Source: a virus. Taken from it: DNA of 64,000 nucleotides. Positions within the stretch are counted from its first letter, which is position 1. Every line of letters begins with the position of its first letter. The DNA lies in IMG/VR virus record IMGVR_UViG_3300020202_000074, positions 1,023 to 65,022 of that record; one strand, given 5' to 3'. The notes under the pieces were generated by a model, which did not search any database, had not been told where the DNA came from, and saw only the letters and a program-made list of their open reading frames with translations. This document shows, piece by piece, positions 1-64,000 of this stretch. The position numbers were made by a program, and so were the translations under genes.

Positions 1-42
1 GGCGCGTCGCCCACACTCATCCCCTTGCTCAAGGAGCATCCC

Positions 43-474
43 ATGTCCGTCACCATTACTTCCAAGCCCTCGTTCTCCATCCTCGCCGCTCGCGCCGCCA
101 CCGCCCTCGTCAAAGCCTCGAACGGCACGCGCATCACCTATCGCAAATCCACGCCCGAGAAGCAGTCATGGCTCTCCGTCAGTGGCCCCGGCTGTGGCGG
201 TCGCTCATTCATCTTCTTCGGCGACGCCGCCGACGCCACGCACTCCCTTCTCGCCATCGGCGCCCGTTGCACCGTCTCCCAGTTCACCAAGCGCATCGTG
301 CCGAACACCGACGTGCAGACCGGTCAGGTGTACCAGAACGTGGAGATCCTCGTTGAGGAATGCACGATCGACAGCCCCATGGAGCAGAACGAACCCACCC
401 ACGACGCCGTCGAAGAGACCGAGTCCACCGAAGCGTCCGCTGACCTCGTCGCCGCCGGCCACGACATCGGCTAA
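43..474 (+). CDS. hypothetical protein
   Basis: ATG at 43 after AAGGAG SD; C3-rich codons; acidic tail. Confidence 0.7.
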   Translation: MSVTITSKPSFSILAARAATALVKASNGTRITYRKSTPEKQSWLSVSGPGCGGRSFIFFGDAADATHSLLAIGARCTVSQFTKRIVPNTDVQTGQVYQNVEILVEECTIDSPMEQNEPTHDAVEETESTEASADLVAAGHDIG

Positions 475-609
475 GCCCAGAGCCTGAGTTAGTCCGACCC
501 CATCCCTAGCACGCATCCGATCCCGCGTTGTTGTGCTATGGTGGTGGGGAAGGACCAACCCAGTCCGCAGTCCCCAACCCAGGAGCCGATGGCTCCAGGA
601 GCCCCCACC

Positions 610-813
610 ATGCCCATCTTCCAAGTCCTCGTCCTAGTCCTCATCCTCCTCCTCTGGTTCATCGCCTGCCTCGCCTACGCTCAGACAGACTCCAATAGCA
701 CAGGGGAGACCATATTCGCAGTCATCTGCTTCGGCATCCTCGCAGGAGCCATCCTCTTTCTGTTATGCCTCGCTGGCACCTTCACCCACATCATCGGATG
801 GCCCACCCCATGA
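610..813 (+). CDS. small two-TM membrane protein
   Basis: SD CAGGAG, ATG 610; two hydrophobic stretches; ATGA coupling to next gene. Confidence 0.65.
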   Translation: MPIFQVLVLVLILLLWFIACLAYAQTDSNSTGETIFAVICFGILAGAILFLLCLAGTFTHIIGWPTP

Positions 814-914
814 CACGGGACCGAACCACTCGTATCCTCAACATCGTCGCGCTGGCCCTCGCTGCCTACGCCCTCCTCGCATCCCTCTTCGCCCTCTGGA
901 GACTCCACCAATGA
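810..914 (+). CDS. 34-aa single-TM protein (not in ORF track)
   Basis: MTRDRTTRILNIVALALAAYALLASLFALWRLHQ; ATGA overlaps at both ends. Confidence 0.6.
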   Translation: MTRDRTTRILNIVALALAAYALLASLFALWRLHQ

Positions 915-1189
915 ACACCATCCTCAGCACCTGGTCCGAAGGTTGCACCATCGTCACAATCCTCGTCGGAGGCATAGTCACCGTCGCAGGCATCATCGCC
1001 GGAGTCGCATTCCACCACAACAAGCGTGAGCACGACCGTGAAGACCTGAAGGCCCACCACGAAATGGAGGTCAAGGACCGCAACGACTACAAGGCCCTGA
1101 TACGTAACGCCAACCAAATCGACAAGGCTGACAAGTCTCTTGGCGGCCTGGACTCCCTCGCCGAAGCCCACCGTCGGTGGATGCCATGA
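911..1189 (+). CDS. single-TM protein with charged C-terminus
   Basis: hydrophobic IVTILVGGIVTVAGIIAGVAF; translational coupling. Confidence 0.65.
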   Translation: MNTILSTWSEGCTIVTILVGGIVTVAGIIAGVAFHHNKREHDREDLKAHHEMEVKDRNDYKALIRNANQIDKADKSLGGLDSLAEAHRRWMP

Positions 1190-1332
1190 TCTTGCTGGCC
1201 CTCGCGATGACGTGCTTCCTCGCCTTCCTTGGCGAACCAGCCCCCTGTGTCCTCACCATCCTCCCACTCCTCACCCTCACTCGCGCTAAAGGAGCCCCCC
1301 ATGATCGTGCCCAATGCACAACCTATCCGTGA
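1186..1332 (+). CDS. small hydrophobic protein (not in ORF track)
   Basis: MILLALAMTCFLAFLGEPAPCVLTILPLL..; ATGA coupling. Confidence 0.45.
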   Translation: MILLALAMTCFLAFLGEPAPCVLTILPLLTLTRAKGAPHDRAQCTTYP

Positions 1333-1954
1333 CATCCTCGACAGCACCGCCAAGGAGCAGTTCGACACCCTTGATCCCACCACTCCCGCCGCGTACATCG
1401 CCGCCAACGCCCAACGAAACTCCGCACCCGACCCTGCCGACGTGTCCAGCAACTCCCTCTCCCCCAGTTCGACAGCGACCCCGGAGGAGGCGGCCAAGTA
1501 TGACACCATCATGCCCATCGACGCGTGCCAAGAGTTCGTCGATCGTGCGATGGCCGTCATTCGACGCCGCGCTGCCACGCCGGGCGACAAGGTCAGCCGC
1601 CCCATGGGCGAACAGAAATGCACGTGCGGCGACCCCTACTGCTCGATGGCCAACATCCTCGGCGGCCTCATTTGCCAGATCATCAACGAGTCGGGCTTCC
1701 CCGAAAACATGCGCCCCCTTCTCCTCCAGGCGATCCACGAGAAAGTGGCCCCCGAGGCTGACAACCACATCAAGGACTTCCTCGCTGCGTTGATGGCCGA
1801 CATCCAAGCGTCCCCTGACAACGACCTCGGCCCCGATATCGACAATCCCGACAATCCCGACAATCCCGACAATCCCGACAACGACGACGACGACGATGAC
1901 GATGATGACGATGAGGGATGCAACGACGCCGACTGCGGTTGCCACCACAACTGA
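1301..1954 (+). CDS. hypothetical protein with (DNP)4/poly-Asp tail and Cys/His terminus
   Basis: SD AAAGGAG before ATG 1301; CTCGDPYC internally; ends GCNDADCGCHHN. Confidence 0.7.
   Translation: MIVPNAQPIRDILDSTAKEQFDTLDPTTPAAYIAANAQRNSAPDPADVSSNSLSPSSTATPEEAAKYDTIMPIDACQEFVDRAMAVIRRRAATPGDKVSRPMGEQKCTCGDPYCSMANILGGLICQIINESGFPENMRPLLLQAIHEKVAPEADNHIKDFLAALMADIQASPDNDLGPDIDNPDNPDNPDNPDNDDDDDDDDDDEGCNDADCGCHHN
1841..1913 (+). repeat. GACAATCCC x4 followed by GAY trinucleotide run
   Basis: direct reading; in frame, encodes DNPDNPDNPDNP then poly-D. Confidence 0.9.
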
Positions 1955-2122
1955 ACCACGATCCTTCACTCACCGTCACCGAAAGGTGGTGGTGGGCCTT
2001 GTACCCCTCAACCCCTAGGGGAGGGACCGTCGCTGGCCGCTCGCTTTGCTCGCGTTCGCGGCCAGCTCCGCACCCCACCACCGAAACCACCAGACAGGGA
2101 AACCCAACAGAAAGGAACGACG

Positions 2123-2476
2123 ATGTTCATTCTTGAGCAAACCGGCATCATCAGCTACACTCCCACCGGTCCCAATCACTGCGGCCAATCCCCCGCCGGC
2201 CCTCGGCAGTGCGGATACGAAATCAAGGTCTTCGCGAGCAGCTTGAACGAGGACGACATGGTCATCGAGCAGGACGAGCTCACGGAGCTGATCCGCAAGA
2301 CCGTCGAGGAGAACCCGTCGACTACGTGCGAGAAGCTCGCCGAAGCCCTTGGCGAGGCTATCTTCCGCAGCGACGCCGCCAATGAAGAAGGTGAGAACAT
2401 CGACGGCGCGTCCGTAACCATCGCCCCCGCCGACGGCCGTCGCGTCACCTTCACCATCGGAGACACCGTCCCATGA
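2123..2476 (+). CDS. possible degenerate T-fold (QueD/PTPS-like) protein
   Basis: SLNEDDMVIEQDELTELI..NPSTTCEKLAEAL..VTI resembles QueD pattern; HxH motif absent. Confidence 0.4.
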   Translation: MFILEQTGIISYTPTGPNHCGQSPAGPRQCGYEIKVFASSLNEDDMVIEQDELTELIRKTVEENPSTTCEKLAEALGEAIFRSDAANEEGENIDGASVTIAPADGRRVTFTIGDTVP

Positions 2477-2551
2477 CCGAGACCCAAGACTATTTCGACC
2501 CCATCGCCGCCGCCCTCGCCACCCTGCACGCCATCGCGAAGGAGTCCCCCC

Positions 2552-3490
2552 ATGGCTGAAAAGAACCCGTATTGGTTTTCAGGCGGCGAGGCGAGGTCAA
2601 TCTTGGACCCCGACATTCGCAAGCAACTCGGAATCAAACTGCACCCGAGCATTGAACTGCTGATGACAGCAAGTGATGAACTTTGCTACGCCATTGAAGC
2701 GGCGTTCTCCGATGAAGGTGTCAAGGATCGCGTTGCCGATGTACGCGCTGCCCTGGTCACGCTCTCCCTCGCCCGCCAAGCCGACGCGGCGACCATGCCG
2801 GCGGATGTGGCGACGCTCGTAGAGAAGTTGGACGACTGGACGCGATCAGACACTTCCCTCTCCTGTCGCAAATACGATTTGCTGCAAGAGGCAATCGCGT
2901 ACATCCGTCGTCCCCTCGCCCCGGCGACCCGACCATCCGCCCCTGCGGGCGATGTGGCGATGGAGATCGCTAATGTCGTGGCCGCGCACATTTGGGGCGA
3001 GTCTGTTGGCGTACCTGGCGAACTTCCAAAGGCAAAGGCGGCTCTCGCCACCCTCATCCGCCCCCACGTCACGGGGGACTGCCCCGAAGCCGACGCAACG
3101 GACTACGCCCACCCCGCATGGTGGCGTGGACATAACTACACCGTAGAAGTTTTCTGCCGAATGGTGAATGACATCATCGACGGCAAGAAGAGTTCCAAGG
3201 GCATATCGGGCGAGCCGTGGGAATCGACCAAACGACGGCTGTTCGCCCTCGCCGCGACCGCGAGCGGGGAGCAGTGGCGGCCGATTGAGACTGCGCCGAA
3301 GGATGGGACGCGAATCCTCGGAACTGTGGTGGGACTGGAGAACTCAACATTGGTTTATTTCTGGAACCGACTCGTCGAAGAATGGCGAGTCCTATTCAGC
3401 AATGGACTATGCACTCCACCAACCCACTTCATGCCACTCCCGCCCGCCCCAGCCACGGCGGAGCAGGGCGAGAAAGGCGGTGGTTCGTGA
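2552..3490 (+). CDS. phage protein with C-terminal DUF551-like domain
   Basis: WRPIETAPKDGT..PTHFMPLPPAP signature; SD AAGGAG. Confidence 0.7.
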   Translation: MAEKNPYWFSGGEARSILDPDIRKQLGIKLHPSIELLMTASDELCYAIEAAFSDEGVKDRVADVRAALVTLSLARQADAATMPADVATLVEKLDDWTRSDTSLSCRKYDLLQEAIAYIRRPLAPATRPSAPAGDVAMEIANVVAAHIWGESVGVPGELPKAKAALATLIRPHVTGDCPEADATDYAHPAWWRGHNYTVEVFCRMVNDIIDGKKSSKGISGEPWESTKRRLFALAATASGEQWRPIETAPKDGTRILGTVVGLENSTLVYFWNRLVEEWRVLFSNGLCTPPTHFMPLPPAPATAEQGEKGGGS

Positions 3491-3816
3491 TAGGTGATCC
3501 GATCAAAGGCATGAAACAGGAGATGGACCACACGTTCGGAGCAGCGGACATCCCTAGGCCTAAGCCCGTCGAGACGATGACAGTCCCCGTGGAGGACATC
3601 GAGCAGGTGCTCTACGACCTCAAGGACGCCGCCTCCCTCCTGCGGCTCATTGAGACGGGCGCTATTGTGGATCGCAGCAAGTTGCCGCCCGGCGTCACCC
3701 TCGCGATGGTCTCGGGCATCGAGGCTCGCCTCAACAAGTCATGGACCGCCCTCGCTGACTACACCTCGTCAACATCCTCGTCGGATGTGGACCCCACCCA
3801 TCAGAACCCCACATAA
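3487..3816 (+). CDS. hypothetical protein
   Basis: GTGA coupling to upstream stop; codon bias. Confidence 0.5.
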   Translation: MIGDPIKGMKQEMDHTFGAADIPRPKPVETMTVPVEDIEQVLYDLKDAASLLRLIETGAIVDRSKLPPGVTLAMVSGIEARLNKSWTALADYTSSTSSSDVDPTHQNPT

Positions 3817-3826
3817 GGATTCCTCC

Positions 3827-4375
3827 ATGCGACGCGTCTACCTCGACATCTCTCAACCCTGCCCCGGCACTCTGTGCAACGTCGGCCACCCCAAGGTGAT
3901 CGGCTGCGCCATGGGTGAAGTCCTCTTCCAGGCCGGCATCCCCCTCGACCTCCTTCGTCGATACGGCACCACTCGCGAGTTGTTTCAAGTGCATCGCGAG
4001 CGACGCAAGCAGCTGCTCCAGTGGCTCGGCATCCAACACTATGTGCCCATGGAATCGTATTCTCACGTGGAGTCCGCGTACGACAGCTTCGTCAAGCTCC
4101 GCGCGATGGACCGCCAAGAGCGACTAATCCACTTGGCGGCGAGACGTGAGTCAGCCCCCACAACGCCGGACTCATGGATCGATCCCGAGCACCATCGCGC
4201 GGAGCTGATCGAGAACGGCCGAAGGATCAATGTGGAGTTCGTCATCGGCATGGGTCCGGACCCCCTAGTTACAGAAGGAGCGCTGTCGTCATGTTCACCA
4301 ACGATGGTCGAATCAATCCTGAGTACCAAGCCCGCCGCAACCAGCCAACCGAGCCCAGTGTTGGCGACTGGGTGA
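3827..4375 (+). CDS. hypothetical protein
   Basis: SD TAAGGA, ATG 3827. Confidence 0.6.
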   Translation: MRRVYLDISQPCPGTLCNVGHPKVIGCAMGEVLFQAGIPLDLLRRYGTTRELFQVHRERRKQLLQWLGIQHYVPMESYSHVESAYDSFVKLRAMDRQERLIHLAARRESAPTTPDSWIDPEHHRAELIENGRRINVEFVIGMGPDPLVTEGALSSCSPTMVESILSTKPAATSQPSPVLATG

Positions 4376-4620
4376 TCAGCCGCATAAACCCCGAGGAGCT
4401 GGTCAAGTACGACGAAGACCCCAACAAGTTCTGGCGCGTCGCACAGGTCCAATCGTCTCGGCAGATGTACTACATCTACTTCAAATCCTCGGTGTCTTGG
4501 TTCGACAACGCCGTGGACGCCCTTGCGCACGCTGTAGGCCGAGCGTCGCTCGTCGACAACATCTACATCCGGGCGGACCTCGCTAAGATGACCATCCCTC
4601 CATTCGGACACCACACATGA
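4291..4620 (+). CDS. hypothetical protein
   Basis: SD AAGGAG, ATG 4291; overlaps previous gene by 85 nt. Confidence 0.6.
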   Translation: MFTNDGRINPEYQARRNQPTEPSVGDWVISRINPEELVKYDEDPNKFWRVAQVQSSRQMYYIYFKSSVSWFDNAVDALAHAVGRASLVDNIYIRADLAKMTIPPFGHHT

Positions 4621-5108
4621 CTCCAGCACCTGAGAAGAAGCCTAGGGGCGGTCCGTCCCGCAAGGAACGCAGGGCCCAGCTCGCCAACCTGCCCAAGCCC
4701 ACGAAGGCCAAGGTCCGTAAGGCCAAGCGGCAGATGGAGGACATCAAGAAGGCCTCCAGCCACCGATACTCGAAGACCGCCAACAAGAACTTCAAGAAAG
4801 CCCTAAAGCAGCGGGCCCAAGAGCTCGTTGAACAGGGCGTACAGGACGCTAGGGAGGGGCGGTTGGGGTCCGGCCCGCCGTCCGCTGCGCTGGCGGGCCT
4901 CCCCCCTCCACCACACGGGTCAATCGACGAAGGAGAAGACCATGACGTATCAGTTCCCGGATCTGGACAACTTGAAGAGCCTCACGAATCGGCAGCTGAC
5001 GCAGGTCTGGCGGGACACGGGAGCCGAGAAGCTGTTTGTCCGACAGTATTACGGGTGGGAGAGCGAGGAAGCGCTCAGCCGCCTCCGCCCGCTGAACGAG
5101 GTGATTGA
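4617..5108 (+). CDS. Lys/Arg-rich basic protein
   Basis: ATGA coupling; very basic N-terminal half; C-terminus runs into next gene. Confidence 0.55.
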   Translation: MTPAPEKKPRGGPSRKERRAQLANLPKPTKAKVRKAKRQMEDIKKASSHRYSKTANKNFKKALKQRAQELVEQGVQDAREGRLGSGPPSAALAGLPPPPHGSIDEGEDHDVSVPGSGQLEEPHESAADAGLAGHGSREAVCPTVLRVGERGSAQPPPPAERGD

Positions 5109-5199
5109 CGCCGTCCTCCGTGAGCAGGAGGCTCGTCGCCTCAGCGACCTGATGCGACGCGGCGCCCGCCGTTCACAACCTCAACACGTAAGTAGCTAA
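4942..5199 (+). CDS. hypothetical protein
   Basis: SD AAGGAG, ATG 4942 (MTYQFPDL). Confidence 0.65.
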   Translation: MTYQFPDLDNLKSLTNRQLTQVWRDTGAEKLFVRQYYGWESEEALSRLRPLNEVIDAVLREQEARRLSDLMRRGARRSQPQHVSS

Positions 5200-5228
5200 C
5201 CCCCTTCCTTCCCCAAAGGAACCCTCCG

Positions 5229-5546
5229 ATGTCTGCCTTCCACCTTATAGCCGCAGCTGCGGCAATCGCGTCGCTCCCGATCAAACCCACTACGGCTACC
5301 TCGTCCTCCAAGGAGTTGGGCGTGTTCTCGCCGCCCAAGCCCATCGACCTCCCGCCCGCCGTGCAGAACTACGAACCCAATTACTGGGTAGACCTCGCAT
5401 CGCAGGCCATGGCCAAGGGCATCTATGACGCGGCGTACTGGTACTGGATGACCGTGGCCGAGCTCGCCATCGGCTCTCGGCCCGTGGCCGACGCCCTCCG
5501 AGCCGCGTCCCACTGCCTGGAGCGGTGGCAGTCCACTCAACGATAA
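5229..5546 (+). CDS. hypothetical protein
   Basis: SD AAAGGA; helical C-terminus. Confidence 0.6.
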   Translation: MSAFHLIAAAAAIASLPIKPTTATSSSKELGVFSPPKPIDLPPAVQNYEPNYWVDLASQAMAKGIYDAAYWYWMTVAELAIGSRPVADALRAASHCLERWQSTQR

Positions 5547-5597
5547 TCGTCTCTGTTCCCCCTCTTTCCCCTATTTCCATTTCTAAAGGAGTATGTC

Positions 5598-6068
5598 ATG
5601 TCCGGTCTATTTTCACAAATCAGTGGCCAAGGCGCCTTCGCGAACGATCGCATCAACAGCCGCGTCAAGCCCCACGAACTCCAACCGTTGATCCTCCGCA
5701 GCGACGACGACGGCGCCGAGGTGATCGACATCATCGGCCTTCCCGTCCGCCCCGTGCAATTCAAGAACAAGAAGAACGAGGTGTCGGGCATCATGTCGCT
5801 GGTGGACTGCACCGACTGGGACGCCCAGGCGAGCAAGGTCCGCTCGGTCAGCGCGACGCTGAAGAACGCCGCCACCGGCGAAGAGACTCCGGTGCTCGTG
5901 GAGATCAAGGTTCTCAAGCTTGGCTATCTCCCCGGCATGGATCCCAAGGCCACCGGAGGAGCGTCGAATCCCGCGATCGCCGTTCCCGCCAAGCAGACCA
6001 GCGACAAATCCGCCGCTGCCGCTGAGATGTCCCCCGACGAGGCAAAGGCCCTCGGCGTCACCTCCTAA
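5598..6068 (+). CDS. hypothetical beta-rich protein, possibly ssDNA-binding
   Basis: SD AAAGGAG; alternating hydrophobic strands, flexible tail. Confidence 0.6.
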   Translation: MSGLFSQISGQGAFANDRINSRVKPHELQPLILRSDDDGAEVIDIIGLPVRPVQFKNKKNEVSGIMSLVDCTDWDAQASKVRSVSATLKNAATGEETPVLVEIKVLKLGYLPGMDPKATGGASNPAIAVPAKQTSDKSAAAAEMSPDEAKALGVTS

Positions 6069-6083
6069 CCAAAGGAGCGTCCA

Positions 6084-6788
6084 ATGTTCGCGTACGAAAC
6101 AGGGGAAACCCCCCAGCTTGGCGACTTCGTCGAGTTCTGGGACGGCCCAAAGAGGTACGTGGGTAAACGGGGTACCGTTACTCGTGTTGACACCGACAAC
6201 GCCACAATAAGGTGGACTGAGGGCGCCGCTGGATGGATGCCCAGTCGGTTCCGTCTCATCGGCCGCAAGGAGTCTGCTGTGCCCAACGAATACACATACG
6301 CATCGGGTGAAGCGCCCATCATGCGGGACGTCGTCGAGTACATCGGCGACGCAGACACCTGGAAGGGAAAGCGAGGCACCGTCATCGGGATAGGCATAGG
6401 CAGCTCCCTAACGAGGATTCGCTGGTCAGAGGGCGGGGGTTTGTGGAATGCCTCCTGGTTCAAGCTCGTCGAGCGTGGGGGCCAACCCTTGAAAGTCGAC
6501 CCCTATCTCAACACCCAAGTCATTCCTTACCCAACGCTGGAGAACACCACCATGAACGTCATGCCATTCCACGTCCGGATCTGGTCCGTGAATCGCGATC
6601 CCCAAACCCTCGCAGTCACCGACGCCACGATGCAGTTCGACGGCATCGTCATCGCCAAGACGCCCAAGGAGGCCGCCAACCTGAAGGCCACCGAGATCAT
6701 CCGCAACAACCAGGATCTCACCCTCGACGACCTCCGCAGCCACATCACTTCGCTCGGCAATGACGGGCACCTCAACGGCGGCCACTAA
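6084..6788 (+). CDS. protein with two tandem SH3/KOW-like repeats
   Basis: internal repeat Y..GE.P...D.VE..GKRGTV..IRW.EG. Confidence 0.65.
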   Translation: MFAYETGETPQLGDFVEFWDGPKRYVGKRGTVTRVDTDNATIRWTEGAAGWMPSRFRLIGRKESAVPNEYTYASGEAPIMRDVVEYIGDADTWKGKRGTVIGIGIGSSLTRIRWSEGGGLWNASWFKLVERGGQPLKVDPYLNTQVIPYPTLENTTMNVMPFHVRIWSVNRDPQTLAVTDATMQFDGIVIAKTPKEAANLKATEIIRNNQDLTLDDLRSHITSLGNDGHLNGGH

Positions 6789-6791
6789 GCA

Positions 6792-6895
6792 AGTCTCCAC
6801 TCTGCGCGAGCCCTCTTGGCCGAAAGGCCCTGGGGGTTTATTGATCGGTTAGCTGCACTTCCACACTTCCAAGCCAGGCACAGAGTAAGGAGACT
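6792..6895 (+). promoter_or_regulatory. candidate cis-regulatory RNA sequestering the SD of the gene at 6900
   Basis: AGTCTCC-ACTCTG (6792-6804) pairs with CAGAGT-aa-GGAGACT (6881-6895); internal GGCC-GAAA-GGCC hairpin. Confidence 0.5.
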
Positions 6896-6899
6896 CGTG

Positions 6900-7544
6900 A
6901 TGTCGATCATTCGACAGCACCGCACGGTTGGCACGTCGCTGTTTTACAGCGACGAGGCGTATTACGACAACAACGGGTTCAGTACTCAAGAGGCCTATTA
7001 CAGCGGAGTGGAGGACGACTACGACTTCTACACCCACCAGCTCGAAGGTGAGCTCTCGTACGAATCCATCGAAGTGGATCCCTCTCCAGTGGGGAATAAC
7101 TACGAGTTGAAGGCCTCCTTCGAGTACCGCGAGCCCCAACGCCTGCATGCGTTCCGTGGACACGTGGCGGACCGCATCGACAAGGACGGCCACTTCTGCG
7201 GCGAGATATGGGGTCCTATCCCCACCACCATTGATGTGCTGAGGAGGCACCGTCGCCAGCGACCCCGCATGGATTACGAGGCGTATCTGACGGCCCGCGC
7301 CGACGCCCTGTTGATCGAAGCGAAGGCCCCTCTCTTCATCACGACGCCCGACAGTCCGCCGAACATTTACGCGACGGAGGCCAAGCCCTCCACCTACCAT
7401 CCGGAACCTTGGCGAGCCTTGAAGGAGCAGATCCGCCTTCGCCTGGGCATGATCGACGCAACCAAACGACCATCGCCCATCCCCGAAGAGGACCTCACCT
7501 TCCAGGCCGCCCAGGCCCTCCGACACTCCCCAAGGAGCCGCTAA
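6900..7544 (+). CDS. hypothetical protein
   Basis: SD AAGGAG, ATG 6900. Confidence 0.65.
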   Translation: MSIIRQHRTVGTSLFYSDEAYYDNNGFSTQEAYYSGVEDDYDFYTHQLEGELSYESIEVDPSPVGNNYELKASFEYREPQRLHAFRGHVADRIDKDGHFCGEIWGPIPTTIDVLRRHRRQRPRMDYEAYLTARADALLIEAKAPLFITTPDSPPNIYATEAKPSTYHPEPWRALKEQIRLRLGMIDATKRPSPIPEEDLTFQAAQALRHSPRSR

Positions 7545-7900
7545 TGGCCAAGAAGACAGGCAAGAAGACCCGCAAGAAGTCACCCCCCAAGAAGGCCGTG
7601 TTCGTCGTCCCCTCCAGCAAACAGGGCAAGTACCCTCAGCTCGAACTGGAGTTCGATGCGAAAAATGAGAAGGGGAAAGATGGTAGTTCGGTCTACCTCT
7701 ATGGAGACGAGATCAGATCTCGGCAGAGTGACAGTAGTGATACCGCTTGGCCCATCAAGGGCCTCTCAACCGAGCAGGGCTACCTCGTGGGCTTCGCCTC
7801 CTGCGGCACCGGTGCCATCGTGGCCACCAACGTCGCACAGGTGAACCAGCTCATCGACTGGCTCAAGCTCTGCATCTCTGAGGGCGCCATTCGCCCCTAA
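7544..7900 (+). CDS. hypothetical protein with basic N-terminus
   Basis: TAATG coupling, SD AAGGAG. Confidence 0.65.
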   Translation: MAKKTGKKTRKKSPPKKAVFVVPSSKQGKYPQLELEFDAKNEKGKDGSSVYLYGDEIRSRQSDSSDTAWPIKGLSTEQGYLVGFASCGTGAIVATNVAQVNQLIDWLKLCISEGAIRP

Positions 7901-7915
7901 CCCCACGCCTATTCG

Positions 7916-7933
7916 GTAACTCGCGCGAGTTAC
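7916..7933. promoter_or_regulatory. perfect 18-bp palindrome upstream of Ubl operon
   Basis: GTAACTCGCGCGAGTTAC equals its reverse complement. Confidence 0.55.
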
Positions 7934-7984
7934 TCTTCCCTATGGCACGCACTGATGCGTGCAGCTCTTTGAAAGGAGCACTTC

Positions 7985-8245
7985 ATGAAGGTTACGTTCA
8001 TCAGCAACAGTGGCGACGGTACCCCCCAGACCATCGAGGTTCCGGACGACACCACCCTCGACATCGTTCTTCGTCAGAAGGGCGTCAACGAGGGCCAGGT
8101 CGTCATCTCCCACAACCGCCAGCGCGTCCCCGCCGGCAGCGCCGCCCAGACCCGCCTCCAGGACGGTGACCGCGTCGCGGTGACCCCGACGAACATGAAG
8201 GGAGCCATTGGCTCCGAGGGCGCTGAGATCCGTCTCGCCGCCTAA
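7985..8245 (+). CDS. ubiquitin-like (ThiS/MoaD beta-grasp) protein with C-terminal extension
   Basis: MKVTFI..IEVPDDTTL..RLQDGDRVAVTPTNMKG; SD AAAGGAG; neighbours E2/JAB/E1. Confidence 0.85.
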   Translation: MKVTFISNSGDGTPQTIEVPDDTTLDIVLRQKGVNEGQVVISHNRQRVPAGSAAQTRLQDGDRVAVTPTNMKGAIGSEGAEIRLAA

Positions 8246-8262
8246 TAGTCTGCGGTTAGGCA

Positions 8263-8374
8263 GCCAACGTAGCTCAAGAAGGTAGTACCTGGCCCGGTCG
8301 CTCCGGTCAGCGAATCCCCTGGAAGAGCGTCGGACAATAATCCGGTGATGGAGGTTCGAGTCCTCCCGTTGGCT
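8263..8374 (+). ncRNA. tRNA-like element: 49-nt D loop, 6-nt anticodon loop
   Basis: GCCAACG/CGTTGGC acceptor, GCTC/GAGC D stem, GGAGG-TTCGAGT-CCTCC T arm, loop CAATAA. Confidence 0.8.
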
Positions 8375-8424
8375 TTGTACGTTACGTTCCTACTTCCACC
8401 CCCTCGCTCTAGAAGGAGCACCAT

Positions 8425-9732
8425 ATGGAGTACCCTGACAGCCTAAAGCTGGAGGTCCTGACTCCGGAGAAAGCCCTGGCCCTCGCGGGCCGCCTCGTCG
8501 CCAAGATCCTCCCCAAACCAGCCCCCAACACCCCAGACACCCCTCAGGGTCTCCCTCGCGTCGTGGAGCACAAGACCACCGCGAAGATGAAGCGGAACAT
8601 CAAGGCGATCGAGACCGCCCTCGCCAAGGGCGACCTCCAGAAGTTCAACGCGATGGTGATGGAGTTGCGGGCCCAGATGAACACCGTAGAGTGGGCGAAG
8701 CTCGTCACCAACTGGACGGCCAAGAAGACCATCGGGACCTCCCCAGTGCGGGATGTGGCCGCCAGCCTCGTCGCCGTCGCCCGCGCGTATCCGACGCACA
8801 TCCTCAGCGGCCCCATCTACTGGCGCAAGGACCGCAAACCCGACTCGGTCAACGGTCGAGGCGCCATCGCATTCCAGATGTGGAGCCTCCTGGTCGACAC
8901 CCCTCACATCTTCCTCTACGACATGGACGACCAGGAGTTCGATCTCGGCCCGATGCGCCTCCATTACAACCTGAAGTACCTGCTCGCCCATTTCCCACAC
9001 TGGGATCCAGGTTACGCTATCAACACGGTGCGGGTGGAGCCCCTGGATCCCTACTGGCCGACTCACAAAGCAGACGTCAACCTCGCCGTTGGCGAAATCA
9101 CCACCGACCAACCCAGCCACCTCGCCCGGACCCACCCCTTCGCCGCCACTCACAACCTGGAGTGCCACCCGCACATCCGGGGCGGTCGACCCTGCTTAGG
9201 GACTGCGCTGCCCGCTCTGGCCAGGGAGCTCCACAGCTTGATGTTCTGGGAAGCCACCGACATCCTCATCGGCTACCTTCAGTCCTACAACCCCGCCGAC
9301 GTCTTCCGCTCCCTTGAGATGTGGAACGTCCCCGCCTGCGCCAACTGCGGCTACCTCGGCAAGAAGCCCGACGACCGCACCAAGTGCGACATCAGCGGCG
9401 GCGAGACGTGCGCCAACTGCCGTTACCGCGAGAACTACGTCGACCTCGACGGAAAGGCCCACGTCGTGACGGTGAACGGCACCCGGTACGGCCAACACTC
9501 CCTCCGCGAATGGGCCGCGAAGACGTACGACGAGCCCATCAAAGCACGCAGGGCCGCAGAGGCCGCTGCGATGTCGGTCGGCCTCTCCCCCAACTCCCTT
9601 CCCACTGCGTCCCCCGTAACGGAGCCCTCCGATGGCCCGAAGAAGAAAACGCGGAAAAAAGCCCGCACCCCTACCCCGTCCGATTACGCCCCCTTCGAGT
9701 ACGTCGAACCGTCCAGGGACGAGCCGTTCTAA
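8425..9732 (+). CDS. prokaryotic E2-like protein with C-terminal Cys cluster
   Basis: HPHIRGGRPCLG (Cys257) then L.SYNP.D; CANC..C..CANC; operon context. Confidence 0.7.
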   Translation: MEYPDSLKLEVLTPEKALALAGRLVAKILPKPAPNTPDTPQGLPRVVEHKTTAKMKRNIKAIETALAKGDLQKFNAMVMELRAQMNTVEWAKLVTNWTAKKTIGTSPVRDVAASLVAVARAYPTHILSGPIYWRKDRKPDSVNGRGAIAFQMWSLLVDTPHIFLYDMDDQEFDLGPMRLHYNLKYLLAHFPHWDPGYAINTVRVEPLDPYWPTHKADVNLAVGEITTDQPSHLARTHPFAATHNLECHPHIRGGRPCLGTALPALARELHSLMFWEATDILIGYLQSYNPADVFRSLEMWNVPACANCGYLGKKPDDRTKCDISGGETCANCRYRENYVDLDGKAHVVTVNGTRYGQHSLREWAAKTYDEPIKARRAAEAAAMSVGLSPNSLPTASPVTEPSDGPKKKTRKKARTPTPSDYAPFEYVEPSRDEPF

Positions 9733-9763
9733 GGGATACTCCGCTAAAGGTAAAGGCAACAAG

Positions 9764-10789
9764 ATGACACACGGATACAGCTACAACAGCCATGGCAGCT
9801 CCGGCTACCAGGTCAAGTCCTTCAGTCCCCCACCCCCTCCACAGCTGAGTTTCTCCGTCTACGCGTGGATGAAACTCCAGTGGTTCTGCCACGCGGCCGA
9901 CACCGAGGTCGGAGCGTTCGGCATCACCGACCCGGAGAATCCCCTCCACGTCGTGGACATGATTTTCCCACCGCAGAAGTGCACCACGGTGTCGGTCGAT
10001 TACGACGACCAGGGACTCATCGACTTCGCCATGGACTGCGCGGAAGCCAACATCGCCCCCGCCAACAGCATGCGGGTATGGATCCACACCCACCCCGGCA
10101 ACAGCCCCACGCCCTCCTCCACCGATGAGGAGACGCTCGCCACTGTGTACAAGGACTCGTCCTGGGCGGTGATGTTCATCCTCGCACGTGGCGGCGCCAC
10201 CTACTGCCGCCTGCGGGCGAACCCCGCCGACAAGGTGTCCCTCTCGTCGGAGATCAAGGTCGTCCTGCCCACCATCTTCGACTACATGAAGTACACCGAG
10301 GTCCCTCTCTCTCACGTCGCCACCTGGGAGAAGGAGCTCAAGGACAACGTCTCCAAACCCGCCGCCCGCGTCTATTCATACACCAGCAGCACTCCTTCCA
10401 ACTACACGCCTGTCGGCATTGCGGGTCACCGAGTCTTGAAGAAGGGCTACGACGACCTGCCCGCGTACAAGGCATGGATGGCGGATCGAGACTTCACGGA
10501 TCCCTTCCCCAAGTATCTGTACATGCACTACCCCGAGCTTTATTGGGTGTACTTCGAGCCTCCCGACTGGTGCAAGAACGATTACACCACTGGCCGACCG
10601 GAGCCCGCCACCTCAGGCATCATCGTCGCGTCTGAGGGTCCCGCCGAGCGGGTCAAGGCCCGCAAGCTGCTGTCCGCCGCCGAGAAGGCCCAAGACCTCC
10701 TCGATGACGACACCCAAGACACCCTCTACGGAAGCTCCGCCGCTGCTGACGACAACGAAATGGCCCGCTTCATGGAGGGCCGCCTCTAG
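9764..10789 (+). CDS. JAB/MPN+ (JAMM) metallopeptidase
   Basis: TEVG..WIHTHPGNSPTPSSTD = E..HxH..S..D motif; ATG 9764 after AAAGG. Confidence 0.85.
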   Translation: MTHGYSYNSHGSSGYQVKSFSPPPPPQLSFSVYAWMKLQWFCHAADTEVGAFGITDPENPLHVVDMIFPPQKCTTVSVDYDDQGLIDFAMDCAEANIAPANSMRVWIHTHPGNSPTPSSTDEETLATVYKDSSWAVMFILARGGATYCRLRANPADKVSLSSEIKVVLPTIFDYMKYTEVPLSHVATWEKELKDNVSKPAARVYSYTSSTPSNYTPVGIAGHRVLKKGYDDLPAYKAWMADRDFTDPFPKYLYMHYPELYWVYFEPPDWCKNDYTTGRPEPATSGIIVASEGPAERVKARKLLSAAEKAQDLLDDDTQDTLYGSSAAADDNEMARFMEGRL

Positions 10790-10820
10790 CCACGACGGGC
10801 GTACGCTGTGGAAGGACACA

Positions 10821-10964
10821 GGGCGGAAAAGCTATCCGCAAGCGGGCAGATGCAAGAGGCTGTAAGAGCACCGGCTCTTGGTGCCGGAGCGCTCTGAGCT
10901 GTACGTAGCTGGCCGGAAGGCCCCGATCAGAAGTCCCGAGCCGGAATCAAGCCCGGCCCGCCCA
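10821..10964 (+). ncRNA. possible structured RNA with acceptor/T-arm-like closure
   Basis: GGGCGG/CCGCCC-A plus GCCGG/CCGGC stem; internal hairpins incl. GGCC-GGAA-GGCC. Confidence 0.3.
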
Positions 10965-11047
10965 CCCGCACACCCCCCGCCAACCTGCGGCCAATACTTG
11001 CTGCTCCCCTCCACGGAGGGGTGTGGCCAATGCGAGGCGGGGGATTC

Positions 11048-11151
11048 GCCGGAGTAGCTCAGTGAAGGAGCAACGATTGATCCCCGTTGTGCCTTCCGGT
11101 AGAGCGTCGGAAGAACTCCGAAGGTCGCAGGTTCGAGTCCTGCCTCCGGCA
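11048..11151 (+). ncRNA. tRNA-like element: 34-nt hairpin in D loop, 5-nt anticodon loop
   Basis: GCCGGAG/CTCCGGC-A, GCTC/GAGC, TCGGA-AGAAC-TCCGA, GCAGG-TTCGAGT-CCTGC. Confidence 0.85.
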
Positions 11152-11193
11152 TTCAGTACCAGACCCCCTATCTAAATCTAAAGGAACCCGATC

Positions 11194-12006
11194 ATGCCCC
11201 GACAGACTGAAGAAGAAACGAACCTCCGCCAGAAGCGATTCCGTGACCTCGGCGAGAAGATGAGTCAGGCCTCCTGCGTCGTCATTGGCTGCGGCGCCAT
11301 CGGCCGCCAGGTGGCCATGCAGCTCGCCGTCATGGGCGTCGCCACCCTCGACCTCTACGACCCTGGCGACATCGAGGAAGTGAACCTCGGCACCCAGGGT
11401 TGGAGCCCCCTCGACGAGGGCAAGCCCAAGGCCCAAGTCCTCGCGGAAGAGATCGAGGATGTGAACCCCGACGTCATCGTCGGCACCGTCATTGGCACCT
11501 TCAAGGTGAGCCCCACCGCGCAGAACGTAGCGGATACGTACGTATTCATGTGCGTGGACTCGATGGAAGCTCGCACCGAAATCTTCCAGGCCATCAAGAA
11601 GGTGGCGGTGGAGGGAGCACCAGCCCACCTTTTCATCGACGCGCGGATGACGATGGAAGCCGCTCGGATTTTGGTGGTGGACAACCTCGCGGCCGACGAG
11701 TATTATCAATCCACCCTATTTGCCGACCGCGACGCGCTGGCTGACGGATGCACGACGAAATCGACCTTCTACTGCGCCAGCCTCGCGGCGTCGCTGATGG
11801 TGACGCAGTTCGCCAAGCACCTTCGGGGGATCGAGACCGACCGCGACATGACCATCGACCTTCGATCTATGGAACTGTTCCCCACCACCATCGACACGGC
11901 GCCCACAGCGGTGTCGCACACGTGCTCGGACAGCAGCCCGCCGGCGCTGGAGACCGCTGCGGTCGATGCCGTCCTGCGTAGCGTGACCGTCTGCCCGATG
12001 CCCTAG
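11194..12006 (+). CDS. ThiF/E1-like activating enzyme
   Basis: VIGCGAIGRQVA..DPGDIEEVNLGTQ..CVDSMEAR..IDARM..GCTTKST. Confidence 0.9.
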   Translation: MPRQTEEETNLRQKRFRDLGEKMSQASCVVIGCGAIGRQVAMQLAVMGVATLDLYDPGDIEEVNLGTQGWSPLDEGKPKAQVLAEEIEDVNPDVIVGTVIGTFKVSPTAQNVADTYVFMCVDSMEARTEIFQAIKKVAVEGAPAHLFIDARMTMEAARILVVDNLAADEYYQSTLFADRDALADGCTTKSTFYCASLAASLMVTQFAKHLRGIETDRDMTIDLRSMELFPTTIDTAPTAVSHTCSDSSPPALETAAVDAVLRSVTVCPMP

Positions 12007-12033
12007 ACCTCGTCCGATTCTTGAGGAGCTGAT

Positions 12034-12999
12034 ATGCCGTTACGGGAAGACCTCATCGCGAACGTCAAAACGCTGAAGCGCAAAGTGGCCCACCTCGAAC
12101 GACTGTTCGACGCGCTGCTTGTCCGTATCACCGGTCTCGAAGATGAGGTCTTCCCGGTCTCCAGCTCCACCATATCAGCGCCGGAGGCTCCCGACTCCCT
12201 GGAATCCAGCGTCAGCACCCTCGACGCACCGAGCACCGCATCGATTCCTGACCTCCCGCCCAACGGGCTGCCATTCCTCGTAGCAAGCCCTCTCCCAAAC
12301 AGTGAGGTGCGAGACGTTGGGGTCTCAGGGATCATGTCCTTAGCCGGCCACGACATCACCGTCTCTCCTGGCACCGTAATCCAGGGTACCCCTCGTGGCC
12401 TCAACGTCGAGAACGACGAGGACTCCGATCGTGTATTCAGCTATTACTTCACGGCCATCGGCTGCACCGGTTACGGTGCCTATCTCGCCCACGCGAGGGA
12501 TCACTACCACCACCACTTGCAGCTACGCCAGATCGCTGGCGCCAACATGGCCCTGTTCCGGCTCGGTGGTGGTGACCGGGTCATCATCAACCAGTTCGAC
12601 TTCGACAACTGGGCCGCGTTGAACGACAGCATCCGGGTCTATGGATGCCGCAACTTCGCCGCCCTGAACGGCGTCATCAAGGGCGGCCACATCCGCGTCG
12701 GCGTCCAGCACGGCGACATGGGCGGAGCCACCTTCCCCGCGACGAATCAGTGGTACCGGAATATCCAGTTCCACTACCGGGGCTCCCCGATGCCGGCAGC
12801 CTTCAGCTCCCATGAGTTCGTCGAATCCCTCACGATCGAGAATGTCCACGTCATCGGCGGCCAACGCTTCCTCGACATGGACCAGGAATACCACCCCGCC
12901 GTGACGATCAAGGGTTGCACACACAACGGCGTCCCCGTCACCCGTGCGATGGTGGGCGACTCCAACAAGCAGGGCTCCAACCTTCAGGTGCTCCCATGA
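12034..12999 (+). CDS. hypothetical protein, possible beta-helix C-terminal domain
   Basis: repeating short strands (YRNIQF, SLTIENVHV, VTIKGC); SD GAGGAG. Confidence 0.55.
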   Translation: MPLREDLIANVKTLKRKVAHLERLFDALLVRITGLEDEVFPVSSSTISAPEAPDSLESSVSTLDAPSTASIPDLPPNGLPFLVASPLPNSEVRDVGVSGIMSLAGHDITVSPGTVIQGTPRGLNVENDEDSDRVFSYYFTAIGCTGYGAYLAHARDHYHHHLQLRQIAGANMALFRLGGGDRVIINQFDFDNWAALNDSIRVYGCRNFAALNGVIKGGHIRVGVQHGDMGGATFPATNQWYRNIQFHYRGSPMPAAFSSHEFVESLTIENVHVIGGQRFLDMDQEYHPAVTIKGCTHNGVPVTRAMVGDSNKQGSNLQVLP

Positions 13000-13145
13000 C
13001 CCGACGACAGCAGGCGATGATCGCAGTCGGAGCCCCTTTGGCAGCGCTGGGCCTTTGGCTGCCCAATGGGACTCCCGCCGTGATCCTGGTCGCTCTCGGA
13101 CTCTCTCTTGTCTTCTGGCCAATCCTTGAAGAGTACAACGAATGA
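12996..13145 (+). CDS. small membrane protein
   Basis: MTRRQQAMIAVGAPLAALGLW..; ATGA overlaps both sides. Confidence 0.55.
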   Translation: MTRRQQAMIAVGAPLAALGLWLPNGTPAVILVALGLSLVFWPILEEYNE

Positions 13146-13939
13146 ACCAAACAGTGACCAAGGTCATTACGCCCTACATCTCGCTCTACGGCCTCTCGTC
13201 ATCGACGGGCATCGACCCGCCGCCGCCGGAGATTGTCATGGCGATGAGGAAACACCGGATTCGGCGTGTGAAGAACTCGCAAGAGATACTTCACGCCTGG
13301 ACGGGACCGGTCATGTTGGATGATGAGGGTGCGGAGTTCCAGCGGATTCATTGCGGCGAGGCCACGCAGGACGACTGGCAGCACTTCCGCAAGAGGGTGG
13401 GCAACATACCGGGTCTGCCGCCGAACCTCGGCATCTACGGGCTGCCGCCGCACGCGAATCCTTATGCCGAGGGCTGGTGCGATGCCTTCATGCATCAGTT
13501 CACGCAGTGGTCAATGCCCGACTGTGCGCTGGGAGAAGATGTTGAGGCCGATATGTACTTCGCGGGTGTTCTATGCAAGCGACAAGTCGCAAAGCACGGC
13601 GCGTCCAAGGTTATGCCGGTGCTGAAACTATGGACGATTGGCGCGACAAACGCATTGAATGCGCTTAGCCAAGACACACTCAACTGCTTGGTAGATGGTC
13701 TCTACGCCGTTGGCGTGCGGCACCTTCACTTCTGGGAAATCCACGAGGAAGACTACATCCGCCTCTCGATGGACCCACCGGAAAGCCACCCCGAGGCCAA
13801 GTGGGCCAACGACTACTTCGGCGACACGTACCGTTTGGACCCGTCGCGCATCCTGCCCGACGCCATCAAGTTCACCGTGCAGCGGTGCGAGATGATTCGC
13901 ATCGCGTGCGACAAGGCGATGGGGAGGGGGAAGCGATGA
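13142..13939 (+). CDS. hypothetical protein
   Basis: coupled ORF, 265 aa. Confidence 0.65.
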   Translation: MNQTVTKVITPYISLYGLSSSTGIDPPPPEIVMAMRKHRIRRVKNSQEILHAWTGPVMLDDEGAEFQRIHCGEATQDDWQHFRKRVGNIPGLPPNLGIYGLPPHANPYAEGWCDAFMHQFTQWSMPDCALGEDVEADMYFAGVLCKRQVAKHGASKVMPVLKLWTIGATNALNALSQDTLNCLVDGLYAVGVRHLHFWEIHEEDYIRLSMDPPESHPEAKWANDYFGDTYRLDPSRILPDAIKFTVQRCEMIRIACDKAMGRGKR

Positions 13940-14142
13940 GCGACAAGCATGTTGAAGCCGTCATCGCCAAGCATCGGGAACGAGCCGCCAAGGGACTGAG
14001 CAAGTACGGCGTCACAACTGAACGCACGGACCTTACGCCGCTGGAGTGGATGCAACACGCCCAGGAAGAGGCGCTGGACTTCGCGGTGTACCTCGAACGG
14101 ATGATTGCGAACGAACTTGCGCGGATTGGAGGCGACCGATGA
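13936..14142 (+). CDS. conserved small phage protein (all-alpha, MazG-like pattern)
   Basis: KGLSKYGVTTERTDLTPLEWMQHAQEEALDFAVYLE pattern. Confidence 0.6.
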   Translation: MSDKHVEAVIAKHRERAAKGLSKYGVTTERTDLTPLEWMQHAQEEALDFAVYLERMIANELARIGGDR

Positions 14143-14330
14143 CAAAATGTATTACGTTTGACGACTTGGAGGATCGAGACCGTGAGATCGCCGACCTCGC
14201 GCGGCGGCTGAGGACGGTAGAACTTGAATGTTCGGTTTGCCACCGCAAAATCGACTTATCAAAGGACCTCATCAAGTGCGCGCCCTGCGGAATGGGTACA
14301 TCAGTAGCTGCGAGGGAGCAGAACCCATGA
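14139..14330 (+). CDS. Zn-ribbon protein
   Basis: CSVC..CAPC; ATGA coupling. Confidence 0.55.
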   Translation: MTKCITFDDLEDRDREIADLARRLRTVELECSVCHRKIDLSKDLIKCAPCGMGTSVAAREQNP

Positions 14331-14509
14331 GCAAGATCAAGAAGTGGACATCAGCCGAACACCGCATCCTAATGTCTCTCATAGCGAGTGGCGTATCGGC
14401 TAGGGAGGCCAGCCGGCAGATGGAGCGATCGTGGGACTCCGTTCGACAGTTTGCATCTCGGCATGGCATCTCGTTGAAGCATCGCAAGGGCCGAAAGACC
14501 ACCACATAA
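14327..14509 (+). CDS. small helix-turn-helix DNA-binding protein
   Basis: WTSAEHRIL..GVSAREASRQMERSWDSVR. Confidence 0.7.
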   Translation: MSKIKKWTSAEHRILMSLIASGVSAREASRQMERSWDSVRQFASRHGISLKHRKGRKTTT

Positions 14510-14524
14510 GGGAGCTGTTCCACG

Positions 14525-15346
14525 ATGAACCTGCTTACCAGCACCGCATTGCCCGAGGGGTCGTTCCACTGGCCCCGCGCATACCAGGGGCCCTCGGTTC
14601 GGACTCTCTTCGACGAGCCCGCCGGGTGGGAGGGCACGTTGATCACTCCCTTCCACGCCTACGACCAGATCAAAGCGGCCCGCACCGTTTATCCCAAAGC
14701 GCAGCTCGGCGTCCTCGGCTGGCCACAGTTCAAGCCGGTTCACCAGGCCGACGACCTCCTCGCAGAGACGGCGGAGGCCTCCCGCATCAAGAGCGTCGTG
14801 AGCCTCGTTGACATGGTGTGCCCGGACTGCCGGTTGCCCGCCGCCGGCCACTTCGACACGTGGATGGGGCCCCAGATCGACACCGCCCGACGTCTTGCTA
14901 AGGGGAAGCCCGTCATCCCTATCGTCAGCCACCGGCGACGTTGCCCTGGCCCTCAGCACTACCAAGAGATCGGCCTCACAACGATCACCTTGCTGGTGCA
15001 GTTCCTGGAATCCATGCGAATCGACACCGTCATCCTCGTTACTGATGAAGTACCATGGATGATGGAACAATCGTTCATGGACCCCTCAGCAGGTGGCACC
15101 ATCGACGAACAGGCAGCCTTCCTCATTCGGCAGGCACAGAAGGCGTACCCTTGCCTCGTACACGTTGACGAGATCGAGTCGTACCACCTCAACGAGGTGA
15201 TGATGGCCGCCACCGCATTCCAGGGGGCAATCAACCTGTTGCCTCCCAGACGACAACGAAGAAATAGAGCGGTGACTGCTTCGGTTGATCCGCCTCCTCC
15301 TGCGTCGGCGGATCTCCCTCCGCACCCCACCACCGAAGCAATCTAA
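14525..15346 (+). CDS. hypothetical protein
   Basis: SD AGGGAG; 273 aa. Confidence 0.65.
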   Translation: MNLLTSTALPEGSFHWPRAYQGPSVRTLFDEPAGWEGTLITPFHAYDQIKAARTVYPKAQLGVLGWPQFKPVHQADDLLAETAEASRIKSVVSLVDMVCPDCRLPAAGHFDTWMGPQIDTARRLAKGKPVIPIVSHRRRCPGPQHYQEIGLTTITLLVQFLESMRIDTVILVTDEVPWMMEQSFMDPSAGGTIDEQAAFLIRQAQKAYPCLVHVDEIESYHLNEVMMAATAFQGAINLLPPRRQRRNRAVTASVDPPPPASADLPPHPTTEAI

Positions 15347-15357
15347 AGGAGCATGAG

Positions 15358-15681
15358 ATGGCCAAGAGACTGAAATCTAAGAACCCGATGCGTCCCGTAC
15401 GACGCACTCGGCACTACGCACGAGCGGCTGCCAGGAAGGATCGACACGTAGCCAAGAGCTCGCACGGCCGGTTCCTCACCCGCGAGGACCTCCTCAAGGG
15501 CAAGGCCACCCGCCCCGCCACCGTGAAGGTGTACAACGGTCCTCGCCCAGTACGGGCTCCGCGTATCACGTGGGAAGGTCGAAGTCCTCGAATGCTCAAG
15601 CCCCTTCGGCCCGAAGACCGACCGACAAGGTCAGAGCGCGTGACGAACAAGGACGTCAGCTTCGACCCGAGCAACGAATAA
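15358..15681 (+). CDS. Arg/Lys-rich basic protein
   Basis: SD AAAGGAG. Confidence 0.6.
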   Translation: MAKRLKSKNPMRPVRRTRHYARAAARKDRHVAKSSHGRFLTREDLLKGKATRPATVKVYNGPRPVRAPRITWEGRSPRMLKPLRPEDRPTRSERVTNKDVSFDPSNE

Positions 15682-15688
15682 CACAGTG

Positions 15689-15755
15689 GCCGACCACCGG
15701 AAGTCATGCAGGGGCCCATAACCCCAGCGGCGTCGTTCGATTCGACGGGTCGGCA
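15689..15755 (+). ncRNA. tRNA-Met(CAT)-like element lacking a proper D arm, C at position 33
   Basis: GCCGACC/GGTCGGC-A, GGGG-CCCATAA-CCCC, CGTCG-TTCGATT-CGACG; 67 nt. Confidence 0.75.
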
Positions 15756-15766
15756 TTCCCCCATCT

Positions 15767-16324
15767 ATGACAGCTGGTCATTCTCGGCTGGCAGTCTCCA
15801 AGGAACCAATGGTTCCTAGAATAAACGACCGACTTGGAGACATGCACACCATGAACCTTTCCTGGGACGTATCCGGCATCCCAAACCACCGCACCAAGTG
15901 CTTCTACAGGGCGAAGCCTGGTGAGCTAGACAACGTGCAGACCGCTGGCGAATCCATTCCGTTGGAGGATGGCCACGGTCGACACCTGATGAAGCTTCGA
16001 CCGAAGGTCGCCGCCCTCATATGGGCTAGCGCCCAGGTCGGCCTCTCGCACGTCAGTTTCGAGAACATCGAGGAGTGGCTCTATCGGCTCGACGCCTTGT
16101 TCGACGCGGGCAACGCCTTCATGTTTATGAATACCCCCGAGGGACGGGTGCCCGTCCGGCTCAATCGAAGGGACCTAGAGCTGTATGTCGGCCTACGAAC
16201 CTCCGCCAAACCCATCCCCCATCAGCTCTTCGACTCCATCATCCGAGGCCTCCGGATGGCACGACAGGCTGACGCCCTTCTCGACCTCACCAGCCACAGC
16301 GACGACGACGGCCTGGACGTTTAG
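15767..16324 (+). CDS. hypothetical protein
   Basis: ORF with codon bias; start uncertain. Confidence 0.6.
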   Translation: MTAGHSRLAVSKEPMVPRINDRLGDMHTMNLSWDVSGIPNHRTKCFYRAKPGELDNVQTAGESIPLEDGHGRHLMKLRPKVAALIWASAQVGLSHVSFENIEEWLYRLDALFDAGNAFMFMNTPEGRVPVRLNRRDLELYVGLRTSAKPIPHQLFDSIIRGLRMARQADALLDLTSHSDDDGLDV

Positions 16325-16472
16325 CACCTTCGACCCCGGCCACGAAGATGGCGACCGAGCCAACTACCACGTCGGCTGTGCAGAGTTCGCCCAACGATTC
16401 GCCCGAAAGATAGCAGGCGCGTGGTACTCGATGTACTACGTCGGTCCCGAAGCCCCTCGTAAGGAGGCCACG

Positions 16473-25615: not shown

Positions 25616-26103
25616 ATGGACCACGGACACTAACCCTTTTTCCAAGGAAGCACACCCTTGAACGCGACCTCTTTCGCTGGATGCTGGTTATTGGCGGCGT
25701 CATTGTCGCTGCTGTGGTCCTGTCGGGGTGCGTCTCCCACAGCCTCACCCGAACCAAGGACTCCACCAGCCCAGACGGCACCGTCGAACGAAGCTTCTTC
25801 GGACTCAAGTACCGAGACACCAGACCTCTCGGCGACACCGTCGGACCCCTCGCCGGAGCCGCAGGTACCTTCCTCACCGAGTCCGGGGGCTTCGGGTTCC
25901 CAGGACTCTCCCTCCTCGGGACGGCCTTGGGCAGCGTTGCCGGATGGATGGGACGGGGGAAAGTCCATACAGCGGCTGACCGTGCATGGGACGAACGGGA
26001 CCGTCAGATCAGCCATACTCCTCCCATTGTGGTTATGGCGAACCCTGGAGTTCCTGGGAATAACAGTGCTGTCGTGCCTCCTGGTGGCGTTCCTTCTACC
26101 TAA
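25612..26103 (+). CDS. putative lipoprotein
   Basis: hydrophobic signal ending VLSG-C lipobox. Confidence 0.6.
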   Translation: MNGPRTLTLFPRKHTLERDLFRWMLVIGGVIVAAVVLSGCVSHSLTRTKDSTSPDGTVERSFFGLKYRDTRPLGDTVGPLAGAAGTFLTESGGFGFPGLSLLGTALGSVAGWMGRGKVHTAADRAWDERDRQISHTPPIVVMANPGVPGNNSAVVPPGGVPST

Positions 26104-26178
26104 AGCAGTGGCGTGGTGGTACCGTGTACCAGTAGCTAAGTGGAACAAGTGATCGCGTAGTTGGGGGGATTCGGGGGG

Positions 26179-27048
26179 ATGGCGGGAAATCTTGATGGGG
26201 AAGCGCACGTTCCTAACAGCGTCGGCACCGAAGCCGGCAGCTGCTTCGTGTCCGCCAACACCGTCGCTGCTCCGACGTCCGGAGAGATCCGCACCGTAGG
26301 CGCGTGGATCTACACCACCGCCGACGCGGCGACCTTCGAGGGCTACAACTTTCAGATCATCGGCTGCCGAACGAGGACAACCACTGCGTCGTTCTTCAAC
26401 ACCTTCACGTACGCGTTGCAGGTGACGGCGGCTGACGGGCTCTTCAAGGTCCGCACGGTCATCGGCAACAATCCCATACAACACTACAACCAGACGAGCG
26501 GCGGAGCCGACGCCCCCTACCTTCCCTTGGGTCGGGGCATCTACGTCGCTGCCCAGTTCAACACCAACGGCACCAACACCCCCAACGACACACCCGTGTA
26601 CTCGGGTCCCGTCCTGACTACGCTCGCCCTCGACGGCGCAGACACGCCACATGCCCTCTCCACAGCCGCTCGACAGGTCTCCATCGGCGGGCCAGCTGGC
26701 ACCGGCTCGGGCGGCTCTGACCTTGCGTTCTTCCCTGGCCGTATTCAGTGGGCCTACCACCACCCCGGAGCCCTGACCCACGCCCAGCACCTTGCTATGG
26801 CGGCTGGTGTATCCCCACTCCAGTTCCTTACACCGACGTCCAGCGACTGCTGGATGATGGATTCCAACTCCGGCCTCTTCGTGAACGCCACCGGAGGCCC
26901 CTCTGGTGTCCTCTCCGCAAGCGGCAACGCCGCGTACACCGCGAACTTCGTCCAGCAGCGTGTCCTCGGCGTCCCTCGATCCGGACAGACGCTCCAAGGC
27001 CGCACCGGGCGCGTCTTCTACCCCGGTGCCTCCCGCGTTCAAGCCTAG
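26179..27048 (+). CDS. LamG/ConA-like domain protein
   Basis: TVGAWIY..FFPGRIQWAYHHPGALT resembles LamG3 pattern. Confidence 0.55.
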   Translation: MAGNLDGEAHVPNSVGTEAGSCFVSANTVAAPTSGEIRTVGAWIYTTADAATFEGYNFQIIGCRTRTTTASFFNTFTYALQVTAADGLFKVRTVIGNNPIQHYNQTSGGADAPYLPLGRGIYVAAQFNTNGTNTPNDTPVYSGPVLTTLALDGADTPHALSTAARQVSIGGPAGTGSGGSDLAFFPGRIQWAYHHPGALTHAQHLAMAAGVSPLQFLTPTSSDCWMMDSNSGLFVNATGGPSGVLSASGNAAYTANFVQQRVLGVPRSGQTLQGRTGRVFYPGASRVQA

Positions 27049-27072
27049 AATCTCCACCCTAGGAGCCCCCAC

Positions 27073-28332
27073 ATGGAACTGCCCGTGCTTGAGCCCCCCA
27101 TCCCTCACGGGAGAGGTAAGGATGCTCGTCTCTTCTTGGAGTTCTTCGGCATCCTTCCCCGCGTGCCCCATCTCCGCGCGTCGGACTGGGACCTCGCCGG
27201 CGACCCCTTCATGTACTACCTCACGCGCCGGTTGTCTCTGACGACTGCCCTTAGCACCTCGAAGGCCCTGGTCGGCGGCACCTGGTTCCACAAGGTCATG
27301 GAGAACTCCTTGATGGAGGGATGCTCTGGTGGTGGGATCTCCACTCTCTGGGGCATCCGCGTCGCCGAACTACGCGAGACGTGCGCCCGTCTCCACATCA
27401 TGGGAGAGGCTGTTGAGAAGGTGATTGCCGAGGAGAAGCGACGCTACGAGATGGCCCGTGTGTGGTGGCAAGCGTGCATGGACGTCCACATCTCTGATTC
27501 CATCGGCACGCTCTACAACTTCCTGACCCAGCCCCACTTGAGGATCCTCGCGACGGAGCTCCACCTACGTGGCACGTTCAAGGGTCGTCACCCCACCCAG
27601 CTCAAGAAGATCGACTACACGGGTGCCGCCCAGATCGACCTGCTGCTCTACCACACCGGCATCAACGTCCTCTACCCGGTGGACTTCAAGACCTGCGACA
27701 TGGTGCCCAAGGTCCGCCTCGCCATCTGCCCGCAGGAGATGCAGACCCACCACTACCCCGAAATCGTGAACCAGAACCTCCCGAAGCTCATCCGAGAGTA
27801 CGGTCTCGACAAGAAGACCACGGTCGCCGGGATGATCCACGTCGCGGTGCAGAAGCCCTCCATTGAGTTCGGCCGCAACGACCGCCTCTTCACCTCGACG
27901 GAGCGGACGATCACCCGTGGCCCTCGCAAGGGCCAGGTCGTCATCGACAAGGAGTATTACGGCGAACCCGACTTCAAACTCTACCTTGAACGGTGCCGCC
28001 AGTGGTACCAGGGCGAGGGCGACTACTCCCACGAAGCCCCCAAGCGTCAGGGCAGCAATGCCCCGGTGAACATCTCCTTCATGGATGCCAAGTGGATATC
28101 CGCACCCGAGCAGCGGGCCGCCTACCGCGAGAGGCTGGAGACCCTGATGCACCTCAGCAGGCGACCGCCGACGCCCGAGCGATTCCCCCAGCGCGGGGAC
28201 CACCTTATCCAGTACGGAAAAGAGAGCCCGTGGCTCCCCTTCTACGTGTGCCCGGTCAGTGATTGGCCTACGATCATGGCTCAGAAGGGCATCGTGATGA
28301 ACCCCCGTGACCACGACGAGCCCTACGCATAA
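27073..28332 (+). CDS. PD-(D/E)XK exonuclease (RecB/Cas4-like)
   Basis: QIDLLL..VDFKT..QTHHY. Confidence 0.75.
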   Translation: MELPVLEPPIPHGRGKDARLFLEFFGILPRVPHLRASDWDLAGDPFMYYLTRRLSLTTALSTSKALVGGTWFHKVMENSLMEGCSGGGISTLWGIRVAELRETCARLHIMGEAVEKVIAEEKRRYEMARVWWQACMDVHISDSIGTLYNFLTQPHLRILATELHLRGTFKGRHPTQLKKIDYTGAAQIDLLLYHTGINVLYPVDFKTCDMVPKVRLAICPQEMQTHHYPEIVNQNLPKLIREYGLDKKTTVAGMIHVAVQKPSIEFGRNDRLFTSTERTITRGPRKGQVVIDKEYYGEPDFKLYLERCRQWYQGEGDYSHEAPKRQGSNAPVNISFMDAKWISAPEQRAAYRERLETLMHLSRRPPTPERFPQRGDHLIQYGKESPWLPFYVCPVSDWPTIMAQKGIVMNPRDHDEPYA

Positions 28333-28409
28333 AGGAAAGTGGTCCGTCGCGTCTCACGCTCTCTCTGCGTTCGCGTGAGCCCCTCCGGCCCCCACCACAG
28401 GAACCACAC

Positions 28410-28964
28410 ATGGACCCCGACACCTCTCTCGGACAACCACCCATCGTCGCTACCCCCCAAGCACCCCCGCCCACAAAGAAGAAGACCTCCTCGAAGTCGA
28501 AATCAAAGACGAAGTCCCCCACCAAGGAAGTCGGCTTCTACGTTCCCCGAACTCTGTACGAGTCCTTTCTCAACGAGGTGGTGCTGCCCATGATCCAACA
28601 GATCATGCTGGAGGCTCGGCCGCCGATCGGCTCGATGAAGCACCTGCACGAGGCCTTCTGCGCGGAGGCGAAGTGCCAGATCTCCTTCACCATGTTTCGT
28701 GAATGGCTCACCACGTTGAAGGTGGAGACCGAGACCACCATCCACCTGAAAGTGCCTGGCATCGTGGACGGCCCCGGCACCCCGCATCTCGCGGCATCAA
28801 TGCCGCTGCCGAGATCGTTGCAGCCCCCGACCATGGGGGCGATGATGGGCGCCGACAACTCCCAAGAGTTCCACGACTTCGAGAACCAGCCTCCGATGGC
28901 CGCTCCCGCCGGACCCCTTGGGGACCCCAAGTTCGGCGGCATCAACACCTCCTTTGAAGGATGA
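28410..28964 (+). CDS. hypothetical protein
   Basis: SD AGGA; ATGA coupling downstream. Confidence 0.6.
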   Translation: MDPDTSLGQPPIVATPQAPPPTKKKTSSKSKSKTKSPTKEVGFYVPRTLYESFLNEVVLPMIQQIMLEARPPIGSMKHLHEAFCAEAKCQISFTMFREWLTTLKVETETTIHLKVPGIVDGPGTPHLAASMPLPRSLQPPTMGAMMGADNSQEFHDFENQPPMAAPAGPLGDPKFGGINTSFEG

Positions 28965-29896
28965 CCATGCCTCCTGCACAGACGCTCGCCGCTGGCACCT
29001 CCGTGACCCAGAAGTACCCAAGCCTGGGGTTCACGGGAATCCAGATGCGATACCCCCTCAACAAGTTGTTCGGGATGATCGTGGGCCGCTTCTCCTCTGG
29101 GAAGTCCACGCTCTTCCAGAGTAACCCCGAAGCCTACATCATCAACAGTGACCTCACCTCGACGGTGGCCGAGCCCCTCCGGGCCACGATCTGGCCGGGC
29201 GTCTCCCCCTCTGGGGAGCCGATCGACGCCGACAGCAAGCCGATGCAACTCACCCATCAGCGGGTCCTCGACAAGCTCAAGCTGCTGGAGGCCCTGTCCA
29301 AGGAGAACAAGCCACGACCCTCGTGCGTCGTCTACGACACGATCACGACAGAAGCGGCCCTGACCAAGGCGTGGATGGTCGAGAACGCCAACTCCCGTCG
29401 ACAGGACAACAAGCCACCCATCACCCGATGGCGGGACCTCCACGGCGAGACCGCGTGGGACGAGCTCTACGAGAACATCCTCTTCACCTGCGCGTGGCTC
29501 CGGGGCCTCGGGTACGGAGTATGGCTCCTCATCCACCTGACCGACGACGTCATCCGGCTCAACGATGCGGAGACCATCGTGAAGCCCAAGCTTTCATTGC
29601 CCGACGGCTTCATGAAGCGAGCCGGCCCCCTTCTCGAAGTGATTGGCCTCGCCACCAAGGAGGTGGAGCAGGAAGTCATCACAAAGAAGGAGGACGTCCT
29701 CAACGACAAGACCGGCGAGAAGCTATACACCAAGGACGTCACCATCACGGTGCCGAAGACCCGGTACTACGTGGACTTTGACAATCCGAAACTCGCCGGT
29801 ATCCTCAAGCCTCGCGCTGGAGCTCGCGGCCGCATCCCTCTGTCCAAGGAGGATCCCTGGGGCGACTTCGAGCGAGCCTACAACTCCTCCAACTAG
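28961..29896 (+). CDS. AAA_24/Sak4-like phage ATPase
   Basis: Walker A GRFSSGKST, Walker B VVYDTIT; between nuclease and SSB-like gene. Confidence 0.75.
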   Translation: MTMPPAQTLAAGTSVTQKYPSLGFTGIQMRYPLNKLFGMIVGRFSSGKSTLFQSNPEAYIINSDLTSTVAEPLRATIWPGVSPSGEPIDADSKPMQLTHQRVLDKLKLLEALSKENKPRPSCVVYDTITTEAALTKAWMVENANSRRQDNKPPITRWRDLHGETAWDELYENILFTCAWLRGLGYGVWLLIHLTDDVIRLNDAETIVKPKLSLPDGFMKRAGPLLEVIGLATKEVEQEVITKKEDVLNDKTGEKLYTKDVTITVPKTRYYVDFDNPKLAGILKPRAGARGRIPLSKEDPWGDFERAYNSSN

Positions 29897-29905
29897 GACC
29901 CAACT

Positions 29906-30154
29906 ATGGCTCTGAAATGGCACCGTACGATGATGGTCCGCGTCGAATATCGACCCCTTCTAGCTGATAGCGACGCAATGATGAAACCGGGTCATACCTA
30001 CAACGTGGTGGCCCACGACGTCGAGGATGCAATCAACAAAGTCAAGAGAGACCTCGCTCGTAGTACCCCGAGTACCAAGTTTGAGCCTTACATCCAAAAG
30101 GTCGAGTATCTTGGCTCCGTCCTCATCGAAGAGACCGAGCCCTCCCCCGAGTAA
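29906..30154 (+). CDS. hypothetical protein
   Basis: SD AGGA. Confidence 0.55.
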   Translation: MALKWHRTMMVRVEYRPLLADSDAMMKPGHTYNVVAHDVEDAINKVKRDLARSTPSTKFEPYIQKVEYLGSVLIEETEPSPE

Positions 30155-30210
30155 CTACGTAGTCCGGACAGGGTGTCCGGTGATCACCTTTCTGAAAGGA
30201 ACCAGCTCTT

Positions 30211-30744
30211 ATGCCAATGACCGACAACGAAACCATTTCACTCTTCCAGGCCCTCAGCGCCGGCATGGAGAACGTCAAGCCCGACCAGGGCGGCGGCGGC
30301 AACTGGCCCGCGAACGGCACCTATGAGTGCATCGTCACCGAGCTCTCCCTCAACGCTGGCGACGACGTCACCTTCGGAGCCAAGGAATCCGGTATGCCGG
30401 GGTTCATCATGCAGTTCAAATACCTTCGACTCAAGGACCCCAACGCCGCAGGCGGCGCGACTCCGGTCAATGGCGAATACTACCGGTTCCCCAAGCCCTC
30501 GGTCGACCTCTCGAAGCTCACCGCTGGCCAGCAGCAGAACCTCGACATCCTGAAGCAGAAGCTCGCGGGATTCATCGTCGCCATCCTTGGACGCAACCCG
30601 TCCAACAACCTCGGCGCCGACATCCTCGCTCTTCAGAAGAAGCTAGCGACCGGCAAGGTTGTCTGCGAGATCCGTTTCAACGAGAAGGAGTCCGGTCAGT
30701 ACACCAACCGGGACAGCTACTGCGTGTCCTGCTTGAGCTCGTGA
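30211..30744 (+). CDS. DUF669-like / ssDNA-binding protein
   Basis: P.NGTYECIV.EL pattern; position after Sak4-like ATPase. Confidence 0.55.
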   Translation: MPMTDNETISLFQALSAGMENVKPDQGGGGNWPANGTYECIVTELSLNAGDDVTFGAKESGMPGFIMQFKYLRLKDPNAAGGATPVNGEYYRFPKPSVDLSKLTAGQQQNLDILKQKLAGFIVAILGRNPSNNLGADILALQKKLATGKVVCEIRFNEKESGQYTNRDSYCVSCLSS

Positions 30745-30758
30745 ACCATGGGCGGCAA

Positions 30759-30834
30759 GGTGGTTATGGCACAATGGCGAGTGCGCCGGAGAGATAGAGA
30801 TCCGGAGGTCCGGGTTCGAGTCCCGGTAGCCACC
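30759..30834 (+). ncRNA. tRNA-His-like body with a 10-nt purine anticodon loop
   Basis: G-1:C73, GTGGTTA/TAGCCAC, GCAC/GTGC, CCGGA-GAGATAGAGA-TCCGG, CCGGG-TTCGAGT-CCCGG. Confidence 0.85.
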
Positions 30835-30844
30835 CCGCCCACCT

Positions 30845-30969
30845 GGGTGAGGACTATGGATAATCAGACGACGGTTGGCAAGGGGCCTAGGCTACCCAAA
30901 CCGTAAAAGTTCCCATAGTCACCTGTAAGGATCCGTCTCCGACCTGCGGTTAGAATCCCGGCTCGCCCA
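30845..30969 (+). ncRNA. tRNA-Tyr-like element with greatly extended D arm and unpaired anticodon stem
   Basis: GGGTGAG/CTCGCCC-A, GACTATGG/CCATAGTC helix, CT-GTA-A, variable arm GTC-TCC-GAC, TTAGAAT loop. Confidence 0.65.
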
Positions 30970-31044
30970 TTTCCCCACCACCAGTTCGTCGCTACCTAAC
31001 CGGGGCGGCGAACCCTTCAACACGTAGCCCGGAGTGACGCATGA

Positions 31045-31551
31045 ATGCCCCGCAAAACTTCTACCCCGTCAGTGAACCTGGGGACCAGCTCCTGTTCCCC
31101 TGGGTCCATCCCGGACTCCTGGTCCTGCTCGGCCCGCTTGCGCCTCAGGCCCGACCGCCGGCTCGCGATCAGCGTAAGCCTCCCGAAGAACGCCATACTT
31201 ATCGACTCTCCGAGTCTCTCGGGTAAGGCCAGCACCTACATCTCGCGGGGCGGTATGGGCCACTATCTTCACCTACGGCCAGGCGACGTCGACGACACCG
31301 CGTGGATGGCCAGCCTTCTTCGGGGGTTCGGAGGTCTATTGAGCAACGTGTCACGAGTAGAGCCCGATGTGCAATACAACGTCCAGCGACGAGACCGTGC
31401 TGATGGGATCTGGACCCGGTTCCAGTGCATCGTCTCCAAGGCGTGGATACGCAGCGCCGGGGTGGTTGCTCCGGGTCACATTACCCCTCGTGCGACGACA
31501 GCAATGATCGACAAGACACAAGATGGCATCTTCGTAACGGTGGCCCTATGA
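31045..31551 (+). CDS. hypothetical protein
   Basis: ORF coupled to next; start uncertain. Confidence 0.5.
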   Translation: MPRKTSTPSVNLGTSSCSPGSIPDSWSCSARLRLRPDRRLAISVSLPKNAILIDSPSLSGKASTYISRGGMGHYLHLRPGDVDDTAWMASLLRGFGGLLSNVSRVEPDVQYNVQRRDRADGIWTRFQCIVSKAWIRSAGVVAPGHITPRATTAMIDKTQDGIFVTVAL

Positions 31552-31667
31552 ACACGCTCCTCTTCCTGTGGGACAACTGTCCGGTAGTCTTTGTGCCCCC
31601 CTTATTTCTCATCCCCTACCTCTGGTGCGCTATCAAGGACGGCCGGAAGAGTAAGAGAGCTCTATGA
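31548..31667 (+). CDS. small hydrophobic protein
   Basis: MNTLLFLWDNCPVVFVPPLFLIPYLWCAIK; ATGA overlaps. Confidence 0.5.
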   Translation: MNTLLFLWDNCPVVFVPPLFLIPYLWCAIKDGRKSKRAL

Positions 31668-32512
31668 ACATCACAGCGATTGAGGTGGTGGATCCCCGAG
31701 GGTGGGAGCTGAGGCCCGCGTCCCCGAAGCGGGAGTGGATGGACGCCGTCCCGCACGGCAACGCGTACCGGTGTCTGCCGCTGACGATGGCCAACCACAT
31801 GGGCTGGGTGATCACCTGTCCCACGGGGTTCGACGTCATCTGGTCCGGCCGCTGGGGATCGAGAGGGTCCCTGCTGTTCGAGTTCGAGGACGAGTCCTAC
31901 GCCCACCAGATCTCCGGGCACTTCGGCTCGGGCATCGTCACCTTCAACGTGCCGTGGATGTTCCAGACCGACGTCGAGGGCGTGGGCCTCTGGGTCACTG
32001 GGGCACCGAACTTCTACAAGACCAACATCCACCCGCTCACGGGGTTCGTGGAGACGTGGTGGCTGCCCTTCACCTTCACGATGAACTGGAAGATCGACGA
32101 GCCCCTCCGCCCGGTGTCCTTCCGCAAGGGAGACCCCATCTGCTACCTGACGCCCTACGACATCCGCGCGACGCAGGCCATGGTGGTGGGGAAAACAACC
32201 CTGGCGGAGGCCCCGCGTCAGCTGCGCGAGAAGTATCAGGAATGGACCCGGAGCCGCGACGGCTTCAACCGAGACCCCCGCAGCCGGGAGTTCGCGGGGC
32301 AGAAGCACTATCTCCGAGGCATCGACCACAGTGGAGGCCAAGCATCAACGCACCTCACTAGCCTCAAGCTGCCGTCATTCTACCCGGAGCCATCAGCCCT
32401 CGTCGAAGTCGAAGGAGGGAGCAATGGGGTTCCAGTTGCTGACCCCAACCAGGACACAGCCGGGCGGAGTGACGAGCCGGAAGCACCCAGCCGGCCGAAT
32501 CTGGCTGGCTAA
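31664..32512 (+). CDS. DUF6065-like protein
   Basis: RPASPKREWMD..AYRCLPLTMANHMGW signature. Confidence 0.8.
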   Translation: MNITAIEVVDPRGWELRPASPKREWMDAVPHGNAYRCLPLTMANHMGWVITCPTGFDVIWSGRWGSRGSLLFEFEDESYAHQISGHFGSGIVTFNVPWMFQTDVEGVGLWVTGAPNFYKTNIHPLTGFVETWWLPFTFTMNWKIDEPLRPVSFRKGDPICYLTPYDIRATQAMVVGKTTLAEAPRQLREKYQEWTRSRDGFNRDPRSREFAGQKHYLRGIDHSGGQASTHLTSLKLPSFYPEPSALVEVEGGSNGVPVADPNQDTAGRSDEPEAPSRPNLAG

Positions 32513-32537
32513 TCCCTGTCGGGCTAACCCGTAGGGT

Positions 32538-32741
32538 TTACTCTTTTTGGCCGGACGCTTGGTCGTCGAGCGGGGCTTCCCTTTGGGGTATCCCTTTCCC
32601 GCAGGCTTCTTCCCTTGTTTTGGCATGGCACTGACTCCCCCCGCAGCACGCCTCCAAGAGGCAGCCGCAAACCCCGCATTGCGTGTGACCGTGAACGTCG
32701 ATTATACGGGTGGAGAAGCAGAAAAGGCAATGGTCAGTCAT
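32538..32741 (-). CDS. small Cys-rich protein
   Basis: CLFC..VHGHTQCGVC..CC. Confidence 0.6.
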   Translation of the reverse strand: MTDHCLFCFSTRIIDVHGHTQCGVCGCLLEACCGGSQCHAKTREEACGKGIPQREAPLDDQASGQKE

Positions 32742-32780
32742 ACGCTCGAAACCCCTCTAACGAAGTAAGGATATCCACAG

Positions 32781-33074
32781 ATGGAAAATCTTCAGCAAGG
32801 CAAGCAGCTTCTTGACGCCGTGTCAGCCCACGTCAACAGCATGGGTGAGCTCGCAGTCGCGCTCTTCAGGAACAAGCAGTACAGTGCTGCCTCTCGGCTC
32901 ATGCAGATGACGACTCAGATGCTCGACGTGCAATGGCAAATACGACATGTGGTAGACTCAGAGGTCAAACGGCAAAATAGGGCTCAGGAGGCTACAGCCT
33001 TACAAGCTCAGCCGACCACTGCGGCCCCTGCCGCATCCGAGAAGGGCGTGCCACCAGCGACTCACCCAGGATGA
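32781..33074 (+). CDS. helical hypothetical protein
   Basis: SD TAAGGA; overlaps convergent phosphoesterase 3' end. Confidence 0.6.
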   Translation: MENLQQGKQLLDAVSAHVNSMGELAVALFRNKQYSAASRLMQMTTQMLDVQWQIRHVVDSEVKRQNRAQEATALQAQPTTAAPAASEKGVPPATHPG

Positions 33075-33765
33075 CCCCCGAGCCCCATTGGCTGGAGTCC
33101 TTGCGGGCCATGTACCCAGGCTTCTTGGGTCCCATCGTTCCGGGGTTGGCGTACCAGTAGGCCAGCGGAACTTTTGACGTGAGAGAGACCTGCGTAACCG
33201 GTAGAGGCCGGTGCGTATGGCCTCGGATTCCGAGCCGGTGCGCGTGCCCTCCGCAAGCGTTGGACATCTGGATACACTCCGTCCGATCGCTGCCAGCTTG
33301 ACTATCGAATCCGTGGTAGAAGATGACCTGACCAAGCTCATAGCACCCTTCCCGTCCCTTGACATAGGGGATTTGTTTCCAGCGTCTGAACTCAGAACCC
33401 CAATCGTAGTCGCGGTTCCAGTGGACCGCTTTCCTCAACGCCTTTGGCACCCGTCTCGGATCGGGTGCCTGGAGATTGTCATCGTGGTTGCCCAGAATCC
33501 ATACATAGTCGCACTCACCGCCGCATACATCGCGCAGGCTCAGGAGGTACTGGCCGGCTACGGCGTACTCCTCGGTTATATCCAGCGCGACATCCCTGGG
33601 ATGTACGCTGGCTGCCTCACTCTCGAAGAGGTCGCCCAGAAGCACGAAGACCTGGGGCTTGAACTCTCGAATCTGGGCCAGAAGATTCGCATGTGCGTCA
33701 ACGTCGTGGTAGGGACAATGCACACAGCTGATGGCAGCAAACCGAACGACACGCCCGTCCCTCAT
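32992..33765 (-). CDS. calcineurin-like metallophosphoesterase
   Basis: SCVH, LGDLFE, GNHDD, FYHG, GHTH; ATG 33765 coupled to cupin stop. Confidence 0.85.
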   Translation of the reverse strand: MRDGRVVRFAAISCVHCPYHDVDAHANLLAQIREFKPQVFVLLGDLFESEAASVHPRDVALDITEEYAVAGQYLLSLRDVCGGECDYVWILGNHDDNLQAPDPRRVPKALRKAVHWNRDYDWGSEFRRWKQIPYVKGREGCYELGQVIFYHGFDSQAGSDRTECIQMSNACGGHAHRLGIRGHTHRPLPVTQVSLTSKVPLAYWYANPGTMGPKKPGYMARKDSSQWGSGVILGESLVARPSRMRQGPQWSAELVRL

Positions 33766-34193
33766 TCCCCACCACCAATCGGTGGGGTTGTCGGTGACTG
33801 GGCACCTACACGCGCCGTCAGTGAGAACCAATCGGTAGCGGGTGGTGCAGCGCCTCCCACGTCCTCCCGTTCGATGTCGGAGGGGTCTAGCTCCGCCCAG
33901 TAGAACTCCAGGGCGACGGTGTCCTCGTGCGCCACGAACTTGTGGTACTCGCCTGGCTTCACCGTGCAGCTGTCCCCCGGCTGGAGCACTGTCACGTCAG
34001 TCAGCGAGTAGTCGTTCTTCCACACATGCACCGCCAGCGTGCCACTAATGACGTGGAACTTGTTGTACTTGTGAAGGTGCCGGTGCTTGGAGCAGTAGGC
34101 GTGCGCCTTCGCGTGGATGAGGTGGCACTCCACCCCCTGGTTGATGAACAACTCTCGCGTCTTCCCCCACACCTTTCCTGCAATATCCCCCAT
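33762..34193 (-). CDS. cupin (sugar-isomerase-like) protein
   Basis: KVWG..CSKHRHLHKYNKFHVISG..VKPGEYHKF. Confidence 0.85.
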   Translation of the reverse strand: MGDIAGKVWGKTRELFINQGVECHLIHAKAHAYCSKHRHLHKYNKFHVISGTLAVHVWKNDYSLTDVTVLQPGDSCTVKPGEYHKFVAHEDTVALEFYWAELDPSDIEREDVGGAAPPATDWFSLTARVGAQSPTTPPIGGGE

Positions 34194-34208
34194 AAGCGGC
34201 GACTCCTA

Positions 34209-37200
34209 TCAATCGGACGAAGCTTTCTGCTGCGGCGGGGGCGTTCCCACCGGCAACCCCGTGTAGGGGTCCTTGACCTGGAAGCTCTTGAACGGGGCGA
34301 ACGCCATGGCGCGGATCTTCTTTTCCTGCTCCGCCTTGATGGCCATCTCCTTGAGCGTCCGAAGTGTAGCCGCGTCAAGGGTCACCGTTTCAGGTCGTTT
34401 TACTATTTCCGAGCGCCGTCTCGATGTCTCCGCCTCGATGATCGCCGTCTTCGTCAACCCCTGGTTCCGAGCCCTGGTCGCCACGATCTCCTGATACTGT
34501 CTCCGAACCTCGGGCGGCATCCCGTCCAACATCCGCTCGCTCCGAGGCACCTCTCGCTGCCGGATAGCGGCCTTGATCTGCGTTTGGCTCACCGTCAGAG
34601 GGACCCCGAACCGCTTCTGGAACTCCGCCTGCACCGCCTGGGCACCTGCGACGTCATTCGCCAGCAGCTTGGCCATCGCTCGCTGCCGGTACTCGATGAT
34701 CTCCTCGCGGTTCTTGGCCAGGTACCCATCAATGTCCGATCCCCGCTTATGGTTCTGGAGGTCGATCCCTAGGCCCTCCAGGACCAGGGCGGTCGGGCTT
34801 CGGTATTCGATCAGGGAACCGTCCCCCTGGAAGACCGGCACCATCCCATCAGGCGTGGCGTGTCCCCAGTCCGCATACCTCTTCTGCATCGATCCCGGCA
34901 GGCCCGCGAGCACCGATCTCGGCATCTCCGGCAGCACGCCCATCGCCTTCGACAAGGCCAGGCCTCCCGGCACCAGCCTCGGGATGGTCATCGACATCAG
35001 GGCCGCGTCGCCCGACGCATAGGACCGGAACATATCCCAGGGGATCTGGGCGATCGGCGGTAGATTGATCGGGTCCTCTTCGCCGAGGGCTCGCTCGCCG
35101 AACGGGTTGCTCGCCGCGACGATCCCGCCCCGCAGAGGGTCCACTCCGAGGAGGTTCTTGCCCACCTCGTACGCGATGGCGCTGGTGCCCAGCAGCCGGA
35201 GTCCGTCCCACAAAGCAGCGGGGCCAGGGAGTTCCTGGTCGGTGCCCCGAAGGAGGCGCTTGCCCTCACCCAGGCGGCCGGGACCCCGGAACGTCTGAGA
35301 GAAGGATCGCATCGGGAACTGCTGGAACTGCCGAACGAGTGGGTTGGAGCCGATCGAATCCGGGTGGAGGAACATCCGAGGCGTATTCTCGGGGCCGCCG
35401 CCGAACTGCGTCTGATTGACGAACCTCCGAACCTCCTCCGCTACGCCCACCTTGTCCGTGAAGCCACGGGCGGACGCGGCGTACTCGGCCGCGTGGGCCG
35501 TGACGATGCGGTTGCTCCACTCGGCGTACTGGAAGGGGGCGAGCATCATGTCGCCAATCCGCTCCCACGTGCCCTTCTCTCCGCCGCTGAAGAGCTGCTG
35601 GTCGATAGCGTTGAAGGGGTCCCGTGACAGTCCCAGGAGGGACTCGCCGTAGAAGTTCTCGTGCCGGAAGGTCTTCTTGATCAGCTCGGCGTGCGCCGCC
35701 TCGCTGATGTTGCGGCCCAGCTTCCAGCGGCCCTGGATGTAGGCGCCCATCTCCTTGAACATTTGGCCGTAGCCGTGGACAACCGCTTGGGTCCCCAGGT
35801 ATCCGTGGGCGTGGAGCCAGGGCTGAGTGGCATTGAGCATGACCGCACCCATGTTGAGGCCCAGGTGGCTGCGGTAGAGCCACTTCGCTGTCCAGTCCGC
35901 TAAGGAGCGAGCTTTCTGCGGCGTCACCTCCGATGCGCCCATCCGCTCAGCAGCGTCGACGAACGAGGCGCCCCAGTCCCCAGCTCCTCGGAGCTTCTGG
36001 AACCACGACGATTCCACCATCCGGCGCCAGTTGTCCTGGACCTTGAGCACCGTAGGCGTGAGCATGCCAGGCGCCGTGACCAAGCTGTTGGTCACCGCCG
36101 GCAGCCACACATCTCGCAGCGAGCGGGCAGTGGTCCGATCTTTCATGAATCGATGGCCGATCGCCACTAGGTCCACGTTGCTGAGACCGCCGATGGGCTC
36201 CGCCAGAGCCTTCTTCTCCAGCTCGGGAGCCAGACCCATCGAGTTACGGAGGTTGGCGAGGTGCTCTGGCCGCACGGGGCTGACATACATCGCGTAGTCG
36301 GTGCCGTACTTGTGCCGATACTTTCGGAGGGACTCCCAGTGGTCGATCTTGTGGAGAACCGCGAACGAGTCCCCCGCCAGGGTGGCCTCCCCGGCAGCGA
36401 TCTCCGCCTCCAGGGCGTCGGTGGCTCCGAATCTCCGGTACCGTGCGAGGGACTCAGGGTGCCACGACGGACCGGTGGACCGAAGGACGCCGTAGCCACC
36501 GGAGCGGACTCGATTGGTGCCGTAGATATCCTTGAGGGGCACCGCCTGGGGGTTGTGGAAGACCGGCAGGTTGCGGGGCACATAGTGGCCATGGGCGATG
36601 GAGGCCTCGTGCGCGTTCTTCACCAAGGCGAGGAACTGGTCTTCCTTGATGGCGCCTCGACGAAGAGCCTCGGACACCGTGGGACCGTGGAGCTGGTCGA
36701 GGATGTCCATTCCGACCGCCCAGTCGTCAGTGCTGAGGGCGTCATGCCAGGTGGGAGCCAGCTCTCCGCCGACAGCGGCCTGCGTGCGGCCTCTCCAGAA
36801 GCGGGAGACCTTCTTCGGGTCGATCGCGCCAGCCTCATCCTCGAACAGAAGTTTGTGAGCCTTCCGGTAGAAACCGGTCTCAGGGTGATACACTGCATCG
36901 AAGAGTTCCCGAGCGCCCGGTGTCTCGTTGAGAACTCGATCGGCTTGCTCGTATCCGTCGACGAGGGCCGGCTGGGTGACCTCCTCGAAGGCCAACTCGA
37001 ACCGATCGTCCTTTAGAGCCGCCTTGGGGAATCGGACCACGACGTCCTCCCCAAGCCGGTTTGCCCGAATCTCCATGGCGGAGTGCACGTCCTCCACCAG
37101 GCGACGCTGCCGAAGGTCCTTGAGCTTCGTGACATCGAGGCTGGTGATCTTGTTGGCCGCCTTGAACTTGTCGACGGCGGACTGGAAGTGCTCGATGTCC

Positions 37201-37649
37201 TTGAGCTGCACATCCTGTCGGATGCGGACTGCTTCGTGAAGGATGGACCCGAGGCCGGTGCCTTGGAGGTCCTCTTGAAGGGTGTCGAAGGAAGCCAGGG
37301 CGCTGTGGTGTTCGCGGACGAAGGCGCCGAACTTCCGGGACCCCGAGTACACCGACTTGCCCGCGAGATGAGAGGACCTGGCCACCGGTTGACTGAGGAA
37401 CATCAGCCAGACGAGGGGGTTCGTGGCGATGTCGATCACCGCGTTGGTGATGGAGTGGTCGCCAAACTTCGACTTCAGCCGCTGGGTGAGGCCGTCGCGC
37501 TCCGCCGGTGATAGACGGTTCTGGTCGAAGAGATCGTGATGGATGCCTGCCAGGGTGACTTCGTCGTCGAGGATCTGGTTGATCAACAGCGACGGCGCTT
37601 CGTAGACCGAGGGGGGCTCAAACGCAACAGGCTGGAACGCTACGGCCAT
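34209..37649 (-). CDS. large internal virion/ejection protein
   Basis: 1146 aa, mostly helical, at end of morphogenesis operon; positional inference. Confidence 0.55.
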   Translation of the reverse strand: MAVAFQPVAFEPPSVYEAPSLLINQILDDEVTLAGIHHDLFDQNRLSPAERDGLTQRLKSKFGDHSITNAVIDIATNPLVWLMFLSQPVARSSHLAGKSVYSGSRKFGAFVREHHSALASFDTLQEDLQGTGLGSILHEAVRIRQDVQLKDIEHFQSAVDKFKAANKITSLDVTKLKDLRQRRLVEDVHSAMEIRANRLGEDVVVRFPKAALKDDRFELAFEEVTQPALVDGYEQADRVLNETPGARELFDAVYHPETGFYRKAHKLLFEDEAGAIDPKKVSRFWRGRTQAAVGGELAPTWHDALSTDDWAVGMDILDQLHGPTVSEALRRGAIKEDQFLALVKNAHEASIAHGHYVPRNLPVFHNPQAVPLKDIYGTNRVRSGGYGVLRSTGPSWHPESLARYRRFGATDALEAEIAAGEATLAGDSFAVLHKIDHWESLRKYRHKYGTDYAMYVSPVRPEHLANLRNSMGLAPELEKKALAEPIGGLSNVDLVAIGHRFMKDRTTARSLRDVWLPAVTNSLVTAPGMLTPTVLKVQDNWRRMVESSWFQKLRGAGDWGASFVDAAERMGASEVTPQKARSLADWTAKWLYRSHLGLNMGAVMLNATQPWLHAHGYLGTQAVVHGYGQMFKEMGAYIQGRWKLGRNISEAAHAELIKKTFRHENFYGESLLGLSRDPFNAIDQQLFSGGEKGTWERIGDMMLAPFQYAEWSNRIVTAHAAEYAASARGFTDKVGVAEEVRRFVNQTQFGGGPENTPRMFLHPDSIGSNPLVRQFQQFPMRSFSQTFRGPGRLGEGKRLLRGTDQELPGPAALWDGLRLLGTSAIAYEVGKNLLGVDPLRGGIVAASNPFGERALGEEDPINLPPIAQIPWDMFRSYASGDAALMSMTIPRLVPGGLALSKAMGVLPEMPRSVLAGLPGSMQKRYADWGHATPDGMVPVFQGDGSLIEYRSPTALVLEGLGIDLQNHKRGSDIDGYLAKNREEIIEYRQRAMAKLLANDVAGAQAVQAEFQKRFGVPLTVSQTQIKAAIRQREVPRSERMLDGMPPEVRRQYQEIVATRARNQGLTKTAIIEAETSRRRSEIVKRPETVTLDAATLRTLKEMAIKAEQEKKIRAMAFAPFKSFQVKDPYTGLPVGTPPPQQKASSD

Positions 37650-37659
37650 CGGAGATTAT

Positions 37660-37836
37660 ATGAGGAACTACTACTACACGCTGCAAGTGCAGATCGAAGC
37701 CGAGAGCCAGGAACAAGCAGATGAGCTTGTCCGACTGCTAATGGGTATGGGGGCCGAAGACGAGGTTTCGGAAGTCGATCCTGCTCCGTCAAAGGTGGTG
37801 GGGTGGGAAACGACGTACGTACGGGAGGCTCTGTGA
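37660..37836 (+). CDS. 58-aa protein (not in ORF track)
   Basis: SD GGAG; MRNYYYTLQVQIEAESQEQADELVRLL..; GTGA coupling. Confidence 0.6.
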   Translation: MRNYYYTLQVQIEAESQEQADELVRLLMGMGAEDEVSEVDPAPSKVVGWETTYVREAL

Positions 37837-38078
37837 AGACCATCATCCACGTGAACAAGCACGTGATCGCCAAGAACAACAAGCACGGGACGAAGGAGCC
37901 TCCGATTGCGGTCCGATGGGGCTATGGCCCAGCGACGTACACGCATGCGGTGGCGATTCTAGGTCCTAGCGTGGTGGTCTACCGGCCCGATAAACCCCTC
38001 CCGTGTGGTGCCAAGGTGTGGATCGAGACAGAGTCCCCTGTCCACATCCCGAAGCGTCGAAGCAAGAAGGTCAAGTGA
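37833..38078 (+). CDS. conserved small phage protein
   Basis: KTIIHVNKHVI..GPSVVVYRPDKPLPCGAKVWIET pattern; SD GGGAGG. Confidence 0.75.
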   Translation: MKTIIHVNKHVIAKNNKHGTKEPPIAVRWGYGPATYTHAVAILGPSVVVYRPDKPLPCGAKVWIETESPVHIPKRRSKKVK

Positions 38079-38142
38079 GGAGGGGCCCCATCGGATAGAT
38101 GAGACCCCTCTGGTGGTGGGGAAATCAAAGAAGCTCGACGCC

Positions 38143-38700
38143 TTATTGAGCGCGTTCGCGGAGCCGCAAGCCGATGCGGAGGCCGGTGACGTTGGTCGGG
38201 CCCTCAGACAGGACGAGCAGAAGACCGCCGGCGGGGATCTTGTTGAACTCCGGCCGAATCACGAGGTCCGTCTTGGTCCTCTGGACCAGGGGCTGGTAGG
38301 AGAACGACCCTTCACTCGAAGAGTCATCGCCGAGGTTCAGCCGCTCGCTGATGAACTGTCGATTTGACCAGGCGCCCATGACGCTCTGTCCATCCTTGAC
38401 GGACAAGAGCCGTAGCCGAGCGAGGTCGACGGTGGAGATGCTCTCCGACCGCACCCATGCAGCGTCCACATAAGTGTCCTTGTCGGGACAAAAGCTGCCG
38501 CCGGCCGCTGTGTAAAGAGCGTTCTCCGAGCTCAGAGCGCCCGAAGTAGAGACACTGGATGTCTGGCTTACCGTTGAGATCGACGTCGAAGCCAGCGAGT
38601 CCGAAGAGATGTCGTACTGGGCAAACGAAGAGACCGTGAAGGGCCCCATGAAGTACACGTAGAACAGGTCACGATATTCAGAACGCGGAATAAGGCCCAT
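38143..38700 (-). CDS. putative virion protein with Ser/Thr-rich segment
   Basis: in morphogenesis operon; SSDSLASTSISTVSQTSSVSTS. Confidence 0.55.
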   Translation of the reverse strand: MGLIPRSEYRDLFYVYFMGPFTVSSFAQYDISSDSLASTSISTVSQTSSVSTSGALSSENALYTAAGGSFCPDKDTYVDAAWVRSESISTVDLARLRLLSVKDGQSVMGAWSNRQFISERLNLGDDSSSEGSFSYQPLVQRTKTDLVIRPEFNKIPAGGLLLVLSEGPTNVTGLRIGLRLRERAQ

Positions 38701-38841
38701 AGGCACCCCCAACAAACGGTCATTGTCCCCCTACTTTCGCTTGAGCCGTAGGGTGTAGCTCCGAACCGAGCAAGGATCCGAGGCCCGCTACGCAGTACCC
38801 GGATCGGTCCGGAGATGCGATCTCCGGAGATGTGCAAGACT

Positions 38842-39360
38842 CTAGAGCCCCTCTAGGGGATCCGGAGTCCGGAAGGCGTTGTCGGACATCCGCATCGCGA
38901 CCTCCTCTAGGAGATCGGTGCGTGGTTGTCCCCCCAGAACCACCGCGCCACGCGGAAGTCGACGACCCGCCAGAACTTGATTATAGAGGTCCGGAGCCAC
39001 AGCGGCCAGCCTCGCGGCGTTGCCCGCCATGTCCCGTTCCAACCGCTGTCGTCTGAGTCCCTGAGCCGCTCGCTGGTTCATCAGCGCCCGCTCCGCCTCG
39101 ATCATATTTTGGTACTGCCGATCAGGGTCAGCCCTTACCGCTTCTCGCACAGGGCTGGTCAGGTCCCACCCGAAGAGGGCGGTACCTGTTCCGATTCCCG
39201 CCGCTGTGGTCTTCGACACTCCTGGGCCACCAAGCAGCAGGCTCTTGGGGTTGATGCCCTTGGCCTTCGCGAGCCCAGAGCGCGCCACTCCCGCGCCGGT
39301 CTTGGACGCGGCGGAGAATGCTTTTTCAGCAAGACTGGCAGCTCGGGAGAAGGCCGACAT
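38842..39360 (-). CDS. putative internal virion protein
   Basis: Ala/Gly-rich N-terminus, helical; position. Confidence 0.5.
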   Translation of the reverse strand: MSAFSRAASLAEKAFSAASKTGAGVARSGLAKAKGINPKSLLLGGPGVSKTTAAGIGTGTALFGWDLTSPVREAVRADPDRQYQNMIEAERALMNQRAAQGLRRQRLERDMAGNAARLAAVAPDLYNQVLAGRRLPRGAVVLGGQPRTDLLEEVAMRMSDNAFRTPDPLEGL

Positions 39361-39363
39361 TGA

Positions 39364-39780
39364 TTACAGAAGTCCTTGGGCGGCGTAGCGTTCCATGAGT
39401 GAGGGCTGGCTGATCTGGCTGAGCGACTCGAACGTCGCCTGGTGTTGCTCAGTGAGGGCATCGAGAAAAGCTCGATCCCGCTGTGCGATGTTACGCACGC
39501 CGGTGGAGACTTCTCGGCCCACATCCTCTCGCTGCTTGGCGTAGCGGCCCATCATGTTGCTGAGGGTCTTGTCCGCAGCGGGGCCCCCAATCGCGTCGAT
39601 CTCGTTGTAGGCATTGAGGAACCTCGCCCCCCGGTCTTCGTTGGACGCCATCCGACGCGCGGGCTCGAAGCCCTCTTGGAACCGGTCGGCCACGTCGTAG
39701 GCGAGCAGGGGCCAAAGGATAGCGTCGAGGCCTCGCAGCCCCATCTTGCCAAGCCCCTTTAGCATGTCTAGCTTAGGCAT
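39364..39780 (-). CDS. putative internal virion protein
   Basis: coupled ORF, helical. Confidence 0.5.
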   Translation of the reverse strand: MPKLDMLKGLGKMGLRGLDAILWPLLAYDVADRFQEGFEPARRMASNEDRGARFLNAYNEIDAIGGPAADKTLSNMMGRYAKQREDVGREVSTGVRNIAQRDRAFLDALTEQHQATFESLSQISQPSLMERYAAQGLL

Positions 39781-40075
39781 AGCGTATTGCTCCTACGAAA
39801 CTCCACTCGGTGTCAGGATCGTAGTAGCTCCAAAGCGCGATGGAACCATCAGTGGGGAACAGCTTCCGCCGCAGCCACAGCTCCCGTCTCAGGGACTTGA
39901 GGTGAATGAGCTGGCCCTCGAAGTGGATAATCTCCGCATCGCTGAGGAGGTGGATCCTTTCCCCACCACCATCGAGGATGTCGGGTAGGGACTTGCCGTC
40001 GATGTCGACGGCGGCCGCTCCGTCTACGTTGTGGTGGTCCACCAGCTGCTTCGTCGCTTCTTTCCAATCCGCCAC
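39773..40075 (-). CDS. hypothetical protein
   Basis: SD GGAG, GTG start abutting upstream stop. Confidence 0.55.
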   Translation of the reverse strand: MADWKEATKQLVDHHNVDGAAAVDIDGKSLPDILDGGGERIHLLSDAEIIHFEGQLIHLKSLRRELWLRRKLFPTDGSIALWSYYDPDTEWSFVGAIRYA

Positions 40076-41683
40076 TTACTCCTCCTCGCCCTCTCCGGGC
40101 AAAGTGCCAACGGTGATCAGATCTCGTAGGTTGCCCTGCTGCTCCTCCATGTCGAGGAGCTGCTTCTCCACGTCCGCGATCTCCTTGGAGTCCTTCATCA
40201 GGTCCTGGAGGCCCAGCTCCACGAGCACCGTCGGGTGTTCCTTGAAGTACGCGGCCCTCTGCGCCTCGGTCATGCCCTCGGTCGCCTTCTTCAGATACTC
40301 CTTGGCGATGCTCAGGTTCTCGGCGTGCTTGGGGTTCAGCTGCGGGATCGCCGCATCCATCACGGTCTGTAGCCTGATGAGCCGGCCCATCCCCTGCCGG
40401 ATGGACTTCACGAACTCGTCCTTGCCCTCGGTCTTCTTCCGCACCTCAGCGCCCAGACTTCCATCTTCGTTCTGCGTTTGCACCGCTTCTTGATCGGGCC
40501 TTGCCCCAGCGGAGGCGTCCAGCGCCTTCTGCTCTGCCTCCTGCTCGGTGCCGTACCACAGGTGTTCGTCAGCCACGGAGGCCACGCCCTGAAGGATGCC
40601 CCGAAGCTGAGTAGGAGACATGCCATACTGCTCCATAGTCCGCTGCACACCCTCGGCGATCTCCTGCGATTCCTCCGGCGTGATCTTGCCATCCGCGTCG
40701 ACCCTCTGATGCAGTGCCATCAACGAAGCCATCGCCTCGCTAAGCCCCTCCGCCGGTGCTCCGGTGATCTGGGAGTAGTTCCTCACGACAGCGCTCATCA
40801 CCGCCATCGCGCTGTCATTGGGACTGGCCGCCTGTCCGAAGCTGGTCTCGATGGGGCCCATCACCGTGAGCGACGCCCGGTTCCCCAGATCGTTCATCTC
40901 ATCGGGCGCAAGGCCCTGGGCTTTGCCGCCTTCCTCACCCGCCGCACCCTGGAAGGTGTGCTGGAGCTTCTCCCAGAACCCCTTGGGCTTCCGGATATCC
41001 ATCAGGGTGTTCCAGTTGTCATCCCCCACCTGCGCTCCCGCCAGCTCCAGGATCGCCGCCTTGGCCGCGTGGTTCCCCGCCAGGGCGGAGTCTTGCTCCA
41101 CCTTTAGGGACTCGGCCTGCTGGGTGACGAACTCCGCGATCTTCTTGTTGATCTTGTCCACCTGCCCGGACCGCAGCGCCTCGTGCTGCATCTTCGCCAG
41201 AGCGGCAGCCTTCTCGACACGGTGCAGCTCCCGAGCGTTCTTCAACCGCTCCGCCTGGATCTCCTTGACCTTCTTGCCTCGGGCCTTGAGCTCAGCTTCC
41301 GCGTACGAGCGGTCCTTCTCGAAGAGGTCCCGCTGCTGTTTGGCCACCTTGTCCTGGTACTCGAACTCCTTCTGCTGCTGGGCATCCTGGTGGGCTCGCT
41401 GACGGTCCCAGCCCTCCTGCTGCATTCGCTCCTTGGCGAGCTCGGTCTGGTTCTGGCCCTGAGCCATGCGCTCTTGGGCCTCTCGGTCGGAGATCCAACG
41501 CTCGTGCTCGTTCTTGGACTCCTGCTTCTGGAAGTCCAGCTGCTTCACAGCGATCTGATTCTTGGTCTGCCGATCGTGCTTCTCGATCTCGATCTGGCTC
41601 TTTTGGTGAAGTAGACCGATGAGCTCCGGAGTTAGATCCGTGCCCGGCGACTTCAATCCCCCACCACCACTTGCGCTCGGCAT
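40076..41683 (-). CDS. coiled-coil internal virion/ejection protein
   Basis: Q/E/K/A-rich helices; TAATG coupling. Confidence 0.55.
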   Translation of the reverse strand: MPSASGGGGLKSPGTDLTPELIGLLHQKSQIEIEKHDRQTKNQIAVKQLDFQKQESKNEHERWISDREAQERMAQGQNQTELAKERMQQEGWDRQRAHQDAQQQKEFEYQDKVAKQQRDLFEKDRSYAEAELKARGKKVKEIQAERLKNARELHRVEKAAALAKMQHEALRSGQVDKINKKIAEFVTQQAESLKVEQDSALAGNHAAKAAILELAGAQVGDDNWNTLMDIRKPKGFWEKLQHTFQGAAGEEGGKAQGLAPDEMNDLGNRASLTVMGPIETSFGQAASPNDSAMAVMSAVVRNYSQITGAPAEGLSEAMASLMALHQRVDADGKITPEESQEIAEGVQRTMEQYGMSPTQLRGILQGVASVADEHLWYGTEQEAEQKALDASAGARPDQEAVQTQNEDGSLGAEVRKKTEGKDEFVKSIRQGMGRLIRLQTVMDAAIPQLNPKHAENLSIAKEYLKKATEGMTEAQRAAYFKEHPTVLVELGLQDLMKDSKEIADVEKQLLDMEEQQGNLRDLITVGTLPGEGEEE

Positions 41684-41856
41684 TAGTTACCCTCTCGCTC
41701 TGCCCCTGCCGGTACCGTTTCGCCCACGACCTCTGCGAGGATATGTGCCAGTTGCCGAATGTGCTCCCTCTGCTGCTCTAACGATGTGGGTCCCCAGAAG
41801 GACTCCCTCTCGATCTTTCGCAATACCGGCAGAAAGTGTTCACATCGCGTGATCAT
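41683..41856 (-). CDS. 57-aa protein (not in ORF track)
   Basis: SD AAAGGAG; MITRCEHFLPVLRKIERES.. Confidence 0.55.
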   Translation of the reverse strand: MITRCEHFLPVLRKIERESFWGPTSLEQQREHIRQLAHILAEVVGETVPAGAEREGN

Positions 41857-41866
41857 AGGGGCTCCT

Positions 41867-43099
41867 TTAGGACATCTGGAACGAGGCGTCCATTGGGTGG
41901 ACGCCCTGACGCTTCTGGAGGTCCGTCACGTTGGCCAGCATCAACAGCGCATCGAACTGGCTCGTGGGATTGTATGGGAACCGCTGGAGGATGTCCGCAT
42001 ACATGGCCTGCCCGTTCAGTCGGGCCTGGATGGACGCCATCTGGGCGGCCTGCTTGTACCCCTCGCCCACCTCATAGAGCTGCGACGCCCGCTCGTTGGC
42101 CTGCAACCGCTGTCGGCTGAGGTCCACCATCTGGTTTCCCGCGTTGGTGTCGTACGCCCCCAGCGTCTGGGCGTTGCCCTGGAGAATGCCCGCCTGAGAA
42201 AACTTCGCCTGGCTGATGTTGTTGGTCAGCGACGCGATCATCTCGTTCTGCCGGCTCTGGATACCAGTGATCACCTGCTGCCGAGAGCCCTCGAAGTCCT
42301 GCCGGAGGGCGGCACGCGCCTGCTGGATCTCCCCCGCCGTCATCACGTTGCCATCAGGCCCGAGGCCCGTCTCCAGCTGCTTGGCCTGGGTCTCGAAGCT
42401 ACGTTGCATCCCCCAGATGTTCGAGGAGATGTCCGCCGCCGTCATGTCCTTGAAACCCGTCAAAGCCTTCTGGGCGAAATCCACACCTCCCTGGGCAGCG
42501 GTGGCAGCCTGCCCGAGGCCCTTCTGGAGGTCGGTGCGGCCCCGTTCCGAGAGGGCCCGCCACTCGTCCATCCCCTGCTGCCCGAGTCCCTTCAGCTCTT
42601 CAGCCTGCCCCTGTAGGACACCCGCCGAGGCGTTGGCCTGACCCATCAGCTTGCCTTCGTAGCCTTCGATGTCGGTGCCCAGCTGCCCAAGCAGATCTCG
42701 GCCCGCCTCGAACTGGTACCGGGACGCCGCCTCCTGCTGAGCGAAGTCCCCGCCGGGTCCGAACATGGCGCCGAACGCCTGGTCGAACATCGTGGGCCCC
42801 CGGCTCTGCTGCTGTTGGGCCCGCCACTCACTCATTAGCCTGTTGTACGCGTTGTTCCCCGCCCGCAGCGCTTCTGACGACGCCATGTGGTCGGTCATCG
42901 GCTGGGGTTTGGGCATGATCTTCTTGGGGCCACCCATCTTGCCCTTCATCCACGAGAAGGATGGAGCTGGCATGATGCCCATCCCGCCGCTCTGGTAGCC
43001 GCCGTAGTTGCCCTGGCCCATGGAGCCGTAGCCCCCAGGACCGCCAAACCCCGAGGACTGGCCCTGACCGTACGGATTAGGCGGTAGCGATAGCGGCAC
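41867..43099 (-). CDS. Gly/Gln-rich DNA pilot/ejection-like protein
   Basis: G/Q/A-rich helical composition typical of podovirus ejection proteins; position. Confidence 0.5.
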   Translation of the reverse strand: MPLSLPPNPYGQGQSSGFGGPGGYGSMGQGNYGGYQSGGMGIMPAPSFSWMKGKMGGPKKIMPKPQPMTDHMASSEALRAGNNAYNRLMSEWRAQQQQSRGPTMFDQAFGAMFGPGGDFAQQEAASRYQFEAGRDLLGQLGTDIEGYEGKLMGQANASAGVLQGQAEELKGLGQQGMDEWRALSERGRTDLQKGLGQAATAAQGGVDFAQKALTGFKDMTAADISSNIWGMQRSFETQAKQLETGLGPDGNVMTAGEIQQARAALRQDFEGSRQQVITGIQSRQNEMIASLTNNISQAKFSQAGILQGNAQTLGAYDTNAGNQMVDLSRQRLQANERASQLYEVGEGYKQAAQMASIQARLNGQAMYADILQRFPYNPTSQFDALLMLANVTDLQKRQGVHPMDASFQMS

Positions 43100-46000
43100 T
43101 ATGAAGGTCTCCGAGTGCGGAACGTGTCGAGAATCTTACCCGCACAAAGCACTGACAGCAACCGGAAGTCGAGGTCCGGGCAGAACACCTCCACACCGGG
43201 GGAGAGTGCCACACCCATCACGCCATGGGCAGCCTGGAACTGGCTCGTCGGCTCCCCGAACGCCGCCCATCGCTCTCCCTCGATTTCGTGCACCGAGGGG
43301 ACCACATCTCCCGCGTTGTCCTTGGGGAACACCTTCGAGGTCGGGTTGGCCTCCGTGCCTCGATACACCAGTGCTCGGTACTTGGCGTCAGTGGAGCTGT
43401 CTCCAAACCCCGAGGAGCTGCTGGAGACCTCGTCTCCCACCGGAGGGCCACTGACGTCGACGAACGAGCACCCCAGGGCGTCGAGCTGCTTCACCCGATG
43501 GAAGTCACCCGACCCGTAGATCATGCCGTCCTGGTCTTGAAGCCCGAGGTTGGGCCCCACCCATCGGAAGTACACCGGACTGAATCCCACTCGGCTGCCT
43601 ACCGGCAAGTTGAGGAGATCCGTCGCATTGACGAGCCGCACCTCCGTGGCCGAGAGCTTCGCCTGGACCTTCGCCTTCATGCCGATGAAGGACGCTGTTG
43701 GGCAGTCCATCACATACACGTAGCACCCCTCGAAGTTCGTGCCCAGCGTGCCGCCGGTCAGCGTCAGAGTGCCCGTCGACGATGAGCCGAAGGCCAGCGA
43801 CGTCTCAAACCGGGAGTCGCCCGTCATGTCGAGCAGAGTGCGTCGGGCCTGTCCGTTGAAGGACGAAGAGCCACTGATGTCGCGGGAGCTGTCGTGGTCC
43901 AGCACGTAGATGCGGGGCTTGAACCCTGCGACCACAGTGGCGGCAGTAGTTTTGGGCGCGTTCTGGAGGAAGAGAGCTCGGTCGGTCAGAGTGCTCGCGT
44001 AGTTCGTGAAAGTGCTGGGCCAGCTTCCCTGCTTAGTCTCCGAGAACACCATGTCCACCAGCTCGGTGATCATGCCGGTGTTGAACCACACCACCGCCGT
44101 ATGCTCCAAGTCGGGGTTGTGGATGAACACCGCTCCCACGAAGGGATCGAACGCCACAGAGACGTTCTCCAGGTTGTTGACCCAGGCGTTCTGGATCAGC
44201 ACGTCGAGGGCTTTGAAGTCGTCCAGTTCCCCAAGAGAGTTGACAGCCTTCACTCCCTTGGGTGTGACGTAGTACGCCAGGGATCCCACCGCGTCGACTG
44301 CCTTGTGTCCGACAATCCCGTATCCTTCGTGCATCTCCTGCGGCTTGACGCTGTATCCCTCACGTCGAATGTGGTAGAGTCGGTCCTTCGAGAAACCTAC
44401 GGCATTCGGGCCGATCTTCTTCATCCTCACAATCTCGTTGGTAGGCACCGCCGGCACGAACCGGTTCCCCGGCGGGAACAGCTCAGGGCTGATGCTCGCC
44501 AGTGAGGAGTACCGCAGTTCGCCGATGCCACGAATGCCGTCGTCCTGCCGCACCTCATCGGCTGTGGACTTGGGGTTGCTCTCGGTAATGCGGCTTACGA
44601 ACATAGTATCGCCATAGAAGAGTGCGGTGCCTCCCTTGGGCATCGACTCGTCGAACTGGCTCGGGTCGTAGTACGCGTCCTGATGGACGAGCTGCTTGTC
44701 CTCCAGTCTGTAGAAGTACACGGCGTGCCGGTAGCTGGTGGTCGCTGGCGCCCAGGGCTGTCCGGTCTGGTTCTTGATGGTGTGGTAGTCGGCGAGATTG
44801 ATGACCGCATCGAGATGCCGAATGCTCGCGATGAACGTGCCGCCCGCATCTTGCAGCTTCACGGATCGGTAGATGTAGGCCTGGTCGAACTTCGCGGGAT
44901 CGTATCCCAGCTCCACCGCGACGTAGTGGGAGGCGTTGTCGTCCGAGAGCTCGCTCGTGAGGCCGACGTTGAAGTCCTGCTCTCGGGCCTGGGCCACCTC
45001 CGACATCGCCGACTTGCGGCCGGTCTTCGAGTCATAGAGGAAGACTCCGAAAGAGTAGTCGCCGGGCTCGAACTTCTGGGCCGCATACTTCCCAGTGGCG
45101 CCTCCGGGGTTGTCGGAGCTCGCCGAGTTCCCATCAACACCCTCGACGGTGCGGTACTTGAAGAAGCCGCCGATCTTCGTGGAGAAGGCGAGCTCGCTGA
45201 TGTTCGGTGGAATATCAGTTCCGCCCGCGACGGGCTCATCGTAGTTGCCGGCGCTGAAGCCGCACGCCGTCGATCCGTTGAATGCCCGAATACCCCACAG
45301 GTAGACGGTGCCGCTCTTGATGTTCTTGATGTTGCTCGGGTAGAACGTGACCTGGCCATCGGCCGCCACGAACCCCTTGTTCGACACTGCGTTGGTAGCC
45401 GTGAACACCGGAGTGTCGAGCACCGCTGGGTTCCCAAGGTATTCGTCGAGGCTCGCGAAGTAGAACTCCACGGAGGTGGGGATCACGACGTGCGTCGCAT
45501 TCGGGTAGTTGTTGGACGCGAACCCCGCGACGAACTGATCATAGAGCCGGAAGCTCACGGTCTGCGTCTTGGGCCGATTGAGCAGGCCGAAGTTGAACGG
45601 CGGGCTGGCCAGCGTGCTCAGCGGCTGGATGATGCCGATGCCCGCGATGATCTTCGGCGCGTTGGCAGACAAGCTGCCCGTGCCGCTCGTGTCGGAGCAG
45701 GAGCTCGTGGGGTCTGAGTACGAAGCGCTCGACGAGTGGCTGTCGAGCATCGACGCCCCCGAGGAGCTGGTCGTAATGTTCGACGAAACCGTGACAGAGG
45801 TAGTCGACTGGAAGTTGGAGCCTGCATTGCTCGTAGTGCTCAGCGTGTTGGTGCCGTAGCTGGTCCCCTCCAGGAACGAGGAGGAGCCCCACCCGCTCTC
45901 GCTGGTGAAGCCGCCCGTGATGTCCCCGTAGAGGCCCGACGCTTGGGGACCCACCGTCGTGAGGACCACCTGTCCAACCATTGGACGTTTGTAGGTCACC

Positions 46001-46836
46001 GATCCCGGAGGTACCGCCAGGTTGCCTAGCGCCGTGGCATTCTGGGGGCTGATCAGCAGTGGCTGCCGACCCGGTCCGGGGAAGGGACCCGCCGAGGTGT
46101 GGCCCAGCTTCGTGAGGGTGTACGACGCGGCGTTGCCCGAGGTGCCGGGGCTGGTCGAGCCGCTCACCGAGCTGCTCACGCTGCTCACCGCCGTCACCGC
46201 TGCGACCGCGTTCACGTAGAAGAGCGCGGGATCCCGACCCTGGATGAAGATGTAGATCAGGCGCCCGAAGACCAGCACATCCATCTGCGCGGTCGGGCTT
46301 ACGCCATCAACAAGCTTGTATCCCTTGGTGCCGAAGCTAGACGTAGTAGAGCTTCCCAGAGCGGCGTCTCCGGTGGAATCCCAGAAGTCAATGAACACAT
46401 CAGCAAGGCCTGGTAGTCCGGTTGGATTCCCGCTCGACGTAGAAGATCCAAGGTCTGCACCAGTGCTGAAGGAGTGGCTCCCAGTGAGGCTGGTGTTGGA
46501 GACGCTGGTGGATGTAGCAGCGGACTGGAGGCCCAGAGCCCGCGATCGCGTCGCTCGGTAAACGAAGCCGAATCCATACTTGTCCGCTCCGATTCGGAAG
46601 TTGACAGGGAAGAAGTCCGTGACGACTGACGTCTCATCGTGCAGATCGTCGGCGTAGAAGTCCAGCTCGTAGACCTTGCGGAAGCCCGAGACCGGCCGAA
46701 TCCCTCCCTGGAGAGTGCCATCAACGCCGATCAGCTCGTAAGCCATGCCCTGTGGCGTACCGACCCGCGTGAGCTCCTTGTTCTCACTCGTGCGGATCAG
46801 ATCGTTCTTCCAGAATGTCTGGATCTCTGTCCCCAT
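43099..46836 (-). CDS. large tail/nozzle-like structural protein with Ser-rich insertions
   Basis: 1245 aa beta-rich; follows fibre/adaptor genes. Confidence 0.55.
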   Translation of the reverse strand: MGTEIQTFWKNDLIRTSENKELTRVGTPQGMAYELIGVDGTLQGGIRPVSGFRKVYELDFYADDLHDETSVVTDFFPVNFRIGADKYGFGFVYRATRSRALGLQSAATSTSVSNTSLTGSHSFSTGADLGSSTSSGNPTGLPGLADVFIDFWDSTGDAALGSSTTSSFGTKGYKLVDGVSPTAQMDVLVFGRLIYIFIQGRDPALFYVNAVAAVTAVSSVSSSVSGSTSPGTSGNAASYTLTKLGHTSAGPFPGPGRQPLLISPQNATALGNLAVPPGSVTYKRPMVGQVVLTTVGPQASGLYGDITGGFTSESGWGSSSFLEGTSYGTNTLSTTSNAGSNFQSTTSVTVSSNITTSSSGASMLDSHSSSASYSDPTSSCSDTSGTGSLSANAPKIIAGIGIIQPLSTLASPPFNFGLLNRPKTQTVSFRLYDQFVAGFASNNYPNATHVVIPTSVEFYFASLDEYLGNPAVLDTPVFTATNAVSNKGFVAADGQVTFYPSNIKNIKSGTVYLWGIRAFNGSTACGFSAGNYDEPVAGGTDIPPNISELAFSTKIGGFFKYRTVEGVDGNSASSDNPGGATGKYAAQKFEPGDYSFGVFLYDSKTGRKSAMSEVAQAREQDFNVGLTSELSDDNASHYVAVELGYDPAKFDQAYIYRSVKLQDAGGTFIASIRHLDAVINLADYHTIKNQTGQPWAPATTSYRHAVYFYRLEDKQLVHQDAYYDPSQFDESMPKGGTALFYGDTMFVSRITESNPKSTADEVRQDDGIRGIGELRYSSLASISPELFPPGNRFVPAVPTNEIVRMKKIGPNAVGFSKDRLYHIRREGYSVKPQEMHEGYGIVGHKAVDAVGSLAYYVTPKGVKAVNSLGELDDFKALDVLIQNAWVNNLENVSVAFDPFVGAVFIHNPDLEHTAVVWFNTGMITELVDMVFSETKQGSWPSTFTNYASTLTDRALFLQNAPKTTAATVVAGFKPRIYVLDHDSSRDISGSSSFNGQARRTLLDMTGDSRFETSLAFGSSSTGTLTLTGGTLGTNFEGCYVYVMDCPTASFIGMKAKVQAKLSATEVRLVNATDLLNLPVGSRVGFSPVYFRWVGPNLGLQDQDGMIYGSGDFHRVKQLDALGCSFVDVSGPPVGDEVSSSSSGFGDSSTDAKYRALVYRGTEANPTSKVFPKDNAGDVVPSVHEIEGERWAAFGEPTSQFQAAHGVMGVALSPGVEVFCPDLDFRLLSVLCAGKILDTFRTRRPS

Positions 46837-46868
46837 ATCCCCCCACTAAACCCCACTTCGATCCACCC

Positions 46869-47570
46869 TTACTTGCCCCGAGCCATCAGGTCGATGTACG
46901 CCTGGGCGTCCTCGGGCCCAATCCACTCCTTGAGCTGGAGGTTGTGGCCATCATAGAGGCCGATCTCCTTATGCCCCACCCCATACCCGCTAGTACCAGG
47001 TAGACCCTTGAGCCCCACATGCTTCGGGTGGTAGGACTTCAAGCGCACCCGGCTCACCGGCGCCTTCCACAGCGAGACATCAATGGTATACGCCTCGTCG
47101 GCTGCTTTGACCTTGAGCAGCTCCGTGAACATCGGAATCAGCTCTCCCCGAAAGGCGGTGCTCCCGAGGCACGCCCAGTCCCCAGGCACCCAACTCCGCC
47201 ACCGGTGGTACCGAAGGTTGAAGTGGTTGTTGGGCGTAAAACCGGACAGCTCCACCTTTCGCAGGGCGGTGCGGTGGCACTGGAGGTAGTCGGGGGCGTA
47301 CCAGTCGTCATCCTCGATGATGCAGACGATCTCCCCTTTTATGTGGGGAATCGCAGCCAGCAGGTTCCTCGCGAGCGAGGATCGAGGCCCCTCATCGGTC
47401 GACACTTCCCGCTGAACGACAAGTTGGTTGCCCGTGTACTCGTAGGGTTCGCCGTCGTTGACCACGATCCACTGGATGTCGTCGTCGTCGTGGACCTGCC
47501 GAGCGATCCACCGTTCCGTAAGCGCAAAGGCGCCCGGTCGTCCCCTCGTCGGCGTCACCAAAGTTATCAC
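46869..47570 (-). CDS. GT2-like glycosyltransferase
   Basis: ITLVTPTRGR..WIVVNDG..IIEDDDWY. Confidence 0.85.
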   Translation of the reverse strand: MITLVTPTRGRPGAFALTERWIARQVHDDDDIQWIVVNDGEPYEYTGNQLVVQREVSTDEGPRSSLARNLLAAIPHIKGEIVCIIEDDDWYAPDYLQCHRTALRKVELSGFTPNNHFNLRYHRWRSWVPGDWACLGSTAFRGELIPMFTELLKVKAADEAYTIDVSLWKAPVSRVRLKSYHPKHVGLKGLPGTSGYGVGHKEIGLYDGHNLQLKEWIGPEDAQAYIDLMARGK

Positions 47571-49048
47571 GGCGGGTTTACCCCCTCTGGCAGCTTCTTC
47601 CCACCTGCCTTCACGGTGTCATACCAACCGAAGGTATCCAGGGCAGCGGGGTCGTTGAAGCGATCCGCTTCCGCGACACAGGCATCGTATGGCTTGTGGT
47701 CGAAGGCCTCCAGCCCACTATTTGGATTGCAGTTGAAGACCTTCATCCCCTGCGCCTCCATCAACGGCCGGAGAGCCTTGAACCGGATGTTGAGGTCCCG
47801 ATAGGTGTTGTTGTTCCCCCGAATGGCGCCAGCGCACCGCTCTTGCGGAAATGCGTACTTCTTCTCCTCGGACATCTTGAAGTCGCACCCGACCAGGTTG
47901 ACGGTGCGGAACCCCAGGTAGAAGAGCAGCCGCATGGCCGCCAGCATCACGGAGCGGGAACCGCCGCAGCCCAGAGAGTCGACCACCTTCTTGTGGTTCC
48001 CCCAGTTCACGGTATCCTCGTGGAGGTACTCGTTGACTTTGAAGTGCTCGTTGCGCTTGTAGAACAGGAGGTTCGGCATCTCACCGACGGTCTTGCCGGA
48101 CCAGCGCCACTTGCCCCCGTGCTTGGTGCCCAACCGCTTATTGATGAGTCCATACGGCACCAGCTTCAAGATGCCAGGGTCCTTCCAGCCCGCATCCAGG
48201 AATGTGCACGGGTCATCCACCGAGGTCCAGATCGTCGGACGCACCAGGCTCCAGGCGTTGTTGACCGCCATGGTCACTACGCCCCGGCGCTGGATCTTCG
48301 AGAGGTCGAGCTCGTTGGACGAAGGCCCGCTGAGCACCAGGAACGCCGTAGCACCCTTCCAGTGATCCTCCATGCAGAAGGAGTGGCCCTGCTTATTGTA
48401 TAGGAGCAGGTTGGATTGCTTCTTGGACGTCGGAGGCGGGCGCCTCGACTCCCTAGCGTCGTTCTGGTCCCGATAACCATCCTTCACCAAGGGGTGGGTT
48501 GCATCGAGAGGTCCACCAGACACCGCAGGAGGCGAAGGGTCGTTCCCCACCACCATGTCGGTTGCGGGGGTCGTGATGTCCCACTCGCTGAGGGGCACGG
48601 TGTCGCTGACGATGGCGGTCTTCCAGGGCTTGAGGTGCTTGCACCACACATGGCTGGCGAAGCTCTGCACCTCGCGGATCAGGTCCGGTCCGTCGGCGCC
48701 GTGCACGACGATCACCTTCGCCCACGGCTTCAGCCGCCGTAGGGCCTCCACCCGCTGCGCTCCGCTCCCGTGGTCGATGAGCGCCAGCCCCCACTCCTTG
48801 TCGTAGGGCACCTGCGAGTAGTCCGACACGATCGTGAATGTGTGGTGGGGACGAACCCCGATGTCTTTGAGCGCGTCCGCGTACGGGCCAGGGTGCTCGC
48901 ACGTGTGCAGGAGCCGGCCCATCTTCCCGCACAGGTCGCTAAGGATTGGAGTGCTGTAGAAGCCGCCGCCGATTTCCAGCACGCTTCCGTAGGTGTTGCA
49001 CAGCGCCGTCACGAGGAACGGCAAGTGAGTGTGAAATCCGTCCGCCAT
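47567..49048 (-). CDS. fusion: methyltransferase-like N-domain plus MAF/DUF115-like glycosyltransferase C-domain
   Basis: VLEIGGGFYST..LIDH; AFLVLSGPS..AVNNAW..LGFRTVNLVGCDF. Confidence 0.7.
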   Translation of the reverse strand: MADGFHTHLPFLVTALCNTYGSVLEIGGGFYSTPILSDLCGKMGRLLHTCEHPGPYADALKDIGVRPHHTFTIVSDYSQVPYDKEWGLALIDHGSGAQRVEALRRLKPWAKVIVVHGADGPDLIREVQSFASHVWCKHLKPWKTAIVSDTVPLSEWDITTPATDMVVGNDPSPPAVSGGPLDATHPLVKDGYRDQNDARESRRPPPTSKKQSNLLLYNKQGHSFCMEDHWKGATAFLVLSGPSSNELDLSKIQRRGVVTMAVNNAWSLVRPTIWTSVDDPCTFLDAGWKDPGILKLVPYGLINKRLGTKHGGKWRWSGKTVGEMPNLLFYKRNEHFKVNEYLHEDTVNWGNHKKVVDSLGCGGSRSVMLAAMRLLFYLGFRTVNLVGCDFKMSEEKKYAFPQERCAGAIRGNNNTYRDLNIRFKALRPLMEAQGMKVFNCNPNSGLEAFDHKPYDACVAEADRFNDPAALDTFGWYDTVKAGGKKLPEGVNPP

Positions 49049-49064
49049 CCCGCCCCCAACCTCC

Positions 49065-50270
49065 TTATGCGTTGCCGTTGTCCACGGTCTCCACGACACA
49101 GTTCGTGGCCGTAATGGTATTCCCCGCATCCGCCACACTGTACGTAGCGGTGATGTCGATTCCTTTGGTCGTCGTGGTGTCGATGGTCACTGCCGCCGTG
49201 GTCACCATCCCGTACTTCGTGATGGCTCCGGAGCCACCCATGAACTCCGCCGTGCCTTGGCCGTGCACGGTGCCACTGGCTCCCCGCGACCGGCAGGTGA
49301 TCAGGGACTCCACGGTCCAGCCGGTGTTCGTGAGCCCCGTCACCAGGTTCTGGGCTGTAGTCTGGTGGATGATCGTCCCGCCCAGCTTCACCTTGATGTT
49401 CAGCGTCCCGGCGCCAGCCCCCAAGGTTGACTGGTACCCGCAGATCTTGACCCGGATGCTCTTGCCAGCCGTGAAGAACCCGATGGGCAATGTCATGTTG
49501 CCGACACCGCCTCCTACCAACGACGTCTCCACCGTGGTGTTGGCGACCGTCTTGTCTGCCGTGGCGATGAAGTTCGCGCAGTCACAGCCAAGCCCGTAAC
49601 CCGAAGCATTCGACGAGGTGTCGTCGAACTCGTTGGCGTTGGGTGAGAAGGGGTTGAAGCAGTCCTGGATGCTTCCGTTGTTTGAAGTGCAGCTGTTCGC
49701 CCCCGCCCCCGTCGGACCCGTAGGTCCCGTGGAGCCAGTGCTCCCGGTGCTACCCGCGCTCCCCGTGGGCCCCGTAGGTCCCGTTGGTCCGGTGCACGAT
49801 TCGGGACACTGCCCAGCAGGCCCAGCAGGACCCGGCGGGCCGGGAGGTCCCGGAGGACCAGAAGGACCGCTAGGTCCAGTGGGGCCCGTAGGGCCGCTCG
49901 GCCCCGAAGGACCAGAGGGCCCCGTAGGTCCCGTTGGACCCGTGAGCCCCGGAGGGCCAGGCGGTCCACCGCCACCACCACCGGGGGGTCCCGGAGGACC
50001 CGGAGGCGCGATACCCGGAGGTAGGTGGATGACCACCGTCTCGCCGGCCGGCCGAGCGTTCTGGTACTGGAAGGACAGGGTTCGGATGTCGGGGCCGGTG
50101 CCCAGGTAGAAGCCGGGGCCCTCCCGCGCTTTGCGTTGCCCGAACACCTCGGCCAGGGTCTTCGACTTGGCGGCACCAAACCGGCCCCGGAAGGTACGCG
50201 AGTACCAGTCATTCAGGGTGGCCTGATTGTTGAGAATGTCCTGTGGATTCTGGACCGTTGAGAAAGGCAT
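49065..50270 (-). CDS. collagen-like (Gly-Pro-X) fibre protein
   Basis: long GPT/GPS/GPP runs; beta-rich C-terminal domain. Confidence 0.85.
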
Positions 50271-50288
50271 CCCCCCAGCGCCCTCCTA

Positions 50289-51236
50289 TTACGGGAACAG
50301 AAACCGGTTTGCCGGATGATCCACGGTGTCACGATCGAAGGCCTTGCCGTTGCGCATCTGGAGATTGGCGAGGTTGTCCTTGATCGTCTTCATCGCCTTC
50401 ATGTACTCCTTTTCCAAGAAAGCGATCTTCTTCTCCGAAGCGCCGGTCGCGGCACCCAGCTTCAACGCGCATCCCAAGCTGATGGCCTCGTACATGGGCT
50501 GTGAAGCACAGGGAGCGATCTCATAGACGTAGGTGTCCGAGAACCCGCCAGACGAACTGGAGGACTCCGACGACCCTGCTCCGCTGGAGCTCGATGATCC
50601 GCCTGACGCGTCGAGGGTGAACGGCACCCGAACAGTTACCGTCCGACTATCGACGTCGTACGATTCGATGATTCTTTCTTGGATTGCCCCGCTTGAGGGG
50701 AGCAACCTCAGGATCGCCCCCGCGTATGCGTTGGGCCTCCGGTCCACAAGCCCGTAGGTAGGTGCCGAGGCTAGTGTGAACACCTTGTTCCGCAAGCTGC
50801 CAGTTCCGTAGTGGCATAGGACGTCTCCGCTGGGTATGTACCAGATATCCACCGTCTCATCGGCGGTGGGCTTCGGCAACATCTGGAGCACGTTTCCTTG
50901 GATGCTCCACCCCGGACCGCTGGGGTTGAACACCCCTCTCGGATACGCCTCCTTGGTGATGCGACCGTTCGAGTCTAGAACCGCCAGCCGCCAGATTTCC
51001 TGCACGTTAGGTGGAAGAAGGTAATATTCGGTATCCGAATCTAGAGCTACCGAGTGCCGGATCGTGATCGGGTTGTCCTGGTTCAGGTTCAAGCGAGCGA
51101 GGACGTCCACCATCACCGGGTAGATGAGGTGCTGGACCATGAACGCGTCCTTGTACTTGGCGTCCGTTGTCGGCACGTCACAGTAGAAGCGCACGCGTTC
51201 GAGGACTGTCAGCAGAAAAGAGTGGCTGGAATGAAT
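50289..51236 (-). CDS. probable head-tail adaptor; likely ATT start
   Basis: frame open 14 codons upstream of GTG 51194 to ATT 51236 behind GGGGGA; Ser-rich patch. Confidence 0.55.
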   Translation of the reverse strand: MHSSHSFLLTVLERVRFYCDVPTTDAKYKDAFMVQHLIYPVMVDVLARLNLNQDNPITIRHSVALDSDTEYYLLPPNVQEIWRLAVLDSNGRITKEAYPRGVFNPSGPGWSIQGNVLQMLPKPTADETVDIWYIPSGDVLCHYGTGSLRNKVFTLASAPTYGLVDRRPNAYAGAILRLLPSSGAIQERIIESYDVDSRTVTVRVPFTLDASGGSSSSSGAGSSESSSSSGGFSDTYVYEIAPCASQPMYEAISLGCALKLGAATGASEKKIAFLEKEYMKAMKTIKDNLANLQMRNGKAFDRDTVDHPANRFLFP

Positions 51237-51239
51237 GGC

Positions 51240-51797
51240 TTAGTCCCCCTTTAGCTTCGACAACTCATTCATGGCACCACCGCCCTGGAGGGCCGCCTCC
51301 CTTGCGCTGAGGAACGGCACCCCGTCAGACAGCAGCTTCGCCGACTGCTCCATCCCCTTGTGACGCATCCACTTGCTCGTCTCCTGCCGCTGCGTGTACG
51401 TCTCCTCCTTGGCCGCCCTCAGCTCGGAGTGGCGGTCCCGAATCTGCTGGTGCATGCGTTGGGCCATCTGTCGTGAGCCGACCATGCGATACTTCCAGAA
51501 GTCGGCCCGCTCGATGCGGTTGTGTATCCAGTCGGGAGGGGCGTCAAAAGTATCCAGTTCGAGACAGACTCGTGGTGTGTGACCTCGGGGGTCCAGCATC
51601 CAATGGGCAAGCACAAACGAACCGACCTCCCGATGCACATACACGAACAGATCGTCCCGTTCCAGCACCCGTTGCAGCCAGTGCACGAACTCTCCATGGG
51701 GCAGCACCTCGTGCCGTTCATCCATCCACAAGCCCTGACCGATGGCCAGCTCCACGGGGTCGATAATGACTTCAAAGTCCGTCACCTGGTTCTCCAT
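51240..51797 (-). CDS. hypothetical virion-module protein
   Basis: ORF between capsid and adaptor. Confidence 0.55.
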   Translation of the reverse strand: MENQVTDFEVIIDPVELAIGQGLWMDERHEVLPHGEFVHWLQRVLERDDLFVYVHREVGSFVLAHWMLDPRGHTPRVCLELDTFDAPPDWIHNRIERADFWKYRMVGSRQMAQRMHQQIRDRHSELRAAKEETYTQRQETSKWMRHKGMEQSAKLLSDGVPFLSAREAALQGGGAMNELSKLKGD

Positions 51798-51802
51798 TCA
51801 AG

Positions 51803-51837
51803 CAGCTAGGGCACTACCCGTAAGGATAGCACCCTAG
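51803..51837 (-). promoter_or_regulatory. 15-bp hairpin immediately upstream of ATG 51797
   Basis: GCTAGGGTGCTATCC-TTAC-GGGTAGTGCCCTAGC on - strand. Confidence 0.4.
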
Positions 51838-51890
51838 CGCCTGAAAGGAGCCCTCTCCCTTTTCCTCTTTCCCCTCGCGGGGATCGTAGG

Positions 51891-52160
51891 TTACTTGCGT
51901 TCAGGCAGCGAAATCGAATCCGAACCCGTGCCGCTGGTCATCACTCGGTCAGGCAGCGAGCTGGAGAGGTCGCCCGAGAAGGACGCCGACTCCGAGCCGA
52001 AGCCACCGGTGTTGGACGTCGCGCCCGAAGACGCGGAGCCCGACCAGCTGAGGCTGTTCTCGATGACCGCCCGCATTTGGTGTTCGAGGCGAATGAGACG
52101 CCGCCCGTACTCGGTGAGCAGCGTAGTGATTTGTTCTTGCGTAAGTACAGGACGACCCAT
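51891..52160 (-). CDS. small protein with Ser-rich tail
   Basis: SD AAAGGA; SWSGSASSGATS..SESASFSGDLSSS. Confidence 0.6.
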   Translation of the reverse strand: MGRPVLTQEQITTLLTEYGRRLIRLEHQMRAVIENSLSWSGSASSGATSNTGGFGSESASFSGDLSSSLPDRVMTSGTGSDSISLPERK

Positions 52161-52182
52161 GTTCGTTCCTTTCTTCGTACTC

Positions 52183-52218
52183 GGTCCCCAGCCCCCCGGT
52201 GAAGGGGGGCTAGGAACC
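52183..52218 (-). terminator. strong hairpin downstream of capsid gene
   Basis: GGTTCCTAGCCCCCC/GGGGGGCTGGGGACC stem; no U tract, so may be a stabiliser rather than a terminator. Confidence 0.45.
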
Positions 52219-52245
52219 GACGATTTCAGTTAGTGCCGCTAGGGT

Positions 52246-53856
52246 TTAGCTATCGGCGTACACGCGATCCTCGGTCAGACCGGTCATCTTCAGGCCGGCG
52301 GGCTGATCCCACGGCATGATCTGCATACGCAGCATGCCGGGCATCTGAGCACCTTCGGTCAGAAGGTTGACGGCACCAGCGTTGCCGCTGGAGGTCTGGT
52401 AGATGGGCAGCCGGTTGGTCCCGGTGCCGGTGATCGCGCCGGCGACGAAGCGGAACGGAATATGGCTCTTGACCCGTTCGTTGCTGGAGACGCCCTTGGG
52501 ATCCGGAGGCACGATGCGCCGCCAGTTGTTTCCGCCCTTACGGATGCCGTACACGGTGCCGGTCTCGATGTAGTTCGAGGTGTACCCGGTGTAGTTGCGG
52601 CCGTCCATAGTGAACACGAAGCCACCCTTGTGCGGATCACCGTTGCTGGAGCCCTGGGCCCGAAGGCTGGACAGGTCACCATACCCACGCGGAGTGAACT
52701 CGCGACCGATACGCGCACCCTCATAGGCGAGCCACACGCCGTCCGAAGCGATCAGACAGTCGATGTACTGGCCATGCTTGGTCTTCGCGCGGTGGAAGCC
52801 ACGGAGCGTCTTGCGGAGCTCGTGCTCGGTGAGGACACCGTTGACGGCTCGGAAGAAGCTCTTGAACTCCGGATGCGTGTTGACGTTGATGGCATCGGCC
52901 GCGATGGCCTCGGCACCCAGCAACGTGTTGACGTTGTTGTTGGTGGCACCGTTGGAGTCGCCGGTCTTCATCCAGCTGTTGATGCCCGCGATGCCCTTGA
53001 AGCTCGGGCTCGCACCCGCGCCGCTGTTGGCATACACAATGAGATCACCGGCGACCGGCACAACACCGGGGCCCCAGCTCGCCACCGCGACATTGGAAGT
53101 GAGTTCCACAACATTGCGGAGTTCGTCCACCTTCGTCACATATAGCTGGATTCGAGTGGTCTTGTCTTGGCCGACGCCTGTGGTGTTCGCCAGGGTGTCG
53201 TTCTTGCGATAGACGCCCGAGGCCGCGTAGATGTCCACCCGTTGGCCGATGCTGAAGCGGTCGGTAGCCAGGTTGCCAGGGCTGAAGGTGACCGTCGCAC
53301 CGGAGTTGGTGATGCTCGTCATCGCACACAGCGAGTAGCTGGAGTTCTGCGAGACGTACCACATGTTGCACAAAGTGTGCGCAATGTTCCGGGCGAAGCC
53401 TTCCAGCTTCGGAGCGATAACTTCACCGATGAATGCGGGGGTCGCCTCCGCCTGGAGCTCACCGAGAGTGAGCATCAGGTTGGTCATCATCGACCGCATG
53501 GGAATAGCCAGCCGGTACGGCGTCGCATTGGCGCCATCCAGCGGGTTCGGCCACGTCTGGTTCAGGTTCTGCTGGTGCAACTTCACGCCGAAGGCGGTGG
53601 TGGTGTCACCGTACAGGGTGACGTCGCCGTAGTTGGCGGCACCCTCTTCGATGACGCCGTTCATGGAGCCCATGTAGACCTTGATGACGTGCATATCACG
53701 TCCAAGCTCGTTGGAACCCACGACGCCCTGGCTGGAAACGATGGTGTCTTCCCACACCGGGTCCAGCGCCGGCATGAAGACTTCGATGTTCTTGTTGATG
53801 ACCTCTTCGATCCGGTACTGATGCCGGTTGAAGAGGGAGTTAGTTACAGCCGCCAT
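52246..53856 (-). CDS. major capsid protein (probable)
   Basis: position portal-scaffold-this gene; strong codon bias; strong SD; downstream hairpin. Confidence 0.7.
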   Translation of the reverse strand: MAAVTNSLFNRHQYRIEEVINKNIEVFMPALDPVWEDTIVSSQGVVGSNELGRDMHVIKVYMGSMNGVIEEGAANYGDVTLYGDTTTAFGVKLHQQNLNQTWPNPLDGANATPYRLAIPMRSMMTNLMLTLGELQAEATPAFIGEVIAPKLEGFARNIAHTLCNMWYVSQNSSYSLCAMTSITNSGATVTFSPGNLATDRFSIGQRVDIYAASGVYRKNDTLANTTGVGQDKTTRIQLYVTKVDELRNVVELTSNVAVASWGPGVVPVAGDLIVYANSGAGASPSFKGIAGINSWMKTGDSNGATNNNVNTLLGAEAIAADAINVNTHPEFKSFFRAVNGVLTEHELRKTLRGFHRAKTKHGQYIDCLIASDGVWLAYEGARIGREFTPRGYGDLSSLRAQGSSNGDPHKGGFVFTMDGRNYTGYTSNYIETGTVYGIRKGGNNWRRIVPPDPKGVSSNERVKSHIPFRFVAGAITGTGTNRLPIYQTSSGNAGAVNLLTEGAQMPGMLRMQIMPWDQPAGLKMTGLTEDRVYADS

Positions 53857-53945
53857 AGCAACCCCTTTGAGGTATTGCCGTCGACCGTTAGATCACTTCG
53901 CTGATGGGACCCTCCCACCCCCCGCCGTGACAACAGTCCAACGGA

Positions 53946-54905
53946 TCAGACCTTGCCCTCGCCGCCTTCACCGTCTTCCAGAGCCAACCGGCTCAGGACA
54001 TCGGTATTCCACTCACGAACCTTCGTGGTGGTCGTTCCCATGTCGTCCTTGCCCTTTTCGTAGGTAGGCGTGGGAATCGGCTTCGAGCGCAACAACACGT
54101 CTTGACCCGTAACTGTTTCCGGCGCCCTCTTGAGTTTGTTGGGGTCGCCGATTACCGACAGGTATCCCTTGTACACTGCTTCCGCAGCGCCTTGGGACTC
54201 TTCCGCCAACCAGTCCTCCTCCACCCGCCGTCCAGTCGTGGACGAACGGATCTTGAGGCGGTTGATCGTCTCCCTCTGAATCTCCTCGGCGATCCGGTTC
54301 TTGGCTTCCGCCAACCCCTCCTCGCCACGGAGATCTTTGAGAGCCTTGAACAATAGGCTCATGTTAGGGTGTGAGTCAAGCACCTCTGCCGCCGACGCAT
54401 GCAACGCCTTCTTGAGGCTCTGGACCCGATGTCGATCCATCTCCTCACGCAGTTGCTTCAACTCCGCCGCCGTCGCGGCATCCGGCGCCGTTTTCGTGGT
54501 CTCCACCTTCTTCTCTCCTTCATTGTCAGCCGGCTTGCTCGTGCCTGGGTCCAGGCTCTTGACGTACTCCTCGATATCCTCGGGGGCGTACCCCGCCTTA
54601 GAGAGAACGTGTCGCAAGGACTCCGACCGTTTGGCCGCATCCACCGAATCCCCCTGAAGCAGGGTCTCCGTGGCGGTCTTGTACTGGTCGTACTCGGACG
54701 ACTTGGCCTCCGCCGCTTCTTTAGCCGCAATGATGTCCTTGATGGTCAGCTCCTTGCCGCCCACCTTCACCTTGGCGTCCAAGTCCAGAACCCCCGTCGC
54801 TCCCCCCTTGTTGGTTTCCCCACCACCATTTCCGGTGGGTTGCTCCCCTGCGGCGGGGTCGGTGTCGGCCATCAGGCGTCGCGTGCTATATCGAATAAAA
54901 GTCAT
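53946..54905 (-). CDS. scaffolding protein (probable)
   Basis: charged helical protein directly before capsid gene. Confidence 0.6.
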   Translation of the reverse strand: MTFIRYSTRRLMADTDPAAGEQPTGNGGGETNKGGATGVLDLDAKVKVGGKELTIKDIIAAKEAAEAKSSEYDQYKTATETLLQGDSVDAAKRSESLRHVLSKAGYAPEDIEEYVKSLDPGTSKPADNEGEKKVETTKTAPDAATAAELKQLREEMDRHRVQSLKKALHASAAEVLDSHPNMSLLFKALKDLRGEEGLAEAKNRIAEEIQRETINRLKIRSSTTGRRVEEDWLAEESQGAAEAVYKGYLSVIGDPNKLKRAPETVTGQDVLLRSKPIPTPTYEKGKDDMGTTTTKVREWNTDVLSRLALEDGEGGEGKV

Positions 54906-55240
54906 CTATCTTGCTCCTCATCGGTTTCGTCCGCCCTGGGTGGGGGAACGTACTTCATTAGCTGGTCGTACCACGCGTCGCGCCTAACAGCATGGACATC
55001 TTGGGGGTCGTCCTCTCGCATCAATAGCCTGCACCGAAACTCTCCCCGCCAAGTATTGACGGTCACGCACAGCTCTAGGATGTCCGGGACGACTTGTCCG
55101 TCGATGAAGAAGGGAAACAGTGCAGTTCGTGCCCCGTTGATCTTCGGACCCATGGGCTCAAACCCGAGGTCTTCATTGCCTTCGAGGTAGAACTCCTCCA
55201 GCTTCTTCCTTTCAGCGACGTCCACACATTCTCCTTTCAA
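54902..55240 (-). CDS. hypothetical protein
   Basis: coupled ORF between portal and scaffold. Confidence 0.55.
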   Translation of the reverse strand: MKGECVDVAERKKLEEFYLEGNEDLGFEPMGPKINGARTALFPFFIDGQVVPDILELCVTVNTWRGEFRCRLLMREDDPQDVHAVRRDAWYDQLMKYVPPPRADETDEEQDR

Positions 55241-55241
55241 C

Positions 55242-57302
55242 CTACTGCTGCATCATAGCGGGGTCCATGCCCGCATCTTGGCCCTCGGGAAGGGCGTCCG
55301 GGCTCTCGCCCACGGGGAAGCCTTGGTCCGCGATCCCTTGGCGGAGCATGCTCATGTCGTCGGGGTTGGGCACCGCCGCCGGCAGCACCAGCCCCATCGC
55401 CCCCATCAGGAAGTCCCTGTAAGAGGCGAACGCGTCTTGCACATCGGGGCTAGCGGCGGCCATCGCCGGTCCGCTCATGAAGGCGACCAGCACCCGCATC
55501 TGGAACTCGGGCTTCGCGGTCGCGGGCGTCACCACCACCTCGCCGGGCGTTTCCCCATCGCCATACAGGAGTAGGCAGTTCCGCACCACGGTCTCGTAGG
55601 GCGCCTGCCACTCGTCCATCCACATGGCGAAGTCGAGGCCCTCCTTCAGCGCGAAGAGCCGGAATCCATCGGGATCCATCAGCGGACCCGCTGGACTGTC
55701 CGCCATATAGAGGTTCATCGCCTCGTCCTTACGGGCCACCTCACTGCGCGGACTCCGCTCTCGTAGCCCAAAGGTCATGGTCGACACCGTGGGCAGTGGG
55801 TTCTCCGGAAAGGAGACGGTCTCCCCATCGGGGCCGATCACCGCTCCCGCCAGCTCCAGCGTCAGCTTCCCGACGGACAAAGGCCGAGGGCTCAGCTTCA
55901 ACTCGCGGGCCGCGTTGTGCACCGCGCTGCGGTACATCTGCGACCACGCCATGTCCACTCCCCTAGAAGGGCTCGTCAGCGCTCGGTTGATCTGCTCATC
56001 GAGGAACTGCAACCCCGCACCGCTATCCACTCGGCCCTTCTCTTGGATGAGGTCCTGGACCGGGTTGATCGCCGTCATCAGCTCCTTCGCCAGCGTGGCG
56101 ACCTTGCCGGGCACATCTCCGCTGTTGTAGGGCTGCACGGGGAACGGCCGGAACCCCTCGGCGACAGGGTCCGGCTCGTACGGGATGACCCGAAGGCCCT
56201 TGCCAACCTCCTTCAGAGCGGCTCGCTCGTTCCATGACCCCGAGGGCATCACGATGTAGCCGTACCGGTCGATGTCGCGGATGTTGTTGAAGAGACTCTT
56301 GAGCAGCTTCTCCAGTTCCCGAGAGATCGAGAACAGAAGGTCGAAGGCGCCGATGCCGTGGAAGGTGCCCGACTCCATGAAGCGAGCCCACCCGATCGGG
56401 CAATACACCTCCTGGCGGTCGTACACCTCGTCAGCGATCAGGTAGTCCCCACACGTGATGATGTACCGTGCGCAGGTGCCCCGTTGCCCGTCGAGCCACA
56501 GCTCCCGGACCTGGGCGACGCCCATCATGTCTTTGTTCTTGGACTCCGAGGAATCCCCATTGGCGCCCTGCATGGAGCCGGCGCCGGCGTTGTACGTCAG
56601 GCCGCCGATGGCCATCGACTCGCCCTCAGGCCCCAGAGGCTCCCCAGACTGCTGCTCCCACCATTCCAGCTTCTCCAAGTTGTCCATGATCCGGCGGCCG
56701 AACACCTCCTTGAGGAACAAAAGCGGCACAATACGCTGCCGCATCTTCCCCCGTTCCTTGGTGTAGTCGCTCGTCTGGGACGGGAAGGGCATCATCTCAC
56801 GGGGGTGGACCACCTCCAGGTCGCACGTCAATCCGACGATCGGGTGGTCGATCACGTTCCCCGCAATGCCGCAGCTCCCCAGGACCGTGAAGATGTGGGC
56901 GAACTGCGTCTTCACCATCTCCAGCTGGTCGTCGGAGACCACGGAGTCCGCGATGATCTGGCCGATCGCCCGCTGGCGGATGCCTGCAAGGCTGAGACCC
57001 TGTCTCATCACCTTCGGTCGGAAGTCCATGGACGCCAACCGTGCCTGGATCCGGTCCAGGGCGCTCATCAGCTCCTGGGACTGGAACTCCAGATTCCCCT
57101 CTCCATCGAGATGGAACGCCTTGATAAGGCCCATCGCGGGGTCGAAGACGTCAAACCGCCGGGCGCCGTTGAGGTAGTACCACGCCAGTAGCCACATGGT
57201 CCGCCGATAGGCCAACCGCTGCTCTTCCCGCTTTGCGTGGCGGTCGAGGATCTTCGGTAGAACCGTCGGGTCCCTGGTCAGTTGAATCGCGTCAAGGGCA
57301 AT
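55242..57302 (-). CDS. portal protein (probable); likely ATT start
   Basis: about 690 aa after terminase; frame open from ATT 57302 behind GGGGGAG. Confidence 0.7.
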   Translation of the reverse strand: MALDAIQLTRDPTVLPKILDRHAKREEQRLAYRRTMWLLAWYYLNGARRFDVFDPAMGLIKAFHLDGEGNLEFQSQELMSALDRIQARLASMDFRPKVMRQGLSLAGIRQRAIGQIIADSVVSDDQLEMVKTQFAHIFTVLGSCGIAGNVIDHPIVGLTCDLEVVHPREMMPFPSQTSDYTKERGKMRQRIVPLLFLKEVFGRRIMDNLEKLEWWEQQSGEPLGPEGESMAIGGLTYNAGAGSMQGANGDSSESKNKDMMGVAQVRELWLDGQRGTCARYIITCGDYLIADEVYDRQEVYCPIGWARFMESGTFHGIGAFDLLFSISRELEKLLKSLFNNIRDIDRYGYIVMPSGSWNERAALKEVGKGLRVIPYEPDPVAEGFRPFPVQPYNSGDVPGKVATLAKELMTAINPVQDLIQEKGRVDSGAGLQFLDEQINRALTSPSRGVDMAWSQMYRSAVHNAARELKLSPRPLSVGKLTLELAGAVIGPDGETVSFPENPLPTVSTMTFGLRERSPRSEVARKDEAMNLYMADSPAGPLMDPDGFRLFALKEGLDFAMWMDEWQAPYETVVRNCLLLYGDGETPGEVVVTPATAKPEFQMRVLVAFMSGPAMAAASPDVQDAFASYRDFLMGAMGLVLPAAVPNPDDMSMLRQGIADQGFPVGESPDALPEGQDAGMDPAMMQQ

Positions 57303-57334
57303 AGCTAGAGCTCCCCCACAAGGCCTCAGACATC

Positions 57335-57643
57335 TTAGTCAGCATTTCGCCCTACGTCCGTAGCCTCAGCCGCCGACGGCTTCGTCGTCCGGCACCTCGC
57401 CCTCGCCGCCGCTCCACGGGGTTCGTACCCTGGCATATAGGTTCGCAGGAGCACCTCCTGAAGCTTCTTGTCGACCTCCGGGTCGCTCGGCGAACCCGGC
57501 GCCTTCACCCCTTGGTCCCCAGAGATCTTCACGGCGTCGCGGTCGATGCCCAGGATCGCTGCGTAGTACACCTTCGCCATCGCGTGGTAGAGGGACACCG
57601 GGAGGGTAACGGTCTGGACGGGGTGGTTAGACTCGGGAATCAT
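57335..57643 (-). CDS. hypothetical protein
   Basis: ORF between terL and portal. Confidence 0.55.
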   Translation of the reverse strand: MIPESNHPVQTVTLPVSLYHAMAKVYYAAILGIDRDAVKISGDQGVKAPGSPSDPEVDKKLQEVLLRTYMPGYEPRGAAARARCRTTKPSAAEATDVGRNAD

Positions 57644-59591
57644 GGGTTTCGCTCGGTCGGCTGCCTGCATTCAGGATCTCAAGGATGTCGGCGGCCGGCA
57701 CCTTCATCCAGTCCACCGCGTGGGCGTTGAAGTGCCCGTGCTCGTCGGTGTAGTTCCCCGCCTTCAACTGCTCCAAGGGCGTCTTTCGCTCCTCTGGCGC
57801 GTGCCCGCTGACGCGAAGCCGCCCACGGAGGATAAGTGTAGACATCGCGACGGTGTCGATGACGTCATCGTTCTTCAGGCCGCCGTCCAACACCTCGGGG
57901 TTGAACCCCTCGATCTGGTCGAAGAGCATCGACCACGGCATGCGATTCCGCATATGGAGGGGGAACTTGATGCGGCCATACTCGAATCGGGGCTGCAACG
58001 TGGCGATCTTGGCGGTCTTCTCCGCCACGCCAGGGTTGAACTTCTTGATCGACGGCATGAAGCTCACGTTGTAGATGTCCATCTGCCTCTGACGAACGAT
58101 GCTGTCGAGCGTGTTGTAAAGCACGATACCCTGTTTGATGGTCTCTACGTGCACCGTGGGACACCGCCAGCGGGACGCCATCCGAAGAGTCGCCTTGATC
58201 AGCTCTTGTTCGTGGCACTGCTTGGCCCAGAGATCGAGGACGAAGAGGTCCTGATCCTTGGTGATCGCCATAAGGGTGGCGACCTTGTAGTCCGAGTCCT
58301 TGCCGGTGGTCCACGAGTTGTCGGTGGTGATGAAAAGCCGAGACTCCGCGAGGAAGTCCGCCATTCGCAGGCCTCGGGGTACGCCCTTGCTGTCCACCCA
58401 CTGGATGCGGGCATTCGACAGCCGAGGGGACTCCTCTAGGGCGTCATCGGCGTCGGTGATCTGGTAGCCGTGCTTGTCGTCGGAGAGGTTGCCGAAGAAC
58501 TGGTCTTCGGCGGTGCCCGGCATCGCCATGTACTCGCCCAAGAAGACGGAGCTGCCGACCTTCTCTCGGATCTCCTCCAGGGTCTTGCACTCGGGTCGAG
58601 CCTTCAACCGTCGCTCTTCGTCGTTGGCCGGCCACATCTCCGGCCAGCAGCTGATCAACTCGCCGTTGGCGCCCTCGTAGGCGGCCTTCACCACGTATCG
58701 AGACCATCCGTCGAAGCGGGGCTCCACCGCGCGGCGCTGGCCGTGGGCGTCGACGTACGTCTGGAGGGCGTGCCAAGCGAAGTGTCTCCGCGACACGAAG
58801 GTGGCCAGCCAATCACAGCCGCAGCCGGGGCGCATGACCATCGGCAGGACGACGTTGAAGAGGAACTGCCGCATATTGTCGCGGACCTGGGCCATCGACG
58901 TAGAGGCCTTGGCGTCGTACTCAGGGTCATCGAGACGGAATCGTCGAGGACGACTGCCACGCAGCTTGCCTTCGGCGGAGACGCACCGGATATAGGACCC
59001 GTTGCGGAGCATCAGATAGTTCGTGGAGTACGTGGACTCGCCGCGCTTGGGGACGATCTCGCCACCGGGGAACTCCGGGTCCCAGTCGTCCCTGATTCGG
59101 GGATTGTCGCGGAACTGCATCTTCAGCGTGAGACCCATGTTCGTCGCGTTCTCGTTGGTCGACGTCGCGTACGTGATGGAGTTCACGGGCCGGCTGAGCA
59201 GCAGCAGCGCGTTGTCCTTCTTCACGAGCGTGGATTTCGCGGAACCACGGGGGGCGATGGCGATGTTGGCGTCGGAGGTGGCCCACTGCCGAACGATGTC
59301 CCAGTGAAGGTCCGGCGTCCGCATGGGCTCGTCGTCGTAGAACATGGGGTCGAACTCGATCTCCGGGTTCGGCCACAGATACCACAAGTCGAAGAACCGA
59401 AGGCTGGCCACGCGGGCCTCCGCCTTCATCTCGATGCTGTTGTAGGGGTACGCGCTGATGGGTAGCATCCACTGGCGGCAGGCGTTCACACGAGCCTGAC
59501 GTCGTCCGTCAGTCGTGAGCGTCTCGTAGTCCGCAACCAGGGGATACAGGGGATTCCCCTCCGCCGGCGTCAATACCCTCTTTACGTTCAA
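57627..59591 (-). CDS. terL: terminase large subunit
   Basis: APRGSAKST Walker A, LRGSRP..LDDPE Walker B, nuclease DD..D (DDVIDT). Confidence 0.9.
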   Translation of the reverse strand: MNVKRVLTPAEGNPLYPLVADYETLTTDGRRQARVNACRQWMLPISAYPYNSIEMKAEARVASLRFFDLWYLWPNPEIEFDPMFYDDEPMRTPDLHWDIVRQWATSDANIAIAPRGSAKSTLVKKDNALLLLSRPVNSITYATSTNENATNMGLTLKMQFRDNPRIRDDWDPEFPGGEIVPKRGESTYSTNYLMLRNGSYIRCVSAEGKLRGSRPRRFRLDDPEYDAKASTSMAQVRDNMRQFLFNVVLPMVMRPGCGCDWLATFVSRRHFAWHALQTYVDAHGQRRAVEPRFDGWSRYVVKAAYEGANGELISCWPEMWPANDEERRLKARPECKTLEEIREKVGSSVFLGEYMAMPGTAEDQFFGNLSDDKHGYQITDADDALEESPRLSNARIQWVDSKGVPRGLRMADFLAESRLFITTDNSWTTGKDSDYKVATLMAITKDQDLFVLDLWAKQCHEQELIKATLRMASRWRCPTVHVETIKQGIVLYNTLDSIVRQRQMDIYNVSFMPSIKKFNPGVAEKTAKIATLQPRFEYGRIKFPLHMRNRMPWSMLFDQIEGFNPEVLDGGLKNDDVIDTVAMSTLILRGRLRVSGHAPEERKTPLEQLKAGNYTDEHGHFNAHAVDWMKVPAADILEILNAGSRPSETHDSRV

Positions 59592-59620
59592 CAGTCCCTC
59601 CCACAGCAGCTATGTGCTAG

Positions 59621-60238
59621 TTATGTGCTCTCTGGTGATGTGGTGACTCCGCCGGCCTTCATCGCGAGGAGGCTCACCGCCGCACAGGCGATCAGTGATC
59701 GGAGGATCTCCGCTGGGTGGATGAAGCTGCACTCGGCGATCTCCTGGGCCATCGCCAGGTACCAAGGACTGATCATCGGCATGAACCGCTTGGGCCCCTC
59801 CTCGGGGTCTTCCTCGGTGAGAACGGGAGTCGACACCGGAGGACACAGCTCCTGGTAGAGGGCCAGGCCCAGCTGATGATGGGTGCCCCACCACTCGCCG
59901 GGGAGACGGATCCCGAGCTCTCGGAGGTGGCCGCCGCCGATCTGGGCGATCTCCGACTCCGACAGGGATCGGAGGACGGTGTGCAGCTGGTCACTGAGGC
60001 CCTGCCGGCTCACCGACCGCCGGATCAGCTTGCTCTCCGGAAAGTCCAAAGGTGTCTGCGGATCGGGCGCCGGTGGGGTTGTTGTGGGCGCTGAGAGCTC
60101 GCACGATTTGCTCGGCGGGGTCAATGTCAGCGGAGCGAGGACGGGGGCGGTGGTATTCCGGACGGCCGTAGGCGCCGCGATCTTCGGCTCCTTCGCCGGC
60201 TTGGGCATCGGCGGCTGCTTGGTTTTGGACTTTGGCAT
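59621..60238 (-). CDS. hypothetical protein with P/T/K-rich N-terminus
   Basis: overlaps upstream gene by 248 nt. Confidence 0.5.
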   Translation of the reverse strand: MPKSKTKQPPMPKPAKEPKIAAPTAVRNTTAPVLAPLTLTPPSKSCELSAPTTTPPAPDPQTPLDFPESKLIRRSVSRQGLSDQLHTVLRSLSESEIAQIGGGHLRELGIRLPGEWWGTHHQLGLALYQELCPPVSTPVLTEEDPEEGPKRFMPMISPWYLAMAQEIAECSFIHPAEILRSLIACAAVSLLAMKAGGVTTSPEST

Positions 60239-60638
60239 TCGTTAGGTTCTCACGGGCGAGGGCGGCCAGCACCGGGCTGGTGGCCATCGTGACCGACTGC
60301 TCGATCGAACCATCCTCCTTTCGAGTGGCAGTGAAGTATACGGACGTTGCTTGCTTGATATCCCGCAGCAGAGCGCGGAACTGAGTCTGGGCCTTGAGCC
60401 GGACCTTGATCTCGTGATGCTCCATCGCCTCCTTTAGGAGGGCGAGCTCGTCGGCCAGCGTGATGCCGGACGCCTCGATCGCCGCGAGGATGGCGTCGGG
60501 GCTGTAGAACCGCTCGATGAGCGGGTGATCCGCTGGCTGGTTGCGTCGAATGACCGCCTTATTCTCCACACCAGATGTGGTGGTGGGGATAAGTTCCGAG
60601 GGCAAGCCAGTGTCCGTGGGCTCCACGAAGGATGTCAT
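59991..60638 (-). CDS. hypothetical protein (terminase small subunit candidate)
   Basis: helical, upstream of terL; positional only. Confidence 0.4.
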   Translation of the reverse strand: MTSFVEPTDTGLPSELIPTTTSGVENKAVIRRNQPADHPLIERFYSPDAILAAIEASGITLADELALLKEAMEHHEIKVRLKAQTQFRALLRDIKQATSVYFTATRKEDGSIEQSVTMATSPVLAALARENLTNAKVQNQAAADAQAGEGAEDRGAYGRPEYHRPRPRSADIDPAEQIVRALSAHNNPTGARSADTFGLSGEQADPAVGEPAGPQ

Positions 60639-61594
60639 TTCGGCAACCTCCGCACAATTCCACCGAGCGCCTCTAGGGCCTTGGGTACCGCCGACCTCGA
60701 CTTGATGTAGAACGGAGAGCTCTCCAGAGCACCTGCGGCGCCTACGAGAGTCTGTCCGCGAATCGCGGAGGGTCGCTCCTTGGCGATTTTCTCCAGGATG
60801 GCTACCTGTGTCTGCTTGGGTAGGAGTGAGAAGGCCTTGGGGTCCTGGAGTTCAGGAGGCAGCGCTTTGCGATGGATGCGATGCTCGGTCTGGGTGTACT
60901 CAGTAGGCTCGGGCTTGCCGGCGTAGGACTCGTGGAGCCGGAATCGCTGCTGTCGGGAGTTGGCATCCGCGAGAGCTTCCTCTTCCGGGCTGGGATACAG
61001 TGGTTCTTCGACCTGGCGGGCTTGGACGTTCTTCAGGTTGACGATGTTCCCGAGCACGGGGCCCTTGGTGGTGCGGACCGGCTTGCGGAGCTTCTGGGAG
61101 AACGGCCCCTCATTGAGGTAGATGCCCCAGTTCTTGTACCCCTGCGGTTTGGGGTTCTGCTTCACGTACTCGTAGGGCTTCTCGTCGCTGAGGCCCATCG
61201 AATACTCACGAGCCTTAGCGGCTTGGTCTCGCCGGAACCCTTCGAGGTAGGCGCCCCACTGGCCGGACTTCTGGAGCTTCTTGCGCTCCGCCTTCGGGAT
61301 GCTGGGAAACGAGCCCAGGAGATTGCTAGGGGATTGGGCCTTGAGGAGCTCGCGGTTGCCCAGGCCCTTGCGGACAAACTGGGACATCTTGTCGTGCTTC
61401 AGGCTGTTGAGGATCGTGACGCCTTCGGTGTCGCCCGCCTTGACGGCGGCCTCCAGGGCTCGGTTGAAGGCCTTCTCGATGTCCTTGGCGGTGCCCTCCT
61501 TGGCGGCCCAGAACGACAGCGGACGACCCGCCACGACTCGCTTGCGAGCTTGGTACCACCGTGCGATCTTATCGAGCGGGAACTCCTCCGCCAC
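60635..61594 (-). CDS. basic hypothetical protein
   Basis: Lys-rich 319 aa; ATGA coupling. Confidence 0.6.
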   Translation of the reverse strand: MAEEFPLDKIARWYQARKRVVAGRPLSFWAAKEGTAKDIEKAFNRALEAAVKAGDTEGVTILNSLKHDKMSQFVRKGLGNRELLKAQSPSNLLGSFPSIPKAERKKLQKSGQWGAYLEGFRRDQAAKAREYSMGLSDEKPYEYVKQNPKPQGYKNWGIYLNEGPFSQKLRKPVRTTKGPVLGNIVNLKNVQARQVEEPLYPSPEEEALADANSRQQRFRLHESYAGKPEPTEYTQTEHRIHRKALPPELQDPKAFSLLPKQTQVAILEKIAKERPSAIRGQTLVGAAGALESSPFYIKSRSAVPKALEALGGIVRRLPK

Positions 61595-61627
61595 CTACTG
61601 ACCCCCTCATCCGGAAAACGAATCGGC

Positions 61628-62389
61628 TCAATACTTTATGCGGGCCGCCGGCGGGAGGTCGTTGGCCACTTTCTTGGGCCCGGAGACCTTGGCTCGCTCC
61701 TCCGGGGTGAACGTGGACATCCCGCCGTAGAAGCCCATGCCCAGGATCTGGTCGAGCTTGTCCTTACGGTCAAAGGCCGATCCCGCCTTGTCGAGGTCTC
61801 CCTTGTCCGTCCAGTAGCGGAACGAGGCCGCTTCCATGTTCCTCTGCGCGAGCATCGGGTCCCCGGTGGGCGTGGCGGGAGTCGACCGCGCGGCGGTGGG
61901 GCCGATCTGAGAGGCCCCAGTCGATGAGGTGCCGGTGCCGAAGCTGGGACCCATGGGGCCGCCGGCGTTGTTCTGTCGTGCGCGGTTGGCGTTGACGCCC
62001 GTGTTGTAGGACCCGCTGTTCACGTTGACGCGGGAGCCAGTGTCTGGGCCCTTGGACCGGTAGCTGTTGAAAGCCCCACGCGCGGGCTGACTTTCCCCAC
62101 CACCATATTGGTGGTCCGCTGAGCGGGGTCTGCGGGTAGGGCCCCCGATGCCGAGGCGCTGTAGCTCCTGGGTGACGAGGTCGGCGACCATCTTGGCGAT
62201 CTCGGGGCTCTGGCCCATCGGCTGCGGTTGCATCGATGCGGCGGGGCCGATGGCGCCGAACTTCGCGGACTGCGGGGTGCCCGGCATCGGAGAGGTCTGC
62301 GGACCCAGGGACCCAATGGATCCGACGGGCTGGCTGCCAGCGCCGCCGGGATTTGGGAGGCCTCGCATAGGAAAGTTAGGAATCGGCAT
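61628..62389 (-). CDS. Gly/Pro-rich low-complexity protein
   Basis: first gene of - strand block. Confidence 0.55.
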   Translation of the reverse strand: MPIPNFPMRGLPNPGGAGSQPVGSIGSLGPQTSPMPGTPQSAKFGAIGPAASMQPQPMGQSPEIAKMVADLVTQELQRLGIGGPTRRPRSADHQYGGGESQPARGAFNSYRSKGPDTGSRVNVNSGSYNTGVNANRARQNNAGGPMGPSFGTGTSSTGASQIGPTAARSTPATPTGDPMLAQRNMEAASFRYWTDKGDLDKAGSAFDRKDKLDQILGMGFYGGMSTFTPEERAKVSGPKKVANDLPPAARIKY

Positions 62390-62410
62390 CCATAAGGATA
62401 GGATCCGAAT

Positions 62411-63823
62411 ATGGAATCACAAAATAGTAAGGTCATCCTAGAGAGCCCCGAGCCGATGAAGGTGGCGCAATGGTTGCTGGACACCCGATTCACGGCCGAC
62501 GCCAGCGTCCCGGCGCTGGTGTACTTCAATGGGGAGTGGTGGGAGTGGTTCAAGGATCGCTGGCACGTCCGGGACCAGGAGTGGCTCCAGGACCAGGTCT
62601 ACCCCGCGCTGGAGGATGCCACGTATCTTCGGGAGACGCAACACGGCACCGTGAGAAAGCGGCTGAGTCCGACGCCGGAGCTGGTTCGGGGAGTCCTCCA
62701 GGCGCTGCGGTCGAAGGCACGGAGGGACTATCGAGAGACGCCCGTGTGGCTGAGGGGGCATCGGGAGAAGCCGTCGCCGGCGGATCAGGTGGCGTTCGAC
62801 AACTCGCTGTATGACCTAAAGACCGGGAAGCAGATGGTGCGGGACGCTACGTGGTTCGATCATCAAGTCCTCCCCGTGGAGCTGGACCCCAACGCGAAGT
62901 GCCCGTTGTGGCTGAAGTGCCTGGAGCAGTGGAGCTGTGGGGATGAGGACTGGAAGACCCTGCTTCAACGGTGGTTTGGGTACTGCCTGATGAACCACCG
63001 GAACTACGACAAGTGGCTGCTGATGTATGGGAAGAGCCGAGCGGGCAAGGGCGTCATCGCGAGGATGCTGAAGCGGCTGCTGGGGGAGACGGTGATGGTG
63101 AGCCGGTCTCTGGAGGACCTCAACGGGGAGTTCGGGCTTCAGGGACTACAGCGGGCGAGGGTGCTGAACCTGACAGAGCTCAATGAGCTGGACGCCAAGT
63201 CGGCGGGGCGGGTGGCAAGCATCATCAAGCGGGTGGTCGGGCGGGACCCCCAGCGGATCAACATCAAGCACGGCAAGGCGTTGGAGAACGTGATTATCAA
63301 CGCGGCGATCATGGTGCAGACCAACGAGATCCCCAAGCTACCAGATGTGCGTGGTGGGGTGTCGAACAAGATGCTGGTGCTCCCGTTCAACTGGAGCGCA
63401 TTGGATGCGGGGAACAAGCCGGATCCCGACCTCGACAACAAGCTGGCCGAGGAGTTGCAGGGCGTCGCCATGTGGGCTCTAGAGGGGGCGAAGGCGCTGG
63501 TGAGAGGAGAAGGGTGGCCGACGGTGGCATCGGCTGAGGCCGCGATGGAGGTGTATGAGTCGGAGAACAACATCTTCGACAGCTTCCTGAACGATCGGTG
63601 CGTCCGCAGCGAGGAGGGGTTCGTGGCCACGGCCCTGCTGTGGGAGGAGTGGCGGGACTGGTGCCGGAAGCATCAGGTGGAGACACGGGTGGATCGCATC
63701 CGGCTGCGGAGCCGGCTGATCGATGGATCGACGTGGGGCCTAAGGGCGACGGTACGAAACAATGGACGAACGAAGGGGCTTGTGGGATTGAGCCTCAAAA
63801 AGGAGGTCAACGATGCGGGGTAA
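62411..63823 (+). CDS. D5/P4-family SF3 helicase (primase-associated)
   Basis: VAFDNSLYDL D5_N-like; Walker A GKSRAGKG; LTELNE; QTNEIP; VLPFN. Confidence 0.85.
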   Translation: MESQNSKVILESPEPMKVAQWLLDTRFTADASVPALVYFNGEWWEWFKDRWHVRDQEWLQDQVYPALEDATYLRETQHGTVRKRLSPTPELVRGVLQALRSKARRDYRETPVWLRGHREKPSPADQVAFDNSLYDLKTGKQMVRDATWFDHQVLPVELDPNAKCPLWLKCLEQWSCGDEDWKTLLQRWFGYCLMNHRNYDKWLLMYGKSRAGKGVIARMLKRLLGETVMVSRSLEDLNGEFGLQGLQRARVLNLTELNELDAKSAGRVASIIKRVVGRDPQRINIKHGKALENVIINAAIMVQTNEIPKLPDVRGGVSNKMLVLPFNWSALDAGNKPDPDLDNKLAEELQGVAMWALEGAKALVRGEGWPTVASAEAAMEVYESENNIFDSFLNDRCVRSEEGFVATALLWEEWRDWCRKHQVETRVDRIRLRSRLIDGSTWGLRATVRNNGRTKGLVGLSLKKEVNDAG

Positions 63824-63986
63824 GGGGGCGTGGTGGGAGGACCGTTACAGCTACGAGAAGGAGGACATGGGTCGGGAGGAGCTGGAACGGCGATTCGGGA
63901 CGTGCGAGGAGTGCAACAGGGCGAGGTGGCTGGTGGAGGGGGACCTGTGCGCCGACTGCCTCACGAGCCTGGATGAGGAGGAATGA
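63813..63986 (+). CDS. small CxxC-CxxC protein (not in ORF track)
   Basis: SD AAGGAGG; CEEC..CADC. Confidence 0.65.
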   Translation: MRGKGAWWEDRYSYEKEDMGREELERRFGTCEECNRARWLVEGDLCADCLTSLDEEE

Positions 63987-64000
63987 GCGTGGAGGGGATG

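Follow-up and report, generated by a model that had tools for sequence, protein, structure and literature searches.

Results

Copies of the word in the window

The stretch of DNA analysed (the window, 64 kb) is nearly the whole genome of an uncultured soil phage of 65.5 kb, whose TerL is only distantly N4-like. Its genes include those for ThiF/E1-like, UDG-like, DUF6065 and metallophosphoesterase proteins, a family A DNA polymerase, the portal protein, TerL and a D5-like helicase, and across genes and spacers is scattered a 13-base word, WTCCCCACCACCA, in 15 exact copies, 10 on the + strand and 5 on the - strand; 11 of the 15 lie within genes. A sequence-only reading had given at least 15 exact copies, 10 as written and 5 reversed, and our search returned 15 matches at the same places.

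Canonical copies:
539..551, - strand (TTCCCCACCACCA): overlaps the start codon of ORF 538-813; MVVGK
7218..7230, + strand (ATCCCCACCACCA): within ORF 6816-7544, sense; IPTTI
11878..11890, + strand: within the ThiF/E1-like gene 11194-12006, sense; FPTTI
18213..18225, + strand: intergenic, 28 nt ahead of ORF 18254-18499
18817..18829, - strand: within the UDG-like gene 18741-19463, antisense; MVVGM
22567..22579, + strand: within the family A DNA polymerase gene 21328-23907, sense; IPTTI
30971..30983, + strand: intergenic, between a tRNA-like element (30760-30836) and ORF 31045-31551
32181..32193, - strand: within the DUF6065 gene 31664-32512, antisense; MVVGK
33765..33777, + strand: 5' end of the metallophosphoesterase gene 32992-33831(-) or 3' end of ORF 33762-34193(-)
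38111..38123, - strand: intergenic, between ORF 37803-38078(+) and ORF 38143-38715(-)
39959..39971, + strand: within ORF 39773-40075(-), antisense; DGGGE
48543..48555, + strand: within ORF 47567-49138(-), antisense; MVVGN
54816..54828, + strand: within ORF 53946-54905(-), the gene after portal, antisense; NGGGE
60578..60590, - strand: between ORFs 59621-60238(-) and 60635-61594(-)
62093..62105, + strand: within ORF 61628-62389(-), antisense; YGGGE
Near copy:
41657..41670, + strand (TCCCCCACCACCAC): the 13-mer with 1 mismatch

The copy at 33765 is antisense under both gene assignments, and that at 60578 may alternatively lie within ORF 59991-60638(-), where it would read IPTTT. Counted from the TerL start, the copy at 54816 stands at +4763, and many relatives have a site there in the same orientation (+4606 to +4769); the copy at 62093 lies 306 nt away from where the D5-like helicase gene starts.

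A sequence logo gives the full length of the word as 14 bases, tTCCCCACCACCAt; in the logo the word is sharp and asymmetric (8-14 bp) and its flanks are without signal. It is all-or-nothing: permitting 2 mismatches adds just 2 further places. The core CCCCACCACC occurs 19 times in the window against 0.36 expected from shuffles. The four cores beyond the canonical copies, at 2073, 15325, 37794 and 41659, had likewise been picked out by the earlier reading; those at 2073 and 15325 have identical flanks and form a separate, non-canonical small direct repeat.

Over-representation and reading frames

No exact copy of WTCCCCACCACCA appeared in 100 dinucleotide shuffles of the window, and under Markov models (order 1 to 5) the expected number is 0.007 to 0.09. 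Shuffling synonymous codons with all proteins kept, a check that the sequence-only reading had proposed, leaves ~0.9 of the 11 coding copies (totals had a mean of 4.9 and a maximum of 8, including the 4 intergenic copies left unshuffled). The repetition noted at the outset is confirmed. When k-mers were ranked over the whole genome of 65,474 bases, WTCCCCACCACCA was by far the most over-represented.

The coding copies are restricted to the three cheapest reading frames: sense copies are translated as (I/F)PTT and antisense copies as MVVG or GGGE, the frames that had been quoted, correctly, at the outset (FPTT/IPTT, MVVG, GGGE). Among the 15 copies none uses the costly SPPP or PHH frame, and the WWWG frame is used only if the first ATG of an uncertain gene start (site 33765) is real.

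Dialects of the word in related phages

The family of the window phage comprises at least 273 IMG/VR records plus 365 protein clusters. Its members are all virus records, drawn from soils and from ocean surveys, Tara among them, and none is cultured. An over-represented word of its own, built on a common core, W-C(4-7)-R/T-C, was found in each of the 12 complete or near-complete relatives examined, at 12 to 41 copies per genome, and likewise in most partial relatives; CCCCCACT, TTCCCCGCT and CACCCCTCCCATC are examples. Relatives with the word have TerL proteins 43-54% identical, come from soil and sea and span 39-68% GC; throughout, the core is stable and the flanks differ by phage lineage. 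Among the family loci, 38 of 57 had a CCCC-type 8-mer at P<1e-6, whereas of 58 unrelated viral loci a single one did. When relatives with 73-91% nucleotide identity were aligned, the word had kept its position at 155 of 220 sites; background conservation predicts 56.

One relative had been binned into a metagenome-assembled genome (MAG) of 3.6 Mb. Three phage-like contigs hold 29 of its 36 copies of the word, and the bacterial contigs are not enriched, the 7 copies outside the phage-like contigs being at about the level of a reversed-word control. A search of 185,579 species genomes found no prophage relatives, and neither integrase nor repressor was found in the family by Pfam and PHROGs; these phages look strictly virulent.

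Judged by comparison of the sequences, WTCCCCACCACCA is the window phage's dialect of a C-rich DNA signal common to a large uncultured phage family; what is new here is that the window word belongs, as one dialect among several, to a trait of the whole family. Selection at the nucleic-acid level, which had been proposed from the window alone, is borne out by the codon shuffle and the positional conservation, which point to DNA and not to protein and show that purifying selection keeps the signal in genes and spacers alike. The word is very probably a recognition signal acting at the DNA level and specific to this phage family. Coding capacity is given up to keep the copies in place in every genome examined that is complete or nearly so, which argues that the reader of the word is central to the handling of phage DNA.

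Strand, spacing and orientation

Both strands carry the word, in unequal numbers: 10:5 in the window genome, 19:9 to 20:9 in G001, 9:24 to 10:23 in G002 and 15:26 in the marine relative G007. Orientation is independent of the direction of transcription in both genome arms. The majority orientation tracks GC skew in all 11 genomes with clear skew, the twelfth, G010, being neutral, and the strand bias may be a mere effect of mutational supply.

Along each strand taken separately, spacing is in most genomes more regular than random placement would give (combined Fisher P ~1e-10 over six clades); for the 10 + copies of the window genome the coefficient of variation of spacing is 0.33, matched by 0 of 3000 random placements. 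Sites alternate between strands more than expected by chance. In close pairs, which are absent from the window's own genome, the order C-rich then G-rich is seen 39 times and the opposite order 12 times; this order implies synthesis outwards, if the G-rich strand is the new or extended one. Unlike classical origins, the DNA between paired sites is not rich in AT. A separate iteron cluster adjoins the helicase region and looks like the true origin.

Gene content bearing on a reader

Neither Pfam nor PHROGs revealed a primase in the window genome or in G007: Toprim, AEP and DnaG domains are absent from both, and the PHROG matches labelled "DNA primase" span only the D5_N and helicase part. We found no candidate nickase (HNH, GIY-YIG, HUH), detected no RNA polymerase, and saw no gene for a helicase-nuclease of RecBCD or AddAB type. 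What the family does encode is a D5-like helicase, PolA, a RecB-like exonuclease (RecB-family PD-(D/E)XK), a Sak4-like annealing protein and an ERCC4-type nuclease. HTH proteins are also encoded, and the window genome has tRNA-like elements together with glycosyltransferase-like and methyltransferase-like proteins, both of these outside the family core.

Discussion

The reading that we prefer, tentatively and from sequence comparison, is that the word could be a strand-specific signal for a nick or for the start of DNA synthesis, read by a putative phage-encoded enzyme. A factor private to the family would read the word on DNA, one strand at a time, and this enzyme would open or start one DNA strand there, whether by nicking it site-specifically, as happens in T5, phiKMV-like and tf-like phages, or by beginning DNA synthesis. 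Regular sites on both strands would supply 3' ends or primers to a replisome in which no primase is recognisable; the sites do lie along each strand such that every stretch could be primed. An enzyme specificity that drifted together with its sites would give rise to dialects.

Nick-associated words differ between phage groups, being CGACxxxxxCCTACTCCGG in phiKMV-like phages and TACTRTGMC or WACTRTGAC in those like tf, LUZ24 and Rembedalsseter; the latter two words occur 9-14 times per genome against 0.7 expected, within genes, at conserved positions and with variation between lineages (PMC3517423, PMC11780129). The likeness to the window family extends to several features: in nicked phages (T5, phiKMV-like, tf/Bruynoghevirus), too, a short, exact, asymmetric and over-represented word with few degenerate copies lies within genes, at positions conserved among relatives, as a trait of the whole phage family and in lineage-specific variants that suggest co-evolution of enzyme and site. 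There, however, all copies are on one strand and clustered in one half of the genome, whereas here copies are on both strands, evenly along each; there the nicks are proven, whereas the public data on the window family are assembled contigs of short-read runs; and the C-rich sequence of the window family's word is unrelated to the nick-associated words, as are the phages themselves. Counted against a nick or synthesis start are the presence of sites on both strands at ~2:1, compared with one strand in every documented nicked phage, the lack of a nickase or primase candidate, the base composition of the paired segments, the window genome's want of close pairs, the separate origin-like iteron cluster and a strand bias that follows GC skew.

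One-strand reading could also belong to a Chi-like self tag, in which a processive helicase-nuclease, either host RecBCD/AddAB or the phage's RecB-like exonuclease, would recognise the G-rich strand (e.g. ATGGTGGTGGGGAA, CAGTGGGGG) on arriving from the 3' side of that strand; degradation would stop, recombination would start and phage DNA would be protected at any end that forms. One strand of the word is rich in G, as it is in all known Chi sites; the word shares over-representation with them and may share directional reading and orientation with a genome-wide polarity, its majority orientation following GC skew as that of Chi follows the direction of replication. The window phage's dialect contains GGTGGTGG, which we take to be one base off the Chi of E. 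coli; sites on both strands, evenly spaced on each, would minimise loss of DNA from any break; and exonuclease, annealing protein and ERCC4-type nuclease are all at hand in the family. Such a tag is nevertheless unlikely. Known Chi sites are words of 5-8 bases, owned by the host and common to all its DNA, whereas this one has 8-14 bases, is specific to a phage family, keeps its core, unlike Chi, across very different hosts (GC 39-68%, sea and soil) and varies in its flanks with phage lineage. Unrelated phages are without the word, no enrichment is seen in the bacterial contigs of the single MAG containing a relative, the phage has no helicase-nuclease of RecBCD/AddAB type, and the preferred order of pairs is left unexplained. 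Several of these points bear also on a word derived from the host (a DNA uptake sequence, KOPS or an architecture-imparting sequence) and read by host machinery, an idea raised by the sequence-only reading that we now regard as highly improbable. Its statistics do resemble those of DUS (Neisseria) and USS (Pasteurellaceae), with dialects on a common core, about one copy per 1-4 kb, both strands, genes as well as spacers, and selection on DNA. But DUS and USS mark bacterial chromosomes for the competence machinery and the window word marks a virulent phage genome; it follows the phage family across hosts that must differ widely, it is concentrated on the phage-like contigs of the MAG, and no prophages were found.

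A phage protein that binds duplex DNA, for compaction, partition, anchoring or global regulation, would have sites of a class that includes stoperators and the dispersed C1 operators of P1. In Cluster A mycobacteriophages, repressors and stoperators show lineage-specific dialects, and the stoperators, which number in the dozens, are 13-14 bp long and asymmetric and vary in specificity along with lineage. A sharp, asymmetric word of 8-14 bp without flanking signal, occurring in dialects and indifferent to the orientation of genes, would suit a protein of this kind, and HTH proteins are encoded. Stoperators, however, are oriented with transcription, mostly intergenic and found in temperate phages with a repressor, none of which holds for the window word: it is mostly intragenic, has no tie to promoters or to transcription polarity, and belongs to a family that looks strictly virulent. 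The stoperator-type repression once suggested for it is not supported, and since evenness on each strand separately and alternation between strands would not be expected of a duplex reader, we think the whole class quite improbable. That the word is a target for sequence-specific modification, a glycosyl or methyl group on the C or G run labelling phage DNA, is very unlikely; modification enzymes read short asymmetric words and the window genome encodes transferases of both types, but these lie outside the family core, and modification has no need of over-representation, conserved position or even spacing. The remaining proposal of the sequence-only reading, an RNA-level element or a mimic of the tRNA 3' end (CCACCA) tied to the tRNA-like RNAs, can hardly be right. 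The window dialect does end in CCACCA and tRNA-like elements are present, but CCACCA is unique to that dialect, the copies stand in either orientation to transcription, and the words of relatives lack CCACCA, which refutes the mimic as far as comparative data can. Of that reading, a recognition signal is supported, as one private to the phage, for which protection from RecBCD/AddAB or a part in packaging would be possible roles; its tRNA-end, stoperator and host-word interpretations are not supported.

To return to a nick or synthesis start, a look-alike of the word occurs in the cultured phage crAss002: (T)TCCCCCGTA(A/G)AGG, with 9 copies in 50 kb (P ~1e-13). The resemblance is in the sequence of T, T, C run, purine and pyrimidine, and in the use of both strands; the crAss words run to 14-25 bases, against 8-14 in the window family, and mini-hairpins are formed by some of them. 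We could detect no sequence homology between the window family and crAss-like phages in TerL, portal, capsid or exonuclease, and dispersed G/C-run words of crAss-like phages (Intestiviridae) were not found in the literature searched. It is conceivable, if doubtful, that both belong to an undescribed class of phage genome punctuation, in which even, strand-specific C-run words would give 3' ends to a primase-less replisome, here the D5-like helicase, PolA, RecB-like exonuclease, Sak4-like protein and ERCC4-type nuclease. The ends would come from sequence-specific nicks or another primer-making activity, and the soil and marine family, which is distributed globally, would resemble the human-gut crAss-like phages through common descent of the reader or through convergence.

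To our knowledge, the function of the motif-linked nicks of T5-like, phiKMV-like and tf-like phages has gone unexplained since the 1960s. A second system, two-stranded, evenly spaced and provided with many natural dialects, would give comparative leverage on it, and crAss002, a phage that can be grown and has a look-alike word, offers a cultured test system. A reader enzyme with a tunable single-strand specificity of 8-14 bases could serve as a nicking or priming tool. The dialect is also a sharp signature for binning the fragments of one phage: in the MAG it picked out three contigs.

A dispersed word under selection at the DNA level

The sequence-only reading had proposed that a 13-mer, WTCCCCACCACCA, is scattered over the whole genome and selected as nucleic acid. 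The repeat is real, and far wider in scope than that reading allowed. All 15 exact copies that it had located are present in the window, 10 on the + strand and 5 on the - strand, as are its four additional CCCCACCACC cores. The excess that it had asserted holds against explicit nulls: 100 dinucleotide shuffles yielded no copy, Markov models of order 1-5 predict 0.007-0.09 copies, and a synonymous-codon shuffle that keeps all proteins leaves about 1 of the 11 coding copies. In the complete record of this phage the word is, by a wide margin, the most over-represented k-mer. The unit conserved among the copies is 14 bases long, tTCCCCACCACCAt, and is all-or-nothing, a search with two mismatches adding just two more places.

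Of the six readings that are possible, coding copies show just (I/F)PTT, MVVG and GGGE; SPPP and PHH have no copies, and WWWG depends on a gene start that is uncertain (site 33765). This restriction is as expected of DNA-level selection at the lowest protein cost. Two non-canonical cores, at 2067-2088 and 15319-15340 in two early genes, have identical flanks (TCCGCACCCCACCACCGAA) and make up a small direct repeat of their own.

The phage and its family

The record, from soil metagenomes, has 65,474 bases (the window being 1023-65022) and is closed by its ends, which overlap by about 130 bases. An arm of early and replication genes converges with a structural arm:

Early and replication arm, + strand: Ubl/E1/JAB cassette, UDG-like gene, PolA, ERCC4-type nuclease (24047-24637), RecB-like PD-(D/E)XK exonuclease (27073-28332), Sak4-like protein (28961-29896), DUF6065
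Structural arm, - strand: terminase large subunit (TerL, 57627-59591), portal, 536-aa capsid candidate, large 1245-aa and 1146-aa proteins
62411-63823: D5-like helicase, diverging from the structural arm

We found no cultured relative, TerL being 24-28% identical to N4-like terminases, nor any close relative of the window (best TerL match, 54% identity), and site conservation was therefore measured among relatives of each other. A TerL search showed that the phage belongs to a large uncultured family, sampled in soil, the sea (Tara included) and other waters and comprising 365 protein clusters and 273 IMG/VR stretches. The family core consists of the D5-like helicase, PolA, UDG-like protein, ERCC4-type nuclease, RecB-like exonuclease, Sak4-like protein, a 177-aa protein (30211-30744 in the window) and the structural genes. 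The window also encodes an HTH protein at 14228-14509.

In relatives, the capsid and tail genes are followed by the gene for a single giant protein, 2316-3324 aa long (L144, 20712 onward; L145, 20398 onward); in the window this region (34209-49138, -) is split into genes that include those for proteins of 523, 233, 1245, 410, 535 and 1146 aa, the last similar to 'large polyvalent protein' clusters. A virion RNA polymerase was considered here and rejected, the 1146-aa and 1245-aa proteins having no sequence match to any solved structure; their Atlas neighbours are 'polyvalent protein', tail or muzzle-like only.

Each relative has its own dialect

The window's exact word is not enriched in relatives, each of which has a word of its own, and an exact 14-mer scan of IMG/VR gave single chance matches only.

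Table. Words of the relatives (genome or locus, word, copies)
G001: CACCCCCTCCAGGT, 25-30
G002: CACCCCTCCCATC, 21-45
G004: CTCCCCCACTGC, about 5-13
L143: CTCCCCGCTCC, 6-7 in 22 kb
G008: TTCCCCGCT, 18
L144: TTCCCCACT, 8-10 in 22 kb
G007, G009: AACCCCCACT(C), 40-41
G011-G013: ACCCCCACTG, 27-35
G014: TCCCCCCCAC, 36

Common to all is a core of W, 4-7 C, purine or T, and C; no logo shows any signal in the flanks. Judged by one criterion for all loci, a CCCC-type 8-mer at P<1e-6, the trait is found at 38 of 57 family loci vs 1 of 58 unrelated viral loci. The window's word is one dialect of a family-wide trait. The relative G010 also has a second, iteron-like word, ACTGTGCTAC, in six copies, several at contig ends (1-80, 52150-52208); its ACTGTG core is like that of the tf nick word TACTGTGMC.

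Sites are held in position and evenly spaced on each strand

Selection holds the sites in position. Between relatives at 73-91% nucleotide identity the exact word is kept at 155 of 220 aligned sites, against 56 predicted from the background conservation of words of equal length, in pairs that are not independent of one another and that all go in the same direction. When sites are mapped relative to TerL, clades with different dialects repeatedly have them at the same positions; the antisense window copy at 54816, which is +4763 from the start of TerL, occupies one of these. Loci L143-L146 have a copy of their own word directly after the capsid-candidate gene; after that gene the window has a plain GC-rich hairpin terminator (51900-52245, -) and no word copy.

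Taken one strand at a time, coverage by sites is more even than chance. The ten + copies of this phage lie 2.8-10.5 kb apart with a coefficient of variation of 0.33, reached in none of 3000 random placements, and the even per-strand spacing of six clades combined has P of about 1e-10. Strand alternation also exceeds expectation. Where two sites are less than 500 bases apart, which never occurs in the window's genome, the C-rich form precedes the G-rich form on a given strand in 39 pairs vs 12 in the reverse order. The segments so enclosed are ordinary coding DNA and not AT-rich, and on that ground paired sites were rejected as origins.

Over all loci one strand has roughly twice as many C-rich forms as the other (170 vs 282), and in 11 of the 11 genomes with clear skew this majority strand is the genome-wide C-rich strand; because the bias follows the skew in this way, it may reflect a single replication polarity or mere mutational supply. 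Orientation is independent of the direction of transcription in both arms, which counts against promoters, terminators, stoperators and RNA elements. An N4-like hairpin promoter was discarded separately: a complement of the word downstream shows just slight enrichment in two genomes and is missing from a third, and the logos are without flanking signal.

Known systems and possible function

None of the known families tested matches the word's behaviour, and a limited literature search found no description of it, and likewise nothing on over-representation of primase sites. The nearest documented system is that of the nick-associated words of tf, LUZ24, Rembedalsseter-like, T5 and phiKMV-like phages, which have strong statistics and conserved positions like those of the family word (PMC3517423, PMC11780129) but lie on one strand only, whereas the family word occupies both. 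The cultured Bacteroides phage crAss002 (MN917146, 1-50000) has nine copies of (T)TCCCCCGTA(A/G)AGG (P about 1e-13), on both strands and mostly within genes, some forming a CCCC/GGGG mini-hairpin; its word is likewise built as T-T-C-run-purine-pyrimidine. Convergence, a common small reader gene or chance may account for the likeness. A reader shared through homologous genes was rejected, TerL, portal, capsid and exonuclease having no detectable sequence homology.

The properties of the word (strand-by-strand reading, even spacing, indifference to transcription, co-evolution with the lineage and strong purifying selection) fit a site for cutting or starting a single strand, and this is the reading that we tentatively prefer, at somewhat less than an even chance. 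Pfam and PHROGs revealed no primase, HNH/GIY-YIG/HUH nickase or RNA polymerase in the window's genome or the marine G007, and, despite the family's own D5-like helicase and PolA, no primase in L143-L146 either; PHROG matches named 'DNA primase' are confined to the D5_N and helicase part of the 470-aa helicase. A replisome with no recognisable primase would gain if both strands offered 3' ends at regular intervals, and the preferred pair order would direct synthesis outwards if the G-rich strand were the one extended. Assembled contigs of four marine runs differed from G007 by one SNP and showed no ends.

A self tag of the Chi type, addressed to a processive nuclease, is an unlikely though serious alternative, and a duplex-binding protein, architectural or regulatory, is less probable still. 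We consider a DNA modification target improbable. A universal host factor is unlikely as the reader, because the word is missing from unrelated phages and its core stays the same in genomes of 39-68% GC. That the word belongs to a host genome is also unlikely, because a TerL profile search of a genome collection gave two MAG contigs and no prophage relative, and because in the MAG that contains a relative (G006) three phage-like contigs account for 29 of the 36 copies; with just 7 in the other ~3.5 Mb, borrowing from the host has very little to commend it. An RNA element or tRNA-end mimic is the least credible of these readings, given that orientation ignores transcription.

Other observations

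Just left of the window, a non-coding region of the phage record (65210-65474 and 1-200) lies beyond the helicase gene and the small genes next to it. It has around twelve iterons, oriented both ways and of the form (A)GTGACGGC(T) or CGTCAC(T), and a G-run (GGCGGGGGTGGGGGATGGGGAA) at the point of contig closure. The region looks like an ordinary origin, a pac site or an early control region; the iteron sequence differs from the dispersed word.

In G006, labelled Myxococcales, the dialect TCCCCCCAC singles out contigs C7, C18 and C72 as one phage. A dialect word can thus serve as a binning signature, and here it flags viral contamination of the MAG.

What the first reader, a model, noticed from the sequence alone, without database searches (positions are those of the whole stretch)
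7985..12006. Complete ubiquitin-like conjugation cassette (Ubl, E2-like, JAB, E1) carried by a phage
Seen: four co-oriented genes with a beta-grasp Ubl, an E2-like HPH..C motif plus Cys cluster, a JAMM HxH..S..D peptidase and a ThiF/E1 GxGxxG enzyme with a GCT candidate catalytic Cys, set among early genes of a phage. Established: bacterial E1-E2-Ubl-DUB operons (Bil, CBASS Cap2/Cap3, PRTRC-type cassettes) perform protein conjugation, mostly as host defence or on plasmids/ICEs. Inference: here the phage owns the machinery and may tag host or defence proteins, or its own virion proteins. No sulfur-transfer partners (ThiG, MoaE, cysteine desulfurase) are visible, which favours conjugation over cofactor synthesis.
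Basis: partly seen in the sequence, partly recalled or inferred. Interest (0 to 1): 0.9.

Follow-up and report, generated by a model that had tools for sequence, protein, structure and literature searches.

The report
Phage-borne ubiquitin-like protein-tagging cassette
A complete tailed-phage genome carries a four-gene kit (small tag protein, E2-type carrier, trimming protease, activating enzyme) that looks like a working ubiquitin-style protein-tagging system. The same kit turns out to be a mobile module widespread in integrated elements of Planctomycetota, built around an E2 family that current catalogues do not recognise.

Summary
Four co-oriented genes at 7985-12006 encode:
- a ThiS-type Ubl (Pfam 3.5e-6);
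- a 435-aa protein whose core is predicted to have a UBC/E2 fold, with invariant HPH-x6-Cys257;
- a JAMM/JAB peptidase with a complete E...HxH...S..D motif;
- a minimal ThiF-type E1 (Pfam 1.9e-23) with invariant Cys186.

The record is a 65-kb phage genome (terminase, tail fibre, family-A DNA polymerase; no integrase). The cassette lies in its replication arm.

The same four genes in the same order occur in 8 other phage-like metagenome contigs. They also occur in at least 60 loci of Planctomycetota genomes, often beside an integrase and a tRNA-Ser gene, with 1-6 copies per genome. Only the four genes are shared, so they form one mobile module.

The tag almost always ends x-Gly-Ala plus a short tail, so it is made as a precursor that needs trimming, as in Type II Bil.

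The phage genome has no sulfur-transfer partner. I read it as a Ubl conjugation cascade (about 0.7). Target and biological role are unknown.

It is not a member of the Bil, Bub, CBASS Cap2/3 or PRTRC families by their models, so it is a new variant of a known kind.

This scan has already noted phage-borne Ubl cassettes on other DNA many times. I found no paper describing this one.

The parts
7985..8245 (+). Ubl precursor, 86 aa, ThiS-like beta-grasp. The predicted mature form is residues 1-73 (7985-8203), ending at invariant Gly73. Ala74 and a 12-residue tail are predicted to be removed.
   Evidence: Pfam ThiS 3.5e-6, above cut-off. G73 and A74 are invariant in 4 syntenic homologues. G73 is invariant in 8. 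64 of 69 homologous ORFs end x-G-A with tails of mostly 1-13 aa.
8306..8374 (+). Weak tRNA-like element in the Ubl/E2 gap. It is interposed and is not part of the conserved module.
   Evidence: Rfam tRNA 22.3 bits, E 0.017, below gathering score. Other loci have tightly packed or overlapping genes here.
8425..9732 (+). E2-like protein, 435 aa. It has an N-terminal helical hairpin (about aa 14-100), a UBC-like core (about aa 103-300, bases 8731-9324), HPH at 9166-9174, candidate catalytic Cys257 at 9193-9195, a remnant Zn knuckle C305...C332 (9337-9420) and a disordered tail.
   Evidence: 129 homologous 50%-identity clusters, nearly all with HPH[VI]x5-6C. Invariant G175, H248, P249, H250, C257, G259 and C305. 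Models have pLDDT 74-75. VIA-align against 48,161 PDB chains: of the 35 hits with Z>=5, nearly all are E2/UEV/RWD. AFDB cluster hits at E 1e-10 to 5e-6 are auto-named RING-type or UBC core domain proteins. Zn-finger cysteines are mostly lost in the window copy.
9764..10789 (+). JAMM/JAB metallopeptidase, 341 aa from ATG 9764 (the ORF is open from 9632). The catalytic motif HTHPGNSPTPSSTD lies at 10085-10126 and the upstream Glu at 9905-9907. A C-terminal extension of about 150 aa has unknown function.
   Evidence: Pfam Prok-JAB 3.9e-4, PADLOC JAB 1.9e-5, NCBIfam Cap3 0.0049. Invariant E92, H152, H154, S162 and D165. The same motif is present in L007 and L010-L012. Start site.
11048..11151 (+). 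tRNA-like element of 104 nt with an insert of about 30 nt, lying in the JAB/E1 gap. It is interposed and is not part of the conserved module.
   Evidence: Rfam tRNA 51 bits, E 5.5e-8. ARAGORN does not call it. Its 3' half is 86% identical to a tRNA-Gln of Vibrio phage VPT02.
11194..12006 (+). Minimal E1 (ThiF-type adenylating enzyme), 270 aa. GxGxxG lies at 11287-11304 and candidate catalytic Cys186 at 11749-11751. It has no rhodanese domain, no CxxC zinc site and no second (inactive) adenylation domain.
   Evidence: Pfam ThiF 1.9e-23. Below cut-off for every NCBIfam ThiF/MoeB/PRTRC/UbaA model. Invariant R15, G32, G34, G37, D56, N64, Q68, K79, D122, R127, R151 and C186.

Best explanation
The four genes form a self-contained ubiquitin-like conjugation module. 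Proposed steps, all inferred from homology and none shown biochemically:

1. The 86-aa tag is made as a precursor.
2. The JAMM peptidase cuts after invariant Gly73, removing Ala74 and the tail.
3. A dimer of the minimal ThiF-type E1 adenylates Gly73 with ATP and probably takes the tag as a thioester on invariant Cys186.
4. The tag moves to invariant Cys257 of the UBC-fold E2-like protein. The preceding HPH motif plays the part of the eukaryotic E2 HPN motif.
5. The E2-like protein hands the tag to lysines of target proteins. In most family members its C-terminal multi-zinc-finger array (largely lost in this phage's copy) would act as a built-in adaptor of RING, B-box or zinc-ribbon type.
6. 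The JAMM peptidase can also remove the tag again.

The module is a mobile unit. It sits beside integrases in integrated elements of Planctomycetota and in the replication arm of several phages, including this one, which looks virulent because it has no integrase.

The biological role is not determined. My rough split is:
- conflict between mobile elements or with the host defence, such as tagging proteins of competing phages as Bil does: about 0.4;
- tagging host proteins for takeover or counter-defence: about 0.3;
- modifying the phage's own proteins: about 0.15.
For: - Component identities: ThiS, JAB, ThiF; E2 fold.
- Every proposed catalytic residue is invariant across the family: Ubl G73; E1 GxGxxG, K79, D122 and C186; E2 HPH and C257; JAB E, HxH, S and D.
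- Synteny is strict. The order Ubl-E2L-JAB-ThiF is found in 8 phage-like contigs and in 60 of 80 Planctomycetota loci, the remaining 20 being cut by contig ends.
- Only these four genes are shared between loci.
- The Ubl nearly always carries at least one residue after the Gly, which explains the obligatory peptidase. This parallels Type II Bil, where the DUB cuts after the conserved Gly and the next residue is Ala (bioRxiv 10.1101/2023.09.26.559546, read).
- The phage genome has no ThiG, MoaE, PP-loop ATPase or rhodanese.
- Mobile-element context: integrases in 7 of 18 chromosomal loci, tRNA-Ser genes next to them, AbiE and Wadjet-type neighbours, 1-6 copies per genome, patchy in 12 of 301 sampled Planctomycetota genomes.
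Against: - There is no biochemistry. Thioesters, conjugates and targets are all inferred.
- The E2 assignment rests on a predicted structure of middling confidence (pLDDT 75, best Z 7.3, which the tool notes is in the common range) plus a motif.
- No HMM of any E2 family matches. hhalign to two Prok-E2_D proteins aligns the Cys but is not significant (E 0.07-0.13).
- Foldseek against the PDB found only zinc-finger fragments.
- The E1 lacks the Arg of the usual NLxRQ motif (it reads NLGTQ).
- The window's E2-like protein has lost most of the zinc-finger array.
- Two tRNA-like inserts split the operon, so this particular copy could be decaying.
- Bub systems show that E1/E2 look-alikes may use oxyesters rather than thioesters (PMC11601596), so the chemistry cannot be assumed.
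Confidence: 0.7

Rival explanations
1. E2-independent tagging. The E1 alone activates the Ubl and passes it to targets, as archaeal SAMP/UbaA does. The 435-aa protein would then be a zinc-finger adaptor, substrate or regulator rather than a thioester carrier.
For: No E2 HMM matches the protein. The structural Z-scores are middling. The complex prediction gave no support for an E1-Ubl-E2 assembly, which is a no-answer rather than evidence. NCBIfam shows a weak SAMP-activating E1 (UbaA) match, 2e-9, far below cut-off.
Against: HPH-x6-C-x-G is invariant in 89 sequences, while the zinc fingers are dispensable: they are lost in the window and L003 copies. That is the opposite of what a zinc-finger adaptor would show. 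The structural hit list is almost purely E2/UEV/RWD. The nearest language-model clusters are all E2 families.
Confidence: 0.12
2. Sulfur-carrier system. The Ubl is converted to a thiocarboxylate for making a thio-cofactor or thiolated tRNA (as in TtuB/TtuC/TtuD, QbsE/QbsC/QbsD or CysO/MoeZ/Mec). The neighbouring tRNA-like elements would be a hint of the substrate.
For: The best profile hits of the Ubl and E1 are ThiS and ThiF. JAB-processed sulfur carriers with C-terminal extensions are known (Iyer et al. 2006, PMC1779556). tRNA-like elements lie inside this copy of the cassette.
Against: All ThiS and ThiF equivalog scores are far below cut-off. The E1 has no rhodanese domain. The phage genome has no ThiG, MoaE, PP-loop ATPase or rhodanese. 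An invariant-Cys E2-fold protein is an obligatory part of the module. The tRNA-like elements are absent from the other cassettes.
Confidence: 0.07
3. This particular copy is an eroding passenger. The module family is functional elsewhere, but in this phage it is losing function.
For: The window's E2-like protein kept 5 of about 20 zinc cysteines and has two disordered inserts. The operon is interrupted by two tRNA-like elements. Identity to relatives is low: E2L 20-35%, ThiF about 40%.
Against: All four reading frames are intact and every catalytic residue is retained. The related phage contig L003 shows the same zinc-finger loss with an intact core, which suggests a stable variant rather than decay.
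Confidence: 0.1

Closest known systems
Bil (BilABCD, Type I and II; operon types 6d and CEHH/6C), anti-phage Ubl conjugation (bioRxiv 10.1101/2023.09.04.556158 and 10.1101/2023.09.26.559546)
   Same: Four separate genes in the same order: Ubl, E2, JAB, E1. The Ubl is often made with a short tail after a conserved Gly that the JAB removes, and in E. aridi BilA the residue after the cut is Ala, as here. Two relatives (L018, L034) even have a tandem di-Ubl, like the ISG15-like Type I BilA. The neighbourhood is mobile or defence-like.
   Different: The Bil E1 is a large enzyme with inactive and active adenylation domains, a CYS domain and a zinc site; here the E1 is a 213-270 aa single-domain ThiF-like protein with no zinc site. 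The Bil E2 lacks the His before the Cys and has a conserved His after it; here HPH precedes the Cys and no downstream His is conserved. No PADLOC or NCBIfam Bil-type model matches. Here the module is carried by phages and integrated elements.
Eukaryotic-type UBC/E2 enzymes (Pfam UQ_con)
   Same: Predicted fold (helix, four-strand meander, active-site loop, two helices) matches E2S, Ubc8, Ube2K, UbcH10 and Ubc13 with 113-121 aligned residues. There is an HPH-x6-C-L-G motif where classical E2s have HPN followed by the catalytic Cys (the classical motif is from my own knowledge).
   Different: No sequence-profile match. There are two long inserts in the window protein. An N-terminal helical hairpin and a C-terminal zinc-finger array are fused to the core. 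The spacing between HPH and Cys appears one residue shorter than in UbcH5 (own knowledge).
Prok-E2_D (PF14460) and Bub/6E operons (PMC11601596)
   Same: The nearest named clusters by language-model features are Prok-E2_D clusters, mostly viral. BubB appears among the structural hits (9eav_D, Z 4.9). Prok-E2_D proteins have a similar '...G.VCLGD' active-site stretch.
   Different: The Pfam HMM does not hit any of 9 tested members, even at E 10, nor genomes that carry the family. Bub enzymes lack catalytic cysteines and work through oxyesters, with a JAB-E1 or peptidase-E1 fusion; here Cys is invariant in both E1 and E2 and the JAB is a separate gene.
PRTRC cassette of plasmids and ICEs (NCBIfam TIGR03735-03742)
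   Same: A mobile-element-borne cassette with a small ThiF-type E1, a JAB, a Ubl and an E2-like protein.
   Different: PRTRC_ThiF scores 35.8 bits against a cut-off of 144.75. No other PRTRC model hits the Ubl, E2-like or JAB proteins. No ParB-related gene is part of the shared module.
CBASS Cap2/Cap3
   Same: The best PADLOC matches of the E1 are Cap2 'E1-E2' models (1.6e-12) and those of the JAB are Cap3 'JAB' models (1.9e-5).
   Different: Cap2 is an E2-E1 fusion that conjugates a CD-NTase and has no Ubl. Here the E1 and E2 are separate, a ThiS-like Ubl is present and there is no CD-NTase.

Membership tests
ThiF/MoeB/E1 superfamily (Pfam PF00899) | Match to the ThiF adenylation-domain profile above the gathering score | tested here: met
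   83.3 bits against 28.1, E 1.9e-23; 83.2 bits in the genome search.
ThiF/MoeB/E1 superfamily (Pfam PF00899) | ATP-binding GxGxxG, conserved Lys and Mg-binding Asp | tested here: met
   G32, G34, G37, K79 and D122 are invariant in 25 homologues. The Arg of NLxRQ is replaced (NLGTQ).
ThiS sulfur carrier / thiazole ThiF equivalogs (NCBIfam TIGR01683, TIGR02356) | Score above the equivalog cut-off | tested here: not met
   ThiS 27 bits against 37.45; ThiF 56.8 bits against 275.25. ThiG is absent from the genome.
JAMM/JAB metallopeptidases (Pfam Prok-JAB) | E ... HxH ... S..D metal-binding and catalytic motif | tested here: met
   E92, H152, H154, S162 and D165 are invariant. The motif is found in 5 further loci. 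The HMM score of 20.7 bits is below the 25-bit cut-off, so membership rests on the motif plus sub-threshold matches.
UBC/E2 superfold | UBC fold: N-terminal helix, four-strand antiparallel meander, active-site loop, C-terminal helices | tested here: met
   Predicted model only. Secondary-structure order. The structural search returns E2/UEV/RWD almost exclusively (Z up to 7.3, 113-127 aligned residues).
UBC/E2 superfold | Catalytic Cys in the loop after the HPN-type motif | tested here: inconclusive
   HPH-x6-C is invariant and lies between the meander and the first C-terminal helix in the model. No residue-level superposition on a solved E2 could be obtained.
UBC/E2 superfold | Sequence-profile match to an E2 family (UQ_con, Prok-E2_A-E, E2-CBASS) | tested here: not met
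   No Pfam hit at E<=10 for 9 members or at E<=0.01 for 89 members. hhalign to Prok-E2_D ORFs gives E 0.07-0.13.
Bil (BilABCD) | E1 with inactive and active adenylation domains, a CYS domain and a zinc site | tested here: not met
   The E1 is 213-270 aa, single-domain, with only one invariant Cys. Bil features are as described in 10.1101/2023.09.26.559546.
Bil (BilABCD) | E2 with a conserved Cys and a conserved His downstream of it (CEHH-type), lacking the upstream His | tested here: not met
   The invariant residues are H248, P249 and H250 upstream of C257. There is no invariant His downstream.
Bil (BilABCD) | Four separate genes Ubl-E2-JAB-E1, with the Ubl precursor trimmed after a conserved Gly | tested here: met
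   Gene order. x-G-A plus a tail in 64 of 69 Ubls. The cleavage itself is not testable here.
PRTRC cassette | Matches above cut-off to the PRTRC ThiF and PRTRC proteins A-F models | tested here: not met
   PRTRC_ThiF 35.8 bits against 144.75; no other PRTRC model was hit.
Bub (6E) pathway | E1 and E2 lacking catalytic Cys (oxyester chemistry), with a peptidase-E1 fusion | tested here: not met
   Cys is invariant in both E1 and E2. The JAB is a separate gene. Bub features are from PMC11601596.
RING / binuclear treble-clef zinc finger (C-terminal array of the E2-like family) | Eight-ligand cross-brace binding two zinc ions | tested here: inconclusive
   The family profile weakly matches the TFIIH p44 RING-like domain (0.021) and the MID1 B-box (0.056). 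AFDB relatives are auto-named 'RING-type domain-containing'. The window copy keeps only 5 cysteines.

The most novel reading that the evidence does not exclude
A virulent phage uses its own ubiquitin-like cascade offensively. Early in infection it tags host proteins (defence or housekeeping) or proteins of competing elements, using an E2 lineage that keeps the eukaryote-like HPH/Cys active site. If so, virus-driven 'ubiquitination' of host proteins, known from eukaryotic viruses, would also exist in bacteria. The Planctomycetota mobile-element pool would hold a large, unstudied reservoir of E2 enzymes, some with built-in RING-like fingers (E2-E3 hybrids).
Probability: 0.25. Interest if true: 0.85.

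Novelty: new variant of a known kind. Interest (0 to 1): 0.62.

Why it matters
Bacterial Ubl conjugation systems characterised so far (Bil, Bub, CBASS Cap2) are host-encoded anti-phage defences. Here the same logic is carried by phages and integrated elements as a compact four-gene mobile module.

Three features stand out:
- a minimal E1;
- an E2 family absent from Pfam, NCBIfam, PADLOC and PHROGs, with 129 clusters at 50% identity;
- an E2 that keeps a eukaryote-like HPH-Cys active site and, in most members, a fused multi-zinc-finger array.

The module is abundant in Planctomycetota: at least 379 loci in species-representative genomes, and up to 6 copies per genome.

It gives a small, easily cloned system in which to ask what a virus-owned tagging machine targets. 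It also adds a lineage to the question of how E2 and E3 functions arose.

Tried and rejected
- **Complex prediction.** A three-chain job (E1 1-230, Ubl 1-73, E2 core 103-340) returned 'no answer', score 0.01. I do not count it as evidence either way.
- **Whole-protein fold searches.** Searches with the 435-aa model were dominated by the N-terminal helical hairpin or by zinc-finger fragments. Only the isolated domain gave the E2 signal. Foldseek against the PDB with the domain still found only FYVE, PHD or RING bits at E about 1.
- **Word-based homologue search.** For the E2-like protein it found only the query itself.
- **Pattern scans.** Scans of IMG/VR with the E2-like protein, the ThiF and a 10-sequence core alignment found nothing. 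Two alignments were too variable to scan with. A single E2-like protein found nothing in genome contigs.
- **Isolated phages.** tblastn of the E2-like protein against 50,697 deposited phage genomes gave no match.
- **Flavobacterium FpV4-type phages.** They have a related ThiF (31% identity) behind a weak JAB-like gene and a 420-aa unknown. The latter could not be linked to the E2-like family (hhalign E 0.27).
- **Literature.** Five text searches found no paper describing a phage-borne Ubl-E2-JAB-E1 cassette or this E2 family. Burroughs et al. 2011 on prokaryotic RING fingers is not held, so I could not check whether it covers the Planctomycetota operon.
- **Atlas fold search.** Not available.
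- **Careful ThiF tree.** It did not finish. Only the quick tree was read, and only for the coarse statement that the window's E1 lies outside the main Planctomycetota clade.

Full report
**1. What is there**

The window is bases 1023-65022 of a 65,474-bp IMG/VR virus record that CheckV rates 100% complete. It is a tailed phage:
- a terminase large subunit (PHROG 38, 1.2e-46) and a tail-fibre protein (4.6e-24) lie on the minus-strand half;
- a family-A DNA polymerase and a PD-(D/E)XK nuclease lie on the plus-strand half.

No tyrosine integrase or serine recombinase is found anywhere in the record, so the phage looks virulent.

The finding lies in the plus-strand replication arm. The third gene more probably starts at ATG 9764, which has an AAAGG ribosome-binding site and removes the 100-base overlap.

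**2. The four proteins**

*Ubl.* It matches Pfam ThiS above the gathering score (3.5e-6) but is well below the NCBIfam ThiS equivalog cut-off.

*E1.* It matches Pfam ThiF at 1.9e-23. It is below cut-off for every named ThiF, MoeB, UbaA, TcdA or PRTRC model. There is no rhodanese domain and no CxxC zinc site.

*Peptidase.* It matches JAB profiles weakly (Pfam 3.9e-4, PADLOC 1.9e-5, Cap3 0.0049). It carries the full JAMM signature, invariant in its syntenic homologues: E92, H152-x-H154, S162 and D165.

*435-aa protein.* It has no match in Pfam, NCBIfam, PADLOC or PHROGs. An exhaustive HMMER search found 129 clusters of relatives. The similarity centres on residues about 235-335, and almost every relative reads HPH[VI]-x5-6-C. 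In an 89-sequence alignment G175, H248, P249, H250, C257, G259 and C305 are invariant.

AlphaFold2 on that alignment gives an N-terminal helical hairpin, then helix, beta-meander, loop (HPH...C) and two helices, followed by a small zinc-binding region.

The isolated domain (residues 103-340, pLDDT 75) was aligned to 48,161 PDB chains without prefilter:
- The 35 hits with Z>=5 are almost all E2 enzymes or their UEV/RWD cousins (E2S 7.3, Ubc8 7.2, Ube2K 7.0, UbcH10 7.0, Ubc13 6.6 and others).
- The bacterial E2 BubB also appears, at Z 4.9.
- Each Z is only middling; the purity of the list is what carries weight.

Two independent pointers agree:
- Foldseek against AlphaFold-DB clusters finds cellular relatives at E 1e-10 to 5e-6 whose automatic names are 'RING-type domain-containing' and 'UBC core domain-containing'.
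- The nearest named clusters by language-model features are all E2 families: Prok-E2_D (mostly viral), UQ_con, UFC1 and E2-CBASS (a lead only).

Sequence-profile evidence for E2 membership is lacking.

Most family members carry about 20 conserved cysteines in CxxC pairs after the core. This array weakly resembles RING-like, B-box or FYVE fingers. The window's copy keeps only C305, C308, C321, C329 and C332. The related phage contig L003 has lost the array altogether, while both keep the HPH-Cys core.

**3. The cassette is a conserved mobile module**

Looking up contigs that encode the nearest ThiF and E2-like relatives gave eight further loci with the same gene order. All are in phage-like surroundings:
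- L003: 64-kb contig with UDG and a family-A polymerase; it shares two flanking genes with the window;
- L010: RusA and ERF;
- L011: RNA ligase, MazG and PNKP;
- L012: terminase;
- L004: excisionase-like HTH and an integrase;
- L002: AbiEi/AbiEii directly downstream.

A scan of one genome per prokaryotic species with the ThiF alignment returned at least 379 relatives. The best 80 are nearly all from Planctomycetota: Gemmataceae, Phycisphaerae, Planctomycetaceae, Pirellulales and Tepidisphaerales. Profiles of the four proteins show that 60 of these 80 loci hold all four genes in the order Ubl-E2L-JAB-ThiF. The other 20 are cut by contig ends.

By BLAST, the window's four proteins find 62, 41, 81 and 88 loci respectively, and none of its other neighbours finds more than one. 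The unit of inheritance is therefore exactly these four genes.

In chromosomes the module behaves like mobile-element cargo:
- it sits next to tyrosine integrases (7 of 18 loci examined), with tRNA-Ser genes just beyond them in four cases;
- other neighbours include serine recombinases, HerA/TraG-like and AAA ATPases, AbiEii, a Wadjet-type DUF2397/2398 pair, a reverse transcriptase and an IS21 helper;
- genomes that have it carry 1-6 copies;
- only 12 of 301 evenly sampled Planctomycetota genomes have it (not all candidates were scored, so this is a lower bound).

In a quick ThiF tree the chromosomal copies form one clade in which Phycisphaerae and Planctomycetia are intermixed. The window and the lytic-looking contigs L003, L010 and L011 lie outside that clade (quick tree, midpoint root, long branches, so only this coarse reading is used). 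The host of the window's phage is probably a planctomycete. This is an inference from this distribution and the 62% G+C content.

**4. How it most likely works**

The tag's beta-grasp domain ends in an invariant Gly followed by Ala in 64 of 69 homologues. After the Gly come 1-13 further residues in nearly all, and 13 in the window. The tag is therefore a precursor, which explains why a peptidase is an obligatory member of the module. Type II Bil behaves the same way: its JAB cuts after the conserved Gly, and the next residue in the E. aridi protein is Ala (10.1101/2023.09.26.559546).

From the families involved I infer the usual relay:
1. JAB trimming of the precursor;
2. adenylation of Gly73 by a dimeric ThiF-type E1;
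3. thioester on E1 Cys186;
4. transfer to E2 Cys257 (HPH playing the part of HPN);
5. isopeptide bond to target lysines, and reversal by the JAB.

None of these steps is shown.

Sulfur-carrier chemistry is the classical alternative for ThiS/ThiF/JAB trios (Iyer et al. 2006, PMC1779556). Four observations argue against it:
- the E2-fold protein with an invariant Cys is obligatory;
- the E1 has no rhodanese domain;
- ThiG, MoaE, PP-loop ATPase and rhodanese are absent from the phage genome;
- the ThiS and ThiF equivalog scores are sub-threshold.

The tRNA-like elements in the two intergenic gaps of this copy recall the tRNA-thiolation role of TtuB and Urm1. They are absent from all other cassettes, so I treat them as insertions.

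**5. Biological role**

The role is open. For a defence or exclusion role speak the Bil-like architecture, the position next to integrases at the ends of integrated elements (where prophage defence cargo usually sits), and neighbours such as AbiE and Wadjet-type genes. For a takeover or counter-defence role speaks the presence in the early arm of phages that have their own polymerase and no integrase, such as this one. I cannot separate these readings with sequence data.

**6. Comparison with known systems**

It works like Bil: separate Ubl, E2, JAB and E1 genes in the same order, with precursor trimming. Two relatives even have a tandem di-Ubl. It is not a Bil member: the E1 architecture and the E2 active-site pattern both differ, and no Bil-type model matches.

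It is also not:
- PRTRC (35.8 against 144.75 bits on the only model hit);
- Bub (Cys is retained in both enzymes and the JAB is separate);
- CBASS Cap2/3 (no fusion and no CD-NTase), although Cap2 and Cap3 models are the best PADLOC hits for the E1 and the JAB.

The E2-like protein is not recognised by the Prok-E2_D HMM.

**7. Novelty**

My text searches found no description of a phage-borne Ubl-E2-JAB-E1 cassette or of this E2 family. One possibly relevant paper on prokaryotic RING fingers could not be read. A preprint on Asgard viruses reports viral E1 homologues only (10.1101/2021.07.29.454249).

Within this scan, phage-borne Ubl cassettes of several kinds have been noted many times on other DNA, so the general phenomenon is not new to the project.

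What this window adds:
- a defined four-gene module with an uncatalogued HPH-Cys E2 family;
- its wide spread in Planctomycetota mobile elements;
- a zinc-finger-less variant in virulent-looking phages.

I class it as a new variant of a known kind, with interest 0.62.

Noticed in passing
window 11048-11151 and 8306-8374: Two tRNA-like elements occupy the two intergenic gaps of the cassette. The first scores 51 bits on Rfam tRNA, is 104 nt long (an insert of about 30 nt in the D region) and is missed by ARAGORN. The second is weak (22 bits, E 0.017). Its 3' half at 11098-11147 is 86% identical to a tRNA-Gln of Vibrio phage VPT02. No other cassette examined has such inserts.
   Followed up: partly
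window 30760-30836: A tRNA that Rfam scores at 52.7 bits, but for which ARAGORN reports an undetermined identity with a four-base 'atag' anticodon.
   Followed up: no
L018:2245-2769 and L034:5190-5690: In two Planctomycetota loci the tag gene encodes two tandem beta-grasp domains (each about 90-95 bits), an ISG15-like di-Ubl within the same module.
   Followed up: partly
L032 (contig binned as Thermoplasmata archaeon), 1661-9654: An expanded version of the module with three E2-like and two Ubl genes upstream of one JAB and one ThiF. The archaeal label may be a binning error, since its ThiF nests among Planctomycetota sequences.
   Followed up: no
G004 (Gemmatales MAG, 5.8 Mb) and G228: Six separate copies of the E2-like gene in one genome. 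Two pairs lie 12 kb and 24 kb apart on opposite strands.
   Followed up: no
L008 (Flavobacterium phage FpV4, NC_041872.1) 2599-5669: The gene annotated 'thiamine biosynthesis protein ThiF' in FpV4-like phages (31% identical to the window's E1) follows a weak JAB-like gene (HxH...SGTD motif) and a 420-aa unknown. This may be an analogous, unrecognised module in cultured phages. A related ThiF also occurs in Xanthomonas jumbo phage PhiXhv-12.
   Followed up: partly
L002:7826-9310: An AbiEi/AbiEii toxin-antitoxin pair lies directly downstream of the ThiF gene in a phage-like contig. AbiEii and a DUF2397/DUF2398 (Wadjet-type) pair also appear next to chromosomal copies.
   Followed up: no
window 6816-7544 and 15767-16324: These two flanking genes have homologues in contig L003 (39% and 37.5% identity), which also has a family-A polymerase downstream. 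L003 is therefore a distant relative of this phage, with the cassette at the same place.
   Followed up: no

Follow-up and report, generated by a model that had tools for sequence, protein, structure and literature searches.

Two tRNA-like elements between the genes of a phage Ubl–E2–JAB–E1 operon and their probable membership in a class of non-decoding tRNA mimics

Transfer RNAs that punctuate longer transcripts are known from mitochondria. In plant mitochondria, t-elements are described as tRNA-like structures in longer transcripts that are cut by RNase P and RNase Z (PMC1920247). Together with the mascRNA of MALAT1, they share with the two phage elements considered here a non-decoding, tRNA-shaped fold within a longer transcript and a retained acceptor/T-arm half. 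Both are eukaryotic or organellar, whereas the phage elements lie in a phage operon and carry an extra arm in the D loop. Cutting of t-elements and mascRNA defines the ends of the neighbouring RNAs, and the same would hold for the phage elements, in which cleavage is a prediction. Another parallel is YrlA, a non-decoding tRNA mimic found in phages and reported to be recognised by RNase P and tRNA-modifying enzymes (PMC4201824). YrlA has a permuted tRNA-like topology and is encoded beside Ro60/Rsr, whereas the present elements have normal 5′/3′ acceptor topology and no accompanying TROVE protein; neither a TROVE domain nor a tRNA-related protein was detected among the 55 phage ORFs scanned. An Rfam search of the elements returned no family other than tRNA, and YrlA was not matched.

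The protein-coding content of the operon (Ubl, E2-like protein, JAB peptidase and ThiF-type E1) is like that of bacterial Bil/Bub-type operons and of the relatives of CBASS Cap2/Cap3, but the cassette here is phage-borne, and no known E2 family matched its E2-like protein. Among the published Ubl–E1–E2–JAB operons found in a literature search, none had RNA genes between the cistrons.

The locus lies in a window of 64,000 nt, the whole stretch of viral DNA that was analysed (IMG/VR record IMGVR_UViG_3300020202_000074), and all positions below are those of the window. The operon genes and their long spacer are as follows.

7985–8245, + strand: Ubl gene, 86 aa, ThiS-like beta-grasp (Pfam ThiS, E = 3.5e-6)
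8425–9732, + strand: E2-like protein, 435 aa, C-terminal half Cys-rich, E2 label unconfirmed
9764–10789, + strand: JAB-domain peptidase, 341 aa (Pfam Prok-JAB and PADLOC JAB models)
10790–11047, + strand: non-coding spacer, 258 nt, absent in every homologous operon examined
11194–12006, + strand: E1-like adenylating enzyme, 270 aa, ThiF family (Pfam ThiF, E = 1.9e-23; PADLOC E1-E2 models)

The labels originally given to these genes hold for Ubl (ThiS), JAB and E1 (ThiF), which are recognised by Pfam or PADLOC, while that of E2 derives from a motif and from gene order. Ubl homologues head the same operon in at least 12 loci, the JAB peptidase has 1812 homologues at E ≤ 1e-3, and the E1 gene has its own Shine–Dalgarno sequence. 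The E2-like protein contains a T-H-P-H...C-x-G motif and CxxC repeats conserved in 12 homologues; no E2 match was obtained against Pfam, PDB sequences or with Foldseek. Its AlphaFold2 model (mean pLDDT 61) retrieved nothing from the PDB at E ≤ 0.001 with Foldseek, and a PDB profile search returned zinc-finger modules only, so that the E2 fold is unconfirmed. The roughly 250 nt of non-coding sequence described upstream of E1 do exist and hold no convincing ORF, the single one (10878–11057) being proline-rich and of low complexity. Their hairpin content does not exceed what chance gives, since shuffles of the spacer fold about as well (z = -0.85 and -0.46). The spacer contains no Rfam family above noise and no repeats found elsewhere in the genome.

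Cloverleaf structure and anticodon loops

The original prediction of one tRNA-like element between Ubl and E2 and another between JAB and E1 was borne out by cloverleaf folds, Rfam and ARAGORN matches and compensatory changes. The elements and their unusual parts are the following.

8263–8374, + strand: tRNA-like element 1, acceptor 8263–8269/8367–8373, discriminator U at 8374, CCA not encoded
8279–8320, + strand: D-loop insert of element 1, a 42-nt hairpin immediately 5′ of G18G19 (from sequence and minimum-energy fold)
8330–8345, + strand: anticodon arm of element 1, 5-bp stem TCGGA/TCCGG, 6-nt loop CAATAA, without U33
11048–11151, + strand: tRNA-like element 2, acceptor 11048–11054/11144–11150, discriminator A at 11151, CCA not encoded
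11065–11097, + strand: D-loop insert of element 2, a 33-nt hairpin with a 12-bp stem (one mismatch) and a 9-nt loop
11107–11121, + strand: anticodon arm of element 2, 5-bp stem TCGGA/TCCGA, 5-nt loop AGAAC, without U33

Element 1 begins 17 nt past the Ubl stop codon, and both elements are co-oriented with the flanking genes and end 42–50 nt before the next start codon. Each has a 7-bp acceptor stem and a 5-bp T stem with the loop TTCGAGT, and the tRNA tertiary positions U8, A14, R15:Y48, G18G19, G26, T54-T55-C56 and A58 can all be read from the two sequences. The unconstrained minimum-energy fold of element 2 is a cloverleaf (z = -3.9; 0 of 200 shuffles equally stable). It matches the Rfam tRNA model (RF00005) with 51 bits, above the gathering score of 29 bits, and the model shows a 37-nt D-loop insertion and a 5-nt anticodon loop. 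Element 1 adopts the same cloverleaf as its minimum-energy fold (z = -2.05) and scores 22.3 bits against RF00005, in a shifted register and below the gathering score. ARAGORN missed both elements in the unmodified sequence and called both cores once the D-loop inserts were deleted (42 nt in the case of element 1); with anticodon-loop introns permitted, it produced spurious models only. The two cores are identical at 52 of 71 positions and differ by four compensatory base-pair changes, and by this comparison elements 1 and 2 are evidently paralogues under structural constraint. The design previously noted as common to both (GCTC/GAGC D stem, TCGGA anticodon stem and D-loop insert) was confirmed, and it extends to G26 and to the placement of the hairpin just before G18G19.

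With canonical tRNAs of Asn/Phe-type body (RF00005), the elements have in common the acceptor, D stem, anticodon stem, T arm and tertiary nucleotides. They differ in their D-loop hairpins of 33–42 nt, which bring the D loop to 49 nt in element 1 and 40 nt in element 2 against about 7–11 nt canonically, in their 6- and 5-nt anticodon loops without U33, and in having no encoded CCA. With such short loops neither element can read codons: both loops (CAATAA and AGAAC) depart from the canonical 7 nt with U33 and a purine at 37. The ‘Phe GAA’ call of ARAGORN for the core of element 2 requires that the A31-U39 pair be opened, which gives a 7-nt loop with A33 and C37. Metagenomes were also sampled with a pattern that kept the stems of the elements and permitted anticodon loops of 4–8 nt. 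All 119 matches had a loop of 7 nt, 47 of them the Asn anticodon loop, and the D arm was normal in the 111 with a locatable acceptor start; the stem sequences of the elements are common in ordinary tRNA genes.

Recurrence of the design in phages

At least 28 distinct IMG/VR elements combine a D-loop insert of 25–54 nt with a non-canonical anticodon loop. The class was delimited (alignment A4) by a tRNA body, an insert of 25–55 nt before G18G19 and an anticodon hairpin with a loop of other than 7 nt; elements 1 and 2 have all three, and they align with 28 IMG/VR elements with 96% of cells paired. The anticodon stem, which was not selected for, is 88% paired in the class and shows double changes at 5 of its 5 pairs. 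The scores of the covariance model R1 for elements 1 and 2 (85 and 63 bits) follow from its construction, since both are in the seed. In the class search, which used fixed D-arm words, a 7-nt anticodon loop was present in 1 of the 33 viral D-loop-insert matches (duplicate copies included) versus 4 of the 6 in cellular genomes. The full class design was seen in only two of the cellular matches sampled with the same pattern, and D-loop-insert tRNAs with normal anticodon loops also occur in genome contigs. No Ubl, JAB or E1 genes were found near class members, a Pfam scan of 112 ORFs flanking them revealed no family in common, and a literature search found no paper describing the class. Elements 1 and 2 are best read as non-decoding tRNA mimics of a recurrent phage class that seems not to have been described, and whose recurrence in uncultured phages points to a phage non-coding RNA class overlooked by standard tRNA finders.

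The 65-kb soil phage itself carries tRNA-like elements at three places outside the operon as well, which makes five in all, and ARAGORN detects no canonical tRNA in it. Two of the three are:

15689–15755, + strand: acceptor and T arm present, D arm missing
30760–30834, + strand: 10-nt anticodon loop, 52.7 bits against Rfam tRNA, called tRNA-??? by ARAGORN

Homologous operons and predicted processing

The cassette is widespread in viral contigs (26 IMG/VR loci), and its interleaving with RNAs is not conserved. None of 31 homologous Ubl–E2–JAB–E1 operons has a tRNA-like RNA between its genes, which is one of the two observations that the original prediction had named as telling against it. The model R1 gave no match inside the 29 homologous-operon loci searched, and most homologous operons have no tRNA-like element in the fetched flanks either. 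Searches for closer relatives yielded none: blastn and tblastn against INPHARED, peptide scans for E2 and E1 in IMG/VR and for E2 in JGI metagenomes, and a word-based protein search returned only the phage itself. The sequence was found in DNA runs alone, with no RNA run among them; four soil runs contain the region with zero differences, so the population provides no covariation signal.

The two positions occupied by the elements look different in the homologous operons. In the 31 loci, any gap between JAB and E1 is no longer than 55 nt, the genes otherwise overlapping; they are translationally coupled in every relative, and the split introduced by element 2 therefore meets no conserved need. 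Downstream of Ubl, in the place of element 1, a hairpin of high stability and often of terminator-like form occurs in 10 of 12 homologous operons. In these, the first 90 nt beyond the Ubl stop rank within the most stable 10% of windows, and several are followed by T runs. The idea that the elements act as punctuation of the operon transcript is mechanistically reasonable, and it gains indirect support because a stable hairpin or terminator occupies the element 1 slot in these relatives.

Both elements share the strand and orientation of the genes around them and are therefore expected to be transcribed as part of the operon RNA. A scan of the operon for sigma-70 and terminator consensus sequences gave results no better than shuffles; near the elements it found no promoter-like site, and the single terminator-like match, a weak one, was the T arm of element 1 itself. 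An acceptor stem, a T stem, a T loop and the elbow G18G19 are all that the bacterial enzymes RNase P and RNase Z are known to need. The elements keep the features of such substrates (a 12-bp acceptor/T helix and the elbow nucleotides) and do not encode CCA, so cuts by host RNase P and RNase Z are predicted. If the host enzymes follow the bacterial rules, the cuts of RNase P would fall at 8262/8263 and 11047/11048, those of RNase Z (RNase BN) after 8374 and 11151. These cuts would release two stable RNAs of about 105–112 nt and split the message in three, namely Ubl, E2 with JAB, and E1 with the downstream genes. Element 1 probably replaces the post-Ubl hairpin or terminator, which would uncouple the output of Ubl from that of the enzymes.

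In our assessment the best explanation, with a probability of about 0.5, is that the elements are non-decoding mimics excised by host RNase P and RNase Z, that their excision splits the operon mRNA, and that they are not components of the Ubl system. If host tRNA-processing enzymes do excise them, this phage uses tRNA punctuation to divide an operon transcript, and the punctuation would stand in for the hairpin or terminator by which related operons make more Ubl than enzymes.

Possible alternatives: decoys, decayed genes or a role in the ubiquitin-like pathway

In other phages, roughly half of the class members sit in tRNA arrays, where punctuation would be needless; this is an argument for selection on the released RNA. 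Release could then be the point and the placement in the operon incidental, the RNAs acting as decoys, or as competing ligands, towards host factors with affinity for tRNA bodies, for instance tRNA-directed defence nucleases or acceptor-end modifying enzymes; the shortened anticodon loop would prevent cleavage and exclude the RNAs from translation. The whole L-shape, including the anticodon stem, is conserved beyond the needs of RNase P and RNase Z, and one near-identical pair of class members (L044/L116) retains a truncated hairpin through a compensatory change. The loop counts given above point the same way, since the viral contigs with D-loop inserts on this D-arm sequence mostly have non-canonical anticodon loops and the loops of the few cellular examples are mostly canonical. 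Phage tRNAs are, moreover, reported to counter tRNA-targeting defences (preprint 10.1101/2023.03.15.532788). However, the 112 flanking ORFs examined with Pfam include no gene of defence or counter-defence that is a consistent neighbour, a decoy for anticodon nucleases would be expected to retain the anticodon loop, and the position of element 1 exactly in the post-Ubl hairpin slot is left unexplained. We consider a decoy role with incidental placement rather unlikely. A wider proposal, in which undescribed five-armed non-decoding mimics occur phage-wide, are matured by host tRNA enzymes and are used both as decoys and as in-operon mRNA punctuation setting gene-product ratios, is slightly easier to entertain, though still tentative.

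The elements could also be functionless, either decaying tRNA genes, acquired and then disabled by insertions and deletions, or selfish tRNA-derived insertions. The kind of damage varies among the five elements of this phage (a D-loop insert, an absent D arm, a 10-nt loop), no canonical tRNA accompanies them in the genome, and the homologous operons manage without such elements. Decay would hardly have left all stems and tertiary nucleotides intact, with elements 1 and 2 differing by compensatory changes, and unrelated phages show the two-part design again, with strong covariation. A shortened loop was absent from all 119 sampled tRNA genes of the ordinary kind that have these stems, and dense phage genomes seldom keep some 580 nt of dead DNA inside an operon. 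Loss of function is thus distinctly unlikely.

The original prediction had further suggested a partnership between the RNAs and the Ubl machinery. The RNAs would then be bound or modified (for example, thiolated) by E1, E2 or JAB, or would act as their cofactors or regulators. Other systems do use ThiS/ThiF-type pairs for tRNA thiolation. Two of the five elements fall within one 4-kb operon, for which we estimate a chance of about 2–4% if elements were placed at random among intergenic gaps, and in two homologous operons (L023 and L027) tRNA-like genes lie 90–200 nt downstream of E1. A tRNA mimic, mascRNA, has been reported to bind the SUMO E1 (preprint 10.64898/2026.01.19.700226). Against this, and by comparison with the sulfur carriers TtuB/TtuC and Urm1/Uba4, Ubl/E1 pairs that act on tRNA, the association of RNA and genes is not conserved in any of the 31 operons. 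Three elements lie elsewhere in the phage, and the class members in other genomes, at least 28, have no ThiS, ThiF or JAB neighbours. The JAB peptidase and the Cys-containing E2-like protein point to protein conjugation rather than to a sulfur relay, and no rhodanese or tRNA-thiolase genes were found in the phage. These sequence comparisons do not support a link that would make the elements components of the Ubl pathway, and partnership or thiolation is highly improbable, as is the bolder version in which the phage E1 is bound or regulated by them in the way that mascRNA is reported to bind the SUMO E1. A tempting connection between tRNA-like RNAs and ubiquitin-like chemistry is thereby removed as unsupported. 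Local duplication of a paralogue would explain two elements in one operon, and some local link between elements and operon may exist.

The least credible reading, that these are true decoding tRNAs from which the D-loop hairpin is spliced out as an intron before they are used, draws on the existence of D-loop introns in archaeal tRNAs and on the canonical D loop AGTGGTA that element 2 acquires without its insert, when ARAGORN calls it tRNA-Phe(GAA), but it founders on anticodon loops that are still 5 and 6 nt, or 7 nt (A33, C37) only by opening a Watson–Crick pair, on inserts that are continuous hairpins without a bulge-helix-bulge (two 3-nt bulges), and on the failure to find splicing endonuclease or RNA ligase genes in the phage.

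Two minor observations concern single elements. The insert of element 2 includes the Shine–Dalgarno-like AAGGAG, followed by an in-frame TTG and a 32-codon ORF, which we took to be fortuitous, since nothing comparable exists in element 1. The sister element at 30760 gives a weak, sub-threshold match to the Rfam model of mascRNA.

Structure of the tRNA-like elements

The window is a 64-kb portion of a 65,474-bp genome, identified as that of a phage because it encodes terminase, DNA polymerase, primase and long tail proteins. Its G+C content is 62%, its sequence was found in four soil metagenome runs with zero differences, and no close relative was present in INPHARED. The features discussed here are listed below.

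Genes and tRNA-like elements of the window
7985-8245: Ubl, ThiS-like
8263-8374: element 1, tRNA-like
8425-9732: E2-like protein, 435 aa, no family match
9764-10789: JAB peptidase
10790-11047: spacer, non-coding by our reading
11048-11151: element 2, tRNA-like
11194-12006: E1, ThiF-type, with its own Shine-Dalgarno sequence
15689-15755: tRNA-like element, co-oriented with elements 1 and 2, no D arm
30760-30834: tRNA-like element, co-oriented, 10-nt loop, Rfam 52.7 bits
about 30845 (about 30845-30965): weaker tRNA-like element, co-oriented

The original prediction of tRNA-like elements in the Ubl operon was confirmed by folding and by ARAGORN, and for element 2 also by Rfam. The cloverleaf is the unconstrained minimum-energy fold of each element (z-scores -2.05 and -3.86 for elements 1 and 2), with a 7-bp acceptor stem, a GCTC/GAGC D stem enclosing a hairpin, a 5-bp anticodon stem and a canonical T arm. 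Element 2 scored 51 bits against the Rfam tRNA model, which placed a 37-nt insertion in its D loop and gave its anticodon loop 5 nt; element 1 scored just 22 bits in a shifted register. ARAGORN accepted both once the inserts 8279-8320 and 11065-11097 were taken out. All tertiary nucleotides can be read from both sequences (U8, A14, R15:Y48, G18G19, G26, T54-T55-C56 and A58). The cores are identical at 52 of 71 positions, and four of their base pairs have changed in a compensatory way (three of them acceptor pairs, the fourth in the T stem), as would fit paralogues whose shape is maintained by selection. The 'hairpin-rich' character proposed for the non-coding stretch before element 2 did not exceed chance, as the spacer folded no better than shuffled sequence.

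Given their anticodon loops, CAATAA in element 1 and AGAAC in element 2, and given that the sole 7-nt reading of the latter (by ARAGORN) opens a Watson-Crick pair and yields A33 and C37, neither element is expected to decode. The control was a metagenome search with the stem sequences common to both elements, permitting loops of 4-8 nt: all 119 sampled matches had a 7-nt loop (an Asn loop in 47) and 111 a normal D arm, the script not locating the acceptor start in the other 8.

The tRNA-like elements extend beyond the Ubl operon in the same genome, and each of the three additional ones is disabled in its own way. No canonical tRNA was found by ARAGORN in the whole genome, the sole call being 'tRNA-???' at 30760. 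The D-loop insert of element 2 starts with a perfect Shine-Dalgarno-like AAGGAG, followed 6 nt later by an in-frame TTG that opens a 32-codon ORF through the remainder of the element (11065-11175); this is probably a coincidence.

A class of D-loop-insert elements in viral contigs

IMG/VR was scanned with the pattern TAGCTCA, 25-55 nt, GGTAGAGC, 20-30 nt, GGTTCGA. It matched 113 stretches, and in 39 the acceptor stem paired with the distant TAGCTCA: 6 normal tRNAs behind a duplicated 5' fragment and 33 true D-loop-insert elements (28 distinct), a single one of which had a 7-nt anticodon loop, most loops being of 3-6 nt (e.g. GGCA, CGAAA). Aligning elements 1 and 2 with the 28 gave pairing in 96% of cells. 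The anticodon stem, which the search pattern left free, was 88% paired, and each of its five pairs showed double changes; sliding the partner columns lowered pairing to 38-47%. The same pattern applied to one genome per prokaryotic species gave at least 31 true matches; among those listed, 25 were of the duplication type and 6 were real inserts, with a canonical loop in 4. In this sample, the combination of an insert on this D-arm sequence with a non-canonical anticodon loop is mostly one of viral contigs. tRNA arrays house about half of the viral members. No Ubl, JAB or E1 genes were found near any member, nor a family common to the 112 flanking ORFs.

In the duplication type (viral loci L034, L050, L072, L082, L135 and L138 and 25 cellular loci, most of the pattern matches listed in cellular genomes), a normal tRNA gene is preceded by a copy of its own 5' end (acceptor and D stem), and copy and spacer together fold into a hairpin. 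In a subgroup of the alignment (A4; L036, L039, L051, L073, L074, L102 and L106), one small hairpin, YCGGCAGR or CCCGGTAGGG, occurs twice, once as the last part of the D-loop insert and once as the 'anticodon' arm. At L112, a tRNA-shaped gene (4157-4269, minus strand) whose D arm is normal carries an insertion of about 50 nt within its anticodon loop; it adjoins a D-loop-insert element (4368-4473).

Homologous operons and possible roles

The JAB protein had 1812 homologues at E <= 1e-3. We fetched 32 of their loci, and the order Ubl, E2-like, JAB, E1 was traceable at least partly in 31. JAB and E1 overlapped or lay <=55 nt apart in all 31, vs 404 nt in the window, and no tRNA-shaped element was detected between operon genes in any of them by ARAGORN, an acceptor/T-arm scanner or a covariance model built from the class; conservation of the RNA-gene interleaving is thus absent. 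The only matches nearby were a tRNA cluster, some of its members odd, immediately 3' of E1 in L023, and one element each in L027, L021 and L017. The L023 cluster (6538-8321) comprises canonical tRNAs for Asn and Met together with several non-canonical members. Among the latter are a 107-nt element that combines a D-loop insert with the loop CACATTA, one without an anticodon arm and another whose loop is 14 nt long. The cassette itself is common across uncultured phages (26 viral IMG/VR loci, L007-L032; also L001-L006), with JAB and E1 translationally coupled in nearly all loci.

Strong RNA structure 3' of the Ubl gene is a conserved feature, because, for 10 of 12 homologous operons, the 90 nt past the Ubl stop codon rank in stability within the top 10% of windows at that locus (within the top 2.5% for seven). 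These structures are GC-rich hairpins, about 11-17 bp in length; a T run follows several of them, in the manner of an intrinsic terminator.

Examples of stable post-Ubl hairpins, among others
L001 4745-4840
L019 2947-3005
L032 2955-3010
L018 3310-3360

The hairpin looks like a conserved attenuator that would yield an excess of Ubl over the enzymes, and we infer that it probably raises Ubl above them in abundance. Element 1, which begins 17 nt past the Ubl stop, occupies this slot.

Bacterial RNase P requires a coaxial acceptor/T helix and an elbow, and RNase Z (RNase BN) matures precursors without CCA, including those of phage T4. Elements 1 and 2 have the substrate features of both enzymes and do not encode CCA. 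Cleavage would free two RNAs of about 105-112 nt and divide the message into Ubl, E2 plus JAB, and E1 plus downstream genes. Such punctuation of the operon mRNA, proposed in the original prediction, is plausible, the post-Ubl hairpins in 10 of 12 operons counting as the one point for it. The conserved L-shape, the presence of the class in tRNA arrays and the covarying anticodon stem suggest that the released RNAs would have a role of their own, e.g. as decoys for tRNA-body-binding factors. The other half of the original prediction, that the RNAs are partners of the Ubl/E1 machinery, is not supported and has low odds; the comparative evidence speaks against a conserved partnership. In its favour, ThiS/ThiF pairs act in tRNA thiolation. 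A preprint linking the tRNA mimic mascRNA to the SUMO E1 (10.64898/2026.01.19.700226) also favours partnership.

In the literature searched, neither tRNA-like RNAs within a Ubl operon nor a tRNA design with a D-loop arm and short loop was found described. Elements 1 and 2 come closest to plant mitochondrial t-elements, mascRNA and YrlA, and are a new structural variant of the known tRNA-mimic idea, with putative functions.

The 435-aa protein shares T-H-P-H...C-x-G, followed by many CxxC pairs, with 12 homologues, and by our reading this motif resembles the HPN...Cys motif of E2 enzymes. A PDB profile search matched zinc-finger modules alone and its AlphaFold2 model (mean pLDDT 61) had no Foldseek match; the 'E2' label is therefore just plausible and kept as tentative. 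It is an orphan family that may combine an E2 with zinc-binding modules, though the structure model is too weak to decide. Across the aligned homologues (A3) the H-P...C-x-G core is invariant; the N-terminal part is long and helical, whereas the C-terminal half has CxxC pairs throughout and matches B-box, RING and FYVE modules weakly.

Follow-up and report, generated by a model that had tools for sequence, protein, structure and literature searches.

We propose that four intergenic sequences of a phage genome (A-D; Table 1), possibly together with a fifth (E), are probably genes for non-decoding tRNA mimics, i.e. RNAs descended from tRNAs that would keep the L-shape and both ends of the molecule and act in trans once processed. 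Codon supply, or the replacement of tRNAs cut by host defence systems, is the usual explanation for the tRNA genes of phages. This complete 65-kb soil phage has no decoder at all and keeps several tRNA bodies in which decoding was lost via changes in loops alone. The elements were delineated in the window, the 64,000-nucleotide stretch of the genome analysed here.

Table 1. Positions and parts of the tRNA-like elements in the window (5' strand / 3' strand for stems)
Element	Position	Strand	Basis	Acceptor stem and discriminator	D arm	Anticodon arm	T arm	Context
A, tRNA-like RNA	8263-8374	+	sequence reading	8263-8269 / 8367-8373; T at 8374	stem 8272-8275 / 8325-8328; insert an irregular hairpin of ~41 nt (~8280-8320) ahead of G18G19	stem 8330-8334 / 8341-8345; 6-nt loop CAATAA at 8335-8340	8350-8366	between Ubl gene (7985-8245) and E2-like gene (8425-9732)
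B, tRNA-like RNA	11048-11151	+	sequence reading	11048-11054 / 11144-11150; A at 11151	stem 11057-11060 / 11102-11105; insert a 12-bp hairpin (11064-11096, ~33 nt) between AGT(G) and GGTA; D loop otherwise canonical	stem 11107-11111 / 11117-11121; 5-nt loop AGAAC	11127-11143	between JAB gene (end 10789) and ThiF/E1 gene (11194-12006)
C, tRNA-like RNA without D arm	15689-15755	+	sequence reading	15689-15695 / 15748-15754; A at 15755	replaced by 12-15-nt linker	anticodon-like stem GGGG/CCCC (15711-15714 / 15722-15725); 7-nt loop CCCATAA with CAT but C33	15731-15747	
D, tRNA-His-type body	30759-30834	+	sequence reading	30760-30766 / 30827-30833; G-1 (30759) paired with C73 (30834)	normal, 30769-30784	stem 30786-30790 / 30801-30805; 10-nt loop GAGATAGAGA (30791-30800), no GTG inside	30810-30826	
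E, doubtful tRNA relic	30845-30969	+	sequence reading	7-bp terminal stem 30845-30851 / 30962-30968, with a long hairpin inside			T-arm-like GGTTAGAATCC, 3/5 stem pairs	

The initial annotation had described a family of five tRNA-shaped RNAs, and four of these stand firmly. A strict scan was set to require all seven acceptor pairs, all five T-stem pairs, a TTCRANN T loop and a T arm directly adjoining the 3' strand of the acceptor stem. Its + strand hits are A, B, C and D and no others, the - strand gives none, and 0.33 sites are expected by chance on both strands together in Markov-shuffled sequence. Their acceptor stems and T arms are thus intact as originally described (7/7 and 5/5 pairs, consensus T loops). 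The Rfam tRNA model (RF00005; gathering score 29) recovers D at 52.7 bits with its 10-nt loop and B at 51 bits, aligned with a 37-nt D-loop insertion and the 5-nt loop, and gives A 22.3 bits in an internal partial reading; A scores 83 bits with model R1. C and E are not reported by the Rfam tRNA model, and C is also missed by ARAGORN. The minimum-energy folds of A, B and C are cloverleaf-like, that of A being a cloverleaf with an inserted arm, and the fold of B has a z-score of -3.4. The absence of a normal tRNA, first noted for the window, holds for the entire 65,474-bp record, in which ARAGORN calls D alone, as tRNA-??? with 'atag'. Different samples, as assembled in JGI, Logan and ENA, yield letter-identical elements, which excludes assembly error as the origin of their lesions; all listed sequencing runs that contain the sequence are DNA runs.

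The same annotation held the decoding half to be damaged, and this is borne out for the anticodon loops (6, 5 and 10 nt in A, B and D, and C33 in C) but not for the stems, as the lesions are confined to loops. A, B and D have perfectly paired D and anticodon stems, and what has been altered is loop length, plus the whole D arm in C; the expansion of the D arm in A and B and its loss in C were correctly recognized from the start. All stem pairs of A-D are standard, with the exception of an A-A mismatch in an optional outer extension of the anticodon stem of C, and about 80 stem pairs are intact across the elements. Furthermore, the core tertiary nucleotides U8, A14, G18G19, A21 and T54-A58 are retained in A, B and D. 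B can also be read in another way, which gives it a long variable region and, as its D arm, an inner GCTC-N7-GAGC. Three observations make the elements look maintained rather than decayed: the intact stems, the core tertiary nucleotides of A, B and D, and the recurrence of the A/B design elsewhere. The earlier argument against random decay stands in its outcome, but its picture of a spared top and a damaged bottom was overstated, since the bottom stems are spared too. D appears to be a tRNA-His body that retains the G-1:C73 pair, and C a form that lacks the D arm.

A and B follow a recurrent phage-borne design: the D loop bears an extra hairpin immediately ahead of G18G19, and the loop that closes the anticodon stem is not 7 nt long. 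We defined this D-loop-hairpin design by intact acceptor and T arms, a GCTY/RAGC-type D stem, a hairpin between A14-N17 and G18G19 and a non-7-nt anticodon loop; all of these features are present in A, in B and in one element each of L008 (10083-10178) and L102 (887-981), and C, D and E have no D-loop insert. The nearest relatives of the phage have polymerases ~45% identical to its own; the best non-self polymerase match is 44% identical, and the elements have no close ortholog. The element of L008, whose polymerase is ~45% identical, adjoins tRNA-Pro and tRNA-His, and that of L102 adjoins tRNA-His and tRNA-Gln. When these four elements were compared, as the initial annotation had proposed for homologs, compensatory changes were indeed seen: 98.4% of cells pair and 8 of the 16 pairs are changed on both sides, a result equalled by none of 500 shuffles; any tRNAs would be expected to covary in this way when paralogs are compared, and the result is not proof of selection after decoding was lost. 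A pattern scan of IMG/VR recovered at least 29 further clean D-loop-insert elements. Among the matches listed, a canonical anticodon arm is missing in 24 of the 29, which thereby show all features of the design, the stem sequences vary between elements, and the anticodon stems are mostly capped by short or odd-length loops, including several tetraloops such as GGCA, GTGA, TCCG and CTTG. The same pattern applied to a sample of cellular genomes matched mostly duplicated 5' fragments of tRNAs and intron-bearing archaeal tRNAs, with only three bacterial elements of the phage type.

This recurrence bears directly on the view that the elements are decaying tRNA pseudogenes, neutral relics of formerly working tRNAs that have no function, which we consider unlikely. 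The relatives L007 and L008 do carry normal tRNA-His, tRNA-Pro and CAU tRNA genes, matching the His-like D and the CAT of C; the elements are specific to this lineage, E does look degraded, and two 10-mers of E found in collinear order just upstream of A suggest old rearranged fragments. Neutral decay would, however, be expected to strike stems at least as much as loops, whereas the lesions here are loop indels, and the design is found in two relatives and in two dozen or more unrelated phages, where stems show compensatory changes and tetraloops serve as caps.

Two further readings can be considered. The inserted hairpin might be an active cargo, such as an aptamer or an antisense RNA, with the tRNA body a natural scaffold that serves only to have it processed, stabilised and displayed. 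The insert does occupy the variable pocket of the D loop, which is exposed to solvent, with G18G19 in place, and in one IMG/VR subfamily (L157, L173 and L206) the inserted hairpin shows compensatory changes in its stem around a conserved loop motif. Yet the inserts of A, B and the L008 and L102 elements share neither sequence nor size, the A and B inserts are no more complementary to phage transcripts than expected by chance, and C and D have no insert, all of which renders this reading very unlikely. Alternatively, the elements could be unusual working decoders, either readers of frameshifts or quadruplets or tRNAs that regain function once the D-loop insert is spliced out. In favour of this, D is given a 4-base anticodon by ARAGORN, a few of the D-loop-insert tRNAs from IMG/VR have normal 7-nt loops, e.g. 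with TCT or TTC (among the matches listed), and D-loop introns exist in archaeal tRNAs. We regard this as hardly credible: a 5-nt or 6-nt loop cannot present an anticodon, nor does removal of the insert repair it, the insert of B is a plain hairpin with no bulge-helix-bulge motif, the phage has no RtcB-type ligase, and neither a D arm nor U33 is present in C.

Returning to non-decoding tRNA mimics, we posit that A-D would be transcribed within early + strand polycistronic RNAs; no sigma-70-like promoter or intrinsic terminator was found flanking the elements, which fits their co-transcription. Host RNase P would then cut the 5' end, and RNase Z together with the CCA-adding enzyme would finish the 3' end, CCA being encoded by none of the five elements, as had been observed at the outset. 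Stable tRNA-like RNAs of 67-112 nt would thus be released, with the mRNA cut at the four element sites as a side effect, and these RNAs may occupy in trans a factor that recognises the acceptor/T/elbow region of tRNA; D could perhaps also be charged by HisRS.

The predicted cuts could conversely be the function, with the elements serving, like the t-elements of plant mitochondria, as cis-acting punctuation that directs RNase P and RNase Z to cleave the early polycistronic mRNA, so that flanking genes (Ubl / E2-JAB / E1 etc.) are uncoupled in stability or translation and the excised RNA plays no role. We find this rather unlikely. All four elements lie between co-oriented ORFs without a promoter or terminator nearby, a processing signal requires the acceptor/T half alone, and stem-loops that end just 5' of A (8240-8262, 6 bp) and of B (10971-11047, with GC-rich arms) could shield the new 3' end of the upstream mRNA. 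Punctuation leaves unexplained, however, the D stem, G18G19, the anticodon stems, the G-1:C73 pair of D and the added structured hairpin. Moreover, many members of the class elsewhere lie in ordinary clusters of 5 to 16 tRNAs, where there is no mRNA to cut, and punctuation is therefore not the general role of the class. L007 and L008 have syntenic Ubl cassettes in which A and B are also absent; these cassettes run without the elements, which are therefore dispensable for them.

With regard to the partner of the proposed mimics, the phage encodes none of the tRNA-related enzymes Pth, CCA-adding enzyme, RtcB and Ro60, and we found no recurrent gene family beside members of the class; therefore nothing points to a particular factor. 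Toxins that act on tRNA 3' ends include the CapRel/toxSAS pyrophosphokinases and the MenT/AbiEii nucleotidyltransferases. As a doubtful conjecture, A and B in the Ubl-E2-JAB-E1 cassette might be trans-acting mimics that bind a reader of the acceptor/T/elbow part, either a host toxin that attacks tRNA 3' ends or the E1 of the cassette; the latter is suggested by analogy with mascRNA, which is reported to bind the SUMO E1 (bioRxiv 10.64898/2026.01.19.700226).

Comparison with known systems places the elements near several non-decoding RNAs. With canonical phage tRNAs (RF00005), such as those for His, Pro and CAU in L007 and L008, they share ancestry, stems, the T loop, the D-loop GG and the lack of an encoded CCA. 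They differ in that each of A-D lacks the 7-nt anticodon loop with U33 and any amino-acid assignment; canonical tRNAs have no D-loop hairpin as in A and B, and C has no D arm. The mascRNA and menRNA, along with the t-elements of plant mitochondria, are likewise non-decoding tRNA shapes inside longer transcripts that keep the acceptor/T half. They are excised by RNase P and RNase Z, and the phage elements are predicted to work in a like manner. Unlike the phage elements, these RNAs are eukaryotic or organellar, and mascRNA lacks the normal D arm that A, B and D retain. Membership in the mascRNA-menRNA family (RF01684) was rejected, D being the sole match at 21.9 bits (E = 6.4) against a gathering score of 42.5. 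RNAC and RNAD of phage T4, which have tRNA-like 3' domains processed by RNase P, are similar in being phage-encoded small RNAs beside or replacing tRNA genes that are not known to decode. They lie in a tRNA cluster, whereas the present elements are dispersed between protein genes, there is no Rfam model for the T4 RNAs, and no sequence or architectural likeness to them was found. Both come from the tRNA gene region of T4 as small stable RNAs, and decades after their discovery their role is still obscure (PMC3014915, PMC9697503).

In YrlA and other bacterial Y RNAs, which are non-coding RNAs of bacteria and phages, a non-decoding tRNA-like domain mimics the tRNA elbow and T arm (PMC4201824). 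The ends of YrlA, though, form a Ro-binding helix in a permuted topology and its gene stands beside that for Rsr/Ro60, whereas the ends of A-D form the acceptor stem; given this normal terminal helix and the absence of PF05731 (TROVE) from the genome, we rejected membership in this family. Archaeal tRNAs with D-loop introns, examples of which surfaced in the genome scan, also bear extra sequence in the D loop, but they have normal 7-nt anticodon loops and bulge-helix-bulge splicing, as opposed to plain hairpins and loops that are defective in any case. An archaeal-type intron was rejected for B, since its insert is a continuous 12-bp hairpin whose removal restores the D loop and leaves the 5-nt anticodon loop. 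No tmRNA was found by ARAGORN and no tmRNA family by Rfam. Fragments of tRNA of the attP type were also rejected, as the phage has no PF00589 integrase and the elements are not 3'-half copies but run the full length, both acceptor strands included.

The A/B design thus occurs in many unrelated uncultured phages and is rare in the sampled cellular genomes; it has no Rfam family, and no description of it was found in the literature searched. If the RNAs are processed and stable, they would constitute a family of viral tRNA mimics and raise the question of which tRNA-binding enzyme or toxin they occupy; a further question is whether phages shape operon mRNAs via RNase P/RNase Z sites. Should A and B bind a reader of the acceptor/T/elbow part, phages would have in the D-loop-hairpin class a widespread and undescribed family of RNAs for counter-defence or regulation. 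In practical terms, tRNA finders miss or mislabel such elements, class members having been labelled Thr, Pro, Leu or Phe by ARAGORN.

The fifth element proposed originally fared less well. E fails the strict 5-bp T-stem criterion, its fold (z = -0.64) is no better than those of shuffles, it is not matched by model R1, and it is recovered by a relaxed scan only, at a stringency for which 0.6 chance sites per strand are expected. Its start 10 nt 3' of D is the main support for counting it as tRNA-like. The two 10-mers repeated in collinear order upstream of A lie within E, and a 13-mer found genome-wide stands at 30971, directly 3' of E.

Based on a search of the window for the upper half of a tRNA, defined as a TT[CA]RANN loop, a 5/5 T stem and a 7/7 acceptor stem whose 3' strand abuts the T stem and whose 5' strand lies 20-140 nt from the T arm, we recovered on the plus strand exactly the four tRNA-shaped elements A, B, C and D, and on the minus strand none, with 0.33 sites expected by chance on both strands (200 Markov-shuffled windows). 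The finding is real for these four elements and not an artefact. The initial annotation had described a family of five, and the fifth, E, the 3' neighbour of D, proved weak: it was recovered only with the T stem relaxed to 3/5, a setting for which the chance expectation is 0.6 sites per strand and which also gave a site at 45245, presumably by chance, and it does not fold better than its shuffles (z = -0.64; A, B, C and D range from -2.0 to -3.4), so that the case for E consists mainly in its start 10 nt after D. The claim that no normal tRNA is present was borne out, as ARAGORN called a single gene in the window, D, reported as tRNA-??? with a four-base 'anticodon'. The Rfam tRNA model accepted D (52.7 bits, with a 10-nt loop) and B (51 bits, with a 37-nt D-loop insertion and a 5-nt loop), scored A at 22.3 bits with a wrong internal reading, and reported neither C nor E; the whole record returned the same three matches. 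A-E are letter-identical across the JGI, Logan and ENA assemblies of different samples, so the odd loops are not assembly errors, an origin that the initial annotation had held in reserve. Population variants between assemblies lie at window 1001-1158 and 1840-1848, comprising a 157-bp indel (L001) and a 9-bp indel (L003, which also carries two SNPs, at 9020 and 9036), and touch none of the tRNA-like elements.

Elements, genes and related loci, with their coordinates and settings
Feature	Coordinates	Strand	Setting
Ubl / E2-like / JAB / ThiF-E1 cassette	7985-12006		
A	8263-8374	+	Ubl gene on one side, E2-like gene on the other
B	11048-11151	+	JAB gene, then 258 nt of extra non-coding sequence, B, E1 gene (11194-12006)
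C	15689-15755	+	flanked by two small ORFs
Family A DNA polymerase	21328-23907		
D	30759-30834	+	with E, between a 177-aa ORF and a 168-aa ORF
E (doubtful)	30845-30969	+	with D, between the same two ORFs
L008x, A/B-type element of a relative	L008:10083-10178		directly 3' of tRNA-His
L102x, A/B-type element of a relative	L102:887-981		3' of tRNA-His and tRNA-Gln, just upstream of the polymerase gene

Read from the sequence, the acceptor, D, anticodon and T stems of A, B and D are all perfect, as are the acceptor and T stems of C, whose anticodon stem is GGGG/CCCC. U8, A14, G18G19, A21 and the T-loop consensus are kept in A, B and D, which indicates that the contacts of the tRNA elbow are kept in these three. 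The departures from tRNA all lie in loops: the anticodon loop has 6 nt in A, 5 nt in B and 10 nt in D, while that of C has 7 nt and contains CAT but has C at position 33; the D arm of C is replaced by a linker of 12-15 nt. Immediately 5' of G18G19, A and B each carry an inserted hairpin; that of B has 12 bp (11064-11096) and leaves a textbook D loop once removed. In D, G-1 pairs with C73 in an acceptor of the bacterial tRNA-His type (GTGG...CCAC), and as this pair is the main identity element for HisRS, D might still be chargeable. None of A-E encodes CCA, in agreement with the initial annotation, whose picture of a conserved top half over a damaged decoding half is too coarse, the stems of the decoding half being intact as well. 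Any account of the elements as neutral relics has to accommodate about 80 intact stem pairs and lesions that are without exception loop indels; among the internal evidence, this speaks most strongly against neutral decay, and we consider such relics rather improbable and simple decay of A-D unlikely.

The acceptor, T arm and elbow of tRNA are read by RNase P, RNase Z, the CCA-adding enzyme, TrmA/TruB and EF-Tu, and decoding requires a 7-nt anticodon loop with U33. As the former features are kept and those for decoding abolished, stable non-decoding tRNA-shaped RNAs offer the most economical reading, and it is extremely improbable that the elements are unusual decoders. A MITE-like, multi-copy palindromic insert was ruled out, the inserts being unique in the genome. 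Antisense targets sought for the odd loops and inserts gave matches no better than chance, one of them of 10 nt between the insert of A and the leader of B; that the elements serve as scaffolds for cargo, as had initially been entertained, appears very doubtful.

We then examined IMG/VR for the design shared by A and B, namely a hairpin inserted in the D loop before G18G19 together with an anticodon loop of other than 7 nt. The exact pattern gave one match, rejected as chance in coding DNA. A long-D-loop pattern (GTAGCTYA, 15-45 nt, GGNNRAGC, 20-40 nt, GGTTCRANYCC), whose D-loop gap exceeds that of any normal tRNA, gave at least 118 stretches, and at least 29 distinct clean elements remained once acceptor and T-stem pairing had been required and misread class II tRNAs and duplicated 5' fragments removed. 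Among the matches listed, a canonical 5-bp/7-nt anticodon arm is present in 5 of the 29 (e.g. TCT, TTC) and absent in 24, several of which have tetraloop caps (GGCA, GTGA, TCCG, CTTG, AAGA) or loops of 3, 5, 8 or 10 nt. Stem sequences vary between the clean elements; one subfamily (L157, L173 and L206) shows compensatory substitutions in the inserted hairpin around a conserved loop, and in another, A-to-G changes retain pairs as G-U, which fits selection at the RNA level on the strand of the element. Among the matches listed, CCA is encoded in 8 of 33, many members lie in clusters of ordinary tRNA genes that number up to 16, and no recurrent gene family was found beside them. ARAGORN passes over some members and calls others Thr, Pro, Leu or Phe, and Rfam returns RF00005 with an insertion or nothing, with no match to any other family. 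No description of the design was found in the literature searched, and A and B belong to a recurrent, apparently undescribed phage design. One further IMG/VR contig has a 177-nt match (L190:1085-1261) to R1, a covariance model built from A, B, L008x and L102x, adjoining two other tRNA-type genes; here a tRNA frame may hold a far larger insertion.

The long-D-loop pattern was also run on 185,579 cellular genomes, the figures again being proportions among the matches listed. There, 39 of 49 passing matches are either misreadings of an inner D arm or duplicates of a tRNA 5' fragment with the intact tRNA alongside, and the 10 clean elements are mostly archaeal tRNAs whose D loops hold introns and whose anticodon loops are normal, the phage-type design occurring in only three elements from bacterial MAGs. 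The cellular matches (L280, L289, L300, L316, L336, L372 and other loci) are mostly a truncated copy of a tRNA 5' end just upstream of an intact tRNA, which looks like a scar of integration at tRNA genes; intron-bearing D loops in tRNAs of DPANN and Thermoproteota are matched as well.

Neither megablast against phages nor single-protein scans (ThiF; polymerase) found close relatives; other copies of the phage are identical assemblies only, and the best non-self polymerase match is 44% identical. Two loci, L007 (a 64-kb contig) and L008, have in common with the window the gene order Ubl-E2-JAB-E1, UDG, polymerase and nuclease, the cassette lying at L007:2615-5770 and L008:230-3534. In both, the JAB gene directly adjoins the E1 gene and no RNA element separates them, so that A and B are insertions specific to the lineage of the window; their absence from the cassettes of relatives counts against any essential role. 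Directly 3' of the polymerase, L007 has a CAU tRNA and tRNA-His(GTG), and L008 has tRNA-Pro(TGG) and tRNA-His(GTG). L008x, overlooked by tRNA finders, has a 6/7 acceptor stem and a perfect T arm; its D stem is GCTT/AAGC, with GGAGC-N6-GCTCC inserted as a hairpin ahead of GTGG, and its 'anticodon' helix is long and closed by a loop of 4 nt. L102, found by a metagenome scan with the polymerase alignment, contributes a 95-nt element of the A/B design in which the hairpin GGGCC-TAA-GGCCC precedes GTGG and a stem of 7 bp bears a loop of 6 nt. In an alignment of A, B, L008x and L102x, 98.4% of cells pair, and none of 500 shuffles and no slid control came near it; the covariation envisaged at the outset is present insofar as 8 of 16 pairs change on both sides in the four sequences, a signal that any set of tRNA paralogs would give. 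R1 found no members besides L008x and L102x over about 145 polymerase-relative loci (1.85 Mb), and top-half matches in L039, L046 and L048 were rejected as chance matches in coding sequence. More distant relatives have an 81-nt 'tRNA-???(ccgt)' adjoining tRNA-Gln (L063:18944-19024) and a 91-nt stretch with perfect acceptor and T arms round a long hairpin (L069:18846-18936), and the CAU tRNA at L007:12858-12928 has a bulged acceptor stem.

The window takes in 64,000 bases of a 65,474-base record rated complete by CheckV, with GC about 62%, early and replication genes on the plus strand to about 33 kb, and structural genes on the minus strand beyond; UDG, a PD-(D/E)XK nuclease and a Sak4-like ATPase are also recognisable. 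Every element is flanked by co-oriented ORFs, and since no sigma-70-like promoter or intrinsic terminator was found flanking them, the elements are probably co-transcribed with their neighbours. They could then be excised from early transcripts as stable tRNA-shaped RNAs barred from decoding, an excision that would also sever the mRNA at four places, with stem-loops ending just 5' of A and B potentially shielding the new mRNA 3' ends. Punctuation of the mRNA in cis could be its sole purpose, yet this seems unlikely to us, as the D stem, the elbow nucleotides, the closed anticodon helices and the HisRS identity elements of D are all kept, a structured arm is added, and members of the class are found inside plain tRNA clusters, all of which favours a role in trans. 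With regard to function, we therefore infer that A-D are probably processed, non-decoding tRNA mimics acting in trans. The 258 nt 5' of B do not fold better than shuffles (z = -0.49), a C-rich motif shared 3' of the elements was not significant, and the phage genome encodes no peptidyl-tRNA hydrolase, CCA-adding enzyme, RtcB, Ro60 or integrase. The runs listed as containing the phage sequence are four soil-metagenome DNA runs, with no RNA run among them.

The nearest analogues in function are mascRNA/menRNA and the t-elements of plant mitochondria, which RNase P and RNase Z cut out as tRNA-like structures, and likewise RNAC and RNAD of phage T4, whose roles are still unknown (PMC3014915, PMC9697503), with the YrlA-type tRNA mimics a further analogue (PMC4201824); the likeness is functional, and we assign the elements to none of these. 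An IMG/VR survey for candidate structured RNAs mentions tRNA-like candidates in general terms only (PMC10690425). The reported binding of mascRNA to SUMO E1 (preprint 10.64898/2026.01.19.700226) would form a curious parallel to tRNA mimics within a Ubl/E1 cassette. The JAB homologs come mostly from Planctomycetota and soil MAGs, and the Ubl ends in ...NMKGAIGSEGAEIRLAA, without a terminal GG.

Two 10-mers, GATCCGTCTC and CTGCGGTTAG, recur in the same order in window 8227-8259, just 5' of A and overlapping the end of the Ubl gene, and in 30930-30953, in the T-arm-like part of E; they may be the fossil of an E-like element or due to chance. A 13-mer, WTCCCCACCACCA, occurs in 16 exact copies, and in 27 with at most two mismatches (4.2 expected), between 539 and 62105 of the window (e.g. 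7218, 11878, 18213, 22567 and 30971, the last directly 3' of E), on both strands and in both genic and intergenic sequence. A 506-codon ORF at 16185-17705, missing from the JGI annotation, overlaps a called gene (15842-16324), and its third-position GC suggests genuine coding in its frame as far as about 16900.

Follow-up and report, generated by a model that had tools for sequence, protein, structure and literature searches.

A tRNA-His-derived tRNA-like element without a decoding loop lies between early genes of a soil-type phage

The window analysed here is a 64,000-nt stretch of DNA with a G+C content of 62% that makes up nearly all of a 65,474-bp IMG/VR virus record (IMGVR_UViG_3300020202_000074), a soil-type phage genome rated 100% complete by CheckV. 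Genes are read from the + strand up to ~34 kb and from the - strand between 34 and 62 kb. Positions 27073-30744 hold a recombination module encoding a PD-(D/E)XK exonuclease, an orphan, an AAA_24/Sak4-like protein, a small orphan and a 177-aa protein. On the basis of model-derived comparisons (Atlas feature score 0.96; TM 0.54-0.71 to phage clusters, some with DUF669), this last product is probably a DUF669-type phage single-strand-binding protein; a search for its homologues among 5.8 billion proteins returned only the protein itself, of which three other contigs encode an identical copy. Its gene stops 14 nt before the first nucleotide, G-1, of a tRNA-like element that sits on the coding strand in a 300-nt gap between same-strand early (recombination) genes (Table 1). 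The gene on the far side of the gap had no Pfam or PHROG match, was uninformative in the Atlas, and is followed by a DUF6065 gene.

Table 1 The element at 30759-30834, its parts, its neighbours and other tRNA-like elements in the window.
Feature	Position	Strand	Description
tRNA-His-derived, non-decoding tRNA-like RNA gene	30759..30834	+	G-1 to discriminator C73
G-1 and acceptor 5' strand GTGGTTA	30759..30766	+	pairs with 30827-30834
Anticodon arm	30786..30805	+	5-bp stem CCGGA/TCCGG, 10-nt loop GAGATAGAGA
T arm CCGGG TTCGAGT CCCGG, acceptor 3' strand TAGCCAC, C73	30810..30834	+	
3' trailer CCG	30835..30837	+	CCA only partly encoded
Upstream gene, 177 aa	30211..30744	+	probable DUF669-type single-strand DNA-binding protein
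Downstream gene, 168-aa orphan	31045..31551	+	from the ORF list
Neighbouring degenerate tRNA-like element	30845..30969	+	10 nt downstream of 30834; relaxed scan
Sister tRNA-like RNA	11048..11151	+	37-nt D-loop insertion (hairpin), 5-nt anticodon loop AGAAC; RF00005 51 bits
Sister tRNA-like element	8263..8374	+	~40-nt D-loop insertion, 6-nt loop CAATAA, discriminator T; partial RF00005 match, 22.3 bits
Sister tRNA-like element, 67 nt	15689..15755	+	without D arm, 7-nt loop CCCATAA (C at 33); strict scan

The surroundings of the element were also surveyed for signals and repeats. We found no promoter- or terminator-like sites on the + strand around it, using consensus sequences of the E. coli type that may miss the signals of the host. 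A strong hairpin, GTTCGTCGC...GCGGCGAAC, lies at 30986-31015, between the tandem tRNA-like elements and the ribosome-binding site of the next gene, and carries no T run. The 12-mer TCCCCACCACCA, which we take to be similar to the 3' end of enterobacterial tRNA-Tyr, occurs 17 times between 539 and 62105 with at most one mismatch, against 0.58 occurrences expected. Its copies fall on both strands in coding and intergenic sequence (for example 30972-30983, just past the neighbouring element), have no strand bias relative to genes and are not tied to the tRNA-like elements. With Pfam and PHROGs, we recognised no toxin-antitoxin genes near the element.

Read directly from the sequence, the element is a complete tRNA body around an abnormal loop. 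The first-pass annotation had described an extra G-1:C73 pair on a tRNA-His-type acceptor, and both are present: G-1 (30759) stands opposite the discriminator C73 (30834), and the acceptor stem (GTGGTTA at 30760-66 with TAGCCAC at 30827-33) has 7 pairs, one of them U5.G68. The D and T arms, which had been called normal, are indeed intact and keep their tertiary nucleotides; U8 is present, position 26 is G, and the D stem GCAC/GTGC encloses an 8-nt D loop, AATGGCGA, that holds A14, G18, G19 and A21. The anticodon stem pairs CCGGA (30786-90) with TCCGG (30801-05). The variable loop, AGGT, is 4 nt long and not 5 nt. All 21 of 21 stem pairs and the tertiary nucleotides are in place in this element, and the anticodon loop alone is abnormal. 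That loop, at 30791-30800, is a purine-rich 10-mer without GTG, as had been noticed from the letters alone; it has no U at the U33 position, and its 10 bases bear no resemblance to TTGTGAT. At the 3' end the element runs into CCG instead of a complete CCA, which would have to be added or repaired.

The tRNA-like structure at 30759-30834 is far beyond chance. The Rfam model RF00005, whose gathering score is 29, matches at 52.7 bits and a window-wide E of 1.8e-8, in an alignment that spans model positions 1-71 and handles the loop as a 10-nt insertion. The cloverleaf has a predicted energy of -31.0 kcal/mol compared with -32.6 kcal/mol for the minimum free energy fold, a gap of 1.6 kcal/mol; a real tRNA-His folded identically likewise did not have the cloverleaf as its minimum. 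We also considered the loop as an antisense guide and rejected this role, as the complement of GAGATAGAGA has no targets in the window above chance.

The ancestry of the body can be read from genes that share its 3' half. We scanned with a pattern made of the T loop and 3' acceptor strand of the element, leaving three T-stem bases free. IMG/VR gave 26 matches, nearly all of them tRNA-His(GTG) genes or bare 3' halves; among the matches listed, the T loop plus TAGCCACC pattern was confined to tRNA-His genes and 3' halves, bar a few non-tRNA fragments from the viral set. Pooling the IMG/VR and species-genome scans yielded at least 121 full-length genes with at least 51 distinct sequences. Among the matches listed, the anticodon was GTG in 51/51 of the distinct full-length genes and position -1 was G in 46/51, which upholds the first reading of the body as that of a tRNA-His. 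With the loop excluded, the element was up to 83% identical to these tRNA-His genes (among the matches listed). Two of the tRNA-His genes closest to the element among the matches listed, from MAGs of Opitutia and Verrucomicrobia, use its CCGGA/TCCGG anticodon stem to close a normal TTGTGAT loop.

Where the stems of the element depart from the His consensus, they do so mostly by paired changes. In the D stem T12:A23 has become A:T, in the anticodon stem A29:T41 has become G:C, and pair 49:65 of the T stem is also a paired change; in the acceptor, C5 has become U with retention of a wobble pair. Like bacterial and phage tRNA-His(GUG), the element forms a cloverleaf with an encoded G-1:C73, a GUGGYUA/UAGCCAC acceptor, the T arm and the tertiary nucleotides of the D arm. 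It differs in having a 10-nt instead of a 7-nt loop, no GUG, no U33, a 4-nt variable loop and a CCG tail. The features that define bacterial tRNA-His are thus divided in this element: an encoded G-1 opposite C73 and a His-type acceptor and T-arm sequence are there, whereas a 7-nt loop with U33 and a GUG anticodon is missing. The element descends from a bacterial-type tRNA-His whose body has stayed intact and whose loop alone has been swapped for unrelated sequence.

The same scan also brought up seven IMG/VR contigs that carry only the 3' half of a tRNA-His, from the anticodon stem to the end, and these halves match three Pirellulales/Planctomycetia genome bins. From their sequence they look like attachment sites that temperate planctomycete phages use in tRNA-His.

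Because its loop is the 10-nt GAGATAGAGA, we do not class the element as a decoding tRNA-His. With 10 nt in place of the anticodon loop, codons cannot be read normally, and the element is unable to decode in the normal way; to our knowledge there is no decoding mode for a 10-nt anticodon loop. Charging is a separate matter. It had been proposed at the outset that HisRS, relying mainly on G-1:C73, could still charge the element, and this accords with published work in which the anticodon is a secondary determinant and HisRS aminoacylates mini- and microhelices bearing G-1:C73 (PMC9976931). Natural G-1 tRNAs with a non-His (Thr) anticodon are likewise charged by E. coli HisRS, with no His inserted in vivo (PMC5389517). 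The element, too, could probably be charged by HisRS: it has retained a complete elbow along with G-1:C73 and, once released, may serve this enzyme as a substrate.

The element has company in the genome. We searched for the top half of a tRNA with a strict scan (a 5-bp T stem with G53:C61 and a T loop of the TTCRANN type, abutting a 7-bp acceptor stem) and found four modules in the window, all on the + strand (8263-8374, 11048-11151, 15689-15755 and 30760-30834), and none on the - strand, compared with 0.05 expected in shuffled sequence. The identical scan of 1.34 Mb of related phage loci gave ~7 spurious matches, or ~0.3 per window. A fifth module, 30845-30969, was recovered only when the T stem was relaxed to 3/5 pairs; its acceptor stem of 7 bp is GGGTGAG/CTCGCCC, its discriminator is A, its T stem is imperfect and its D arm gives way to a long hairpin. 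The Rfam search of the window did not detect it. There is no decoding tRNA in the whole record, where ARAGORN at low threshold gave noise only.

None of these four or five modules has a canonical anticodon loop: three have loops of 5, 6 or 10 nt, and the 7-nt loop of 15689 has C33. The 5- and 6-nt sister loops mean that loop expansion is not a common feature. Nor is histidine a common theme, since the acceptor stems and discriminators of the sister elements (A73 and U73) differ from those of the His element; these other acceptor identities count against His-specific roles. A MAFFT alignment indicated that the five are not recent copies of one another. What they share is the top half of a tRNA and a non-canonical anticodon arm. 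Two of them also carry hairpin insertions of ~37-41 nt at the same site in the D loop (11064-11100 and 8278-8320), both with a GAAGG-like start, and this shared hairpin could be an added arm instead of random damage. In this one genome all the elements keep the half of a tRNA that processing enzymes use and are altered in the decoding half, which is our main argument that they are remodelled instead of rotting.

We searched widely for relatives of the element. Megablast of 29.5-32.5 kb against GenBank phages gave no match, and no close relative of this virus was found among them; IMG/VR locus searches with single proteins (the products of the upstream gene, the Sak4-like gene and the DUF6065 gene) gave no relatives. 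None of 185,579 species genomes contained the exact 3' 22-mer of the element, whose single metagenomic match is a normal tRNA-His(GTG), and a D-arm 18-mer had 0 matches in IMG/VR. A 16-mer covering the loop and its closing pairs had 18 IMG/VR matches, all in unrelated coding sequence and none in a tRNA. With homologues of the element absent from all collections searched, neither conservation nor covariation backs selection.

More distant relatives could be gathered through polA, whose homologues are at most 44% identical. We collected 77 IMG/VR records by polA alignment and searched each whole with RF00005, which matched in 3/77; none of the matches resembled this element, and with 3/77 records matching, the trait is not conserved across the wider group. 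One distant polA relative (G021, IMGVR_UViG_3300033066_000455) has a normal tRNA-His(GTG), a tRNA-Ile and a tRNA-Met. Directly after its tRNA-Ile and tRNA-Met lies an odd module (L110:1501-1581), whose anticodon stem of 7 bp closes a loop of 5 nt; it scores 41 bits on RF00005 and is not called by ARAGORN. A weaker odd module (L112:942-1024) lies ~4.5 kb upstream. A second record (IMGVR_UViG_3300019360_000016) carries a tRNA-like element of 137 nt whose acceptor and T arm are intact and whose anticodon region holds a long insertion (L106:21220-21356), as well as a 69-nt tRNA with a reduced D arm and the loop TTTGTAA (L106:4531-4599). Irregular tRNA-like modules recur sporadically in the wider polA group, at positions that do not match.

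Non-decoding tRNA-like RNAs are already known, among them phage T4 species 1 and 2, t-elements, mascRNA, Y RNA-like RNAs and G-1 tRNA1. The T4 RNAs (rnaC and rnaD) are stable small RNAs encoded with tRNA genes and matured via tRNA processing. They lie in a cluster of working tRNAs, whereas the phage studied here has no working tRNA and its element is clearly His-derived. The Rfam models of Y RNA-like RNAs (YrlA) matched nowhere in the window, even when E values as high as 10 were allowed. Plant mitochondrial t-elements and MALAT1 mascRNA are, like the element, tRNA-like and non-decoding, and lie inside longer transcripts as signals for RNase P and RNase Z (PMC1920247). As with t-elements, an acceptor plus T-arm module is found here on the coding strand in a gap between same-strand genes. 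They are unrelated to the element in sequence (its 21.9 bits on RF01684 fall short of the gathering score, 42.5, which places it outside that family), and the element differs from them in having a complete tRNA body with an aminoacylation identity pair.

Two further systems share the histidine features. The His-accepting tRNA-like structures of plant RNA viruses are viral and non-decoding, and an N-1:N73 pair makes them HisRS substrates (PMC9976931); they are pseudoknotted 3' ends of RNA genomes that serve replication, whereas the element is a DNA-encoded, internal, true cloverleaf. G-1 tRNA1 (Mukai et al. 2017, PMC5389517) resembles the element in combining G-1 with a non-His anticodon region. 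It occurs in rows of irregular tRNAs; the element stands in tandem with the irregular 30845-30969. It is unlike the element in having a 7-nt loop with a GGU anticodon and GUG at 35-37, and in some cases an 8/4 fold; it comes from probable acidobacteria, near toxin-antitoxin genes, whereas the element lies in a phage recombination operon. Our literature search found no description of phage families of anticodon-less tRNA mimics.

The reading we favour, with a probability of about one half, is that the element is a tRNA-His-derived, non-decoding mimic that host tRNA enzymes excise from an early operon transcript. RNase P, RNase Z and the CCA-adding enzyme need, at minimum, the acceptor plus T-arm half of a tRNA as their substrate. 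That all the elements retain this half favours co-transcription and excision by the maturation enzymes of the host. There are precedents for such use of tRNA-like structures in mRNAs: t-elements act as RNase P/Z cleavage signals in plant mitochondrial mRNAs (PMC1920247), and in E. coli RNase P splits the secG mRNA from the leuU tRNA (PMC2241853). The phage record itself encodes neither a CCA-adding enzyme nor HisRS.

For the element we infer transcription, processing, charging and a benefit to the phage, along the following lines. It would be transcribed within the operon RNA together with the early genes, and host RNase P would cleave between -2 and -1, keeping G-1. Completion of the 3' end would fall to an endonuclease or exonuclease together with the CCA-adding enzyme. 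The polycistronic mRNA would thereby be severed at this point and a stable tRNA mimic set free. Once released, the mimic may occupy proteins that read the acceptor and T-arm half only, HisRS included. Processing alone would leave the retention of the full elbow and of G-1:C73 unexplained.

A substantial minority chance falls to a neutral relic, that is, a phage tRNA-His recently disabled by a small replacement in its anticodon loop, functionless and not yet decayed. Such a history would fit the restriction of the element to this genome in every collection searched, the lack of a tRNA match in most polA relatives, and the normal tRNA-His(GTG) of G021, which indicates that tRNA genes come and go in the group. 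One recent loop replacement would, moreover, leave the remaining body intact as well. Against a relic stands the combination of 21 intact stem pairs and tertiary nucleotides with a loop quite unlike TTGTGAT. Four or five tRNA-derived elements in a compact genome, all changed in the decoding half and two sharing the D-loop site of their hairpin insertions, are also unlike the outcome of random decay.

A somewhat unlikely alternative gives the RNA a protective role, in which a processed, CCA-ended mimic titrates a host factor that reads the acceptor end or overall shape and so spares the tRNAs of the host. Candidate targets include tRNA-targeting toxins, as well as immune effectors that act on the 3' tails of tRNAs by cutting or modifying them, and this role may coexist with one in processing. 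Retention of the top half and loss of the anticodon would yield an RNA unable to disturb decoding, and the position among early genes, with many orphan genes adjoining, would suit a decoy. Phage defence directed at tRNAs is widespread, and attack on the acceptor end has a precedent in Cas12a3, an enzyme that cuts off CCA tails and also takes mimics of the acceptor stem as substrates (PMC12851939). However, no defence system or partner has been identified, competition would demand a high copy number, and the literature offers no phage example of a non-decoding decoy. A decoy of an anticodon nuclease should, in addition, keep a target-like loop, which that of the element is not.

Unlikely, too, is a reading in which the phage makes the elements as a panel of chargeable or CCA-tailed non-decoding mimics, with the His element loaded through G-1:C73, that act as substrates or sponges for acceptor-end enzymes. 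Such enzymes might be host immune effectors for which the tRNA 3' end or the aminoacyl group is the target to be cut, extended or modified, or else an orphan phage transferase. If this were true, non-decoding aminoacyl-tRNA mimics would be a counter-defence or metabolic tool of phages.

Of the three roles put forward at the outset (a His/HisRS sink, an aminoacyl donor and a nuclease-proof decoy), none gained direct support. We consider it highly improbable that the element is specifically a histidine carrier, donating His to a non-ribosomal reaction, or a sink that ties up HisRS or histidine. Its intact G-1:C73 identity pair would permit either role, given that HisRS charges such helices (PMC9976931) and that G-1 non-His tRNAs are charged and left untranslated (PMC5389517). 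The sister elements bear other identities, however, and a charged RNA that is never consumed makes a poor sink. Among the ~40 phage proteins, most of them orphans, Pfam and PHROGs recognised no tRNA-related domain or transferase, which leaves a carrier with no aminoacyl-transferase, HisRS or tRNA enzyme recognised in the phage.

There is scarcely any room for an unusual decoder, either a frameshift suppressor with an expanded loop or a tRNA with anticodon AGA after loss of three loop bases. Its appeal comes from ARAGORN, which labels 30759-30834 'tRNA-???' with a forced 4-base anticodon, ATAG, and in intron mode (-i) reports tRNA(AGA) with an 'intron' of 3 nt; this would leave ATAGAGA, the final 7 bases of the loop, with U at the 33 position and a purine at 37. 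The natural frameshift suppressors known have anticodon loops of 8 nt, and an expanded loop that presents an anticodon has 8 or rarely 9 nt, but the loop here has 10, too long for any known mode. We know of no 3-nt tRNA introns in bacteria, and the 5- and 6-nt loops of the sisters show that expansion is not common to the elements.

An attP site derived from a host tRNA-His gene would be in keeping with the many IMG/VR contigs that hold tRNA-His 3' halves typical of att sites, but we reject it as largely refuted, because the element is a full-length cloverleaf with both halves and not a 3' half, the record has no match to a tyrosine integrase (PF00589) or serine recombinase (PF00239), that is, no integrase or resolvase, and its 22-mer is missing from all 185,579 species genomes.

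The usual explanations for phage tRNA genes are codon supply or the replacement of tRNAs destroyed by host defences. Here, a phage without a decoding tRNA keeps several tRNA-shaped RNAs, one of them with a complete histidine identity set, which links it to G-1 tRNAs that are charged yet untranslated, of which a single case has been published (PMC5389517). If these RNAs are made and matured, phages would exploit the non-decoding side of tRNA biology too (RNase P and RNase Z, CCA addition, synthetases and acceptor-end enzymes), possibly as a means of shaping the mRNAs of their own operons or of interfering with host factors.
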